NCBI GenBank assembly: GCA_010093995.1
Contig: ML992503.1
Coordinates: forward strand, 983,234-1,047,233
Length of the DNA: 64,000 nucleotides
Direction: 5' to 3'
From: Elsinoe ampelina
Taxonomy: Eukaryota
Both the position numbers and the translations under genes were made by a program. Shown piece by piece: positions 1-64,000 of this stretch (its first letter is position 1; the number at the start of each line of letters is the position of its first letter). The notes under the pieces are model-generated. The model did no database searches and was not told where the DNA came from. It saw nothing but the letters and a program-made list of their open reading frames with translations.

Positions 1-375
1 GGTGTATCGTAGGAGGCTGGATGTAGAGTAAGGGGCGCACACAGCGAAGGCGAATTCGTGGTGTTATGCTCCCATCTGCGGTCTCATGAATCCTGCTGCA
101 CCCAACGGAAAGCTGCTTTCGGCATGGTAGTGCTGTGATTGATTTCGAGAATGATGCTGAGTGAGATTACTTCTGGCTATTCACAATGTGTTTGAGCTCC
201 GATCGCGGCTCTGGCGTGATCTGCCGCCAAAAGCCGAAGGACGACGTCTTGCACGAATCGTGATACTCGGCTCAATTGAGTTCTCTGACTCGGACAATTC
301 TTCACGACTTCTGGCCCTGCAAGCCAAACCAACGAGCATAAATCCTCCCCAAGGATCTCGCTGAACACTGTAGTG

Positions 376-1502
376 ATGGGCGCCGAAAATGCTCAGCCGC
401 CTACTCAAAAGGTCAGCGAGGTCATATCGACCTTTCGACCGACCAGAGTAAGTATAGATCGCGCGTGCGAGACGACAATACCGCTGACCTTTGGTAGCTC
501 TTCAAAGCTCCTGGCCTTCACTACACGTCGATAGACTTTGACGACACTGGCGAATTGCTAGTCTTATCTCGAACGGACGATACTATTCAAATATACAATA
601 CAAGAGCCGGCGCTCATGCAAAAGAGCTCAAGTCTCAGAAATATGGCTGCGGTCTTGCGCGTTTTACACATCATTCACAATCACTCCTATACGCCAGCAC
701 AAAGATCGACGACGGTTTGAGGTACCTATCAGTACACGACAACTCATTCATCAAGTACTTGAGAGGTCACACGGATCGCGTCACGTCCCTATCTCTTTGC
801 CCGAGCAACGACACGTTCCTGTCCGCCTCGCTTGACCACACAGTGAAACTCTGGGACCTCCGCTCAGGATCGCCACAGGGCAACTTGAACCTCTTCGGTG
901 CCACTCTGACTGCGTACGACCCTTCTGCCTCCGTCATAGGCATAGCCTCGGCAGCAACAAATAGTGTCCTCCTCTATGACTTGCGCAACTTCGACAAGCC
1001 CCCTTTCGCGACGTTTGACCTACTCGACACTGAGAAAGGGGCTCGATCTCTGGGACACCGAGTGGGAGAAGGATGGACATCACTAGAGTTCAGCAACAAC
1101 GGCAAGAGCATTCTTGTGGGCACCAGTAGCCATACACACTTTCTGCTAGATGCATTCGATGGAACCCTGACAGGCTACCTCTACCGGCCACCAGGGCCCC
1201 CACCGTTCCCGACAGAGATCAATGCTAAGGACGGCACGCCGCCTAGACACGATGCCGCGGGTCTGCAAGGTGACGCTTGCTTCAGTCCTGATGGTCGATA
1301 CGTGATTTCTCCATCAGCTCAGCACGGTCTTCTGGTCTGGGACAGCATTGGAGAAAAGGATAGGAACAATGTCATAAAGCCGATGACTGATCTGCCTGGC
1401 CCTAAGACGGCGACGGTAGTCGCATACAACCAGAGACACAACCTGATCGCCAGCGCCGGGTCCGACGTGACACTCTGGCTGCCAGATCCGGATCTGATGT
1501 AA
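376..1502 (+). CDS. SWD2: WD40 protein, COMPASS/Set1C and CPF subunit Swd2 (WDR82 family)
   Basis: ATG 376 and intron 448-497 (GTAAGT..CTGAC..TAG) join in frame. WD repeats GHTDRVTSLSLCPSNDTFLSASLDHTVKLWDLR and the Swd2-like segments SQKYG and YLSVHDNSFIKYLRGH are present. Confidence 0.9.
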
Positions 1503-1837
1503 AGAGAAGCTGAAGAATGATCATGATACCCACGAAGCAGTTTTCCCAAATGAGGGAAAGGTGGAAGGATGGTATTGCATTGATACCCGACCCGTTGATT
1601 TCAACAGGTCACAGATAATAACAAGAAGAGATATTCGCTACACAAGCCGAATGCAACACATTCCCAACAGACAGACCAAGTCATCTGGTCTTTCACTCAT
1701 GCTGCTCCGGCACCGATAGCCTTTTGTCCAACCCAAACAATGCCAAATTCACACGCAATGCCTCTCGAACCAAATCAATACACTTCGCTTTTCCCCAACG
1801 CCGTATACAGTTCCCTTCATTGCCCTTCACAGCTCAA

Positions 1838-3490
1838 TCAATACTCAGGAAAATGCGCTGTCTCCTCCCTCGCATCAGCCGGACTCAACGCCGGCGGCGC
1901 CTGCTGCCCCGTCTTCCTCATCAGCGCAGACAACTGATTCACGCTCCCACTAAACCAGCCTCCACTCTCATCCAGCCTCCTCCTCTGCTCCGCGTCTTCT
2001 TCAAAACTGCTCATCCTCGCCGGCCGCCGGATCGGACTCGCCGTCTCGCTCCCCGCAACCGAGGCGTGGACGTAGCTCTCCTCCAACCCCTGCGAGGAAG
2101 GCTGGGATTTCGACTGGCTGTTCGTCCTCACGCGCGAGGCGGGCGCCATTTCGAAGCGGAACTCGTATGCTGACGCGGGCGTGGCGCTACCGGTGGAGGA
2201 GGCGACGTCGTTTTCGTCAAAGTTGTAGTAGCTGTTGTCTTCGCCGTCCGAGGCCGGGTAGCCGTGCATGACGAAATCGGCTTCCTCGGCCGCTACGGCT
2301 GCGTCGTCTTCGTCCGCTTCGTCGTCGCCGGATTCAGGGGAGGCGTCGTTGGACAGGTCGGCGAGTTTTTTATTCAAGGAGGTGAGTTGGTCTCGCAAGC
2401 GTTGGCGGGTGCGGTTGTTGGCTGTTGTGGCTATTTGGGTTTCGAGGTCGGAGATTTGGAGGACGAGGGTGGTGGAGTCGGGTTTCTCTTCGGGGATTGG
2501 AGGCCGGGCTGTGGAGGAGCGTTCTGGTGGTGGAGTGAGAGTTGCCATGGCCGCTTGCATACTGACGATGTCGGAGAAGCATTTCTCAAATTCGCGAAGA
2601 GCAGGCTTGTCGTTGATGGCGAAGACGATTTCTTTGATGCCTGGCCAGGTCGCGGGGGATTTGGATGTGCCAAAGATAGACTTCTTCCAGAGACGGGCAA
2701 CTTCTCGTGGTGGATTGCCGTACAGACCGCATCCCCAGGCGCCTAGGACGAGCTTTTCGACCCCTCTGCTTTGAGCAATGCGGAGAACAGCACGCATTTT
2801 CGACATGACGAGCTCGCGGTCCTGGTCGCAGTATGAGACGCCACAGGAACAGCCTGGTCGGATCGTATCGCCATCATGCTTCCAGCGAGGAGCACCTGGA
2901 AATCTGATCATGCAAGCCGATATCACGTCAACAAATACTCGGTCCCTTTTCGAAAGTTCCTCCGCCTCGGTTGTGGAGTCGCCGAAGACCAGAATATCTG
3001 GTGACCAGATGCCGCCAACTTCAGGGAGTGGGTAGAGGTTCTCTCGAAGTAAAGAAGCGTATAGGGTGGATCGCTGGCATAGAAATTCCTCTTGCGAATG
3101 GACTCCCTCGAGAAACCCTCCTCCTGGCTTGATGGCCGCAGCCTGATTCAAGATGCAGACGTTGGCTACCTTTTTCATTGCCTGTTCTCGGCCCACACTG
3201 GTCGACATGGACGTTCTTCGGGAGGAGTAGGTCATTTGCCGGGCTGCGGTCAAGGCGTCGGTATCCTTAACCCGAATGCGAATTTGAGCCGCGGGCTCTG
3301 TTGTCGGACTGTCCTCTCTGTGCGGTGGTGGGTCGATGACCTCCACACTGTTGTGTATGCCATGTCTCGCTCTCGGGCTTGTCCGCAGGTACTCAGGTAT
3401 CGTTTTGTTGACGATCTCCGCCGACCGCATTGCCCTCTCGTCTCTTGTCAAGCCATGCGAGCGCACCCTGAGCCCTGAGCCCATTTGCAT
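1838..3490 (-). CDS. Microbial-type poly(ADP-ribose) glycohydrolase / macrodomain protein (TIGR02452/DUF2263-like) with an acidic disordered C-terminal tail
   Basis: Motifs ILNQA..KPGGGFLEGVHSQEEFLCQRSTLY (GGG-x6-QEE PARG signature) and LVLGAWGCGLYGNPP. First ATG at 3490. Confidence 0.85.
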   Translation of the reverse strand: MQMGSGLRVRSHGLTRDERAMRSAEIVNKTIPEYLRTSPRARHGIHNSVEVIDPPPHREDSPTTEPAAQIRIRVKDTDALTAARQMTYSSRRTSMSTSVGREQAMKKVANVCILNQAAAIKPGGGFLEGVHSQEEFLCQRSTLYASLLRENLYPLPEVGGIWSPDILVFGDSTTEAEELSKRDRVFVDVISACMIRFPGAPRWKHDGDTIRPGCSCGVSYCDQDRELVMSKMRAVLRIAQSRGVEKLVLGAWGCGLYGNPPREVARLWKKSIFGTSKSPATWPGIKEIVFAINDKPALREFEKCFSDIVSMQAAMATLTPPPERSSTARPPIPEEKPDSTTLVLQISDLETQIATTANNRTRQRLRDQLTSLNKKLADLSNDASPESGDDEADEDDAAVAAEEADFVMHGYPASDGEDNSYYNFDENDVASSTGSATPASAYEFRFEMAPASRVRTNSQSKSQPSSQGLEESYVHASVAGSETASPIRRPARMSSFEEDAEQRRRLDESGGWFSGSVNQLSALMRKTGQQAPPALSPADAREETAHFPEY

Positions 3491-5151
3491 CTTTCCGGCA
3501 ACCACAGTGTGCGTCTCGGCTTTATCGACAAGGTATCAACATGCGATTGCGGCTCCACCTGTTGTTGCGATGTCGGCTTATGAATCCTAGGCGAGTCCAA
3601 GGTCTGTCGAGGAGATGTGCAGTCCAGTGCGGTCGCGGCAGGACACCAAAGTCGAATCGATAGGAGGAGAAGAATGCAACTTCACATGGAAAATCCGGCC
3701 ACGCAATATGACGTCCAGAAACGCATCCGCAGTCATATGCAAGGCAAAATCTCCGGAGGCTTGTGACAGTCCGATAAAGTGGGGAAGAATCGAACGGCCG
3801 AGAGTTTTGCAACGGTGCCGCCGTCGAAGGATTAAAACTCGTCAAGAGGTCATGCGACAGTTGCGCCAGCGAGCGATTGGAGGCGTCTATGTGCCGCTAC
3901 GGGAGTATGCATGGAGGGAAAAGAAAGCAGGAGCGAAAGACATTCACACACGCGAAACCCAGATGAGGAGGTCCGACGGAGAAGCGACTTTGAGCCTCGA
4001 GCAACACTCGTGGTCTCGGTGATGATCTGGATGCGCTTGACCGTTTCCTGCCTAGCCTGTAAAACCTTACGAGTCAAGCTTGACATGTGAAAGCATTTAT
4101 CCCGAAAGCGGCTTCTAGCACGAGGTCTTGGCAACGTCGCTGCTGGCTTCGGCATGCGGCATCCTGTTTGGGAGTGAGACTTGCAGATCTTGATACATCA
4201 CTATAAACGTCGACAAATCTCTACTGCCCTTTCTATGCATTACCAGTGAAGGGCATGGATGGTTTGGCTCATCGAATGGTACCTGACAATCGGTCTGCTG
4301 TTGCGAGGCCGTGTTTGATCTGCATGGAGAAAGAGAAAGGGAACGTGGATGGTGAAGCACATGTAACGATTGAGGTGATGCAAGGTGCTGCTGGATTGCA
4401 GTCTTCACATGCACTGCCAACCTAATGACAACCTGGACTCACCGTCTGGAACTTTGTTTGCAGTACTTGTCATGACGGCGAAGGAAAGGGTGAAGTGGAC
4501 GTCGACTGAAGCTGTTGTTGCGTCCGAGCCCCCAAGCTCTGCCGATAGCGTGAGATGGTTATGGGGATCCATTGATAATGTCGATGTAGTTGACGAGCGA
4601 TTGGGATGAATGGGGATGGTGTTGTGGTTGTGAGTGATGTCGGGAAGAAGTCAGAGGTGGTAGAATTTTGGAACACTCATCCGGCTTCGAAGGCAAGTAT
4701 GATGTGCGGTCAGCGCTCTTTACATCACAAAACTACTTGATCTCCGGATAGGGACCAATTATCTCTCTTTGCAGGTTGATGGCGAGCAGTCACGATCGAG
4801 ATTCACGTACGAAAGGTTGAATTTTGGTAATATGATAACATTCGCGTTGCTTCACAAACAACCCTCACCACACTCATGAAATTCATCACAACCCTATCCT
4901 TGTCACTGTCGTTACATTCCGTTCATTGAAGCGGAATCTTCACCTTCACCGCAAGCTTCGCCATCACAAGCGAGGGACTCTCGACTCATCCGGAGCTTCA
5001 CTGTTGGCATCATTCATAGGCATTTCTCACTGCTCATTCGCTTTGCGATCAAGCGCTCATCAAACTGCCACCGAAGAACAGCAAACCACGCACGAACAAG
5101 TCCAACGACCGTCAATCGACACTGCCCATGTTCTCGAATCGGTGGTACAGC

Positions 5152-6460
5152 ATGCCGCAAGCATCTTCAGCGGCGATGGAGAAGTATCAGCACACGAGCA
5201 ATTTTAAAGAGACGCAAGGATCACTGCATGAGCTCACCCCAGCCTTGAAGCAGGAGAGCTTTAATGACGAGGTGATCTCCGGCATCGATGAAATTAGAGA
5301 GCCTCACTGACAATGATTGTAGCTGTACACACCTCTATCCCAAGTGACGTCCACCAAGAAGATCGCGGGGATCAGATCGAACACGTCTGCCGAGCAGGGC
5401 ACCGGCGTGAAGAAGGAAATGATAGAGCCAAACATCTCTGAGAAGGTCAGTTACACTCTACAAGTACAGCAGATAAACCCGCAGCTGACGATGTTGGACA
5501 GAAACGAAAACGTTTGGACGCCGACAAGAGACCAGAGAAGGCAAAGATTACGAGAGGAGACAAGGTGCCCTCGAACGCCAACCAACACATCGAAATCGTC
5601 CTCGCCGGTCTATACGTCTCCGAAGACCTTCGCCAGAAGATCCGAGACTTCATCAGCGACATCAAACCCGTCAGCAAGAAGATAGCCGAGACACCCTAAA
5701 CCGCAGACTCGATGCCATCCACAATCGAGACGTTTGCAATCGCGACCAACATAGTCAAGAATGGGCTATTTTCGGATGGTCTCGAGGAGGACGAAGATCC
5801 AACCGAGGCGGCAGTCGCCATTGCCCTGGAGCACTTTGAGTGTAGCGCTACATGGGCAGCACATCCTGAGCTGGACTCGGCATGGAACTCATTCGTTGAA
5901 GTTGAGACAGCACTTAGTGGACTACCGGCAGCCGATATGGTCAAACCAAGTGGCCACGGCAACATCGCCATGGCGATGCACTACGTACCAAAAAGACTGG
6001 GACTTCGTCAAGACTTCAGAAACACGATTGATCTGAGGGAGCCTTGCATATCGATGGCCGCGAGCAAGATGGCCATGGAGAGTGAAGTCGAGCTTGAATC
6101 GGTTAGAACCTGGTTCGAGACTTACTTCAGACACGCCGAGGTCCATCGAGGAGCGGATTCAACAGTCGAGGACCGCACACGACCATATCACATCGTGGCG
6201 GATGATGTGGTCGACCTCCACATGCAATACCGCCAGTCCCTTTGGCAAGCGCTGGACTGTCCGCTAGGCCTCATAATGGGCAACGCGTCGCTTGAGGTCT
6301 TCAAAAAACAAGCAAGCAACCTGAAAGCCATTCCCTTCTCGACGGTCCATATGTTCGGTTCTCCAGCAGCACTGTACATCGAGTACGAAGCTGACACAAC
6401 GACGATGCATCGCCTCACATGTGCCGTGTACCATCCCGAATCGTGATTATACCCAACCAA
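5152..6460 (+). pseudogene. Copy A of a tandem decayed gene family (putative UDG-like core)
   Basis: Spliced 5' part with introns ~5272-5321 and ~5446-5501 (canonical signals). In-frame TAA at 5697-5699 leads straight into ORF 5712-6446. TGA at 6444-6446 sits where copy B has Trp (HPES*LY vs HPEYWLY). Confidence 0.7.
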
Positions 6461-8400
6461 ACGCGGAAGGTATCGTCGACGCCGCGCTCGAGCGAGTCCA
6501 ACTAGGATTCGACTGGCCAGCCACCACCACAGATGTCGACCGTCTGTGGGACGATTCTGTCCGAACGGAAGTCAATGCCACTGGTCATCCGGCCTCCGAC
6601 CTTGTCAAGGCTTTCGGACCTGGGAATATTGCCATGGCGCTGCATGGTGCACCAAAGAGACCCGGACTCCGGCAAGATTACGGTACAACGATTGACACCC
6701 GCGAGCCATGCATCCGCCTGATCTCATGCAAACTTGGCGCGAAGAACGTCGTGTCCGAGCTCGCGTCAATTAGAAACTGGTTCGAGACTCACTTCCGACG
6801 TGCCGTCGTTTTACGCGGGCCACATCACGACAGAAGGGCGCAAAAGAAGCCGTACGCGGCGACTGGTCAAGGCGGGTTGGATTTGCACGTGGAGTTTCGC
6901 AAAGAGCTTTGAACGTCGTTGACCTGCCCACTCGGTCTGGTCATGGCAGCCAGCTCTCTGGCCATTCAAGCAAGATGCCCCCTTCATTCGCGCCTATCCA
7001 TTCTCCGAAGTCAAGGTCATGGGAAGTAAGGCCGGTCTTGAATACGGAGACGAACATTTCACCAAAATCCGCCGACTCGTCTGTGCTGTGTATCATCCAG
7101 AATACTGGCTTTACAACACTAATGAGGCTTCCGCAGAGGTGAATGATCTAGCCTGGAATTTCATTTTTTGCCTGCAATGGGATGAAGGCATACAACGCTG
7201 ATTATCTGAGATGGAAGACGCGCGGAGCTAGTGGAAAAAGCACTCATGAGGGTGAAGATGACATTGCTTGGGGCGCAGTCGGTGTGCATCTCGTCGCCTT
7301 AATTCTTTTTAAAGGCTCTTGTCTGTGTCAAAATTCCCGGATCATAGTCAAAGCGCGCTGGTTGAGAAGGGCATTGACCTGAGTGGTACACCAAGCAGAG
7401 GGTCCGCCATCTTCGAGCTGGCCCTTCAACTCCTCACGGCCAAAGTCATCAGCGCGAGTCAGCTTAGACTACCTGAACAATCTGGGGTTCCTGAAGACAT
7501 CCGATCGTCAATGCACGCTATGTTCATGAAAATCCAACAGGCCTTGGATGCAAGTCGTCGGAACACCTTGTGTGGAACCATCAAAGATCTCGGTGGCTCG
7601 GCCGAGTTACTCGAGGCATATATCAAAGTATATTTGAATTACTACATCAGCTCTCCTTCATCACGACAACCTGAACAAGTCGACACCATCATCACTTCTT
7701 CCTTTCATGAATCTGAGCACTCTATGACTCTGCACACACTTTGTTGATGTAGCACTCTTTTGGGTGAGATCTCGCGGACAGGCAAGGAAGCGCACCCACG
7801 AAGTCCTCGGACAGACAGAGGCGGAGCTGAACAGCGGCAAGAAGACATGGGAAACACGTCGTTCACGTCTGAACACGAGCGGCAAAACAGAGAAAGAGAA
7901 AGGCAGTGGTGCCTAACTAGCAGCGACCAACATCAAACGCTGGGAGGAGAAAGGCAGGACGGCAGCGGAAATCGCGGCCAACACGGCTCGTGGCAAGAGG
8001 GTGTTCGAGAAGAAGGCACAAGAAGACATGGTGCAAGAGCAACGCCAAGAGGAGTGGTACAAAGCACATCCCGACGCTGGCTACACTAAGCGACTGAATG
8101 AGAAGGAGAAGATTGTTGCAGAGATGATGATGTCCGGCAAGCCTGCAGAATCGATCGACACATTTCGCCGCAGGCGCCGTAGACACGGGTTCAGGCGTGT
8201 AACCATGTACGAACGACGGAGCAAAGCTGGCGAGTCCCATACAAAGTGAAAAGAGTACGAGGCTCTCGAGTCACTCATGGCAAGACGCAAAGACCAAAGC
8301 CGTCTTGAATGGAGGGCAGCCCACGAACTCGACAAAATCACGCCGGGGTTCTACCAGAGGCTTGTGAAGGAGGTGAAGGTGGCAGGAGGAAATGAAGCTC
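6460..8400 (+). pseudogene. Copy B of the tandem decayed gene family (core plus helical, charged C-terminal region)
   Basis: GNIAMALHGAPKRPGLRQDYGTTIDTREPCI aligns with copy A. TGA at 6910-6912 is at a Trp position. Frameshifts near 6965 and 7165. The C-terminal fragment WYKAHPD..RVTMYE aligns with copy C. Confidence 0.7.
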
Positions 8401-10334
8401 TGGAGAACTACCAGGCCATTAAGATATGAAGGATGGCTCCGTGAAGTGACCGATGCCGATACGACTGGGCGGTGGGAAGTCCTACTACTTCCACCTGTCA
8501 AGTCAGCACCGCCATCCGCAGCTTGTGGGATAGGTTCACCAAAGAAGAAAGCATCCTTTCCGGTTTGCCTCAATCGAAGCTGGTCATGCCAGGTGGGACA
8601 GGTCCAATTCTCTTCGGTCTACATTACGCACCAGAAGCTCGCGGTACGAAAGATTTCGGTTGTGCCATTGACATTCGCAATCCATACATCCGCCTGACGG
8701 CAAAGATGAATGTACCCGTCGACGCGGAGACTTTCAGAACGACTAGAACATGGACCGAGACCTTCTTTCGATTGACACCGAGCATCAGGACGAAAGAAAC
8801 ACCACTCACGAAATGCAAGATCGACCTTGTCAGCACTTTGGAGATGAGGTTGTCAATCTTCACCACTAGCTATGCAAGGATATTTGGACTTCCAGCGCAG
8901 CTCGGCTTGGCCTGATACTCGGCAAACAATCTTTTGCTCACTATCGAGCAACTGTACCAGACGCCAAGGTCATCCAGTTCTCCACCAGAAAGTTATGTCA
9001 GACACCAGCCAGCTTGATCGTCGAGTACAATGAAGACGACCAGACCCGGCGCCTCACGTGTGTAGTTTTACACCCAGAGATGTTCTTCTGCAGAGTCAGA
9101 TCAGCGCCAGCAGAGCTCAACGATTTGACATGGAACTTTGTGTTTCATTGCGCAGGTCTTTCCACTTACAACGAGACGTACTCGCAGTGGCGCTCTCGTC
9201 ACGTGTTGGAGCTCCACGAGACGCTGTTGGAGTCTCGTCGCCAGTCCTTGTTGAAGTTTGTCAGGGAAGATGGCGGATCCGAGACTCTCAAGAATGGGAT
9301 CATATCTTCTCACAGCATGAACTGGCACCTACCTTCTCGAGGAGCAAAGGCTTACCAAGGATCCCGTACTGTTGCCAGATCTCAAGAAGTACCAACACTC
9401 TCGTGGGGAGACGATCAGGAAGCGACAAGCCGAGTTCGGTCGCAGCGCTGCTGAGATCGCGGGCAGCATCAAGTGCTCGATCGCTCATGAGGAGCAAATG
9501 GCAACGACCGGCAGGATAGAAGCCGAGAAGGGAGCCAAGACCAAAATGGTGGAGACCAACAAGCTGTTTTGTGACCTCTTTGGGACACTGGAGGGGTCGT
9601 GTCAGAAGGCCGCGGCGACCCGCAAGGCGCGTCAACAGGGGATTGGATGCACCGAGAAGGAATTGGTAGCTCCTGCCAACATCTCCGCTACCGTTAAGCG
9701 GCGTCACGAACTTGGGCTACTTAGCGAGGCTGAAAAGGCCGCAAAGGCGGCTCGTCCTCTTGCTCTTGCTAAATGCCAGAGGGAGCAGGGCCTCACGGAG
9801 AAAGAAGCGGCCTGGCAAAACAGAGGAGAAGCATCGAGGGATGCTGCGGAAGAAGGCATCAAGGCGTGGTACGAACAGAACCCGGATCCAGATCTCGCCC
9901 AACGCGAAGAGAACTCTCGAAAAGGTTTACAGCCTCATATTGCCGCTGGTAAGAGTGACAAGGATGTGGAAACAAAGCGTCGCAAGCAGCGAATTGAAGA
10001 AGCGGATCGCGTGACAGCGTATGAGCACATTCGAAGGGCCGGAGTGCCACTTGCAAAGTGGTTGGCAATGCGTGACCTTAAGAAGAATGCTGCGTCCCTA
10101 CAGAGCATGGAGCTCCCGAAGTGGAGGTCTCTACATCCCTTGAAGGAGATCGGACCGGATTACTACCAGGATTTGCAGGCTCAAGTCACTCTTACCGCCC
10201 AGAACTCCACTAGCGCAGGTCCAAAGGGAAAGGGAAACACGCAAGGATCCTCCAATGAGCAAAAGGTAGCTTGGGATCTTTCAGAGCTGAACGGCGAGAG
10301 CGAAGGAGAAGATGATGACGAGGTTGCATGGTGA
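8400..10334 (+). pseudogene. Copy C of the tandem decayed gene family
   Basis: GPILFGLHYAPEARGTKDFGCAIDIRNPYI..WTETFFR..LGLILGKQS..RRLTCVVLHPEMF aligns with copies A and B. In-frame TAG at 8867-8869 and frameshifts near 8830 and 9370. The 320-aa ORF 9372-10334 carries the C-terminal region. Confidence 0.7.
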
Positions 10335-10418
10335 GCAAGGGGTGTTGGAGCTCACGCGTGGTACGGGAGGTTTCGAGGGTACCTGATGCATATGATAAGG
10401 ACAGTATCCACACACTGA

Positions 10419-10488
10419 TAGCTCAGCAAGCATTTTAGTCATACTCGTAGCTCAGCAAGCATTCAAGCCATACTTGTAGCTCAGCAAG
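10419..10488 (+). repeat. 29-bp tandem repeat, ~2.4 copies (TAGCTCAGCAAGCATT...)
   Basis: Units start at 10419, 10448 and 10477; the 12-nt core TAGCTCAGCAAG is identical in all three. Confidence 0.9.
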
Positions 10489-11364
10489 TCGAGGGCGATG
10501 GTGTGAACGAAATGAGAAGGCGTGGCTGAGATGTGTCAGCAGGCAGGGACGCAGAAGAAGGTGACCTCGACTCTGTGTACCTACTCAATTGAGCGCAGAA
10601 GAGAGCAATTCCTCTCCGAATTGGCAAAGCGGCACACAAAGTGAGGTATTTGGCCAATGAAAAGAAATCTGAGGCTGAAGAGGATGTCCAATTCAGATCT
10701 AGGCAGCTTCCGCGGGACAAGACAATGTTGTAGTCACTGGGATGAATGAGAGATTTCAAACGAGGCTGTCAATGGTTATCGATTGCCAGACGAGGAAGAT
10801 TAGAGCAGGCATTAAAAGCAGCAGATGCGAACAGAATAGCGCTAGGTGTGTTTCAAGCTCAATGACAATCTCAGAATGGAAGGGAAACTGGTTGCAGTGT
10901 TGAGAACAGCAATAATACAAGGACGGAGGGGTGATTGATTTGCTCTATGCGACGACGCAGAGCATTACCACTTCCTTGTATACCTTCGCGCCTGAGACAA
11001 TCTCCATGGCTTACTTGATAGTGCACCAAGTCCTCCATGAAGGGCGTATGGCATGGCGTCGGAGCCGGAACCACTTCGACGACGAGTCGGCTGCCCGGAA
11101 AGTCCTCTGGGTTCGGCCTTTTTAGTGCAAGGAGCGTCAAGGGAAGACCGATATACTTCTAGTGGGTCGGCGTTGAAAATGCTAACCTTGTTGACGTTCC
11201 GTACTAGGCCAAAACGTGAAGCTCCACACTGTGGATGCTAATATAGTGTTACTTATAGGCTGACAAACCTCCGACGTCACATGATCTGATCGGCATTGTC
11301 CATCATTCCTCCGACTCTTCGTGTACCGTGTACGTCTGTCTTCCACCTCACGACTCGACATGAA

Positions 11365-13927
11365 ATGTCCAATCCGCGAGAGAATTGGACGAAATGCGGT
11401 GATCGGTTCTATCGCAAGATTCAATTGTACACCTCAGTATTCGACCCAGATCTTGAGCTCGAGAACTACACCCTCGTAGGAGCTCCCTATAGCGGGGCAA
11501 TTGGTGCGGAACAGTCTCGTCTCATAGGCCTCCACTAATTCGAGCCAGCCCTCTATCGCGACAAGACCAAGGTCCATTCCTTCCGAGGGGCATCGAGCAC
11601 GAAACCTACTATCGACATATACACATGTGCCGGAACCCTCATCACTCGAATCAACGTAAGAGCATTGCGTCAGAGCTGGAACAGGAGACTGACAAGGGCA
11701 GTGGGACAAGGGCGAGATTAGGGGCCTGGGATGGTCAGAAGATGAAAAGCTCATCGTCGTGTCGCAAGATGGCACGGTCAGAGTGTACCGCGATCTCCAG
11801 GGCGACTTCGACCCGTTCACCTTAGGGCATAGCGCAGAAGAGTATGGAGTACAATCATGCAAGTTCTGGTCATCAGGCTTCGTTGCACTACTTGGGAACA
11901 ACCAGCTAGTCGCTGTCACGCGGTACAATGAGCCTCGACCCTCTGTCCTCGCGAGTCCGCCGTCCGACGAGGTAGTGTCCTGGGCTATCATACCGCCTGC
12001 CTTTACGCTGTCACGCTCGGTGGAGGCGCTGCTTGCGATCGGGAAGAGTATCATGACGATTGATGCGTCGGAGGCAGAGGATCGGATGCTACAGAATGGA
12101 CCATTCAGGCATGTCTCAGTCTCGCCGAATGGTAAATTTGTGGCGGTATATACTGAGGACGGCAAAGTCTGGGTCGTGACGAGCGACTTCCAAAACAGAC
12201 TCAGCGAGTATGACTCCAAAGTGAAGACACCACCTCGAGAATTGCAATGGTGCGGCAACAATGCAGTGCTGCTCCTCTGGGAGGACGAGATTCACCTGGT
12301 TGGACCGAATGGGGCTGCTTCAAAGTTCTACTACGACTCATTTGTGCACCTCGTGCCCGATCTGGACGGCACACGAGTTTTCACGAACGAGGTCTGCGAG
12401 TTCATGCAACGAGTACCGGACGAGTCGGAGGAGGTATTCAAGCTTGGGTCGACTTCGCCATCCTCGATATTACTGGATGCGCTGGACCATCTCGAAAAGC
12501 GTTCTCCGAAAGCCGACGACAACATACAGCTCATCCGGCCCCATTTGGACGAGGCTGTCTACACATGTGTCCGAGCTGCTGGACATGAGTATGCGGTCCA
12601 CTGGCAGAAGCAGCTGTTAAAGGCAGCTTCATTCGGCAAATCGGTGATTCCCCTGTTTCCAGACGTAGACGACTTCGTTGAGATGACCGAGACTCTCCGG
12701 GTGCTGAATGCAGGGCGATACTATGAGATTGGCATGCCGATCACTTGCGAGCAGTACATGCGACTCACGCCAGAACGACTTGTGCAGCGATTGATCAACC
12801 GGTCGGAATACCTTCTGGCCTTGAAGGTCTCAGAATTTATGCGACTACCGATCGACAAGATATACGTTCATTGGGCAAGACAGAAAGTTCGGAAATCTAC
12901 CGATGACGAGGAGACGATATGCCGAGATATCGTCGAGAAGCTCAAGACGAAGCGAGGGATCTCATTCGAGGAGATCGCACGTGCAGCATATGATGAAGGT
13001 CGTGGTGGGCTGGCTGTGGAGCTACTGGAACACGAGCCTCGCGCTGGAAAGCAAGTACCAATTCTGCTGAATGTCGAAGAGGATGCCCGAGCTCTAGACA
13101 AGGCAATCGAAAGCGGCGACACGGATCTGGTCTATCACGTCCTTCTCCATCTCAAGAACAAGTTACCTCTAGCATCCTTCTTCCGTACCATCAACAGCAG
13201 ACCAGTCGCAACAGCACTAGTTGAATCCTCAGCCATCGACCAAGACCAGGAGCTCCTCAAAGACCTCTTCTACCAAGACGACCGCCGACTCGACGGCTCC
13301 AATCTCCTCGTCACAGAAGCCATCCAAGTCGAAGACCCCACCGCCAAAATCGACAAGCTCAAATCTGCAGCCCGCATCCTTCAAGACTCGAAAGAGCACG
13401 CCTTCCAAGTCAAAGCCATCAGCGAAGCCCAAGTCCTCCTCAAAATGCAAGAAGCATTCGAGAACGACCTCAACGAGCACTTCTCCGGCCTCTCGGTGAA
13501 TGACACAATCTACAAACTCATCAGACTAGGCAACATCAAGCGCAGTCAGAAAGTCCAGTCGGAGTTCAAGGTCACCGACAAGATCTACTGGTGGATCCGG
13601 CTGCGAGCTCTGGTCAGCAGACGAGACTGGAAAGAGCTAGAGGAGATTGGGAAAGTCAAGAAGAGCCCGATCGGGTGGGAGCCGTTCTTCAGTGAGATAC
13701 TGAGTGCCGGGAATGCCAAGTTAGCGAGCACGTTTGTGCCGAAGTGTACTAACTTGACGATGGAGGAAAGGACGGAGCTGTGGGAGAAGTGCGGGATGTT
13801 GAACAAGGCGGGTGAGGAGGCGTTGAAGGCGAAAAACATGGCGCTGTTGCAGACGCTGAGGGGAAAGGCGACGGGGCAGCAGGCGCTGGATATCGATCGG
13901 ATGATTGCGCAGCTTAGTAGGAGGTGA
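11365..13927 (+). CDS. VPS16: Vacuolar protein sorting protein Vps16 (HOPS/CORVET subunit)
   Basis: ATG 11365 (MSNPRENWTKCGDRFYRK) with introns 11504-11548 and 11656-11701. Vps16 segments QKQLLKAASFGKS, ALDKAIESGDTDLVY and KKSPIGWEPF. Confidence 0.95.
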
Positions 13928-14185
13928 TTGTGTGGTTAGGCAGCAAGATGGATGGCATGGAGAGATACAGATGATACCCGGAATGCAAGCCAACGTACAT
14001 ACGAACCATGATCGACGGTGATCTCAATTGCTCAAGCAGATCTGATTCAGGATATCTATGGTAAAGATCACACTTACATGCCAACCATAATGACTTCTAT
14101 GCCCAAGCTTTTGACGCCCCTCCTGCCATGTATGCTCGATATCCAGCACAATGCTCCACCCTCTGTCCATACCCGAACGCAGAGC

Positions 14186-14994
14186 TCACTTCCCCAGCGT
14201 CAAGAACAACCTATCCCCCACATCCCCCAACCCGGGCTTGATCATCCCCTTCGCATCCGTTTCCCCATCCACCGCTCCAACCCAAAACTCCGTCGCCTCA
14301 GGCCACGTCCCACTCGCCTTCTGCAACCCACCCACACTCCCCAGCACACTCACGACCAATATCCTCTTAACCCCCCAGTCCTTGAGCGTGTCAATCGCCG
14401 CACTAGCCGTCGCACCCGTCGCGATGATCGGATCCACCAGAATGGCCAAATCGCTCGGTCCGCCCGACGAGTCCGTCTGCGACGCAGAGTGGTACGGCAG
14501 GTTGTTGTAGTACTCGACCGGTTGGAGGGTGGATTTCTCGCGGTACATGCCTAGATGGAAGACGGGGACGGGGTCGGGGAGGAGGGTCAGGAGGGGCTCG
14601 ACCATGGAGAGGCCGGAGCGGAGGATCGGGACGATGGAGACTTTGGCGGGGGAGATGGTCTCGGTGGTGTAGTCGTAGCCGATCGGGGAGGTGTCCTGGG
14701 AGTTTGTCAGTGGGAGGGGCAGTGGGTGGTGTCGGAGCTCGCCGATGAGGGGAATGGAGGAGAGATAAGGAGGCATTGAGGACGCAGGACGAGGTGAAGA
14801 AGGGTGAAACTTACGGTGCCGCTTGCTGTGACTGTTAGGCCGCTGGCGAGAGCTTCGTAGCCGACCATGAGGGCGATGTCGTGGACCAATTGCTTGGTTT
14901 CGCGGGCGTTGGTGGAGGAGCTGCGGAGCTGGGAGAGCTTCGCCCGGAGACAGGGATGCGAGGATACGTGGACGTTTTGAGGTAGGGATGCCAT
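14186..14994 (-). CDS. FUR1: Uracil phosphoribosyltransferase
   Basis: Two exons with an intron at ~14700-14814. Motifs VPILRSGLSM, ILVDPIIATGAT (PRPP loop) and PGLGDVGDRLF. Confidence 0.9.
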
Positions 14995-15498
14995 GGTTGA
15001 AGACCGAGTGGTAGAGAAGTGAGTGGGATCAGGGAAACAGCTCAAGGAAGAAGGTTGGGAGAAAGAAGAGGAATAGAAGTGTCTCATACAGTTGCTATCG
15101 GCGTTTGGAGTCGATCACTTAATGTCACCCGCTGCGAACCGTTGCAGGGTTTCGGCGCGGCGGTCCGTTAATCCGAAGCAGCGATGACTTCACCTCGCAG
15201 GAACAAGTTCGATTTGCGCTCAGGCAAATGTGGATCTCAGCATCTGATTGACGACCCTTGGATATGGCCGGCTGTTCGGCAGCATGCTGCTAGATACTGA
15301 ATGTCCAACATGATTTTTGCAGCTGTGTGGACCTCATATTCGACCCGAGATTGCTTGGATGCTGGGTTTCTCGTTGTTTACCACCAATGTGATGGCCGCG
15401 ATACGGAGAGGCAACAACACTACATGACACAGCCAGTATCTACATAGAACATCCCCCAAACGGTACACTGCGGGACTTCATTGCACGCCGAGACCATC

Positions 15499-16779
15499 AT
15501 GAGCGGCGTCAACGAGGTTCGCACACTACCACCTGCGGATTCGACCACAGATCGGCCACAACATGGTCAGCCTACCTCAGAACTGCACCTCGAGGATCAG
15601 AGCCCCGGTGATCGATCCTTTCAAGTCGACCAAGAGCCCTCGAAGCATTCCAGAGAACCACTCAATCCCTCCAAGCCTTCAGGGAAGCCTTCACATCTAC
15701 TCATCCAACTCTACATTATCAGCCATCTCACCCTCTTCTCCCTCCTCGGCACCCTCGCCCGCCTCGGCATCCAATGGCTCACGACCTACCCCGGCGCCCC
15801 CATCACCACCTCAGTCCTCTGGGCCAACGTCGGCGGCTCCTTTGTCATGGGCTTCCTCTCCGAAGACCGCCGCCTCTTCCAATTCCCCACCCACCTCTCC
15901 AAACCCACCATGACCTCCTCCGACCGCAAAGCCCTCCACTCCAAGCACAAAAAGACCATCCCCCTCTACATCGGCCTCGCCACTGGTTTCTGCGGCTCCT
16001 TCACCTCCTTCTCCTCCTTCATCCGCGACGCCTTCCTCGCCCTGTCCAACGACCTCCCCGCCTCCCTCTACCACCCCGTCGCCCCCGCCGTGCCCCCCCC
16101 GCGCTTCAGCTCCACCCACCCGCGAAACGCAGGCTACTCCCTCCCCGCGCTCCTCGCCGTGCTCATCTCCGAACCCGCCCTCTCTCTCTCCGCCCTGTTC
16201 GTAGGCGCCCACACGGCCCTCCTCCTGGACAAGTACACCCCCTCCCTCCCTGCCTCCGTCTCCCGCGTCCTCGACCCGCTCGCCATCCCTCTGGGACTGG
16301 GCGCCTGGCTCGCTGCCATCCTCATCGCCATCTTCCCCACCAACAGCGACTGGCGCGGCGAGGTGCTCTTCGCGCTCGTCTTCGCTCCGCTGGGGACGTT
16401 GGTGCGGTACTTCGTCTCGCTGCAGCTGAATTCACGCGTCAAGTCGTTTCCCGTTGGGACGTTTGCGGTGAATATCTGCGGTTCGGCGGTGTTGGGGATG
16501 GCGTGGGATTTGCAGCGGGTGCGGATTGGAGGCGTGCCGGGGGGAGGGGCGTTGGGGTGTCAGGTGTTGCAGGGGATCGAGGATGGGTTTTGCGGTTGTT
16601 TGACGACCGTGTCGACGTGGGTGGCGGAGCTTCAGGGGCTTAGGAGGGGGCATGCGTATAGGTATGCGCTGGTCAGTTTGGGGGTTGGATTGGCGACGAT
16701 GGTGGTGGTGATGGGGAGTGTGAGATGGTCTGTCGGGTGGGAGGCGCCGGTGTGTGTGACTGGGAGGACGAGTGTATGA
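15499..16779 (+). CDS. FEX1: Fluoride export channel FEX (two CrcB/Fluc domains)
   Basis: Two CrcB motifs: GLATGFCGSFTSFSSF and DGFCGCLTTVSTW. Also GTLAR and GTFAVNICGS; multiple hydrophobic helices. Confidence 0.9.
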   Translation: MSGVNEVRTLPPADSTTDRPQHGQPTSELHLEDQSPGDRSFQVDQEPSKHSREPLNPSKPSGKPSHLLIQLYIISHLTLFSLLGTLARLGIQWLTTYPGAPITTSVLWANVGGSFVMGFLSEDRRLFQFPTHLSKPTMTSSDRKALHSKHKKTIPLYIGLATGFCGSFTSFSSFIRDAFLALSNDLPASLYHPVAPAVPPPRFSSTHPRNAGYSLPALLAVLISEPALSLSALFVGAHTALLLDKYTPSLPASVSRVLDPLAIPLGLGAWLAAILIAIFPTNSDWRGEVLFALVFAPLGTLVRYFVSLQLNSRVKSFPVGTFAVNICGSAVLGMAWDLQRVRIGGVPGGGALGCQVLQGIEDGFCGCLTTVSTWVAELQGLRRGHAYRYALVSLGVGLATMVVVMGSVRWSVGWEAPVCVTGRTSV

Positions 16780-16841
16780 TCACTGATATACAGCGTTACG
16801 TTTTGATAGATCTTTTGTACATGATTCTATTTCTTCAACAT

Positions 16842-18383
16842 CTAGTCTACCCACGCCACACCACTTGAGATGGGTTGTGTTTTTCTCGCAAGAATCTCCT
16901 CTACCTTTTCCCGGACACCCATCTTGCCTTCTTTTTGCCCCTGGAAGTGCTCCATGATCTGGCTCTTGGTCTTGATCGGCGCTGACTTGACAATGTCTTC
17001 GACATCCTTCTCGCGTGGAAGTCCAATCCAGGCATGAGGATAATCTACGAAGTGGGCATTTTCGTCCTTGTTCAAGACCTGGAGAGATGCTGGCTCGTTG
17101 GCGAAGAACTCATCCACATCTTTTGCGGTCACGTCCTCCAATTGGTTCGGGGACCATTTGGGCCGGCCCTTCTCCTTCGAGATCAGGCGCGCTGTTACGC
17201 CTGTTACAAAGTCGGGATGTGACATGAATCTGCTTGCAATGTGGTATTCATGCTGGAAGGTCTGGAAGATGTTCCATTTCTGTCCTTCTCGTAGTTGCCG
17301 GAGGGTCACGGCGACACTGATGGGACTGCGTTCACGAATGGTAGCGAGGGTTTTGGTCGCCCATTCCTTGATGAAGTCTGGGATGCCAGATCGGGACTTG
17401 GTCTCCTCGAGCGCGGCCAGTATACCGTTGACGTCATTTTCGGGGTGGAAGACGTAGTCAATTGCTCGGCGAATGTCACTGTTAATGTGCAGAGAGGTGT
17501 CATGGGGAAGACCAGTAGTGAACTCCTCGATCGTGCTGTTGATAATCGTGAGGCGTTCCTCCTCATCCGCGTAGTCCTTGAATTGCAGCTCAGCGAGACG
17601 TGCTTCAAGGTCTGGGAGAGAAGACGAGTCGAGGTAATGCGTGGCGATGCCCGAAAAGCTATGCTGGTCAGTACATAGCGCCTTCGTCTGTGGCTCTCTT
17701 TACTTACAATACCTCCGGACCCTTGAGACGCTCGCTGGTGAGGGCGAGATATGTGCCGAGCTCACCATCCATTCGAGGAAGGAAGAAGCTTGCACCCACA
17801 TCCGGGAAGAAACCAATGGTGGTCTCTGGCATGGCGAACACCGTCTTCTCTGTAGCTATTCTGAACGGCGCATGTACGCTCAACCCGACACCTCCTCCCA
17901 TAGTGATCCCATCGATGAAAGCAACGTAAGGCTTTGGGTATGTCGCAATGAGATGATCGAGCTTGTATTCCAGTGCGAAGTAATCCCTCGACGCCTGCTG
18001 GCCCTTTTCGCCCTTTGCGCAGTCCTGGGCAAGCACCGCAACGTCGCCTCCAGCGCAGAACGCTCGTCCAGCCCCCTTGATGACAATCACATTGGCCATG
18101 TCCGACTTCTGCCACTCCTGTAGTCTCGGCACGATCTTCCGCGCCATCGAGCCATTGAGCGAGTTGAGCTTGTCCGGTCGATTGAGCTGAATTGTCCGGA
18201 CGCCGTATTTCGAGTTGAAGACTACATCGTCCTTCGGATCTCCAGGCAAAGAGTCGATAGCAGTGGTACTGTCTGCGAACTACCGCTTTGTCAGTCTCCT
18301 AGCTCGCAATACCATATGCTACTAGCTCTTACCGTCCGTTGACTCGTCATCTCCGGGTTTGTGATCTTAGCGCGGAGAGGCAT
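16842..18383 (-). CDS. EHD3: Mitochondrial 3-hydroxyisobutyryl-CoA hydrolase (crotonase family; homologue of yeast mitoribosomal mS47)
   Basis: MPLRAKITNP N-terminus with introns near 18285-18331 and 17660-17707. Motifs LNRPDKLNSLN, AFCAGGDV, DGITMGGGVGLSVH and FAMPETTIGFFPDVG. Confidence 0.92.
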
Positions 18384-18880
18384 TGCTGTTATTCTGCAGG
18401 ATCGCGGTAGAAGACTAGAGGTTCTCGAGGGGATGGCGGACGAAAGGCGAATTGGTTGTAAAAGCATTTGGGCGATTAGGGTGTCTCAAATGCGGGAGGG
18501 TCGCTTTTCTGTTCCGAGCATCGATGACAAGGTCGTTGGACCTCGGCAAGCACAGTGGAGCTGCGTGGAGATGCAGGCGGGCTTGTGGAGAGCTGTTGAG
18601 TATTCGAGAGTCCTTGCTATGCAGACAGAGGTGAGAAGACAAAGCCAATTGCTTCTGAGAGGTCGCCGGGAGTTTTGCAAAGAATGGACACTTCGGCTAG
18701 CAATGGCAGAAGGTGGAGTTGCTTTGCCCGCGGAGCTTGACTTGCACGGTTGACCATATCTGCAAAAATGTAGAGCATCAGGTACTGGCACATTTTTTTG
18801 ATAGCTCGACCACTCGCCTCCACCATCTATCTCAGTCGCTAATCTCCCCTCTCGGTCCTTGTCTTTTCATTTCATCAGAT

Positions 18881-20076
18881 ATGTCTTCCTTTGCACGGCT
18901 GGTCCTGTCCACTGGACGGGCATCACTCCGACCATCCAGGAACCCTCTCCAGTATGCTCTTGGGTCCAAGGGCAATTCACAATTCCTCTCTGCTTCGAGG
19001 AACTACGCCACGGCCTTCGAACGAAACAAGCCCCACGTGAATATTGGTATGTCAGACTCAGACTCTTCTGGCGACCCCTCTGACCAAGTCTTTTAGGTAC
19101 CATCGGACACGTCGATCACGGCAAGACCACCCTCACAGCAGCCATCACGAAGCGTCAGGCCGAGAAGGGATACGCCAACTTCCTCGATTACGGCGCCATT
19201 GACAAGGCTCCTGAAGAGCGAAAGCGAGGTATCACCATCTCCACGGCCCACATTGAATACCAGACCGACAACCGCCACTATGCTCACGTCGACTGCCCTG
19301 GCCACGCCGATTACATCAAGAACATGATCACAGGAGCAGCCTCCATGGATGGAGCCATCATTGTTGTAGCAGCCTCCGACGGTCAAATGCCACAGACTCG
19401 TGAGCACTTGCTCCTCGCTCGCCAGGTCGGTGTCCAGCGAATCGTGGTCTTCGTGAACAAGGTGGATGCAATCGAGGACAAAGAGATGTTGGAACTGGTC
19501 GAGATGGAAATGCGCGAGCTCCTCTCCAGCTACGGCTTCGAGGGCGACGACACCCCTATCGTTCTCGGCTCCGCTCTCTGCGCCCTCGAAGGCAGGCAAC
19601 CCGACATCGGCACCGAAAAGATCGACGAGCTCCTCGCGGCTGTTGACGAATGGATCCCAACCCCCCAGCGTGACACCGAAAAGCCCTTCCTCATGTCCGT
19701 CGAGGACGTCTTCTCCATCCCCGGCCGCGGCACCGTCGCCTCCGGCCGTGTCGAGCGCGGTGTCCTCAAGCGCGACTCCGAAGTCGAGCTCGTCGGCAAG
19801 GGTGGCGTCCCCATCAAGACCAAAGTCACCGACATCGAAACCTTCAAGAAGTCCTGCGACGAGTCCCGCGCCGGCGACAACTCAGGACTCCTCCTCCGCG
19901 GCGTCAAGCGCGAAGACGTCTCCCGCGGCATGATCATCGCCAAACCCGGCTCGGCCAAAGCACACAAGAAGTTCCTCGTGAGCATGTACGTGCTCACCAA
20001 GGAAGAAGGAGGACGACACACGGGTTTCCACGGGAACTATAAGCCGCAGCTCTTCGTGCGGACAGCAGGTGAGTCA

Positions 20077-20119
<43 letters not shown>

Positions 20120-20399
20120 TGCACACATACCTCAGGACCCACGGGCAATCTCTTGCCTGAAATCTCCATACCCCGCATATCCGAAGCAAGGGATTACCCA
20201 CTAACGCAGCACAGACGAAGCAGCAACCCTCAACTGGCCCGAAGGCACCGAGGCAGACAAGATGGTCATGCCAGGCGACAACGTCGAGATGGTGTGCGAG
20301 ATCCACCGCCCGCTGGCCGTGGAGCAAGGACAGCGCTTCAATATCCGTGAGGGAGGACGGACGGTCGCTACGGGGTTGATCACGAGGGTGATTGAGTAG
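18881..20399 (+). CDS. TUF1: Mitochondrial translation elongation factor Tu
   Basis: Arg/Ser-rich presequence followed by [23 protein letters not shown] and NKVD. Introns 19047-19096 and 20069-20214. C-terminus [18 protein letters not shown]. Confidence 0.97.
20079..20119 (+). repeat. Poly-C homopolymer (41 nt) in TUF1 intron 2
   Basis: Uninterrupted C run starting 10 nt into the intron (donor GTGAGT at 20069). Confidence 0.95.
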
Positions 20400-20863
20400 A
20401 TGGCTTCCCGGCATGGGCGACGCCATGACTCGGACGAGAAGGGAAGGGAGATGGAAAGAAAGAGATGGGGTCCATGCTGCAAGGTGAGAGCTGGACCAGT
20501 GTATTCTAGTGTACAGCCAGAACAAGCTCTTCACTCGACCATGGGACATGGGTGTTCCGGACGGGAGGAGGGGGGCCATATACGTGCTAAGCGGGTGGAC
20601 GGAAGGACATTCGACTCTTCGGAACACTTTGTCTGATATAGATCTGCTTTTAATCTCCCCTTCGCGATGCCTGAAGAAGGGTATCGAGCGGGAAACACAC
20701 TACTTTTTGTGCTCGGAAAAGGGAACATGTAGACCAGTAGCAGCGACGGCGACAATGTATCAGAATCTCTCCTCATACTCCCACTACTACTCACTCTGCC
20801 CTTCCTGTCCTTGGTATCTGACAATTATCCATCCGCTGGCTATACCCCCGACAAACGGCGACT

Positions 20864-23180
20864 CTATCGCCTGCTCTTCAACCATGCGTCGACGCTCTTC
20901 CAATCTTCCTTCTGCGATGCCTCGACCAGCTCTGCCGGCGCTTCTTGGACGGCGGTGTACATGGCATCCCATAGCGAAAAGGCATACGATAGACTCTCGG
21001 CGTAGTCGACCACGTGCGGGAACCAGCTTGTGCGGCCTTTGTCTTTGATGGTCGCTCTTGCGTCTTTCGATGTGGGGTCTTCGGCCGCGGAGAGCTCGTC
21101 GAGGTAGTGCTTGACTGCGATGCCTAGACCGCAGTCGTTGTCCTGGAGGTATGGGAGGCTGGGAACAGGGTTAGTCTTACTTCATGATCTACAATGAGAC
21201 TAGATACTGACCTGAAGCCAATGTCCTTGAGCGCTTTTTCTGGAATGTTACGGTCCACGTCGCCGTCAAGAAACATGGTGGCGAGATTCATGTCAAGCAT
21301 ATCGCGCTGGCTTTGACGTGAAAGAGATATGAGGGATTTGTAGCCTAGCAGGTGCCGTGAGAGCGGACCAGTGTAGCCGATGGGCTTGTGCTTGAGGCGG
21401 CCGAGGCAGGCGACACGGGAGACGAGGAGGGTATTGCGCTGATCGACATCCGTGCCGCGGAAAGGCGCGCCATGGTAGGGTGGGACGGGGAAGAGGTTAT
21501 CATAATTCAGCACTTTCAGACGGAGGAGTTCGATGCCAAGGAGAAGGGGCTCGCTGAAGTCTTCAGGTCTGAGTCCCTTTGACAATGCAGTCTTGTATGC
21601 GATCTGGAGCGTCTTGCCGACAGGAGAGAGTGTGTGATCCTTGCGGGTGATGTAGTCGTGGAGTTGGAGATATCTCCAAAGAGCGTTGCTTTGTATTTGG
21701 GTGCTGTCCGCCATGGCCTTTGTGGATGATTGCTTCGGTGTGATGGTCGACTTTGCGAACTCGCTTGAGGTCAAGCTCTCAATAGCAAAGTACAGTGATG
21801 GCTCAATTGCCTGGATGTGTCAGTTGCATCGATAACGCCAAGTCAATTGCGTCTGCGTACCTTTACAGCCTTCATCCTGCTGGCAATTGCATCCTTTCCA
21901 ACGTGCCACGTCGACACTGACGCCTTAATGTCGGCGCCACCATCGTTGACATTGAGCTTGCGTGGTGGAGCATCCTGAGGTTGAAAGAACACCCGCAAGT
22001 TGACATCGTTGTGCTGATAGAAACGGTGAAGCGATTGCGACAGAAGAGCCAACGACTTTACTCTTTGCGGCACCATTTTATCTTTCACCAGGGTCTGATA
22101 TGTGATGGACTGACCACCGTCGACGGGTGGCTTTTCGAGAATCAGGCCGGAAGTCCGCCAGCTCAGAACCCGTGTGCCGACTACACCTCTTGAGACGTAA
22201 TAATAGATCTCATCTGGCAGCCTTTGGCCAATGAAGGCATGGACGTCGTTCGGCATCGATCCCTTCTCAAGCACAACCATCTCACCCTCGTATGTAGTGA
22301 TGACGTGATGTTTGAGCGACATTTGCGCCTTGCGAAAGTTGTCCAGATAGTCAAATTGGCGATTCAATGGCTCGTCTTGGTACTGCAGACAGACCGTGTG
22401 CCCAGTCATATTCATGCGCTTGAGCAAGTCGGCAGCCGCCTTGATCTTCGGGCTTCTTGCAGGGGTAGCGTCATTTTCCAGCTGTGGTAGCGTTTGAAGT
22501 AGATTTGAGCCCGCTAGGAGAGCCGCTTCGTTCCACAGAGCCACGTTGCCCACGGCAAGACTGTCGATACAGCTTTGACGGGTCACCCAGCTGAAAGTCT
22601 TCTTCTCAAAATCGACATCCAAAATGACCCTCTGGGTATTGAAGGCAAGTAACTCTGAAGGTCCTTGGATGGCGTCAACGATCTTCTCATTCTCCAAATA
22701 AGCGATCTGTGCATATGCACTGTACGGCGCAACAAGAAACGGGACATTCTTCCTGTGGAATATCGACTGGACGTAACGATAGATGTGCTCAGAATCGAAA
22801 GTGCATGCCGTGCCGAATGCAGCTACAGCCTGATCAGGATTCGAGGCATTATAGAGATCCCATGCCTCGTCAATTTTCTTCGCCAAGTGCTCGGAAGCGA
22901 CAAGTTTCTTATTCTCGCCGATAGCGGAAATGCCGTGGAATATGAAAAAGGGCTTGATGTTGGCATCCTCGAATCGCTTGATCTGCTCGTCGATGGTGTT
23001 CTCGATGTTGAAGGGTGTGCCGCCTAGTGCTGGGAGAAGTGGCTCTTTGGCATCAGCTGTCAGGATCTTCTGGATGTGGCTCTCAGCATCTATTGCCAAG
23101 CAGCGGTCCTTCAGCTGGTCCAGTGACGACTTTTGTATTAGTCGCTCGGTGGTGGCCCATTCCGTGAAGCCGTTGATCAT
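20864..23180 (-). CDS. MKT1: Mkt1-like protein (XPG/FEN1 PIN-like domain, post-transcriptional regulator)
   Basis: Segments LAIDAE..EPLLPALGGTPF, PFLVAPYSAYAQIAYL, GQRLPDEIYYY and IGYTGPLSRHLL. Introns ~21811-21859 and ~21161-21210; stop at 20864-20866. Confidence 0.88.
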
Positions 23181-23478
23181 GGCGGATATGTGTGAGTGGT
23201 ATCAGGGCGAGCAACACAGTTGAGGATGGTTGCCGTCGCGAGGGAGCGAAGAGTAGAGAGCGTTATCAAGGAGCGTTGGGGAGAGAGAATATATTGTTGC
23301 TTTTGGCTGATAATGAAGAAAAGAAGGACATCTGGAGGCTCGTGAATGTGGCCATTGGCCGCGGGTGGAGCTCACCAGAGCTTCTCAAAACGAACATGTG
23401 GTCCGTGCACGCACATGCTTTGACCAGTAGCAACAGGAGGATGGCACCTTGACCATAGATTATCATGCTCTCTATTTT

Positions 23479-26400
23479 CTAGTTGTCCATACCGTCTAAT
23501 TCTATCAGCTTTCTGACCACATTCACCACTTGGTGGTCTCCAACGTCCATGCTCGGATCGTCTAGCTTCTTCTCGAGCAGTTCATCAAGCATTGCCCTCA
23601 ATCGACTGACCAGGACTCCTATCCTTGCCCATCCCCTGATCCTGATCCAGCCATCCACCAGCAGACCGCCGCCATTCTGTGCAGCCAAGGCTAGCGATCC
23701 GCAGAAGAGCAATAACGAGTAGGCATTGCACGGCGTCAGATCTCGCATGAAGATCTTGCTCGTGGCAATCTTGGTGAAGTAAGACATGTACGCCGTATTT
23801 GTTGGGAATGACTGGGCCGAGAATAGTGTACTGGATGGGTGGATGAAGACTCGGTCGTTGGTCGGACGATCCATGTCGGCCGTCTTGGTGAAGAACTTGA
23901 TTGTTCGTGCCTCCGGGTCTAGTGCCACAGAACCCGATACCGACGCAACATATTTTGCATCCGGAAACTCGATACGTGCGATCTGTGGCGTGAAAGAAGC
24001 GGCCACCAATGCTCGTAGCAACGTCTTATTACCGTCGTTCTTATTGTATCGCTGAAAGTTTGCCGAGCCAACATGGTAGTCGAAGGGCACGAACTGGATG
24101 TCCTTCAGGGTTGACAAGTACTGTGTTCTGTTGTTGGCGATGTCTTGGAGCGTCTGAGGAGAAAGGAAATTCTGACCGCACCATGCTCGAAGCATACCCA
24201 TAGGTTCGCCAGCGGCTCTCCGCTCCGACCACTCCTGATATGCTCGCAAGTCGCAGATCAAATCGCCACTGCCGTCGTAGAAAGCAGATCTTGCGGTCTT
24301 TGCCTCTTCCCGCTTGTCTTGTGGACTTACGAATGGGCTCTTGACACTCAGGATGGATGCAATGGTCAAGCAGCTCTCGAGACATCCAAATGTCGCTCCG
24401 ACCACAAGGAGCTTGCCGCATCGGAGATCAGCAGGAATCAGAGCCAAATGGCGACCAAGCGCAGTCAGATCATCGCCATCCAAGATGCCCATCCGATCCA
24501 AAATACTAAGCGCTGTCGAGATCGCAAGGACCTCGGGAGGTGTGATAGCTTTGCCCAAGAAGTCCTGAACGTCGTTGAGACCCATCGCCTTGACGGACAA
24601 GCACAATTGCTCAAGAGGAACTCGTTTGATCTCAGGTTCTGGTCGGTCCGCCATCTTCGTCGCTTCGAGATTTCGAGAGTAGAGTTTGTAGCATGTCCCT
24701 GCAGTGACACGGCCGGCTCGACCCCTGCGCTGCTTACAGGCCGCCTTCGATGCCCAAACCTCAGCTAGACGGACCATGCCAGCGATCGGGTCGAATGAAG
24801 TCTCCTTTACCTTCCCAGTGTCTATCACAGCAACCACGTCCTCGATCGTGATAGATGTCTCGGCCACGTTGGTGGCAGCGATGACTTTTCGCCGGCCTGG
24901 ACCAGCTCTTGGGAACACCTTTCGTTGCTCAACGGGCTGCAGAGATGCGTGCAGAGGCAGAGCGAGGAACTTTGACGACAGCCTCCGAATAGCTGTGAGG
25001 GTTCTGTCAATCTCTGCGACACCCGGCAGGAAGATAAGAATGGCGCCAGAGTCGCCCTCTCCTCTCTGTACCAAGTCCTGGTCGATATAATCGACCACAG
25101 TTGCGATCAGGTCGTAGTTGATTCTTGCTCCTACGGCACGGATAGCAGCGCCCATGTTGGCATCCGTGAGGTCATCTTCGTCCTCGTGACTGCCACGTGA
25201 CTGTGAAGCAAACCCAGTGGCATTCAGGACATCTTCGAGATACACATCAGTGACTGGGTGCGTCCTTCCAGCGATCTGCACTTTCGCCACAGTAGCTGAT
25301 CCGGCAAAGTAGTTTTCGAAAAGATCGGCGTCAAGAGTCGCGCTCATCAAGATCAGCTTGAGGTCTTTCCTGACTTTGAGGACGTCTCTGAGTAGTGTCA
25401 TTAAGAAGTCAGTGTCCAGACTCCTCTCGTGGACTTCATCGATGACAACGTGGCTGACGCCTTCAAGAGCTGCGACCACACCTTTCGCATCTCCGCCTGA
25501 TGTCTGTAGTCGCCTTAGCAGAACGCCAGTAGTGACGAAGGTGATTCTGGTCGTGCCAGGTTTCTGCCGAGATTCACCGCGAATGGAATACCCCACCTCA
25601 TGACCAACAGCAGAGCATCGTTCGTCCGCTACTCTGTCGGCCAGACCAAGCGCCGAGATACGTCGCGGTTGAGTGCATATAATGTTGACCGTCGCACCTT
25701 GCTTCTTCTGTATCATGTCGTCGAGTATGAATTGAACAGATTGCGTTGATTTACCGGATCCAGTCTCACCAGATATGATGGTCACTTGAGAAGTACTGAC
25801 AGCCTTTACCACTGCATCTTTGAGTTGCCAGGCCGGAAGTCTTTGCCTGATGTCGTTCATCTTCTTCTGCTCCGCCGTGTCCTGTCTGGCTTGCCACTGG
25901 GCGAGAAGTTGTTCAGATAGTTGCGGGGAAGGACGAATGGGTATGTTGTGCCGTGGCCCTCTAGGTGCTGTTCTTCTTGACTGCCTTTGACTCTCTGATG
26001 GTAGTCCGACTGCTCTAGCTATGCTCTTCAAGGTACCCGGGTTCTCAACGATGCTCGCGATGTTTTGTTCGAGCCAATCAATAAGTGGAAAGATCATCTG
26101 CTCACCAAGCAGATCCGCGAGACCTTCTTCTATACTTCGTCGAACAATGCTCAATCGAATGTAAGCTGGCAATTTTGCCTGCACTGAAAGTATCGGTCGA
26201 TGAGTAGGATAACCGGTTGGTGGTCTTCGTATTGACACCTCTGTCAGTCCGTGAGCTTGTCCTTGTATGTCAAGCTGTACAACCACAACATCTTTGCCAG
26301 ACCTTCGCAGACGCTCTCCGTATATCGACTCCAACACTGTAATCTCATCTGTCCAGAAATCGGGATCTGGTTCCTCACTTCCCACTCCGTTTGCTGTTTC

Positions 26401-27615
26401 AGTACCGGCTTGATCCAGTAGTTGTGTCTGTAAAATCTCTGCAGCCACAGCTTCGTCGTCTCCCGAAGCAGCCAATGCTTCGCTAGCCACTTCAACCGGA
26501 TACCCAGCAGCAGCAAGCCTCTTTACCTTGTTCTCCCTCTCCATGTTCCCGCTCGCAAGACTGACTCCAGCCGTATAGTTCTCCGGCAAACACCACTTCG
26601 GCAAGTCATCCTCCGGGACATGTATCATCAACCACTCCAACGCCTCTTCCCGATCTTTACACTCCTCCACCGCCTCCTGCGCATGTGCCCTCCTAAACCC
26701 GCTCGCGGCCAACTCATCCACCACCTTCTTCTTCTCACCCTGTCCCATCCTGACTCCATATGGATTCCACCTCGTCCCAACCCTCACCAACGCCTCGACC
26801 TCCCTCCTCATCCTCTTCCCCATATCCACCTTCGGCGCCCTCCCCCATCCCTTCCCACCCAACCCCTTCCCCTCCTCCCTCTCCTTCCTCTCCTTCTCCT
26901 TCCGCTCCTCCCTCTCCCCTCGCTCCTTCTCCTTCACCCTCCTCTCCTCCTCCACCTTCACCCTCGCCGCAAACGGATCCGCCTCATACATCCAGGCCCT
27001 CCCCTCACTCACATCCCCCTTCTTGATCTCCGCAAACTCCCCCTTCCACAAATCCCTGTACTGAGGCGGCAACGCCATGCTCAGATTCTTCCCGCTCCCG
27101 ACCCTGAACAGCGCCCACGTAGCGGCGAAATGCCTCGCTTCCACCGCCGTCTCATGGACACTGATCTCGCGCTTCTCCTTTGGGACCTGTATCGGCGGCA
27201 GAGCAGTGATCTCGCCTGTCTTCGGATGTTTATGGCGCAGGATCACGCTGCTGTGGAACCCGGGCGGGGACGAGGAGCGCGACATGGTGTACTCTGGTTT
27301 CTCCCATTTTTGCTTCTGGCAGTGCTCGTTGAAGAGGGTGAGGGGGAGTTTGCCGGTCCAGGAGGCGCCGGCGATGAGGGTGCGGGTGTCGGGCTTGGGA
27401 GGAATGGAGGGGTCGGGAGGGGTGGTGGTGGTTGTGCCTTTCTTGTTCTTCGAGGTGCTGCTTGAGGCTTCTGTCACGGCGGGGGCGGGGGGTTTGGTGC
27501 CTTTCTTCTTGGGCTTGGAGTCGCCGAAGACGATGTAGGAGGTATCTTCGCCATTGTGAGTCGAGGATGAGGGCTTCGATGGCTTGTTGCGCGGCGGGTG
27601 AGGTTTGTTCGGCAT
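23479..27615 (-). CDS. DEAH-box RNA helicase, DHX57/Ucp12/YLR419W-like (dsRBD-like, UBA, RWD, helicase, HA2, OB domains)
   Basis: 1378-aa ORF with GETGSGKSTQ, TQPRRISA, DEVHERSLDTD, SAT, TNVAETSITI and QRRGRAGR. Confidence 0.93.
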   Translation of the reverse strand: MPNKPHPPRNKPSKPSSSTHNGEDTSYIVFGDSKPKKKGTKPPAPAVTEASSSTSKNKKGTTTTTPPDPSIPPKPDTRTLIAGASWTGKLPLTLFNEHCQKQKWEKPEYTMSRSSSPPGFHSSVILRHKHPKTGEITALPPIQVPKEKREISVHETAVEARHFAATWALFRVGSGKNLSMALPPQYRDLWKGEFAEIKKGDVSEGRAWMYEADPFAARVKVEEERRVKEKERGEREERKEKERKEREEGKGLGGKGWGRAPKVDMGKRMRREVEALVRVGTRWNPYGVRMGQGEKKKVVDELAASGFRRAHAQEAVEECKDREEALEWLMIHVPEDDLPKWCLPENYTAGVSLASGNMERENKVKRLAAAGYPVEVASEALAASGDDEAVAAEILQTQLLDQAGTETANGVGSEEPDPDFWTDEITVLESIYGERLRRSGKDVVVVQLDIQGQAHGLTEVSIRRPPTGYPTHRPILSVQAKLPAYIRLSIVRRSIEEGLADLLGEQMIFPLIDWLEQNIASIVENPGTLKSIARAVGLPSESQRQSRRTAPRGPRHNIPIRPSPQLSEQLLAQWQARQDTAEQKKMNDIRQRLPAWQLKDAVVKAVSTSQVTIISGETGSGKSTQSVQFILDDMIQKKQGATVNIICTQPRRISALGLADRVADERCSAVGHEVGYSIRGESRQKPGTTRITFVTTGVLLRRLQTSGGDAKGVVAALEGVSHVVIDEVHERSLDTDFLMTLLRDVLKVRKDLKLILMSATLDADLFENYFAGSATVAKVQIAGRTHPVTDVYLEDVLNATGFASQSRGSHEDEDDLTDANMGAAIRAVGARINYDLIATVVDYIDQDLVQRGEGDSGAILIFLPGVAEIDRTLTAIRRLSSKFLALPLHASLQPVEQRKVFPRAGPGRRKVIAATNVAETSITIEDVVAVIDTGKVKETSFDPIAGMVRLAEVWASKAACKQRRGRAGRVTAGTCYKLYSRNLEATKMADRPEPEIKRVPLEQLCLSVKAMGLNDVQDFLGKAITPPEVLAISTALSILDRMGILDGDDLTALGRHLALIPADLRCGKLLVVGATFGCLESCLTIASILSVKSPFVSPQDKREEAKTARSAFYDGSGDLICDLRAYQEWSERRAAGEPMGMLRAWCGQNFLSPQTLQDIANNRTQYLSTLKDIQFVPFDYHVGSANFQRYNKNDGNKTLLRALVAASFTPQIARIEFPDAKYVASVSGSVALDPEARTIKFFTKTADMDRPTNDRVFIHPSSTLFSAQSFPTNTAYMSYFTKIATSKIFMRDLTPCNAYSLLLFCGSLALAAQNGGGLLVDGWIRIRGWARIGVLVSRLRAMLDELLEKKLDDPSMDVGDHQVVNVVRKLIELDGMDN

Positions 27616-27930
27616 TTGAATGAGAGGGGAGTGGGGTGGGAAATTCTAAGGCGAGATTCGAGGTTGGATGAGAAATATCACAGAACGTCACATTTGATGG
27701 GACCACACATGTGCAAAAGGCAGTTGTTTGATACAATAAAGCTGCCCACGCTTGACTTTCTATGCTACAGGTGCTTTTACTTTCCTCTACATCTGCTTCA
27801 GAAGTGTTCTGGTATGCCAATTCTCACTAGATTTTTCTGCCTCAGTCACCTCCCGCCCGTATGATCACATCAATATGTCACGGTCCCACACACACACCTC
27901 CAAAACCCATGCTCTTGTCAAGAATCACAC

Positions 27931-28893
27931 CTATGGTGAGACTGGTCCCTGCCTGCTCTTAGGCCTTGGTCTCGTGCCAGAGCCAACACGCTTGGCCTCG
28001 GGTCTCTGCAAGTGATGTGCAGGAATCCAGCTCTGGTCGAATGCTTGGGAGCTGCTGGTGACAGCAGGACCATCATCGCCAACGACGCTGACCTGCTCCG
28101 AGGGGTCGACCTTCTTGGAACCGCCGGATGACTTCTTGGCGCGCTCGCCTCCCTTGCCCTTGCCCCTCTTCTGTGGGAAGAAAGTGGTTATCCAGGTGTT
28201 GTAGATGAAGTAGCAAGTTCCGCCAAAAGCTGCCGCGAGGATCAAGTAAAGGAAGATGCTGCTTGAATTAGCACACGTGACGTCCGAGCTGGTCTGGGTA
28301 ATTCTTACATCTGCGGGTCGAAGATGCTAGAGGGGGCTTCAACAACGCTGACAGTCTGGTTGAAGAACTGGTAGGTATAGACAGCTCCCTTGCTATCTTG
28401 AATCACGGCAGTCAATGCCAAGGTGAGATCCTGCGGATGCATCTCGTTGACGAATGAGTACGAGAAACTTTCGGCTGTTCCGGCTGGGATCTCTGAGCCA
28501 TAACGGGTAGTCGTCAAGTTGCGAAGGATTTGAGGTGGGCTTGGGGCGCCTGGTACGCCAACTGGTGTCAAAAGCGAGCCTCCAATGAATGCAAGAGACA
28601 CCGGGGACGTCTCCTCGTTCTTGACAGAAACCATTGCCTCGGTCGGGTGGTAGTTGACTAGTTTGATACCGAAGATTTCGGACTGTGGAAAGGTCGCCGA
28701 GATCTTGAGCTTGAGGTTCGGCGAAGTGGCAGGATCTTGGACCTTCTCGTCGACATCTGGGATCGCGTCGGCCTGCATAGGCCGTCAGTCGCTGGAATAG
28801 CACGGAGACTCGCCAATTGACACGTACCTGAGCCAATGCCATCCATGCGTTTGAGAGCAAGAGCGCCAGCGCGCTCAACTTGATGGCGACCAT
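27931..28893 (-). CDS. IRC22: Translocon-associated protein alpha / Irc22-like ER membrane protein
   Basis: Signal peptide MVAIKLSALALLLSNAWMALAQ and two introns. Luminal part FPQSEIFGIKLVN..VSVVEAPSSIFDPQ, then a TM helix and the tail WIPAHHLQRP. Confidence 0.85.
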
Positions 28894-29146
28894 GATGGGT
28901 GGTTTTGAGAATGAGGTGGATGAGATCAGGGAGTGTGAGGACTTTGAGAGATACAGTATTTCATTCCACTTGTGAGGCCAGCTGGAGCTTCATCCACAAG
29001 CTTCCCTGCCACCTCGGACCACGGGCCGTTGGGCCGCCAGGCAATCAAACTGCCACCTCTGACCTCACTCTTCCTGCTCATTATGCATGCTTCACTGACC
29101 GATGCTTAAGTTGCCCATGTGGTGTGCCCCAGTCATCGCCGTTCCT

Positions 29147-29701
29147 TCAGTCCACCTCTACTGTCTCCTCAAGCAGACGTTTCACCTCCGTCCCATTGTC
29201 TCTGTTCTGTAGACCGCCCTTCTGGTCGCTCGCTTCCTCCTGTGCCTCCTTCTCATCTTCATCGTCAACACGTGCATGCTTGCTGAAAGTGCTCGCTATG
29301 TCGCCTGTGTCAGCGTAACAAGCATTTCTACTCCGAACGATATCGTACCTATGACGCTGAACATGCTGACATCGGGCAGATCCATCCATTCACGCTCTTT
29401 CTCTCTCTTTGCTTGCTCCACGTGGATGAGGTGCTCCAGTTTCATCTTCTTCTTCTTTGCGAGGAGCTTGTTGCGCAGATGTGCAGACTTCTGGTCACGC
29501 AGAACCTGGAGCTTAGACTCTGTGACCCATCCGTGCAGTTCTTCTTTCTCCATCGCACTGGCGTGGTCAGAGATGTCCTACAGTCGCCACGAAAGGTCAG
29601 AATGCTTACTGTCCTATATCATCCCATTCTTTGACTAAGGCATCGACCTGTTTCTTCAGGCTGACAAGCTTGGCGGCATTGATGGGCGCCGTGTTCGGCA
29701 T
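29147..29701 (-). CDS. Small orphan coiled-coil protein (3 predicted exons)
   Basis: ATG 29701. A GTAAGC..CTGAC..TAG intron (32 nt) and a GTACGA..GCTGACACAG intron both join in frame to give a charged helical protein. Confidence 0.5.
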
Positions 29702-30349
29702 GTCGTCGGAAGTGCTGGCAATGGCCGGAGGATGCGCGTGATATGTAAATTTGGAGCGTGATTTTAGTCGTGTTTACGACATAGAAGTTACGCTTGGTGA
29801 TTGGGAAGAAGTAGGCGATAGTCAAAATTCCTGCGATGTGGAAGAAGCCTGGAGGCGAGCAGCAGAAGTTACCAGGTCCAAGAAAAGCTCTGTTTGGCAA
29901 GCACCGATGGGTGCCTGCAGCTTCACGTGTCAATCCCGACATCTTGGGTCGCCAGCACATACATGTCTGTGATTGGCTCAGACGCTTGTGCAAACGGAGC
30001 TATAGCGCTAGAGACCAATGTTTGCCTGAACACGTCTTCTGCGCGCGTCGGCCTCTTTCCATTGAGCTCTTTTTCTGCAAGCTCACCATCAGCACAAGTT
30101 CGATTGTGCAGCTAAAATTGACACCGACTCAACATGGCCTGCAAAAGTCATGATCAAGAGTGATTATCATATCCTGGTAGTTGGGTAACATATTGACGAG
30201 TGCAGGATAGTTCTTGCGCGTCTGATGGGCATCGATCTCGACGACTATCGTCGCAAGAGATGCGAGCTCCTCTGCTACCATGACGCTCGCTTCTTGACTG
30301 CGGCCAAGGGTGGTTTAGCTCTCAGTACGAATATGACGATGGCCAATTC

Positions 30350-31348
30350 ATGCATGGGCCGTTTCTGATGACAACGATAGATTTCCTCACGCAGCCTCCA
30401 AATGACATTCAGCTCGCCCGGACTCAGGCTGCCGGGACAGTAGATGACCCACCCCGTCCTGAAATCTACATGGTGGTAGTTTGTTCTCGCGACGGAACAC
30501 GACTCAAAACCTCTCAGCTCGAGAAATTGATGGGCGAATTGAGATTCTACATCACTGGAGTGGGCAGCCCAGGCGTCGGCAAACGGGCTTGCCGAAGTCG
30601 ACAGAGCGAACGTGATGCAGACAGGATCAGAGCGATCGACGAAGCTGTCCCTGGTAGTCCGGACAAGCCATGGATGGTGCGACGCTCGATGCGAGCACGT
30701 GATGCTGAACGTCGTTACATCTTGACATACGATGATTGCGACAATGTCAGGGCGATCACGACAGACTGGCAGACAGAGCTAGAAGAGCTTCGGACCGGTA
30801 TACCAGCTAGCTTCCCTTTCGCACTACCAGTCCCCCGCAACGAAGATGCCGACCTTGTGATCCCGTACGACATGATCCTCAAGGTCCGAGCTACATCCAC
30901 ACCTCGTCAAGAGAGACGCAATTTCGAGCTTCACCTCGGCGACGAAGTTCTCTGCTACTTGATCGATGCCGCATGTAAAGTACTCTTCCCCGGCACCGGC
31001 ATCGGCGTGCAATACTTCACTCTCCGCCTGGTTCACCGTCCAGAGCTGATGGGTATGGCCCTGCTCATCGATAATAACACTATCAAACCCTGGCAGGGCA
31101 GCAAGGTCACGAAATCAGAGGAGTTGATCGGAGTAGCCAAGCCTGAGGACTTCGACCGCAACTTTATGGAGGTCATGCATATGGGTGTCATGATGGATCA
31201 ACTCACGATGCAGAGGGACAGCATAAAGAAGGAATGCAAGCGTGCTCGTCTGTACAAGGCGGAGCATATGGCGTGGCATGAAATGGACGATGCGGAGAAG
31301 GAAGCGAGAGAGAAAGAGAGAGAGCTGATCAAGCTTGTCTCTGGGTGA
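30350..31348 (+). CDS. Hypothetical protein (probably extends upstream via spliced exons ~30135-30310)
   Basis: 332-aa ORF with globular-looking composition; no family confidently recognised. Confidence 0.6.
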   Translation: MHGPFLMTTIDFLTQPPNDIQLARTQAAGTVDDPPRPEIYMVVVCSRDGTRLKTSQLEKLMGELRFYITGVGSPGVGKRACRSRQSERDADRIRAIDEAVPGSPDKPWMVRRSMRARDAERRYILTYDDCDNVRAITTDWQTELEELRTGIPASFPFALPVPRNEDADLVIPYDMILKVRATSTPRQERRNFELHLGDEVLCYLIDAACKVLFPGTGIGVQYFTLRLVHRPELMGMALLIDNNTIKPWQGSKVTKSEELIGVAKPEDFDRNFMEVMHMGVMMDQLTMQRDSIKKECKRARLYKAEHMAWHEMDDAEKEAREKERELIKLVSG

Positions 31349-31611
31349 TGTGGCTTGGATCTGCACAGATGACGAGCGTAAGGTTCTGGGCGCCACCTGT
31401 CGACGAACACCTGAGGGGCCGCGCATACAAGTGGAGATGGTGCGCAATGGAAGCAGTGGTATAAATCAGATTACCAAGGTCTATCTTTGCTGAATTCACA
31501 TCACACCTCGCTTCAGTAATCATCCTCCCAACGCTGCATAAGTCGTGACCAGCTCTCCAATACCCCTATCTACCGCTATTGCTCCGCATATACTCCATTG
31601 CTCCTTCAGAT

Positions 31612-33519
31612 CTAATTGGAAGGATGCACATTCTTCCTCAACGGCAACACGCCGCCCTCCACTACTGTTTCCCTTCTCTGCGGAGACGAATTCCTGGGCG
31701 AGCCAACGTTCGGCGTTCCCGTCCTCGTCCCTGCGGGCGTGCCCAACCCACTGAACGGGGTGAGCTGGCCCGACGGCGGAACGGGGATCTGAAGGTCCTC
31801 CGGACTGGGAGGGACAAGCTTGGTGGGGACGCCATCGATGTGGATCCTCTTGGCTTCGTTGCTGTAGGATGAGGGGATGATCTAAAGTTGTTAGCTCCGG
31901 ATCAGAAGAGAGAATGGGGGAAAACGCACTTCAATGATCTCGTTGCGAGGGAACTCCAGGTTGGGGATGTCAGTCGCACCGCAGGCCATGAGGTAGCCGT
32001 ATAGCACACGGAGGACGCTTTCGTGGGCAATGATCAGGAGGTCGTTTTGTTCACGCTCGAGTTCGAGGATGATGGGTTCGAGGCGGACGGCGAGGTCATG
32101 GTAGGACTGGAAATGTCAGCATGGATATGCCGCACAAGGGGAGGAAGGCAAACCTCGGCTCGGGGGTATCTGTGGTGGTAAGGGTCCGCTTCGTGCTTCG
32201 ATACTTCCTCGGGGTATTGCTCTCTGATTCTTCGTTCTGACAACTTCTCGCATACTCCAGGGTTGAGCTGGCTCATTTGAGAACGTTGTCGGACTTTGTA
32301 GCCAAGACTTGCGAGGTAGTGGGACGTCTCCACTGTTCTACGCCTGGTTGAAGTCCATATCGTCAGAGGCTTGAGCGCCGTGTCTGGCCCACCTCGTTCG
32401 GTCAGCTTTTGCAGCTCCTCTTCTCGATGCGCTAGAAGAGTATCGCCCATTTTCTTTGAGTACTCCTCCCCCTCGACTGATAGATGAGCATCTGCCTTGA
32501 AGCTCTCGTCTTCTCTAGTTGTACCCGCCCTGGCGAAGTAGGTTCTTCGAGACTTGATGTGCAGGTTGAGCAGGTAGAAGACGATTCGCTGTGAGAGGTA
32601 GTTAAAAGCACAATTATTCACAATGACCCGTTCTCCAGCGTTGATCATCTTGACGAAATGAAGCTCTTTCTCCTCCATGGTCTCAAAGTGTGGTATTCTG
32701 GCATTGATCCGTTGCAGATAGTCCTTAACAGCATCCTCGTCCGTCCGATTGTGATAGTCCGGAGAAGAGATTTTGACGGATCGAACATTCTCCTCTATGA
32801 TTCTTTCGTCTGTGACGTGAGACTCCATGAAGAGCGTCTGCACGTTGTGTTTGAGGAACTCCTTCGCCAGAGCATGTCTGCCCGCCGCAAGAGGGTTGAC
32901 AGCATCGTAGATGGCAATCTGACCATTCTCGTGCTCCAAGAAGCTGAAAATATCCTCTCGGCACTTCTTCAGGATTTTTTGCCGCAACAGGACAGACGAA
33001 GGAGAGGCATCAACGAAGAAGTAGTCGTGTGGAATGTTGTCGTTGCCATCCACAGTCGCCCTCCGATAGTCACCTAAATGGAAGATGCGCGTCTTGACAC
33101 CTAGCCACCGCAGATATCGAGCCAGAGCGACGGAGATATGAGTCTTCCCGCGTGCTGGCAGTCCCACGGTAGCAATTACCATGCGGCCGGAGTGGAAGAG
33201 ACGTCCTGATTCGGTGCTGTAGAGTTGCGCAGGTGCCATACTCTCCTTCTCGGGTAGATCATGGATCGCGTCGACGTAGGTGCTGGATCTACGACGGAAA
33301 TTTGGCGAATTTGCCATGATCTCGGCGGTTCTGGTATGGAAAGGTCAGTGGTGTGGTCTCAGGATGAGAACATTGTACCCCCCGCCTTTTGTAGGGAGGA
33401 TTGGTCCACCGAGTAACTCAAGAGAGCACTAATCGCAAGAAGCGAAACAGGGGATGTGCATTTCTGCGCTTCCGAGCAGACGCCATTAATGAGAAGGTGG
33501 CTTACAAGAGAGTATCCAT
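31612..33519 (-). CDS. 6-phosphofructo-2-kinase/fructose-2,6-bisphosphatase family protein (YLR345W-like)
   Basis: A 14-nt first coding exon (ATG 33519) splices to give MDTLLTAEIMANSP. Kinase P-loop VGLPARGKT and phosphatase-fold segments YPRAESYHDLAVRLEP and IIAHESVLR. Further introns near 32109-32153 and 31882-31929. Confidence 0.9.
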
Positions 33520-34136
33520 GGCGGGCAATTAGTCGCGTGGATCTGGAAGACCTTTTTGACGCAGGCAACGTTGGCCCAACACAGAGGCTCCAGTTGTTGT
33601 AATCGTAGTTCTCGGTTTGTTGTACAAACAAGGGAGGTCACACCGCATGGGATATCAGTTGCGGATCAGAGGGCTGGGCCGAGGCGCATTCTGGTGAGCG
33701 GCGTGCTGGTGGGATATTCTTGGAAGTCCGGCTTAATTCGAGGACAGATGGTTGATAGCTCAGAACAGTGATGGTAATGCTCGACTTATGAACAGAAGAT
33801 ACCATAGAAGGCAGATAAGGCTAGTACATCTAGATATTGACATCAACCTTGGACCACGCTTAATTGAGTTGCTATCCGCCCCGGCCAAAGGTGGACCTCG
33901 CCTGTGATTGGTCGGCGCGGCAAGCTCCCATCGCTGAGCGCATTGAGGTCAGAACATGAATTTTTCCAGAGCTTCAAGCGCATCATTACAACTACCACAC
34001 GACACCTTTCTCTTCGTCCCATTTACCCTCTCCCGACCTGCTCACCGCCTTCCCTGACAGGCACGGTCGTTGAAGGTCGTCCTCCACTACTCCTCCTAAT
34101 ACACCTTGGTCCAGTCGCCCTCCTTCTCAACCCATC

Positions 34137-35364
34137 ATGACTTCACAACCCGGACTGGTCATTCCACCACCTATACCCCCGGTCACAATCCAGAGACAGT
34201 CTTCAAGTGGCGTTCTCGACCCGCTGTACACCAACCCACTCGTATCATCCCTCACCAACGTCTTCAATGCATTCCAGGCAAAGCGAGATGCTCTCGGACT
34301 TTCGAATCCCGGCACCGTAGAGAATGTTTCAAAAGAAGTAACACGCGATGTCTTTCTCAACAACTCGGCCTTCTCGGGATTCAGAGCAGAGCTGCAGAAG
34401 GCCTTCTCCATGGCACCGTTGTTCCAGGTCTGCCATAGCTTCAGCGCAGGCAACCAGCAAATGCCGCCATACGTCTTCATGGCCCTGTATGGTACAAACA
34501 AGGTCAGTCCTGCTGAATCGGGCCCTCCACCAATCTTAACCCTTCCAGGTCTTCTGTCAAGGTAACATCGAATCTGATCTGTCCTTCGCCGCGCGTTTTA
34601 ACTACCGTTGGTCACCACGATGGGTGACAAAGACCCAAACCCAAATCTCTCCCGCAGGCGGCATGGCTGGTCCAGGTGCTGCGCAATTCCAGATCGAGAA
34701 TGATTACATCGGGAAGGACTTTACTGCTCAGCTCAAAGCGATCAACCCATCGGTCCTCGATGGCGCCCTTACAGGTATCTTCATCGGCTCGTACATGCAA
34801 TCCGTCACGCCACGTCTCGGTCTCGGTCTTGAAGCAGTATACAACCGCATGGCAGCGAACATGGGCCCGGAAAGCGTGCTGAGCTATGCAGCGCGGTACA
34901 AGGGGGATGACTGGATAGCCTCCGGCCAGCTTTTGACACAAGGGAGTTTGAGCGCTGCATACTGGAAGCGGATAACGGAGAGAGTGGAAGCAGGTGTCGA
35001 CATGAACCTCGTCCTTGGAGCGGCAGGAGGCGGACTCATGGGAGGACCACGGAAAGAAGGTACTGCTACGCTGGGCGCCAAGTATGATTTCCGCGCCAGC
35101 AACTTCAAGGCACAAATCGACACGTCTGGAAAGGTGGCTTGCGTGCTGGAGAAGCGCGTCGTACCGCTTGTGGGCATCACGTTCTCTGGTGAGATCGACC
35201 ACAGCAAGGTATGTTCCTCCCTTTCAACTCTCAAAGCTCCAACTTACTGACGTATTCAGAACTCCGCCAAGCTCGGCCTCGCCGTCTCCATCGAAGCCGC
35301 CGACGAAGAAGTCGTGCAACTGCAAGAAAAGGGCCTGATCGACCCCGTTAACCCACCATTCTAG
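34137..35364 (+). CDS. TOM40: Mitochondrial outer membrane import channel Tom40
   Basis: LGLSNPGTVENVSKEVTRDVFL, YMQSVTPRLGLGLE and GAKYDFRASNFKAQID. Introns ~34503-34548 and ~35209-35260. Confidence 0.96.
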
Positions 35365-35995
35365 GAGCTGAGCGTCACCTACACAGACACGGTCAGGGCA
35401 CATTCTGCGTCTATAATCCCGCATTTGCATCTGGACGAGTCACACCATGAGAATCAATCACGGTTAGGGATAAAGGGGTTCGGAGGAGGGAGTACGCTCG
35501 TGAGGAGCAGCGGTATTGTGGCGGGTTATTGTACATTAAAGGGACGGCTGACGTGGACTGCTGATCGTGGGAGACAGTGGAGCAAGGGAGAAGAGGGGGC
35601 GATGCTGTTTGTGTGATAAGTCTGGCCTGGCAGGGATCTACCTGTCCATGGGATATGCGAGTCAGGCATTGCATGTTGATGGTAGATGGACAAATGGGCC
35701 TGGCAGTCTAGGTCGAAATGCATATACTCTCCCAGCTGTATTCCACTTTTGACAACAGACATTATTTTCAGCATGACGAAGACTAAAGTTCGAGGATGAA
35801 AAAGAAATCTAATGGCTATGTAGTGGTATCTGTCGTTGTAAAAGTGCGATGCAATATATGGTCATCCCTCTGCCTGTATCCAATGGACCGCTCGTTGCGC
35901 CAACCATGCCATCCTGTACTATCCATTACATCATTCATCTAGACATACCCTCCTCAGCCCAATACACCCAGCTTCACCACCGGGTGAAAGCGGCA

Positions 35996-37175
35996 TTACA
36001 CACCCACCAACCCCCTCCCCACCACTCCCCACGAATGCAACAAATACCACCCCCCCAACCCCACCATGACCGCCACCATCGCGGCAAAAGGATCCATCGC
36101 CTTCACCAACAACCCTTCAGGTATCACCGTAGTCTGACTCTTCCTCATCGCCACCACTGTCTCTCCCTGGCCCAGCCCCTCCCTCTCCTCCTTCTCTCCT
36201 GGATTCTTCACCACCGGCGTCCCTAACCTCTCATCCAAATCCCCCACCAACCTCACACAAGCATGAAAAATCCAATCCGCCTCCCGCACCACATCACCCA
36301 TCTCTTCCTCCGACAATAACGCGTCCGCCTGGAGAAACTTCTCTTTGAAAAAAGCCTTGATGTCCTCCCCATCCTTGGGGCCATCGAAGTGGAAGAGAGA
36401 CATGCCTTGTTCTGACGTGGCCGGTGCTGAGGGGGGCGTCGAGGGACGGGCTATTGCCGGGAGGCCATCGTGCTTCCAGAACTCGGGCCCGGCGGATTGT
36501 AGCTGGCTTCGGATCCAGCGGCCGCCCGAGAAGATGGCCATGTAGAGCACCCAGCTGTAGGCGAGGAGGGTGTGGGGTTTGTCTGCTGTTGTGGAGACGA
36601 TGTGCGCTGTTAGCTCGTCGAGGAGGGGGTCGGTGGTGGTGGTGGTCGGGAGGGTGATGGGGAAGCGGGTGGAGAGGTAGAGGATGTCGTTTTCGAGGCG
36701 TTGGGTGCGCCAGAGGGATGGGGGGATGAGGGTCGCGAGGAAGGTGCGGAGTTTGTCATTGTGGATGCTGGGGGAGGGGAGCGGGGTGGATTCTGTGGAG
36801 GGCGGAGGGGTGGGGAGAGAGGTTGGTGGGACGAAGGGGGAGGAGGCGGAGAGGTGCGCGCATATGAGGTCTTGCCAGCTGTCTTCGAAGGTAAAGTAGA
36901 GCTGGGCGAAGGTGTGGATGCCGTGGAGGTAGAGGATGGGGTCGGTGGTGTAGGGGGGAATGGCGAGGGCGAGGCGTGCGGTGACGAGCTTGTTGAGAGA
37001 GGTGTGGATTTGTCTGCCGGACAGTCAACCTTGTTCCTGAACGTGTTTCTTTCTTTTGCGCTTGTTCAACTCACCTTGTAGCTGCGTTTATTCTGAGTGG
37101 TAGCGTCTCTGAGGTTGCTGGCGGGGGCGGGGAGAGGAGACGCGCTGGTCCGTCGGTCGGATCGGAGGCGGCCAT
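35996..37175 (-). CDS. Heme oxygenase-like protein with C-terminal membrane anchor
   Basis: RINAATRQIHTSLNKLV (proximal His helix), LWRTQRLENDI and AYSWVLYMAIFSGGRWI (distal helix). C-terminal TM segment; intron ~37022-37075. Confidence 0.82.
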
Positions 37176-37741
37176 GCTGATCGTCGTCGTGGAAGGAGAG
37201 GAGCGGTGAGGAGAAGCTCACCGGATGGCTATTAGAATATCATGATGGGCAGCAAACCAGCTTTTTGTTGTCGAAGCGATGCCGGAACAAACAGGCACCT
37301 GCAGACATCGCGTGCTTTTCCTTTGCAGTTGGTCCCTTGGTCACACGGCTTCGGTCCAGAGCGTGGACAAGCGTGGCTCGATTCAGGGTCATCATCTCGA
37401 TCTCTTGCCGCTATTCGACAGTTTGATCTTGCGCGGAAGATCATGTGGGGAGTGCATGGGTTTCACGGACATTGACAACGCTTTTCTGGCCAATGTGAAC
37501 GGTTGATCTGTTTCTAGATCTGCTGTGCTGGAGCAGTTGACGGAAATTCACCTGTTCTTGACTTGCATTTCTTATCAGATCAAAATGGGACTGCCATGGC
37601 GGGTGAGGCGTCTCCATAGCTCCACTTTCACGGCGTCATTCGGAATTTTGATCTGATAGTGTCACGTGTGCCCGGGCTGGCCCGGACTGCATCATTCAAA
37701 TTGCTGATACTGTACCTGACCACATATCATGAGTGACATTG

Positions 37742-40381
37742 CTATCGTACATCTCGGTGCCTGCCTCTGACTCTTTGTCCGACTGCTTTGGTCGAATCAG
37801 CGTCCCTCACCACTCCGAGGTTTTGTACACGCTTTCCGCCTTCTTCATCAAAGTTGGTACCCATTCTGCGACTCATGATCCTCCGATGCTCGGCTGCGCC
37901 AGGGGCTTCATACGTGATTTGTTGGCTTGGCATTGGAGGCTCCTGTATTGAAGGCATGGAGCTCTCGTCTTCGATGAATGGACTCGCAGTGGGTTTCACG
38001 AACGAAGTTGTCGTGCTGCCAGATGCTGCTCGTCCTAGCTTCCTCTTCGCCTTGCCGGTCGCCTGTTCTTGAGGCAGTGACCCAGAGTTCTGACGTCGAG
38101 CAAGAAAGTTGCTCACAAATTCGCTTGCCTCTGGTGGCATTGATCTGCCTATATCCTTCAAGGGCGACCCTTTGCACTGTTTGTCCATCTCGTCAAACTG
38201 CCCATCCAGTTGAGGAATGTCAGGCGAGTTCTCCTTATCCTGAATGTCATTGAGTATCGCGGGTTCCGCATCTTGCATCGCCGGAGGTTCGTCCTCAATC
38301 ACATCAGGTGTGTGCTGACTTTTGGACCTGTCCTGAGAGTTTTGCGAGATTTCCCCTAGAGGCGTCGGCCTTCGGCTAGACTGCATCTTAAGTGCCGGGG
38401 GCGGCGCAGGCTTTGCAAGGGCGAGAGCTGGTGTTCGTGACTGGCGTTTGAAGCCAGACAGCCTTGGGACCTGTGGCTTCCTGGTTTCCCTACTCGTCCG
38501 TTAGCACACACTCAATTTGTCACATGACTTCAACAGGTCGAACGAGAGCGCCACATTTGCAGGCTGTAGGCATGCGTGTATATGCCTGCATCATTGTGTT
38601 GGAGCAGAATGAGACAGGGGACAGTCGTACAGCAGGTTGAAAATGACATGCGCTGTGTCGCTGATAGATACAAGACTCACCGAACATGCTCTAGCTCCCC
38701 ATCAGCCTTCTTGGTCTGCACAAGCTCGCCGTCACTCTTTCCCCTGCGCCGTCCTTCTCGAATAGCATTGATAGCATCACAGACAGATGATGGCAAGTAG
38801 TGAGGGTAGACTGGCTGGACTTCCCTTGTCCGCAAGCTTTCGAACAACCACTGCGGTCGGACGACGTCGATGTTGCGCTCGGCACAATAGACAGGCTTCT
38901 CCAGATCGTCCTTGGAGATATTATGGATGAGTACAGTCGTTCTCCGGTCGGTAGCTTCGAGATACCCCCCGCCTGCCGCCTTGACAAGAGCAGCAATGTA
39001 TCGGACATCGTGACCCATACCCGATGTGCTGATTATTATATCCTTGAAGATGTCTTTGGGTAGATCGATGAATGCATTGCTGAGAACGTCCTTGTCTGGA
39101 TCAAGAGCTTTCTTATGGACAATGCATCGCTCGACCCACCATTCTGTTAAGAGCTTGACATCATTCGACACGGTAGGTATCGACTTTGTCTGATCAGCTG
39201 CCCACTCTGCGGGAAGTATGAGGGCTTTACAAGGGACATCAGACTGACCCAGTTCCTCTATCGAGTCGGCGATCTCTGCGCCGTTCTCTGAAAGGTAGTG
39301 TTTTAGCTTTGCTATTGTCCCTTTCGTAGCATCATAGCCGTGTGCTTTGCAAATCCAACCCGAGAACAAACCGCGATTGAGTTTTTCGGAAGACTCATTT
39401 CGCGGCAGGCTGGGCCGTGATCGATTATCAGATTCTTCAATTGGCTGAGTCTCGACAGTCTGCTGCAAGTCCTTTCCACGATCGACGGATTGAGTCCAGG
39501 GTTCGTCGAGCGGGGGCGGTCTACTGTCCTCATTCACTGACAGATCCGCCCACAGTGTTTGACTCTGACTATTAAGTCTCGTGGATGCCGTTCGCCGCAT
39601 CTTTCGCCGAGAGTTTTGCGTGTCATCGTCCTCAGCTTTGAGACGCTTGCCAGATTCCGACTTTCTGACGCGAGGCTCAAATGACCCTTTGCCTTGTTGT
39701 TCGACTGGGATGAACGGGTCGAAACATGATTCATCGAGAATCATGCCTCGCTCGACAGATCTCTCAAACCATTTGAGGGACACAACCTTGATACCCCATA
39801 CCTTTGCGCGTTCATACTTTGCACCCTCTGGTTTGGCCGCCACCAGATGCGACACTTCTTTGGTAAGGTCGCCATGGTATTTGGCTCCGTTGTTCGATGT
39901 TGTTGCCTGAAGCCACTGTCTCTGTTTGACTGTCCAAGCATTAGCATACACAGCATCTCTGAAGAAAACTAGACTGACCGTCGTTGAAGCCAGTGACGCA
40001 GATGTTCAATCCTTCGAATGTTGGAAGTCGATATCGCCTGGTGATGCCCGTGACATCCACATCGCCACCTTCGATCCAGGCATCTCGAATAGCAAATAGC
40101 CATTCAGGCTGGAGGACATGTATGTCAGGCCGATGTCGAGCAACATGTCGATACTTCTCGGATGCTACACTCGCACAGAGAAGATGTGTGACGTCGGACG
40201 TAAGATCGAGCTTATGAATAGCGCCGAGCTCTGCTCCAAGAGGTCCAATTGCAGACTGTGGTGGTCAGTCTTTCTGGATGCTTGACACGTGATATCACAT
40301 GCATACTCGGATTTCTTGACCAAGAGAGGTCCCGCAAATGACCACCCCGTCCAGAGGTTTGTGCCCCTCACCGTCCACCAT
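37742..40381 (-). CDS. DPB11: Multi-BRCT replication/checkpoint scaffold Dpb11/Rad4(Cut5)/TopBP1
   Basis: BRCT repeats PLDGVVICGT.., HKLDLTSDVTHLL, FEGLNICVTGF..DLTKEVSHLVA..KYERAKVWGIKVVSLKWFERS and TEWWVERC. At least three introns. Confidence 0.88.
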
Positions 40382-42892
40382 CGCACTGTGACTGGATGCG
40401 CAAGCAGTGTGAGACCTGTACAGAGTGCATCGCCTCTCAGACCTTTCCGTGCAGGCAGTATAGCACTACGATTCGAGGTATGCTTGTTCGATGTCTGGGA
40501 CCAACATTTTTACGCGTCGTTGACGCGACTCCAAATTGGACCCGAAGCCCCACAGCGGGCTCGTCCGTTCGTAACACACGGCACGTGCACGATTTCCACA
40601 TGCATGGCACCCTCAAAATTTCATCACGTCATATGCATGGGGGGCGCCGAGGAGATCTCATGTCTATTCTGTCTCCGCGATGCGGCTCTATTGCGTCTTT
40701 CCGGCACAGTCGGCAGATGGAGTTTGCTCGGAGGTGTTGTTAAAGTCAAGTGGGAGATCATTCCGACCGCACTCTCGGACATGATCAGAGGCCGAAAGGG
40801 ATTTCAACGGAAGGCAGTGGGATGAGCAACTGTGACGGTCCGAAGCATTTGCTGGGAATTTCAGGTAAGCTTATGCTACATTGACTTTGTCTCTTTTGTC
40901 CCCGTTTCCGCAAGAGCGCTGCGTGTCTTGGACGCAGTGGTGTCTGGACTTGCTGGCAGCGAGCCGATAGATCCGTGGAGTTCTCCCTCGACAGGAGATC
41001 TCCTGGCCTTTTCCTGATGTACATCGACATTTTTGTATCTCCCGCAGATGTGTCATCCGCTTATCGTCACGAACGCTCAACCGTCTCAATCTACAGTACT
41101 GCCATGCATAGTCCAAGACAACACAAGCACACAAGCCACAAGAGAGGATTAGGCGTGGGAACCACGAAATCAAGATCAAGCAAAAGCATGTGCGAGGGGG
41201 CATCCGTCTGCGGGGCTCGGCCTGCTCGGAATCGAGGCGAAGCAGAGTCGTCGTGGAAGATTGACAGGAGCATTTCCATTTGCATCCTGACAAGCATGTC
41301 CCTGTCATCGAGCATCTGTTCGTTGCCTTGATCTTGTGCCCGGCCGCATAAAAGATGCAGCAGCATGCAAGAGAGACATTCCCGTGCTCCAAAGCAGGAT
41401 ACACAAATAGACTAGCAACATCGGGCTGCAGAGGCCGAAAGTTTAACGGCTAGTCAGCATGTTTGATGATCTGATCAGTGAACTGCAGGGAACATGAGAC
41501 CAGAAAGAATTTGAAGAGAAGCGCCAACTCTAAGTCGACCATGACAAAACCCGACGTTGACTGCTTGCCGACCAGTGCCGCCAGACACTCTGAAAGTAGA
41601 TTTTGTCACTTGCAATGTGTTTCGAGCCAGAAGAAGCAGCGATTCTGAGCCGTGTTTCCAGAGGTCCCTTTCATCACAGTCGGTGGGCATGACGCAGTGC
41701 AATCCCCACGCCCCCCCCGAAATGCGCGACATGCGAACAACTCAATCCCAGCTTCGATTCCATGGTTTTTTAAATGACGGTCTGCTGCATTCGGTGCCCA
41801 GGTCATTCCCGTGATGTGGCTTCTTCTTGTTTCACGAACCACTCGACCAGCTGCAACACGATTGCGGCAACACAAGTGGCTCAGCGACGGGCCCAATCTG
41901 CAAACCCGCACGATCGACAGCGATACTTGTTCGGGATCGACGCCAGCCTTGTCCTTGTGTCGTTTCCCACGAGTTGTCACAGACGTTTTCCTTGGTCCCA
42001 AGACGACCCAAGGCGGGGTGTGTGCGTATACGTCCGCTACATCATCCATTCAAACGGCTCGACAAAACTCGACCCATTCCCTGCTCACCATTTGTCTGTG
42101 ATATTGACCACGACTCTCTTCTGTTTTACGCACGACGCACGACTCTCCTTGCACTATTAACGAAACGAGACGAATCGAGACCAAGCAATTGCGGGATAAT
42201 TCATCCGAGTCAGGTCCCATCAAGACCCGGCAAACAGATCACACAACCTGTTAAGATCGTACCAAGACACCACTTTGCCTAGACTGTCCCGCGATACTAC
42301 ACCAGGACATCTCACGTGCAGTCGCTTGGAATACTCCTTCCCTGCTCGCATACACTCTCCATATTTCACGACACCGGTATCCGACCTGAACCTTCCACTA
42401 CCGAAGTAAGTCATCCGAACGTCTCGGCTGCCCGTTGCTGCTCAACGACCCCTCCATTTATCGCAAACCCTGCCGACAGAACTCTTCCTGCCACCTTCAC
42501 CTTCACTTGCAAGTGAGCTGACAATGAGCCAGACATTCCGCTCGCGTCTGTACGCGCGTGCGCCGGCAGATCTGCAAGAGAAGCAAACACTACAGGATCG
42601 TCGAGCGAGGAAACGAAGAACCGCCAGTGAGACTCGAGCACCACGAAGCAGGACCTCTTCACCATCCGGCAAACTGGCGACCTCACGAGAACAAGCGAAG
42701 CGTTTGTTAAGGTCTGTCATCGCCAACCAGGCACCCAGACAGCCAAACGAGGATAAGCAGGAGCCAAAACGTCGCCGAAGTTCAGTGCCGGATCGAACGA
42801 TTCCACAACGGAAGGAGACTCGAGGTACGAGAGAGACGAGGGAGGCACAGGAGAATAGAGAGTCAAGAGGGCCGAGAGAACCGGAACAAGTC

Positions 42893-44993
42893 ATGCGGTC
42901 TTCGTTGAGAAACAGTGTTGGGGCACCTGTCAATGGGTTTCGCCCAACACTGGCTGACAATGTGCGGAATGGAAGTGAATCTGCATCACGGAACCCGTCC
43001 TTCTCACAACAACCTCCGGCAAGTGTTCCTGGTATTGATCTCGGACAGAAGCCTGTGGCCACTGGAACTGGTGTAAGCGTGTCGATCAATCTCGCCGAGC
43101 CGGTACTATTCTTGCAAGGGTTTGACAGTCACGACATGTCGTTGGGCAATACAGCCATGCTTCGAGGCACGTTACACCTGCGAGTATTGAAGAGTGCGAA
43201 GATCAAGGCTGTCACGCTCAAATTCAAAGGCCGAGCAATCACAAAATGGCCAGAGGGTATTCCACCCAGAAAACTGGAGTTCGAGGAGGTCGACAACATC
43301 ATGAACCACACATGGCCATTCTTCAATGCCCAGTTTCCTACTGCCGAGGCGGGCACCTGCGCAGATCATGTGGAGCTCTTCCAGGCATCTTCCGCCTCTC
43401 CCCAGATTGGTGGCAAGTCACCAAATCTCTCAGCTGATGGCTTCCTCACGACAAGAGATACCAAACGTTTATCATTGCAGGTCAACCAGTCCAGAAGTTT
43501 CAACAAAGGCGAAGCCGCATCCAACGGTCCATCAGTGGCCTCCAAAGGATACAGGACATTCCACCCAGGCGACTATGTCTATAATTTTGAGCTGCCATTG
43601 GATAGCCGATTACCCGAGACCATCGACGTTGAGCTTGGACAAGTCAAGTATGAGCTGGAAGCAGTCGTCGAACGTGCAGGCGCTTTCAAGACAAACCTGG
43701 TTGGTGCAAAGGAGGTCCAGCTCATTCGGGCACCGGCCGAAGGATCATTAGAGCAGGTCGAGCCAATCGCTATCAGCCGAAATTGGGAAGACCAGCTCCA
43801 CTACGACATTGTCATCTCTGGCAAATCGTTCCCACTTGGTGCACAGGTGCCGATTGCTTTCAAGCTCACCCCGCTTGCCAAAGTCCAATGCCATCGAATC
43901 AAGGTCCTAGTCACGGAGAACATCGAGTATTTTTGCAGCGGCAAGAGGGTACATCGCATGGAGCCCACCAGAAAACTTCAGCTGTTCGAGAAACGCTCAG
44001 ATGCACCTCCCACGAGTACTTTCCCTGGGAGCACCATGAGAGTTACGGCAGGTGGCGGCATCCCATACGATCAGAGAGCGCGGGCGGCGAGCGGAGAGTT
44101 GGTACCGCCTCAGGACCCATCGAATCTGCTTGGTGATCTTAGAGATGAGTCGAATAGCATTGGGCCAACGGAGATGGAATTCAACGTTCAGCTCCCGAAC
44201 TGTGCGGCTATGAGGGACAAGGAGCGGTCTCAAAGGCTTCACTTTGATACCACCTATTCGAACATTCAGGTGCATCATTGGATCAAGGTATGTACAACAA
44301 TTCTGTACTCGACTCCACATACTGACACTCATCTAGATCGTCATGCGACTATCAAAGCCTGACGCAAACGATCCAAACAAGCGCAGACATTTTGAAATCT
44401 CCATCGACTCCCCCTTCCATATCCTTTCATGCCGAGCTACACAAGCCAACACAAGTTTGCCAGCTTATGGAGATGCTACTTCTTCAAATGGGACTAGTCT
44501 TGCCGAGTGCGGATGTCCTGGTGCACCACATCGTCGCAACTCACCGTCATCCTTCCTTCCGACCCTCAATTCTCTCAACACTGCCGACCCGCCTCAAGCA
44601 CAGGCCGAGGCATTCTCTCCAGACCTTGCAAGGCCACAAGCTGCCCACGTCAACTCGAATAGTCCTCAACGACCGCAGCCGCCTCAAAGGCCGTTACATC
44701 TCATCCGTACTCCCTCATTCAATCCTCCCGCATTCGAGGATGAAGAGCCTCCACCACCTCTCATCACCCCACCACCTCAATACGACACTATCGCCAGTCC
44801 TACGTCAGGACTCGCTGACTATTTTGCGCGTCTTAGTGACGCATATGACGACGACGAAGACGACGATGGCCGAGCCGGAAGCCATGGACGAGTCGAGGTA
44901 CCTCTTACTCCAGGTAGTAGCCGTGTCAACCGTAGCATGGACGTGGCCCGCACTTGGGCACCTATCGGCGCAATCGGCACTTCCGTCCAATAA
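42893..44993 (+). CDS. Alpha-arrestin (Aly1/Aly2, ART family) Rsp5 ubiquitin-ligase adaptor
   Basis: SINLAEPVLFLQG, KWPEGIPP, ISRNWEDQLHY and HFEISIDSPFHILSC. PY motifs LPAY and PPQY; intron 44288-44337. Start uncertain (see findings). Confidence 0.87.
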
Positions 44994-45741
44994 ACACTCG
45001 CTATTTCTTTTTGTATATTCAGCGATATTAGAAGCATGTCACGATACGACACAATAAGGATTGCCTACGAGGCATGAAAAGTGATTTGCAGCGGAAGGTG
45101 GCAAGTAGCTGCGGTTTATAGGGCGTTTGGCACCTGTTGCATTTCTGGAAGCGGCGGTGTTCGGGGATGGGATAGGTGGATATGGGACCATCTATAGCAT
45201 CTGGACACAACGAGAGACTTTGGCTCCTGTACGCAGTCCCTGAATAAGCATAGACTCGCCATGTGATGAGCTCGCTGTTGACGCTCAGTAAGCGGAAGGA
45301 AACAACTCGTTTCTTCAACCAAGAAGCTTTCCTCTCCGGACTTGACAAACTCCATAGTGTCAATCAAGAGCAATATAGGGTTCAGTGAGGAATGCCATGT
45401 CTAGTCAGTTGAGGATGAATAAATGCCCGGTGTTATCGGAATTCGGGCACCTGAAGACAAGCTCCAGCCCCGGACGCTTTCATGAAGCTTTCCATCCATC
45501 CCACCACCACCGTCAAAAAAGCCTTCCAACAGCCATTGCCTACGTTAGCTGCATTGCATCTCCGGCAGAGCTTCCCCGGGCCCACGGCATATCGATCTAA
45601 AGCGAAAGCCATCATCTGAGCCCTGCGCCCTCCTCCGAGGACCTCACAACACCGACGCCGAGGTCCCCGCTCCACACCACCCACCACCTCATCCTCTCTA
45701 CCTCCTCACCCTCTCGCCTGCCCTACCCTCCAACCTCAACC

Positions 45742-46911
45742 ATGACAACAGTCACCATCCCCTCCGACCCCACCACTCCCCTCGACGCCCCCGCTCCCGC
45801 CCGCACCACCCCCCTCTCCACCACCATCCGCATCGCAACCCGCAAATCCACCCTCGCGCGTGTGCAAACCGCCCTCGTGTCCGCGGCCCTAACCAAAGCC
45901 TTCCCGTCCTACACGACCCAAATCATCGCGCTCGACACAGTCGGCGACGTGGACAAATCCACGCCGCTGCACAGCTTCAACGCCAAAGCCCTGTGGACCA
46001 CCGAGCTCGAGGACCTGTTGGAGAAAGGCGAGGTGGACATGATCGTGCATTCGCTCAAGGACATGCCGACGCAGTTACCCCGGGGGTTGGTGTTGGGGTG
46101 TGTGACGGAGAGGGAGGACGCGAGGGATGCGGTGTGCATTGCCCCTGCTTTGGAGGGGAAAGGGGTCAAGACGCTGGGCCAGTTGGAGAGGGGGAGCGTG
46201 GTGGGGACGAGTTCGTTGCGGCGGTCGGCGCAGTTGAAGAGGAGGTTTCCTGGGTTGGAGTTTAAGGATGTGAGAGGGAATGTGGGGACGCGATTGGGGA
46301 AGTTGGATGCCGAGGGTGGGGAGTATGCGGCGTTGATATTGGCGGCGGCCGGGTTGAGGAGGTTGGGGTTGGAGAGGAGGATTAGTTCGTTGTTGAGTTC
46401 GGGGGAGGGAGGGGTTTTGCATGCGGTGGGCCAGGGGGCGTTGGGGATTGAGATTCGGGGGGATGATGAGAGGATGAGGGAGGTGTGTGAGGGGATTGGC
46501 GAGGAGAGGAGTTGGAGGGCGGCGTTGGCGGAGAGGAGTGTTATGAGGACGTTGGAGGGGGGGTGTAGTGTGCCGATTGGGGTGGAGACGGAGTGGGTGA
46601 AGAAGGGGACGGGGATTGCGGGTGCGGGCGCAGGGGTGGGTGTGAAGCCGAGTGCGGAGTATGATGGGGTTACGGGGCTGGCGAAGGATGAGGATGAGAG
46701 GAGTGATGAGTTGTTGCTGAGAGGGATTGTGGTTAGTCTGGATGGGCAGCAGGCTGTGGAAGCGGAGATGAGGAGGGTCATTAAGAGTAGGGAAGAGGCA
46801 GATGAGTTTGGATGGGACATGGCACAGAAACTTGTAGAGGGTGGTGCGGCAAAGATTTTGGAGGATATCAACCTCAATCGGAAGATTATACAAGAGCAAG
46901 GAGGTGCATAG
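45742..46911 (+). CDS. HEM3: Porphobilinogen deaminase (hydroxymethylbilane synthase)
   Basis: IRIATRKSTLARVQT, VHSLKDMPT, GTSSLRR, VRGNVGTRLGKLD and LEGGCSVPIG (cofactor Cys). Confidence 0.96.
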   Translation: MTTVTIPSDPTTPLDAPAPARTTPLSTTIRIATRKSTLARVQTALVSAALTKAFPSYTTQIIALDTVGDVDKSTPLHSFNAKALWTTELEDLLEKGEVDMIVHSLKDMPTQLPRGLVLGCVTEREDARDAVCIAPALEGKGVKTLGQLERGSVVGTSSLRRSAQLKRRFPGLEFKDVRGNVGTRLGKLDAEGGEYAALILAAAGLRRLGLERRISSLLSSGEGGVLHAVGQGALGIEIRGDDERMREVCEGIGEERSWRAALAERSVMRTLEGGCSVPIGVETEWVKKGTGIAGAGAGVGVKPSAEYDGVTGLAKDEDERSDELLLRGIVVSLDGQQAVEAEMRRVIKSREEADEFGWDMAQKLVEGGAAKILEDINLNRKIIQEQGGA

Positions 46912-47284
46912 AAGCATGTATGCAGGACATGCTTTGTAAATAGATATGGTGCAATTGTCTACTGTAGATACTTCACCATCGCAAAGTAAAATCTCAATCA
47001 TGAATAACGAGCAAACCTAGTTGTAAAAACTGCTAACCAGGAGCATTGAACAAGAAGACATATATATTTCGATGCAAGGAGTCGAGGTCTCTGTCACGTG
47101 GTTGTCTTGCATTAAGCTCAGTCCAACTCGATTGCGTCACCTGCCACCCTGCACCATGATCGCAGGGCAATAGCGGTGCACCACTACAATTGACCTCGAA
47201 CTGAATAATAACAGGGCAGACACCGTCTTTCGTTGTTGCTTCGAAGTATAGCAATCACCTACGACACACCTGCGACTACCTATA

Positions 47285-47812
47285 ATGTTTGAAACAAAGT
47301 TCTCTGTTACATCTAGCACTCCACTGGGTTCATCCATTCCAAAAGAAGACATCATTAAATTGCTACACGACTTTGACGCTGTCATACACACGAGCCCAGA
47401 TTGCAAAGGCTACCAACTCGCCACCGATCAGGAACCCGTCTCGGCTGATTCTGATGCCACCCAAGTCTACGACTGCGAAGACGCCCTGTCCTTCATACCA
47501 CGAAGGCTTTGGGATGGTGGTGTCTGGTACAAGGCCATCTACACGAAGCAGCCGATGGGCTGCGATATTACAGTAAAGGCCCCAGCTGGATTCACCAGCT
47601 TCAACGAATGGCGCCTCAATGTCGATGAGAATGGCAACAAGTCCTTGAGCATTGCGAGTGATGCCCAGTGCAGCAGGCTGTTCGCTGGCACCGTCGAACG
47701 AGCCACGCCGGGCAATCATGAGAAGCAGTTCGCGCGCTTCAAGGAGATGTTGCAGGAGCGGGTGGCATCCCCAGCAGGCAAGCCAGGGGAGGGTCAAGTG
47801 GAAAGGCCCTAA
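47285..47812 (+). CDS. Conserved fungal hypothetical protein (DUF7053-like)
   Basis: 175-aa ORF with the pattern IIKLLHDFDAVIHTSP..Y..ED..FIP..W..KAPAGF..NEWRL, recalled as typical of this family. Confidence 0.6.
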   Translation: MFETKFSVTSSTPLGSSIPKEDIIKLLHDFDAVIHTSPDCKGYQLATDQEPVSADSDATQVYDCEDALSFIPRRLWDGGVWYKAIYTKQPMGCDITVKAPAGFTSFNEWRLNVDENGNKSLSIASDAQCSRLFAGTVERATPGNHEKQFARFKEMLQERVASPAGKPGEGQVERP

Positions 47813-47850
47813 CCAGGTTGAGCTACAGGAAGGACTTTGACAGCGGGGAC

Positions 47851-48748
47851 TCATTCTTTCTTCCACGCTTCGAACTCTTCATCGAGGTGTGCTTTGAGCT
47901 TCGCGAACTTGTTCCCGAAGTTCTGTCCACATCGCCAACATCGAAGGTCCTGATCGAGAATGCCATTTGCTCCAGGATGTCTCCGAACATCATCTGGCGC
48001 AAGTGGGAATGCTTCTAAAGGAACCAAAAAGTCGGTGTTGAAGGACTCGTAGTGTTTCCGATGACGCATACATTCGTTCACGTTGTCTCGAGACATGACA
48101 TGGACATGTAGATGCGTCATGGACGGATGTGCATGGATGCCGGCCTTCACCTCCTTCAGCCAGTCTCGTCCAGGTGGCAGCTCATCGGGCATCTCGTCCG
48201 CCTCCATAGCTTCGATTCGAGCTTGCTCCTGAGTGGAATACCGTCCATACCGTCTCCGCAGCTCGCTCGCCACTAATTGCTTAGCTTTCTCGGTTTCCAC
48301 CTTCGTCTTCGCCAGGAACTCCGGGTCTTCGAAAGCGTCAAAGGGATGTTCTTCGTTCTTGATCGGATCTCGCGGAAGCACCAGTGTATGTATGCTGGAC
48401 TTGGGGTACATGTCATGGATGAGGACGAAATCGTCATTATACGAGATCATCCGATCAGGGCCGAAGGCTTCCGGCTCTACGGTATATGCTTTTAAGCCGT
48501 CCCTGCCACCGTAGAATTTCTTGTTCTCCCAGGGTTTGTGATTAGGATCTGCCGGCTTGGGCTTCTTAGACATCAATGTAGTGACTGCTTGCATCAGCCA
48601 CTATCTTAGAGACCTAGACAGATAGATCTTTACAAGCATTTGTGGACTTCTTCTCTGAACTTCCAGCCAATGCATTTTTCTCCGGTATAGCGGTCCCTCG
48701 AATCTCTTCTCCTGTGACACTATCGATGCCACTTTCGTCATGGCCCAT
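47851..48748 (-). CDS. HNT3: Aprataxin-like HIT/zinc-finger DNA deadenylase
   Basis: DMYPKSSIHTLVLPR, the HIT motif GIHAHPSMTHLHVHVMS, KHYESFNTDF and the zinc finger CWRCGQNFG..LKAHL. Intron ~48586-48633. Confidence 0.92.
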
Positions 48749-49138
48749 ATTCTTCGTCGTTAAGTCCGCCGAAGTGTGATCTTTGTCAAGGTGGCGATCT
48801 AGTACAACCCTCCGTCTTTGAGAAGGCGAAGCGGAAACGAAAATAAATTGGATTATGCGTGATCTTTCGGCAACCGATGAAGATGGAAACTGGGTCAAGA
48901 TGTTTGTCATGAAGATTGAGCAGATGTTTAGGCAAACAGCAAGCGATCTTGTCCCAAGGCAATGAGGTAATGCTGTCACGTGCTTTCGTGTGAAGGATCC
49001 ACCGCGGAGTTTGCTGCCTGACTTTCATCCTTCACTATTAGCACATTTCACATCGCCACTCACCTTGCGCTGATAATGCTTCCTTTCACTCTTTGGATCA
49101 CTTGAATCACACGCATATTACATCGCATTCATACATCC

Positions 49139-51137
49139 ATGGCGAGATCACAGAGGAAGCGACAAGCGCGACTTGAATTCACTCCACTACCATCTTCTTC
49201 ACCCGCGGCCGCCACCTATAATCAGCAAATTCGTGATCGAGCGGCGGCAGTGGGTCTACAAGGATCGCCGAATCGTAGCAAGCGCCGAAAGATCACGCAT
49301 GCCTCAACAAATGGAGGCGACAGTGAGCTTTGTGAGTCTTTACTATCAGACCAGTATGTGAGGATGAAATCTCATATGCTTAGCTGCCCTACCTACGCCC
49401 GATGCTTCAAGTGCACAGCCTGAGCACGGCACCGAAACCATCACTCTAGACAGCGACAGTGATGATCCTCTACCACTACTCCCCTCCCGCATCCGTCGGA
49501 ACAAGAAAGCATATCAAACCACTTTGGATCTGAGGGGCCCAAGAACTTCCGAAGACTCTGCGAAGCAGCAGCTTTCATCGCCACTACGCAGGAAGATGAA
49601 TTCTTCGCCGGCACCTACGCCTGACAGTGGCGCATTCTTCCGCAGGAATTCTCCTCAGCTCAAAGCTCTGCCTCATGCGAATACACGATCAAAGAGGTCA
49701 CACGTACCAACCGCGAGCGACAGCGATGAGGATCTTGAGGTTCTTCCGAACAGGAAGGCTTCCGACAACTTCATCGAGCTGAGTGGAAACGACGACGACG
49801 ACGACGACGACTCTGACCAGATGCCGATCACCCCAGCGACCAAACGACATCGAGGTTCCCAGAAGCTCACCATTCAGGAGTCGTCGGATGAATCTGAGCT
49901 GGAGGACGAGCCTCCGAAGAGCTCGCGACTCAGGCGAGGACGGCGGAAGGAGATATCTGACGTCGAGAAATCCGCCTCGGAGGGGTGCGAGGATGATCAT
50001 CCGCGTCGATCGTCTGGCCATGCGCTTACGCAAGAAGAGAAACAGGAGCTTGAGGACGATCTCAACGACCTCAAGTCGAGCTCGAGCGAGGAAGAGACCA
50101 CAAGGCGCTCTCAAAAGCCTGCCAAATCTGAAAGGGCGCTTGCTCTAGAGAGACTCAAGCGTGCCAGAGCAGGGACTAGAGAGCCGCACAAGGAGGTCGT
50201 GAACATCGAATCAGACGAAGACGAAGAGTTCATCGATCCAGAGTCCTCCGATGACGACCAGGTGCAGGAGGTCATACCTCAAAGCACTGCAAGGGAGATA
50301 TTTGACGCCAACGAGGACGACGAAGACTTTCTGGCCGACGATGGTGACGAGACGTTAGGTGCACCAGATGGTCTGCCCCTCCAATTCACACGCTACGCCT
50401 CCATGAAGCCGAGCGAGCTTTTCCATTTCGCCGTCGAATGGATGGTTCAAAAAAAGATCAACCCTGGGTTCAACATCACAGACGAAATCTACGACCTCGC
50501 ATTCAAGAAGCTTGACGACGAAGTCAAAGGCCTCGTGGGATCAAAATTCGAGTCCTCTGCATGGAAGCCAGACTTCATCTTCGCCCTACGCGCCAGACCA
50601 GACATGGCCAAAGCCAGAATGGACCGCTCCCAGCCCGACCTCATGTACATGGACAAGTGCGACGCCTGCAACCGATCTGGCCACTTCCCTAGCTACGAGG
50701 TCCAGTTCCAAGGCAAGCCTTACCACCCTCAGACCCTCGAAGAAGTCGAGCAACACGAAGATTCCGACGACGAAAGCGACACGGAAGGCACCATGCGCGA
50801 CTCTCGCGGCCAGGTTCTCCCACCGGCCACCCACTCCTTCTTCGTGGGGAAGCACTGCATGGCGAACGCAGACATGGCGCATTCGCTGCAGCACTGGCGT
50901 TATCACCTCTACGAGCACGTCGTGGAGAAGCTGGGCGAGCTGGGGCACATGAAGCCGGCCAAGATCGTGGAGAGAGACGGTTGGGGGGAGCCGAAGCGGA
51001 GGAAGTTTGCGAATAAGCTGGTGGATCAGTTTTCGGATATGGGGACGGTGAAGGAGCTGTATTCGGGGTTTAAGCAGCAGGTGGATGATGCGAGGAATTT
51101 GAAGCAGGGGGGGAGGTGGCAGGGGGATTCGCCATGA
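49139..51137 (+). CDS. DUF4211 (CCDC82-like) domain protein with long acidic disordered N-terminus
   Basis: FAVEWMVQKKINPGF, SKFESSAWKPDF..ALRARP, CDACNRSGH and AHSLQHWRYHL. Intron ~49324-49383. Confidence 0.75.
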
Positions 51138-51594
51138 GGGAGATTGGATGGAGGAGGGGAGGGTTTGGATGAGAGATGAAGCAGGAACTGTACGCAGTTG
51201 GGAGTCACTGAGGTCGAGGAACGCACAGGAATAATGGTTGCCTCGGAGCGGGGTCGATACCCATTTCGTTATGATATATACCTCGATGGCATGTACTCGT
51301 CTCGCAATGCTCCGCGAGCAGACCTTCTGACTATGATATCCGCTCCTCGTTTTCTTCTCCAATCCTGAGTCAGGGAGTCTGCTTCGTAGACGTCCTCTCC
51401 CTGCTATTTCCAGGACTCAGTGACTCGCCGAGACACTTGTAGCTCGCCGTTATGGCGGCAGTATCCAGCCAAGGTACCCATCATGTGTCGCTGTTTTCCC
51501 TCAATCGTGGACCTGAACCTTCTATACCCCCGGTGCACTGGCTTCTTTTCGTCTTCTTCTTCATCATGTCTCAACACAAGCCCTTCACATGTGC

Positions 51595-51982
51595 TCATCT
51601 GATCGTCCTCCCCTCCCCCTCCCTCCCCATCGTCTTACCCTTCGCCCCCTTCTTCCCAGGCGGACCCTCACTCATGATCCTCTCCAGCCCCAGATCCCTC
51701 CAAGCAGGTTCCTTCTGCCTCTGCGTCGCTCTCTGAATCCCAAACGCCGCGTGCTCGTTGGGGACTACGTCGTCTTCGTCCTCTGGGTTCAAAGGCTGAT
51801 GTTGTGGCGGGACGAGGATCTCTTCGGGCGAGAGATTGGTGCGGGTGAAGTCCTCTAAGAGGTCGGCATGGTGGCTCTTGTGCAGGTGGAGGTAGGTGTG
51901 GGAGGAGTCGCGGGTCTGGACGTGGTGATCAGCCAGGGCTAGCAGGGGAGAGGCCAGGCGAGAGAGAGGGGAGAGGTACCAT
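51595..51982 (-). CDS. APC13: Anaphase-promoting complex subunit Apc13/Swm1-like
   Basis: An ATG-only first exon (51980-51982) splices to TRDSSHTYLHLH..VPPQHQPLNPEDEDDVVP..HAAFGI..AWRDLGL. Confidence 0.75.
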
Positions 51983-52309
51983 CGTTTCTTGAGCTGGGTT
52001 AGACGCACGTCGGTCAAGCAAAGCTGTATTTCTCGGTGATGTACCTGCATCTGTTTACCATTCTTCATCCTCAAGGTTCCCCACACATCAACTCCGGCCT
52101 CGGATGAGCTCGCAGAATCCACTAAGCGCTCTCGAGCGGCCCCGGCCCGAAGCGCGCGCGGCTCTTCCAAGTCTTGGCTCACTTTGATTTTGGATACTCG
52201 CCTCCAGAATTTCCAGACCCGCACAGCAGAACACGCACTCCGTCGACGACAGCAACCACCTTTCGCGCTCCATCACAACTCGGACAGTCGCAAATCGCAC
52301 ACCGCAATC

Positions 52310-52589
52310 ATGTCTCACGAATCGGTCTGGTACTCGCGTCCTAGGACTTATGGCAAGGGCGCCCGTGGCTGGTAAGGAGGTTATGGCACAAGCGGGATGG
52401 ATCCAGAGTGCTGATTTTTGGGGATATAGCCGTGTCTGCACCCACAAGGCTGGTTTGATCCGCAAGTATGGATTGAACGTCTGCCGTCAGTGCTTCAGGG
52501 AGAAGTCGCAGGATATTGGATTCGTCAAGGTGAGTTTTGGATATGGATTGGACGGAGGGGACAGGGATTGACTGGCGCAGCTCCGATAA
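52310..52589 (+). CDS. RPS29: 40S ribosomal protein S29 (uS14)
   Basis: [20 protein letters not shown] / [34 protein letters not shown] / LR*, with two introns. Confidence 0.97.
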
Positions 52590-54032
52590 ATGCATTTTCG
52601 AAATCACGACTTCTTCATATGACGACTGTGCGGTGTGAGTTGAGGGGGGGAGGAAGGAGTGCTATGAGGTCGTGTGCAGCTGGCAGTGGATACAAGATGG
52701 TGGTTGATGGGCATGTCGGAAGGGACATAAAAGGCGTATGCGGTATGGACGATATACATCAGTCACGCATGATCAAGACTGGTCGATAGCACGACGAAAT
52801 CGATACTGGTAGTCATTTTCTGTCACGGACACTTCTCGGTCACACTATCGAGTTGGTCATAAGACTGCGGAACAAGGCTCGTTGTGCAAGCGAGATGTCC
52901 GAGTCGGTGCACGTTCGTCGTGGCCCATGTCATGCCCGGTGGATTGTCATGCCAATAGCATACATCACCCGCCTTGCACTATTTGTTCGTGCCGTTTGAC
53001 TGTCACTTTGTATATATGGACCGGCACGACGGCAGAAGGTTCTATCACGGCTCTGTCTGCTTCCATCGTAGAACGATCGAATGTTAACTGGCAGAAGTGA
53101 CGAATGATTGCTTGGGAATTGCAACGGTGACAGCGTAATAAGGACAAACAGCCCGTACTGGAAGTCATTGAAACGGGTGGCAATACTGGTTTCACCAGGT
53201 GGATATGCAACTGTAGGCATGACCTGGCGGGAGCAAAAGGCGACGAGGGTCGATTGCGGTGCATTGCCGGGGGCACGGATGGCTTGACGGATGTATGGTT
53301 GACCGTTGTGATTATCGTCTGTATTCCTTTGGTCGGTGAAGGACTTGGGAAGTGGTGGGCAGAGGCGCTGCATGCTGTAGTTGTAGACGCGTGGTAGTCG
53401 ACGGTCATGCCACTTTGTCAATAGCAATTCCTGACTTATCGCAAACAGTAATTGTCAAATATCGACAGGCCGAAATGCAGGCATTCGATTCGTCGTCGGG
53501 TGCCACAGATCTGCGAAGCTCAATTTGGGGCGACGCGAACGTTGCTAGTGGAGGGAGACCGACTGGGCTTTGATGAGTAGCCGGTCGCGCCTTGCCCCGT
53601 TCAGTACTTGTCCAAGCACGGACAATTCAGGTTGCCCTGGCCGTTCAGGTTCAGCACTGTTCAGCACTGTTCACAGCTTCCTTTCCCTACCTGCTGCTGC
53701 ATCTCCACCCCAGACACTTCCTCCATTACCGCCAGCCCATCATTCCCGCTTCCATCTTCTCCTGTGCAGTTCGCTCTGCATCCCAGTCGATTCGACATTG
53801 CCATTGCGACCGTCCGTCATTCCAGCGCAAAGGGCAAAACCCCTTGACCTGAGCTTTGAGCGGCGCCCCGGAACTCACCTCCACACCTCCTCTCAGCCCC
53901 CCCGAAACCGAGCCAGAAGTACCTCTCGAGCTCCACCGCATCTTCCTTTTCCTCGTCAAGCAGCAACGTACCTTTCCTAGTTCCGACCGCGCTCGCCGAG
54001 GCGGGCTCGATCACAGCAGTCACACAGCTCAG

Positions 54033-55346
54033 ATGGCCGACGGCAGTGCGGAGTCGGTCCAGCAGAAAATCTCCATTGCGAGGAGAGATGCAGAAGCCCT
54101 CAAGGATCGCATAAAGAAGAAGAAGGATGAATTGGCCGATACTACTCGTGCGTGGAGCTCTAATAATCTCCATTGGTGTCCTTTTGCTGACCTCGATGAT
54201 TCACAGTCCGCGATGTCGCACGCCAGCGAACCGAAGCTCTCCCACGTCTATCCATGAAGACGAAGCGCACTCTCAAAGGTCATCTCGCAAAGATCTATGC
54301 TATGCACTGGTCGACAGATCGACGACATCTCGTTTCGGCCTCTCAAGACGGCAAATTGATCATCTGGGATGCCTATTCCACGAACAAGGTCCACGCTATC
54401 CCTCTGCGATCTTCGTGGGTCATGACCTGCGCCTACGCTCCCAGCGGTAATTACGTCGCGTGCGGTGGGCTGGACAACATCTGCTCCATCTACAACCTCT
54501 CAGCACGGGAAGGCCCGACGCGCGTCGCCCGTGAGCTGTCAGGGCATTCCGGCTATCTCTCGTGCTGCAGATTCATCAACGATCGCCGCATCCTCACATC
54601 GTCTGGTGATATGACATGCGTGCTCTGGGATATTGAGACGGGCCAGAAGCTTACCGAGTTTGCCGACCATTTGGGCGACGTCATGAGCTTGAGCATCAAC
54701 CCTCTGGATAACAACCAGTTTGTGTCTGGTGCATGCGATGCATTCGCGAAGCTCTGGGATATCAGGCAACAGAAGTGTGTCCAAACATTTGCGGCGCACG
54801 ACTCGGACATCAACGCGATTCAGTTCTTCCCCAACGGCAATGCTTTTGGAACTGGTTCGGATGATGCTTCCTGCCGTCTCTTCGATATCCGCGCTGATAG
54901 GGAGTTGCAAAGTTATACTGTACGTTCTAATCCTTTTGCTAGGTCTCGACTGCTGCTGCTCCGCTGCTCGGACTGAAATGCTCACTAATTGGATGCATTT
55001 GCTAACTTTTGACTTTAGATTGGCGAGCCTGTCTGCGGTATCACCTCCGTGGCCTTTTCCGTGTCCGGTCGTCTCCTGTTTGCTGGTTACGACGACTTTG
55101 AGTGCAAGGTGAGAATGAGCATTGGCAAGGCTATCGGACATAAGCTAATCATGCTCAGGTCTGGGACACGCTCCGTGGTGAGCGCGTCGGTACTCTCCAG
55201 GGACATGATAACCGTGTGTCCTGCTTGGGTGTTAGCAACGACGCCATGTCTCTATGCACAGGTTCATGGGATTCGATGGTGAGTTATTTCACATATGATG
55301 TGATATCAGACACTGACAAGCTCTACAGCTGCGAATCTGGGCATAA
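54033..55346 (+). CDS. GNB1: Heterotrimeric G protein beta subunit (SfaD/GNB-1)
   Basis: N-terminal coiled coil, then [41 protein letters not shown] and [16 protein letters not shown]. Four introns. Confidence 0.97.
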
Positions 55347-56900
55347 GAAACAACAACCCTTCTCGATCAATTCACTCAAGCATCTCAATTGGAACACACG
55401 TGGATGGCACGATAGGCAGTGTTCCGCTGCTCTCCTCCAAATACCCTATCTGCCTTTCAGAGTCGGATCAGCGTTTGTTTTGTTTCTTTTACCCGTGGAG
55501 TTGTCGTCGGGGTGGATAAAAGTGGAAGTGCAGCGACCGCGAGTCCGTCATCATCCCTCTCCGTCACCCATCATCATCATCGACGAGCGTTATCGGTCAA
55601 GGAGTGCTTTGGCTCCTGCAAGGTGGAGTTCTTGACTGCGAAAAGGTGTGGCTCTCTTCTTTCCGATTGCAGGAGCGAATGTCTGGTCGACTTGGACATT
55701 GACCATTCGACCGGACGGGGACTTGCCTGCAGTCTTTCAGCGTACATGAGTGGCTTCTTCCTTCACTATCCCAATCAGAAGTCCAGAGATAGTTCAGAGG
55801 CAGAGATGGTCGACCTTTTTTCATCATCCAGAGATCGAATATGTAATAGTCTGTTCAAAACCCTGTGGACCCGATGTCTATCCGTGATGCCTCGGTGATA
55901 TTAATCGTACTCAGGATGCGACGTGCAGCATACACGCATGCCGTAAGGTACCGTTCTATGCCGCGTGTTCCAGAGGACTCTGAAACCTCTACCAGAATAG
56001 CAAAAGGCGGAAATCCCACGTGGTGAGCCGCGACATTTCAGTCTCGACATGGGTACCATGGGACGACATACTCCGTGCGTGCCTATTGTGAGGACGCTTA
56101 GCAGTCATGAATAATAATGTGTTTCATCAGTGGCATGCTCGCCTGCAAAAAAAGGTACGAGATCTACTGTTGCCGAGCTGTGATTGATCGGAGAAGACGC
56201 CTAGCTCGCATCTAGAGAAGATGGCAAGAGATCCGTGACCATCACGCGGCCACCACTGTCTGTCTCTTTGCAGAGCGGAAGCGGTCAAGGAGGAGTGCAT
56301 CGGACCAGGACACAGGCCCACTCACACACACGGTGACACGCGTTGCCTTGATTCCTGGCCCTGAAGTACGGAGATGGATGTGATTCACAGCTCGCGTCCT
56401 TGGAGTTCGTGATGGACCTTGAACCGTGGAACAGGCTACATGTTAATACCACACCCTTGTGCAATCCCTGTCGCAGAGTCAGGCAACTCAATCACCTCCA
56501 TGGTACTATAACACCGTGTCATTCCCGCGCTGACCACCGCGAATCTCTTCCCATTTCCCCTATTATTATACACCACACCGTCCATCCCCCTGACTCGACA
56601 CCGGTCCCCTTTCTGACAAAAAGGACCCAATCACGCCGACTCTGCCAACGCGCATTACACCCATCATCAGACAGCCTTGCGCTCCTTCAGCAAATTCTCC
56701 AGCGACCACCGACCTAGCCACTTCCCTTGCATTACAGTATACAAAATCCCTCCACACTCTCACGCCCGAAAGCGCATTCGAGGTCATCAATCCCACGTGT
56801 CTGCGGCCCCCGCATCAGCCCTACCAGGCACACGTCCGTCCCAACACCCACCACCCATCCATCTTCTTCTTCCCACACCAAACCAACCCCGACACCAAAC

Positions 56901-57895
56901 ATGGCCACCACCACCGCCGCCCAAGACGAATTCAACGCCCTCTTCTCCTCCAAGAACCAAATCTCCTCGCGCCACCACCCCTCCGACTCGCCCCTCGACC
57001 GCTCCGACGCCGCCTCATTCCTCGAAGACGACTCGGCCTCGGACCACACCCCGCCCGCCTCGGCGCACACCGTCACCAACAACGCCCGCGCCAAATACAC
57101 CGTCCCCTCGGCGCGGCACCAATCCAACACCGGCCCCAAGGGCGTCATCACCGATGCGCAGGCGTACCGCGCCGCCGCGCGCGCCAGGACGAGCGAGGGG
57201 ATGAGTCGGGCGTCGTTCCAGGCGCAACGCGAGGGGGATGTGCGGGTGACGCAGCCGTATGTGCCGGGGGTGGGGGAGGTGAAGGTTTTGGAGGAGGAGG
57301 ATGAGGAGGAGGAGGAGGGACTGGACGGGGAGGACGATGAGGTGTTTATGGAGAGTTGGCGGCGGGAGAGGTTGAGGGAGTTGCAGAATCATAACGGGAG
57401 GAGGATCGGGAGTGCGGGGCGGGAAGGGGGGAGTAGGAAGAGGGGGTTCGGCGGGCTGGTGCCGGTTGATGGGACGGGGTTTTTGGAGGCTGTGGATGGG
57501 AGTGGGAGGGAGACGGTGGTGGTGGTTTATATTTATGATGATCAGGTATGTTGGAGTGGATGACGGAGGGTGGAGGGTGATTGCTGACTGGTGGATAGTC
57601 TGAGGTGTCGGATTTGATCGAGGTGTGTGTGCAGGAGTTGGCGAGGAAGTATATCAATACGCGCTTCGTCAAGCTGCATTATCACGACGCCGAGATGGAG
57701 CCTGCTGGAGTGCCGGCTGTGTTGGCGTACAAGGGGGGCGACAAGTTCGCTGGTCTCGTCCCGGTGTTCAACGAGATCCCAGACGACGCGGACGTCACGG
57801 CATCGACGCTGGAGAAGGTCTTCCAGAAGTGAGTCTCTCTTGATCCGCGGTCAAAAGGGTGATGCTGACATATCAACAGGCATCAAATCCTCTAG
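56901..57895 (+). CDS. phnA: Phosducin-like protein (PhnA/BDM-1; G-beta-gamma chaperone)
   Basis: TAAQDEFN, NTGPKGVITDA (phosducin helix 1), an acidic stretch and the thioredoxin-like VVVYIYDD..RFVKLHY..EMEPAGVPAVLAYKGGD. Two introns. Confidence 0.9.
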
Positions 57896-58358
57896 ATGTC
57901 AAGCCCGACGACGACAGCGATGACTTTGCTTGCGTTTTGCGGGTTGTAAATGGCACTAGACATATGACTACCACATGCTTGCTTCCGTACGAGGAGGAAA
58001 GAAGGGAAGTGGAGATACCCCCTTGGATACGCCGTTTTCTACAGGCTAGATATATGGGACTTTGTAATGGGCGGGCATGGGAGTTGGAGGCAAAGGGCAT
58101 GTACGCTTGGTATAAGAGAGGAATGTAATACTACCACACCATCGTCCTGATCACCATCCTTTGCACCTCCGCGAGCAGCCGGTGCCAGAGATACAGCATT
58201 ATAACAGGTGGCCCTGGTGGTTTCTGACCTGGCATCACTGGCACATGAATTTCCGCGCCTGCCATCAAGATCAAATGGTGGATACGGCTTCGCTTCCAGG
58301 ATTTCTCCGCAGGTCATTTTGCCATTACCACATCCTGCTGATATTCCCCTACCCAACA

Positions 58359-59394
58359 CTAAACAACCATAACCCCACCCACCACCAACCCCGCCACCAC
58401 CCCAGCCAGCATCCACCCCAAACCCCCCCTCCCTGTCCAATTCTGCCTCAACGAAGACGAAGCAGAATCACTAACCTTCACCCTCGCCAACCCGGTCTTC
58501 ACCACCCCTACCTCCCCCGTATGCGTCCCCAACCCTATACTACCGGATTGCACCACCGGCGTCTCATCCGTCAAGTCGGAGCTGAAGGTTTGCGTGAAGG
58601 TGTATGCTACTTGCACCACGTTGCCTGGCGCGATGAGAGAGGGGAGGTAGTATACCGTTACGGGGGAGGCTTGTTGGGGGGCTGTCGCTGCGGCGGCGGC
58701 GGCTGCTTGCTGAGCTGCTGTGCCTGCTGTGCCGGCTGCTGGGGTGGCGACGGGGACCGCGGCGGCGTTGGCTGCGGCGTTGGCTTGAGCTGCCGCTTGG
58801 GCTTGAGCTTGAGCCTGCACGGCAGCTGCTTGTGCCGCGGCCGGAGTGACAGCCGCTGCGCCTGCTGCTCCTGCTGCTGCTGCTGGCGTTGTTGCGGCCG
58901 CGGCTGCTGCTGCTGCGCCGGGAAGGCCTCCTGCGTTAGGGTCGGCGACGACTGCGATGCCTTGTCTTGGGCTAGGAGAGGTCAGATCTGGACGAAGGAC
59001 ATGGAAAGGGGAGCCTGTATCAAAGCAAATACTTACATTAGATGGTTGGGAAGGCGCCCGATGCCGTGGACTGATGGAACTCCTGGGATGGCGGGGATGA
59101 TGGCATTGATGTCCGGCTCAGCGTGAAGGGTCGGGATGAGCGTGTCTTGTGCTTGTTGTCTTTGCAGGCATTAGTGATATGATTTCGACGATGAATCCGT
59201 GTCGCTGCATACAAGGCATCTCGTTTCTCTGCATCTGTCCGTCGTGATGTCGACCTGCTGCCTGACAGAGAGTCTAGGAGATGTTCGATCAAGCTATCTG
59301 AGTCGAGAACGCCTAGGTCGAAACCCGCTCCTGGAGTTGGAGTTGCGGTGGCCAACGATGCCAGTAGCGATACCGGGAGGAGCGAGAACCTCAT
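58359..59394 (-). CDS. Secreted/GPI-anchored Ala/Gln-rich cell-wall protein with KRE1-like C-terminal domain
   Basis: Signal peptide, a KR site, two in-frame introns and poly-Ala/AQ low complexity. YTFTQTFS..SGSIGLGTHTGEVG (Kre1-like) precedes a hydrophobic C-terminus. Confidence 0.75.
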
Positions 59395-61130
59395 TCTGTC
59401 GTTATAGGGTCGTCAACTAGAAATACAATAGAATTACGGCGTGCCCGTGGCTTTGAAGATGCTATGTTTGGCAGGAACGTAGAGATATCAGAAAACAGTA
59501 CGATGCTAAAAGAGTGTCTTCAAAAGAGTGACGGATGGGGGAACGACCAGACCACAACAACAGTAAGCACGAGGCACAAGAACGAAGCTCAAAGTCGGTG
59601 TACCTACAAGAGTCAAAAGGCAATGGAGGAATATTACCTCCACCCCTCGCACGAACCGTGAACGACCAAACAACACTATCATCGCAGATCCAACGTCGTT
59701 GAGCCGCAGGACTGGACTGATCTGGAGTAAGCGCCGCCATGACAGGACTGCAAGTGGTGGCGGCGGAGATGGAGTGTCAGCGGTCGCCCCTGATGAAGTG
59801 CAACGGTTTGATACGTCCTGGACCAGAAGTGTCTTGGCGGCTTGGCAGGGAATTTCGAGACACGACGACCAAGGAGGCGAGATGGCGAACATCTAGTACC
59901 GAGGGTGGAGATCTTGTTAGAGCATCTCACTACTTGATGAGGATGATTATCGAATGGCTAGTTCTTCTCTTCTACACGGCTGATGTGATGGCGATTGTAG
60001 CAGTCTTAGGGTGTAACCCTAATTTTGAGCCAATCAACATTCGATTTCTCCAACCTCGAACGCCACCCATGTCCATGTCCAATTGTATCTTGACTTCTCT
60101 CGCTTCTCGATTTCGCCTTCCACTACTCTTCTACATCACAGCAGAGGCAGTGATCCTCCTGGCTGCACAGCGACTCTTCGACCTCATTCCCGTTGCCCGA
60201 CATGCTTGCCAATTGAAATTGACAGCCCTGACCTGCGGTGGGTTTGCTCGTGCCGATCAAACGCAAGCTATGTGGTCTGAGATGTTCACCTTCGCAATCA
60301 CACTTGACCTAGGATGAAGCCGAGGCGGCAGACGTGGCTTCTAGTCTGGCACAACCTCAGGTTTGTTGCTGCCCAGACCGAGAGTTGGGGCAGCCTCGAA
60401 GAAGAATGGCATGTGCTTTTGGTATGCATACCTCATGGGAGGGTGCTTGGTAATCGTCGCCGTGCTGCGCGCCATGGGGTTTGAAGTCGAAAGAGTGGTT
60501 CCTGTTGTCCGCCTGCCATTCAGTGCTCACATCTCTGGCTTCGCTACCCTGAGCTGCCGTTTCTTTCCCCTTACCTTTACCGGTATGTGGAATGGGTTCG
60601 ATCGAGGTGCCAGACTCTGAGAGGGGGTTCTTCCATTTGGTACCTGAGGTATATAAAGTCGAGGAAGTCCAGGGCCGGTTGAAAATTTGGCAGTCGCTAC
60701 ATAATGGGTTTACGTTGATTCGCGAGGTGCAGGGAGGACTGCAGTACAAGCTTGTCTGATCTGGAGGGTCAATTTTGATGGTTGAAACGGACACTTGATA
60801 CTGTGTAAGTAGTGCGCGAGTCTTAAGGGAGGAACTTTAGACTGGACGTTGTGATCTATGATTTGTAGGAATAGAACAATATCGATGCTTCTCAGATGAC
60901 TTACAGAATGCCGCGTCTCGAATAGGATAGAGGATGAAATTTTTGACGTTTCATTCATTTCAGCAAAGTTGCTAGTCATAATACATACATATCCTTGATC
61001 TTTAATGAGATCAAATCCTCCTTCTCTCGGCTGTCCGGCCGCCCATATGCCGTCCCAGAGTAACAGCTTGATGCCACATAACATCAAGCTTCTTAATGGA
61101 TCTGTGTCCCAGCAAATTTCCCCATCCTTC

Positions 61131-62452
61131 TCATGTCAACCCCAGCCTCACAAGCAGGAATCCTCCCAGAACTGCTGACGCCAGCAATGGCTGCATCCGG
61201 ATCCTACTCCCCTCCCCCTTCTGATCCGGATCACTATCCCCCTCAGTCCACCCCGTTCTGTTCCCAACAAACGGCGTCCTCCCCGTCTCATTCGCACCTG
61301 CTCCCAGCGGACTAATCCCTTTCTCCCAGTCCGGCTCCTTCACCTCGCACATCTCTCCCACTCCCGGCACACAATTGCCCTCAAACACCCTCGTCCTCCC
61401 TTCATCGCTCGAATTGAAATACGCCTTGACGTAGCTCACCGTCACCACGCTGTCCCTCTCAGGCGGACCGCCACTCCATTTCTCATCTCCATTACTCCAG
61501 TGGTTGAGGATCAGGTGTCCTGGTTCACGCGGGATGACGCTCGTGTTCGTGACGGTCCAGAGCGGTTGGCCGTCGGCGTAGAAAGTGACACTGTCGGGTA
61601 GCCAGTCGATGCGGTATTCGTGATAAGATGACGAGGGGTCGAAAGGCAGAGGGTGGACCTTGAAGAAAGGTGTAGTAGAGGCGTCGAAACCGCGGGAGGC
61701 TGAAAGAGGGGTCTGGATGACGAGGTTGAGTGGGGCGGGAGAGGTGAGGTTTTCTGGTGTGAGCTGGCGGGAGAGGAATTCGAGGTCAAGCTCGGAGGTG
61801 TCGTTGCGATACTAGCTCAATTAGTAGAGAGCAAAGAGGGGGGCGAAGCGAAGTGTTACCCAGAAGAAGGCGGCGCATGTGCCTGGGGTGCTGCTCATTT
61901 TGATGCCGACGCGAAAGGACCCGTAGAGCATATCGTCTCGGAGGACGGCTATCTCGCTGGTGCGTACGGAGAGGTCATCGCCGGTGAGGATGAGATTGTT
62001 CTTGTCGCGGGCCCAAAGCTGAAGCCCAGGATCTCCCCCATTGACGCCGTCGCCGCCCCAGTCGTACTCGTTGCGAATAGGGTTGACGATCACATTCTCT
62101 ACCTGCGCTGCTTTGCCGTATGGTCCTCGAGCGTCGGCAGCAGAGACATTGAATGCTTGAGCTTGCCAGCCGAAAGTTTCGATGCGCTCAGTATTGGAAG
62201 TGGTGTAGTTGGGTAGGGCGTAAACATGTAGAAAGTCTGTCTCGATAGCTTCGGTAAAGATCTGTTGCGAGGACTGTGACGTGCCGATGCCAGGTGATGT
62301 GGACATTGGAACGGAGTAGCCACAATCGCATGCAGAGTATGCTATATACTGTCAGAGCATGTGATACTCACGTGCCAGGAGCCGATGATACCTTTGGCGG
62401 CGAGACTGATTAGCAGTGAGCACTGCCACGCCAGCGAGGTAATGACCCGCAT
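61131..62452 (-). CDS. Glycoside hydrolase family 16 protein, secreted, probably GPI-anchored
   Basis: Signal peptide, then ACDCGYS, DMLYGSFRV, the catalytic ExDxE motif SELDLEFLS, HEYRIDW and NHWSNGD..WSGGPP. Two introns; hydrophobic C-terminus. Confidence 0.9.
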
Positions 62453-62945
62453 AGTGGGTGTCAAGTAGTACCCGGAGGTAGTCGAAGCGAAGTCGTCAAG
62501 AGGTATTACGGGAGGTGTGGGTTCTGAGTACAAGGATGTCGGTTTCTGCCCCTCTCATGCAACCTGGCACCTCCCACGTTTGTTCGGCTTCCCGACGACC
62601 TCAAATCTCTTATCTTTGCAACCTGGACAGACGGGACAAGGGTTCACACGTCAAATTGAGCTTTCACCTACAAAAATCTGTGTGGGTTACACGGCATATG
62701 CGCCCATCCCTGCGTCCAAGCGCCCGACCCCTTGCATCTCGTCAAACAATTGATCCAAGATCCCTGTCAGTTCTTTTCCATGGCGCCTCGATAGCTCCGT
62801 TCCTCCTTGGCTCCGAATGCAAAATGACCCTCCTCTGATTCCTTGATAGTGTCGTCTCTCATAAGTCGAACATGAATGGCTGTGTGGTATGGTCGTAAAA
62901 AGGTTGTGAGGGCAATGAGGTTGATGTTGAGCGTATGTGCAAAGC

Positions 62946-64000
62946 TCACAGGAAGCCAGATTCGGACAGTAGTCTGGAATCATCAGCCTATGGCATGCAT
63001 GATCTACTCGCAATATTACTTACCGTGCAATCTTTTCGTCTTCTCGCTCTCTAGGCTCGACCTGCAGACTCCGCTCGTACATCTCGTGAACGTCTCCGGC
63101 GCTCTGCATGTTACGTAGAATGTAGTCTTGGAGCTCCTGTACGGGTTGAAGCGCATAGGGTACGTTTTGATATTGTTGAATGTCCCGAATGACCTCTGCT
63201 GTCTTCGCCCGCTTTGCAAAGTTGATGAGGTTGGTCTTCTTGATGATGGAAGGGATGCCGTCCTCGATGAAGGTGAGATCGGTCAAATAGACACCTGGTA
63301 TTGTCAGTCATTATCTTGTGGTCTACAGCCGATCAATCTTACCAAAGAAAGGAATGCAGGGAGGGTTGGCTTTGTGTAGTGTCTCGCGGTATTCCAAAAA
63401 GTTCTTGGTGCTACCCATAAGCTTTCGCATTCCCTCCAGTGTAGCCATTGTCTTCTGATTGACCTGTGCCCATGTCCGGGCAAGACGATGGATTGGTGCT
63501 GTCCCAAGAGCAGAGATGATGGAAGTGAGGGTGGAGAAATTGTTGAGTTGTCGGCACTTGTCGGCAATGGAGACAAAGTGCTTGATCACAATCTGCCTTC
63601 GTTTTACGTCCGCCTGTGTCAAAATCATTTGTGCGACCCAGTTTGTGAGTTGATTGCTATGCAAGATGAGTGACTTGACGTTTGGTGCCGGATCAGCTTC
63701 GTTTTCGTTCAGCTTCTTTTGCCATGTCTTGCTAAGACACTCTGTCGGTTTAATCTTGCAATACAATCTCGATTCGATGATGGTCAACTGTCTTGCAAAC
63801 TCCAAAGTATCAATGTCCAAGAATTTTAGCTTCTTGACATTTCGGGGAATGATGGGAGAAGGTGTAGACCCTGGATTGAGTGAGAGGACGAGACGCTTGC
63901 TTGCGGCATCTTGACCACGCATTCGCTGCTCGATTGCTGTCATGAGCGGGCCTGCGCCAGGTGTACTTGTTGATGCCACTGTTTCCTTGGCGAATGTGTA
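62946..64000 (-). CDS. CDC25: Ras guanine-nucleotide exchange factor Cdc25 (3' part; truncated by window edge)
   Basis: RasGEF domain EFARQLTIIE, LNNFSTLTSIISAL, PPCIPFFGVYLTDLTFIEDG and INFAKR. Final exon LLSESGFL*. Confidence 0.93.

Follow-up and report, generated by a model that had tools for sequence, protein, structure and literature searches.

The window, a 64,000-nt stretch of the Elsinoe ampelina genome, carries 13 islands in which the plus strand is C-rich and then turns G-rich, in genes from a PARG-domain gene through VPS16 and HEM3 to GH16 (Table 1). The switch score was computed over 400 nt on each side of a position, and C-to-G peaks with z of at least 6 were retained. All 12 switch points proposed in an earlier note on this DNA lie within 60 nt of such a peak, and the peak at about 2090, in the PARG-domain gene, had been overlooked. 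The gene names given there matched Pfam, "HO" being heme oxygenase. The TUF1 island is wider and weaker than the others, and its proposed switch at 20250 holds for all bases and not for silent sites, because a poly-C run in an intron (20079-20119) pulls the all-base switch.

Table 1. C-to-G islands of the window, with host genes and switch points (window positions; the score peak is the C-to-G peak with z of at least 6).
Island	Extent	Gene	Placement	Switch	Score peak
PARG-domain gene	1650-2700	minus, 1838-3490	3' part	about 2090-2180	2094
VPS16	13130-13960	plus, stop 13927	3' end	about 13560-13600	13540
UPRT	14070-15100	minus, 14186-14994	convergent with VPS16	about 14480-14520	14479
FEX/CrcB	15550-16790	plus, 15499-16779		about 16360-16390	16389
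TUF1	19100-20600	plus, stop 20400		silent sites about 19950; all bases about 20250	20241
DHX57-like helicase	26400-27670	minus, ATG 27615, 4.1 kb	5' end	about 27180-27270	27179
Heme oxygenase	35870-37250	minus, stop 35996		about 36330-36390	36391
HEM3	45480-46900	plus, 45742-46911		about 46010-46060	46009
DUF4211	50500-51250	plus, stop 51137	3' end	about 50840-50900	50846
APC13	51300-52050	minus, stop 51595	convergent with DUF4211	about 51750	51746
Phosducin	56450-57750	plus, ATG 56901	5' half	about 57180	57187
KRE1-like	58150-59200	minus	convergent with phosducin	about 58570-58630	58627
GH16	61050-61950	minus, stop 61131	3' end	about 61470-61550	61500

Single-base or 3-nt shuffles reached a z of 6 in 0/100 cases (maximum 4.6), and 60-nt block shuffles gave a mean of 0.41 peaks of z at least 6 and at most two. 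Gene models covered the window outside 3600-11000 and 28900-30200, which had no Pfam hit, and the codon table was compiled without two exon segments, the 3' exons of MKT1 and PFK26. Fourfold-degenerate bases were then shuffled within each of 26 gene models, using 2000 shuffles. A C-to-G switch was found in 13 of them at p=0.0005, the lowest value attainable with that number of shuffles, and the remaining 13 gave p of at least 0.02, so that island presence among genes is all-or-none; a G-to-C step at p<0.002 was found in one of the 26. Silent-site skew is therefore more clustered than in within-gene shuffles, the comparison that the earlier note had proposed, and the C-to-G islands that it described are real.

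All 13 centres are coding: 10 lie 150-404 nt upstream of the stop codon and three 269-435 nt downstream of the ATG. Of the 33 assignable islands in other fungi, 30 are no more than 550 nt from the 3' end. The switches are gene-anchored, mostly near the 3' end, and the claimed independence from genes was not upheld; the order C then G on either strand was indeed seen, but it is uninformative on this point, since the pattern is its own reverse complement. The last 250 coding bases are G-biased in 24/27 genes, and the mean sense skew of the window is +0.24 in the last 250 nt and -0.14 at 500-750 nt upstream. In the long genes DHX57, VPS16, DUF4211 and PARG both arms sit at one end and the rest is near neutral: the sense strand runs from neutral to C to G in VPS16 (1.7 kb of gene upstream of the island being neutral) and DUF4211, and from C-rich to G-rich to neutral for about 2.5 kb in the DHX57-like gene. 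The three 5' islands have the same polarity as the 3' islands.

Islands are about 1.3 kb wide (half-width about 650 nt), with skew maximal 200-400 nt from the centre and fading by about 700-1000 nt. At fourfold-degenerate sites the C arm has 65% C against a background of 30%, and the G arm 74% G against 23%, with T lowered to 0.10 from 0.22; skew reaches 0.9, and GC is about 0.8 in islands versus about 0.5 elsewhere (0.73-0.83 within 600 nt). A/T flips as well at two-fold sites. Strong C windows have a G-rich right neighbour in 9/10 cases (mean +0.36), their left neighbour being near neutral (+0.06), and 7/9 strong G windows are flanked on the left by a C-rich one, which agrees with the earlier proposal of a process that is strand-asymmetric and runs both ways from a fixed centre. 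On strands with 5' ends facing the centre, G is gained at the expense of A, C and T, and T at the expense of C; the opposite strands drift to C. Relative to background, the odds shifts in the sense-G arm are 12.8 for G over A and 6.5 for T over C, and those in the sense-C arm 4.5 for C over T and 2.1 for A over G. Introns and UTRs share the skew of their islands, as in the UPRT intron, the first phosducin intron (sense strand C3, G23) and the KRE1-like intron (C6, G21). The substitution bias is mirror-symmetric and does not look selective.

Several candidate explanations were rejected on these data. G-to-C flips between genes were ruled out as the true centres, the arms being paired across the C-to-G switch. 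RIP and CpG-context or methylation-driven C>T change were ruled out, as C is lost in all four 3' contexts (11/33, 1/21, 15/77 and 6/32 in the test of dinucleotide-specific loss) and GC is raised. cDNA-mediated conversion and RNA editing were rejected because introns follow the skew.

The islands are a local extreme of the skew described by McLean and Tirosh in 2011 (PMC3315797), the available text of which reports opposite GC skews at the 5' and 3' ends of fungal genes and leaves them without a known cause. As far as that text goes, both have a sense strand with C bias upstream and G bias towards the stop, a profile that the window mean fits, and both affect fourfold sites, non-coding flanks or UTRs, and amino-acid choice. 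The 2011 feature is a gene-averaged gradient negatively correlated with GC content, whereas the islands are discrete two-armed patches in half of the genes with raised GC, strong fourfold skew, neutral long-gene bodies, an A/T flip at two-fold sites and three 5'-end cases with a sense-G inner arm. A monotonic 5'-to-3' gradient with an intermediate middle was not found in DHX57, VPS16 or DUF4211; the islands may nevertheless be the source of the averaged gradient, which is compatible with such genes since the published feature is a gene average. A literature search returned no paper on such local islands and no later explanation of the 2011 gene-end skew.

Silent divergence in the arms is not reduced, either in HEM3 or in pairs of metagenomic loci. 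The HEM3 G arm has an estimated 69 or so silent differences, obtained from per-piece difference totals by subtracting hand-estimated UTR and non-synonymous differences, against 29-40 expected under equilibrium pure conversion bias and 57-70 under a mutation-bias model. Between close metagenomic locus pairs, SNPs were denser in the 300 nt around the centre on each side than in the flanks at 9/11 centres, with no excess at two, and left/right steps in density coincided with centres (p=0.049, few pairs); both tests are post hoc, having been devised after inspection of the pair L073/L076, which contributes 3 of the 11 centres. This pair differs by 0.4% over 12 kb, yet has short tracts of 4-7% divergence at two centres, separated by 317 nt with zero SNPs. 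When its differences were polarised with distant outgroups, the directions were mixed. As a counter-example, a SNP cluster occurs at the VPS16 3' end in the island-free pair L011/L010. One same-species sequence run gave three differences.

A tentative reading, to which we give slightly less than an even chance, is that the islands are long-term footprints of recurrent break repair (recombination or gene conversion) near gene ends. Chromatin or transcription would place a recurrent break site about 150-500 nt inside the gene end, mostly at 3' ends and often in convergent gene pairs, and a break at the island centre would be resected in both directions. Strands with 5' ends at the break would be re-synthesised in an error-prone manner with poorly corrected G/T misinsertion, and the 3' overhangs would form heteroduplex in which C-containing mismatches may escape conversion more often than G-containing ones; each step would yield C on the left and G on the right. 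These steps are read from the sequence pattern. The earlier suggestion of break or recombination hotspots with resection-linked mutation survives as biased repair synthesis or heteroduplex repair, and fails as deamination of resected single strands or overhangs, which predicts the opposite polarity.

Features of meiotic hotspots are present, namely a GC rise over a tract-like width and mirror symmetry. Break repair is also favoured by the all-or-none presence of islands among genes, the shared polarity of the three 5' islands, the skewed introns and UTRs and, post hoc, the SNP pattern at centres. According to the available text of PMC3218862, yeast meiosis repairs C/C mismatches worst and G/T best, a difference that would enrich the 3' overhang strand in C and gives the observed polarity for a central break; we infer that poor repair may extend to C:A and C:T mismatches. 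Yeast GC-biased conversion, as far as described in the accessible parts of PMC3649680 and PMC3218862, likewise raises GC locally over a conversion-tract-like length, but it is weak and strand-blind, without the G-versus-C skew of the islands. Conversion that goes along with mutagenesis would leave the divergence of the arms undiminished, as seen. Zymoseptoria, a related Dothideomycete, is reported in the portion of PMC5844332 available to have frequent intragenic hotspots, including in coding regions, and yeast crossover intermediates cluster at the 3' ends of convergent genes according to the text seen of bioRxiv 10.64898/2026.03.13.711646. Also in favour of break repair, the HEM3 island was acquired within Elsinoe and the VPS16 island has a patchy distribution among ascomycetes. 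The same portion of PMC5844332 counts against break repair in that GC-biased conversion is very weak or absent in intergenic DNA and recombination is highest there; the hotspots are also poorly shared between sister species, whereas the islands recur in orthologues. According to the available text of PMC8295512, the part that sex plays in E. ampelina is poorly understood, which also counts against this reading.

The tight anchoring of islands to gene ends and the position of the outer arm, which ends near the transcript end where this is visible (HEM3 and APC13), were noted as observations against break repair. RNA-like contigs span 45535-46971 at HEM3 and extend to 51232 at APC13; they carry no strand, transcript start or expression level. 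Yeast Spo11 hotspots sit in promoters, a further point against break repair.

It is possible, if rather doubtful, that the islands instead arise from mutagenesis coupled to transcript ends. In this explanation pausing and R-loops leave the non-template strand exposed over roughly the final 500 nt of a transcript, producing C>T and A>G changes; abasic sites filled with C lead to changes to G, and the C arm forms just upstream, where antisense or read-through transcripts of a convergent neighbour leave the other strand exposed. Rev1 inserts C opposite abasic sites, which supports the second step. Gene-end anchoring is in its favour, as are the frequency of convergent pairs (VPS16/UPRT, DUF4211/APC13 and phosducin/KRE1, with VPS16/kinesin in L023, L038 and L073) and the HEM3 substitution rate, which the mutation-bias model matches best. 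The greater strength of the sense-G arm is a further point for it and argues against a purely break-centred process, which predicts equal arms, and with most gene ends G-biased, the islands may represent the extreme of a gradient linked to transcription in general. The process is a local form of the mutational hypothesis of McLean and Tirosh, and the available text of PMC4608483 documents transcription-associated C>T and A>G changes and abasic sites in yeast. However, two separately localised processes are required for one mirror-symmetric unit, coding sequence is island-free in half of the genes, and the sense-G arm of DHX57 lies 450-1200 nt past the ATG, with no gene end near and a neutral body beyond. 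Genuine 5' ends are C-biased or neutral past the start, contrary to a G bias linked to initiation; T would rise under deamination alone but falls in the G arm; and the short divergent tracts at centres are not accounted for by transcript-end mutagenesis alone.

Replication initiation sites, with asymmetry limited to the first few hundred bases (for example by prolonged exposure of the lagging-strand template at firing), are an improbable source. The islands have point symmetry, the skew flip at bacterial origins has the same polarity (C/A then G/T), and licensed helicases can be displaced by transcription. Bacterial skew, however, is replichore-wide, while island skew decays within about 1 kb, inside genes, and there is no sawtooth: at 1.0-2.5 kb fourfold skew tracks gene strand and not side of centre (on the right side, +0.00 to +0.23 in minus-strand genes and -0.39 to -0.56 in plus-strand genes). 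The 13 centres have no AT-rich element, A/T run or shared 6-8-mer (GC 0.52-0.71, no common k-mer above shuffles), and strong sites occur once per 5 kb, every one within coding sequence. Ordinary replication origins, as suggested earlier, are not favoured by these results.

It is very improbable that the islands reflect selection for RNA fold-back or G-quadruplexes, for codon usage or for protein composition: amino-acid usage is strongly shifted (in G arms Gly rises to 13.4% from a background of 6.1%, and in C arms Pro rises to 8.1% and Thr to 8.3%, both from 6.0%) and the arms are loosely complementary, but folding energy shows no trend against synonymous shuffles (z -2.4 to +2.3 in all 10 of the 13 islands tested, 500-nt windows, 20 shuffles each), canonical G4 motifs number 14 against 26 expected from local composition, inverted repeats (seven regions, eight islands) are short, low-complexity, out of register and attributable to composition only, introns share the skew, silent divergence is undiminished where fixation bias predicts about half, and the amino-acid shift is absent from most HEM3 orthologues.

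Discrete, strong islands with sharp centres make the unexplained gene-end skew testable site by site, and they may mark places of repeated DNA breakage and repair. Whatever their cause, they distort codon bias, GC3 and protein composition, and can thereby mislead expression prediction, selection tests and phylogenies. We hold only loosely the wider proposition that many filamentous ascomycetes have recombination or break-repair sites fixed some hundreds of bases inside gene ends, with a strand-specific footprint of C on the overhang and G on the new strand. If it is true, hotspots would be readable from a single genome, the 2011 gene-end skew would be their average, and amino-acid change would be driven in enzymes as essential as HEM3. 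The HEM3 island has an amino-acid footprint common to other Elsinoe species, and its G-arm score is +57 in E. ampelina against 0 +/- 9 in 114 further homologues.

For the window, 26 partial gene models were built by hand. The gene names assigned in the earlier note were upheld by Pfam, and joints in an RNA-like run confirmed three introns and roughly placed a fourth within 45300-52700. The islands, patches of about 1.3 kb whose silent sites are C-rich and then G-rich (the two arms) around a switch point (the centre), are real. C-to-G switches with z of at least 6 numbered 13 in the window; all 12 positions listed previously lie within 60 nt of one of them, and a single switch had been overlooked. 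Shuffling of single bases or of 3-nt units gave 0/100 each at z 6, and shuffling of 60-nt blocks gave at most two peaks with z of at least 6. When fourfold-degenerate bases were shuffled within genes, the C-to-G switch was at the floor of p=0.0005 in 13 of the 26 genes, the remaining 13 had p of at least 0.02, and the reverse step was found in one; the clustering at synonymous sites beyond within-gene shuffles that the earlier note had asked about is thus present.

Positions of individual features in the window
Position	Feature	Observation
~2090	Overlooked switch	Additional C-to-G switch, z at least 6
5000-10350	~5 kb of A-rich plus-strand reading frames	Interrupted by stops and frameshifts; no Pfam match; perhaps the remains of a repeat or mobile element
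near 5900-6450, 6600-7100, 8550-9150	Units within 5000-10350	By eye, seemingly three diverged copies of one unit
12640-12770	VPS16 (alignment columns 440-490)	Several unusual residues where all other aligned VPS16 proteins are conserved; lineage-specific changes or assembly errors
18355, 21150, 28170, 29455, 31750, 35460, 42510, 44810, 52450	Weaker C-to-G switches, z 4.3-5.6	Mostly close to gene ends (MKT1, TRAP-alpha, PFK26, TOM40, arrestin, RPS29); a continuum beneath the 13 strong islands
20079-20119	TUF1 second intron, within C arm	Pure run of ~41 C
46029-46063	HEM3 switch point	33 nt missing and 2 other letters instead in sister organism D (X14, X15); no gap in organism C (X12)
47225-48838	Convergent DUF7053 and HNT3	Spanned by a single RNA-like contig (X4 record 17)
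50708	C arm of DUF4211 island	C in window, T in same-species run X4 and sister species; derived silent T-to-C in the island's direction, single site

Base frequencies were taken at fourfold sites 50-550 nt from the centres. The sense-upstream arm has C 0.65, A 0.14, G 0.12, and T 0.08 (n=990), and the sense-downstream arm G 0.74, T 0.10, C 0.08, and A 0.07 (n=558), against a background of A 0.25, C 0.30, G 0.23, and T 0.22 (n=3118). At two-fold sites, C stands at 0.89 upstream, 0.24 downstream, and 0.63 in the background, and G at 0.42, 0.93, and 0.63, respectively. Together these frequencies imply that the G-rich strand favours G over each of the other three bases and T over C; no context-specificity of C loss was found. 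Out to 600 nt on either side, fourfold GC stays at 0.73-0.83; past 700 nt it is close to 0.5. The skew is shared by introns of the sense-G arm (phosducin C3 G23; KRE1-like C6 G21; RPS29 C6 G18 and C5 G19) and by 14 UTR segments (C 861 versus G 360 on the C-rich strand), and protein composition is altered by the islands.

An arm-pairing test was performed on windows picked solely for strong C-richness or strong G-richness. The right neighbour of strong C windows was G-rich in 9/10 cases and the left neighbour neutral on average, and the left neighbour of strong G windows was C-rich in 7/9. The same asymmetry, in weaker form, was found in 30 non-redundant fungal loci (44% vs 22%; 55% vs 19%). 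The unit is the C|G pair and not a between-gene G|C flip.

The independence from gene orientation claimed in the earlier note is uninformative, because C-then-G is its own reverse complement and occurs on both strands by construction. With start and stop positions partly estimated, 10 centres lie 150-404 nt 5' of the stop, and those of DHX57, HEM3, and phosducin 269-435 nt past the ATG. The last 250 coding bases are G-biased in 24 of 27 genes, the same pattern as the fungal gene-end skew that McLean and Tirosh described in 2011 (PMC3315797). Unlike that average, the islands show raised GC, half of the genes have none in their coding sequence, and in long genes the two arms sit together at one end, with the rest of the gene neutral. 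No significant island was found in DUF7053 or HNT3, whose shared contig suggests overlapping 3' ends. The average gene-end pattern is already known; discrete mirrored islands were not found in a literature search that had most subscription papers outside its reach. What this analysis newly contributes is the hierarchy of bases, the tests of arm pairing and of rate, and the clustering of polymorphism.

Among 80 metagenomic VPS16 loci from other fungi, 79 were long enough for scoring and 35 carried at least one island, with 75 calls in total, many from near-identical loci. The VPS16 3' island is present in Lecanoromycete-like loci (L023-25, L038, L073, L076-80) and in L030 and L026; it is absent from Elsinoe's nearer relatives (L001-3, L041), Aureobasidium-like loci, and most Teratosphaeriaceae-like loci. 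In L040 an island lies at the 5' end (58 C/5 G followed by 6 C/32 G). After removal of about 28 duplicates and 14 calls without gene-end assignment, 30 of the 33 kept islands lay within 550 nt of an ORF 3' end (median 335; uniform expectation 12), although these rows are not independent. Both members of convergent pairs often carry an island (VPS16/kinesin; PUL/eIF4E in L022). The 5' part of VPS16 in the Aureobasidium-like L010, L011, and L015-17 has a C-rich zone (33-37 C vs 6-8 G, fourfold) that lacks a G arm and makes the skew there one-sided.

Break repair is tentatively put forward as the cause, at somewhat short of an even chance. If a break occurred at the centre, its 3' overhangs would be the C-rich strands, and the G-rich ones would be those resected and then re-made. 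Overhang deamination, as a form of the resection-linked mutation proposed earlier, has the wrong sign. Two other steps would have the correct one, namely heteroduplex repair and uncorrected misinsertion of G and T during repair synthesis. According to PMC3218862, C/C mismatches are repaired three- to five-fold worse than others and G/T best. Break repair fits the width of the islands, their rise in GC, their all-or-none presence, and their patchy distribution across lineages. Zymoseptoria is reported to have intragenic hotspots, yet little GC-biased conversion (PMC5844332), and a preprint describes yeast crossover intermediates as shifting to the 3' ends of convergent genes (bioRxiv 10.64898/2026.03.13.711646). 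Transcript-end mutagenesis, a plausible but somewhat less likely cause, accounts better for the gene-end anchoring and the stronger sense-G arm. For the C arm, however, it has to invoke antisense activity as a second process, and it does not explain DHX57 unless there is a hidden termination site at that position. Replication origins, also raised earlier, are improbable: an origin is expected to give skew declining towards the next origin, whereas past 1 kb the skew tracks gene strand and not side of the centre, and neither an AT-rich element nor a motif in common was found at the centres, so that just a special initiation-confined effect is possible. Selection for fold-back or G4 structure is very improbable, given folding z of -2.4 to +2.3 against synonymous shuffles in 10 islands, 14 G4 motifs against 26 expected, and inverted repeats that are compositional.

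Divergence was compared between arms and background. Against the sister species, the HEM3 G arm differs at 84/911 nt and island-free neighbours at 175/1665 nt. Deduction of estimated non-coding and non-synonymous differences leaves about 69 silent ones, a rough correction for one gene that is frameshifted in the sister; calibration on the neighbours gives model predictions of 29-40 for fixation bias, 43-60 for a fixation bias that the sister has lost, and 57-70 for mutation bias. Fourfold divergence is not lower in arms of close locus pairs (L077/L078 C arm 46/137 vs 33/174; L073/L070 11/126 vs 19/167), and eight pairs summed by hand have 49 differences in arms where the background rate predicts 38. 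The five Lecanoromycete-like pairs have 25 against 22.5 expected, and L022/L021 goes in the opposite direction (0/77 vs 12/184). These comparisons speak against selection or conversion acting alone; they fit a mutagenic process, whether or not conversion accompanies it.

Over 12 kb, loci L073 and L076 are about 0.4% divergent. Change points in the density of their differences lie at 11954, 13247, and 18932, close to centres at 12045, 13110, and 18835; for L023/L025 there is a change point at 766, close to a centre at 845. The L073/L076 differences form short tracts (11955-12323 and 12646-13246) containing a multi-base cluster and an indel, with none in the intervening 317 nt. In six pairs, 9 of 11 centres had a higher SNP density within 300 nt than in their flanks, and summing the left/right steps gave p=0.049; both tests were post hoc. 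At five centres no change point came closer than 150 nt, a SNP cluster is likewise present at the VPS16 3' end in L011/L010, a pair that has no island, and raised density is also expected from a mutation hotspot. Off any called island, L073 17363-17451 has 8 C-versus-T differences from L076 on one strand among 9 SNPs in 90 nt, a RIP-like or single-strand-damage cluster.

The amino-acid footprint of the HEM3 G arm scores +57 in E. ampelina. Four Elsinoe/Sphaceloma relatives score +54, +47, +37, and +22, Myriangium scores +8, and 114 others score 0 +/- 9 with a maximum of 43; this distribution implies that the island arose within the Elsinoe clade and was long retained. The deletion in organism D is a frameshift exactly at the switch point, and the sole plain deletion joint for D among those listed in 7.4 kb; Elsinoe batatas protein P0005 has a matching out-of-frame stretch. 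HEM3 is normally essential, and with this frameshift the sister species may therefore hold a second copy. Spo11 double cuts range from about 33 nt upward (bioRxiv 10.1101/2019.12.18.881268), a size match that concerns a single event. The HEM3 match in E. fawcettii bears the name 'protein 2'.
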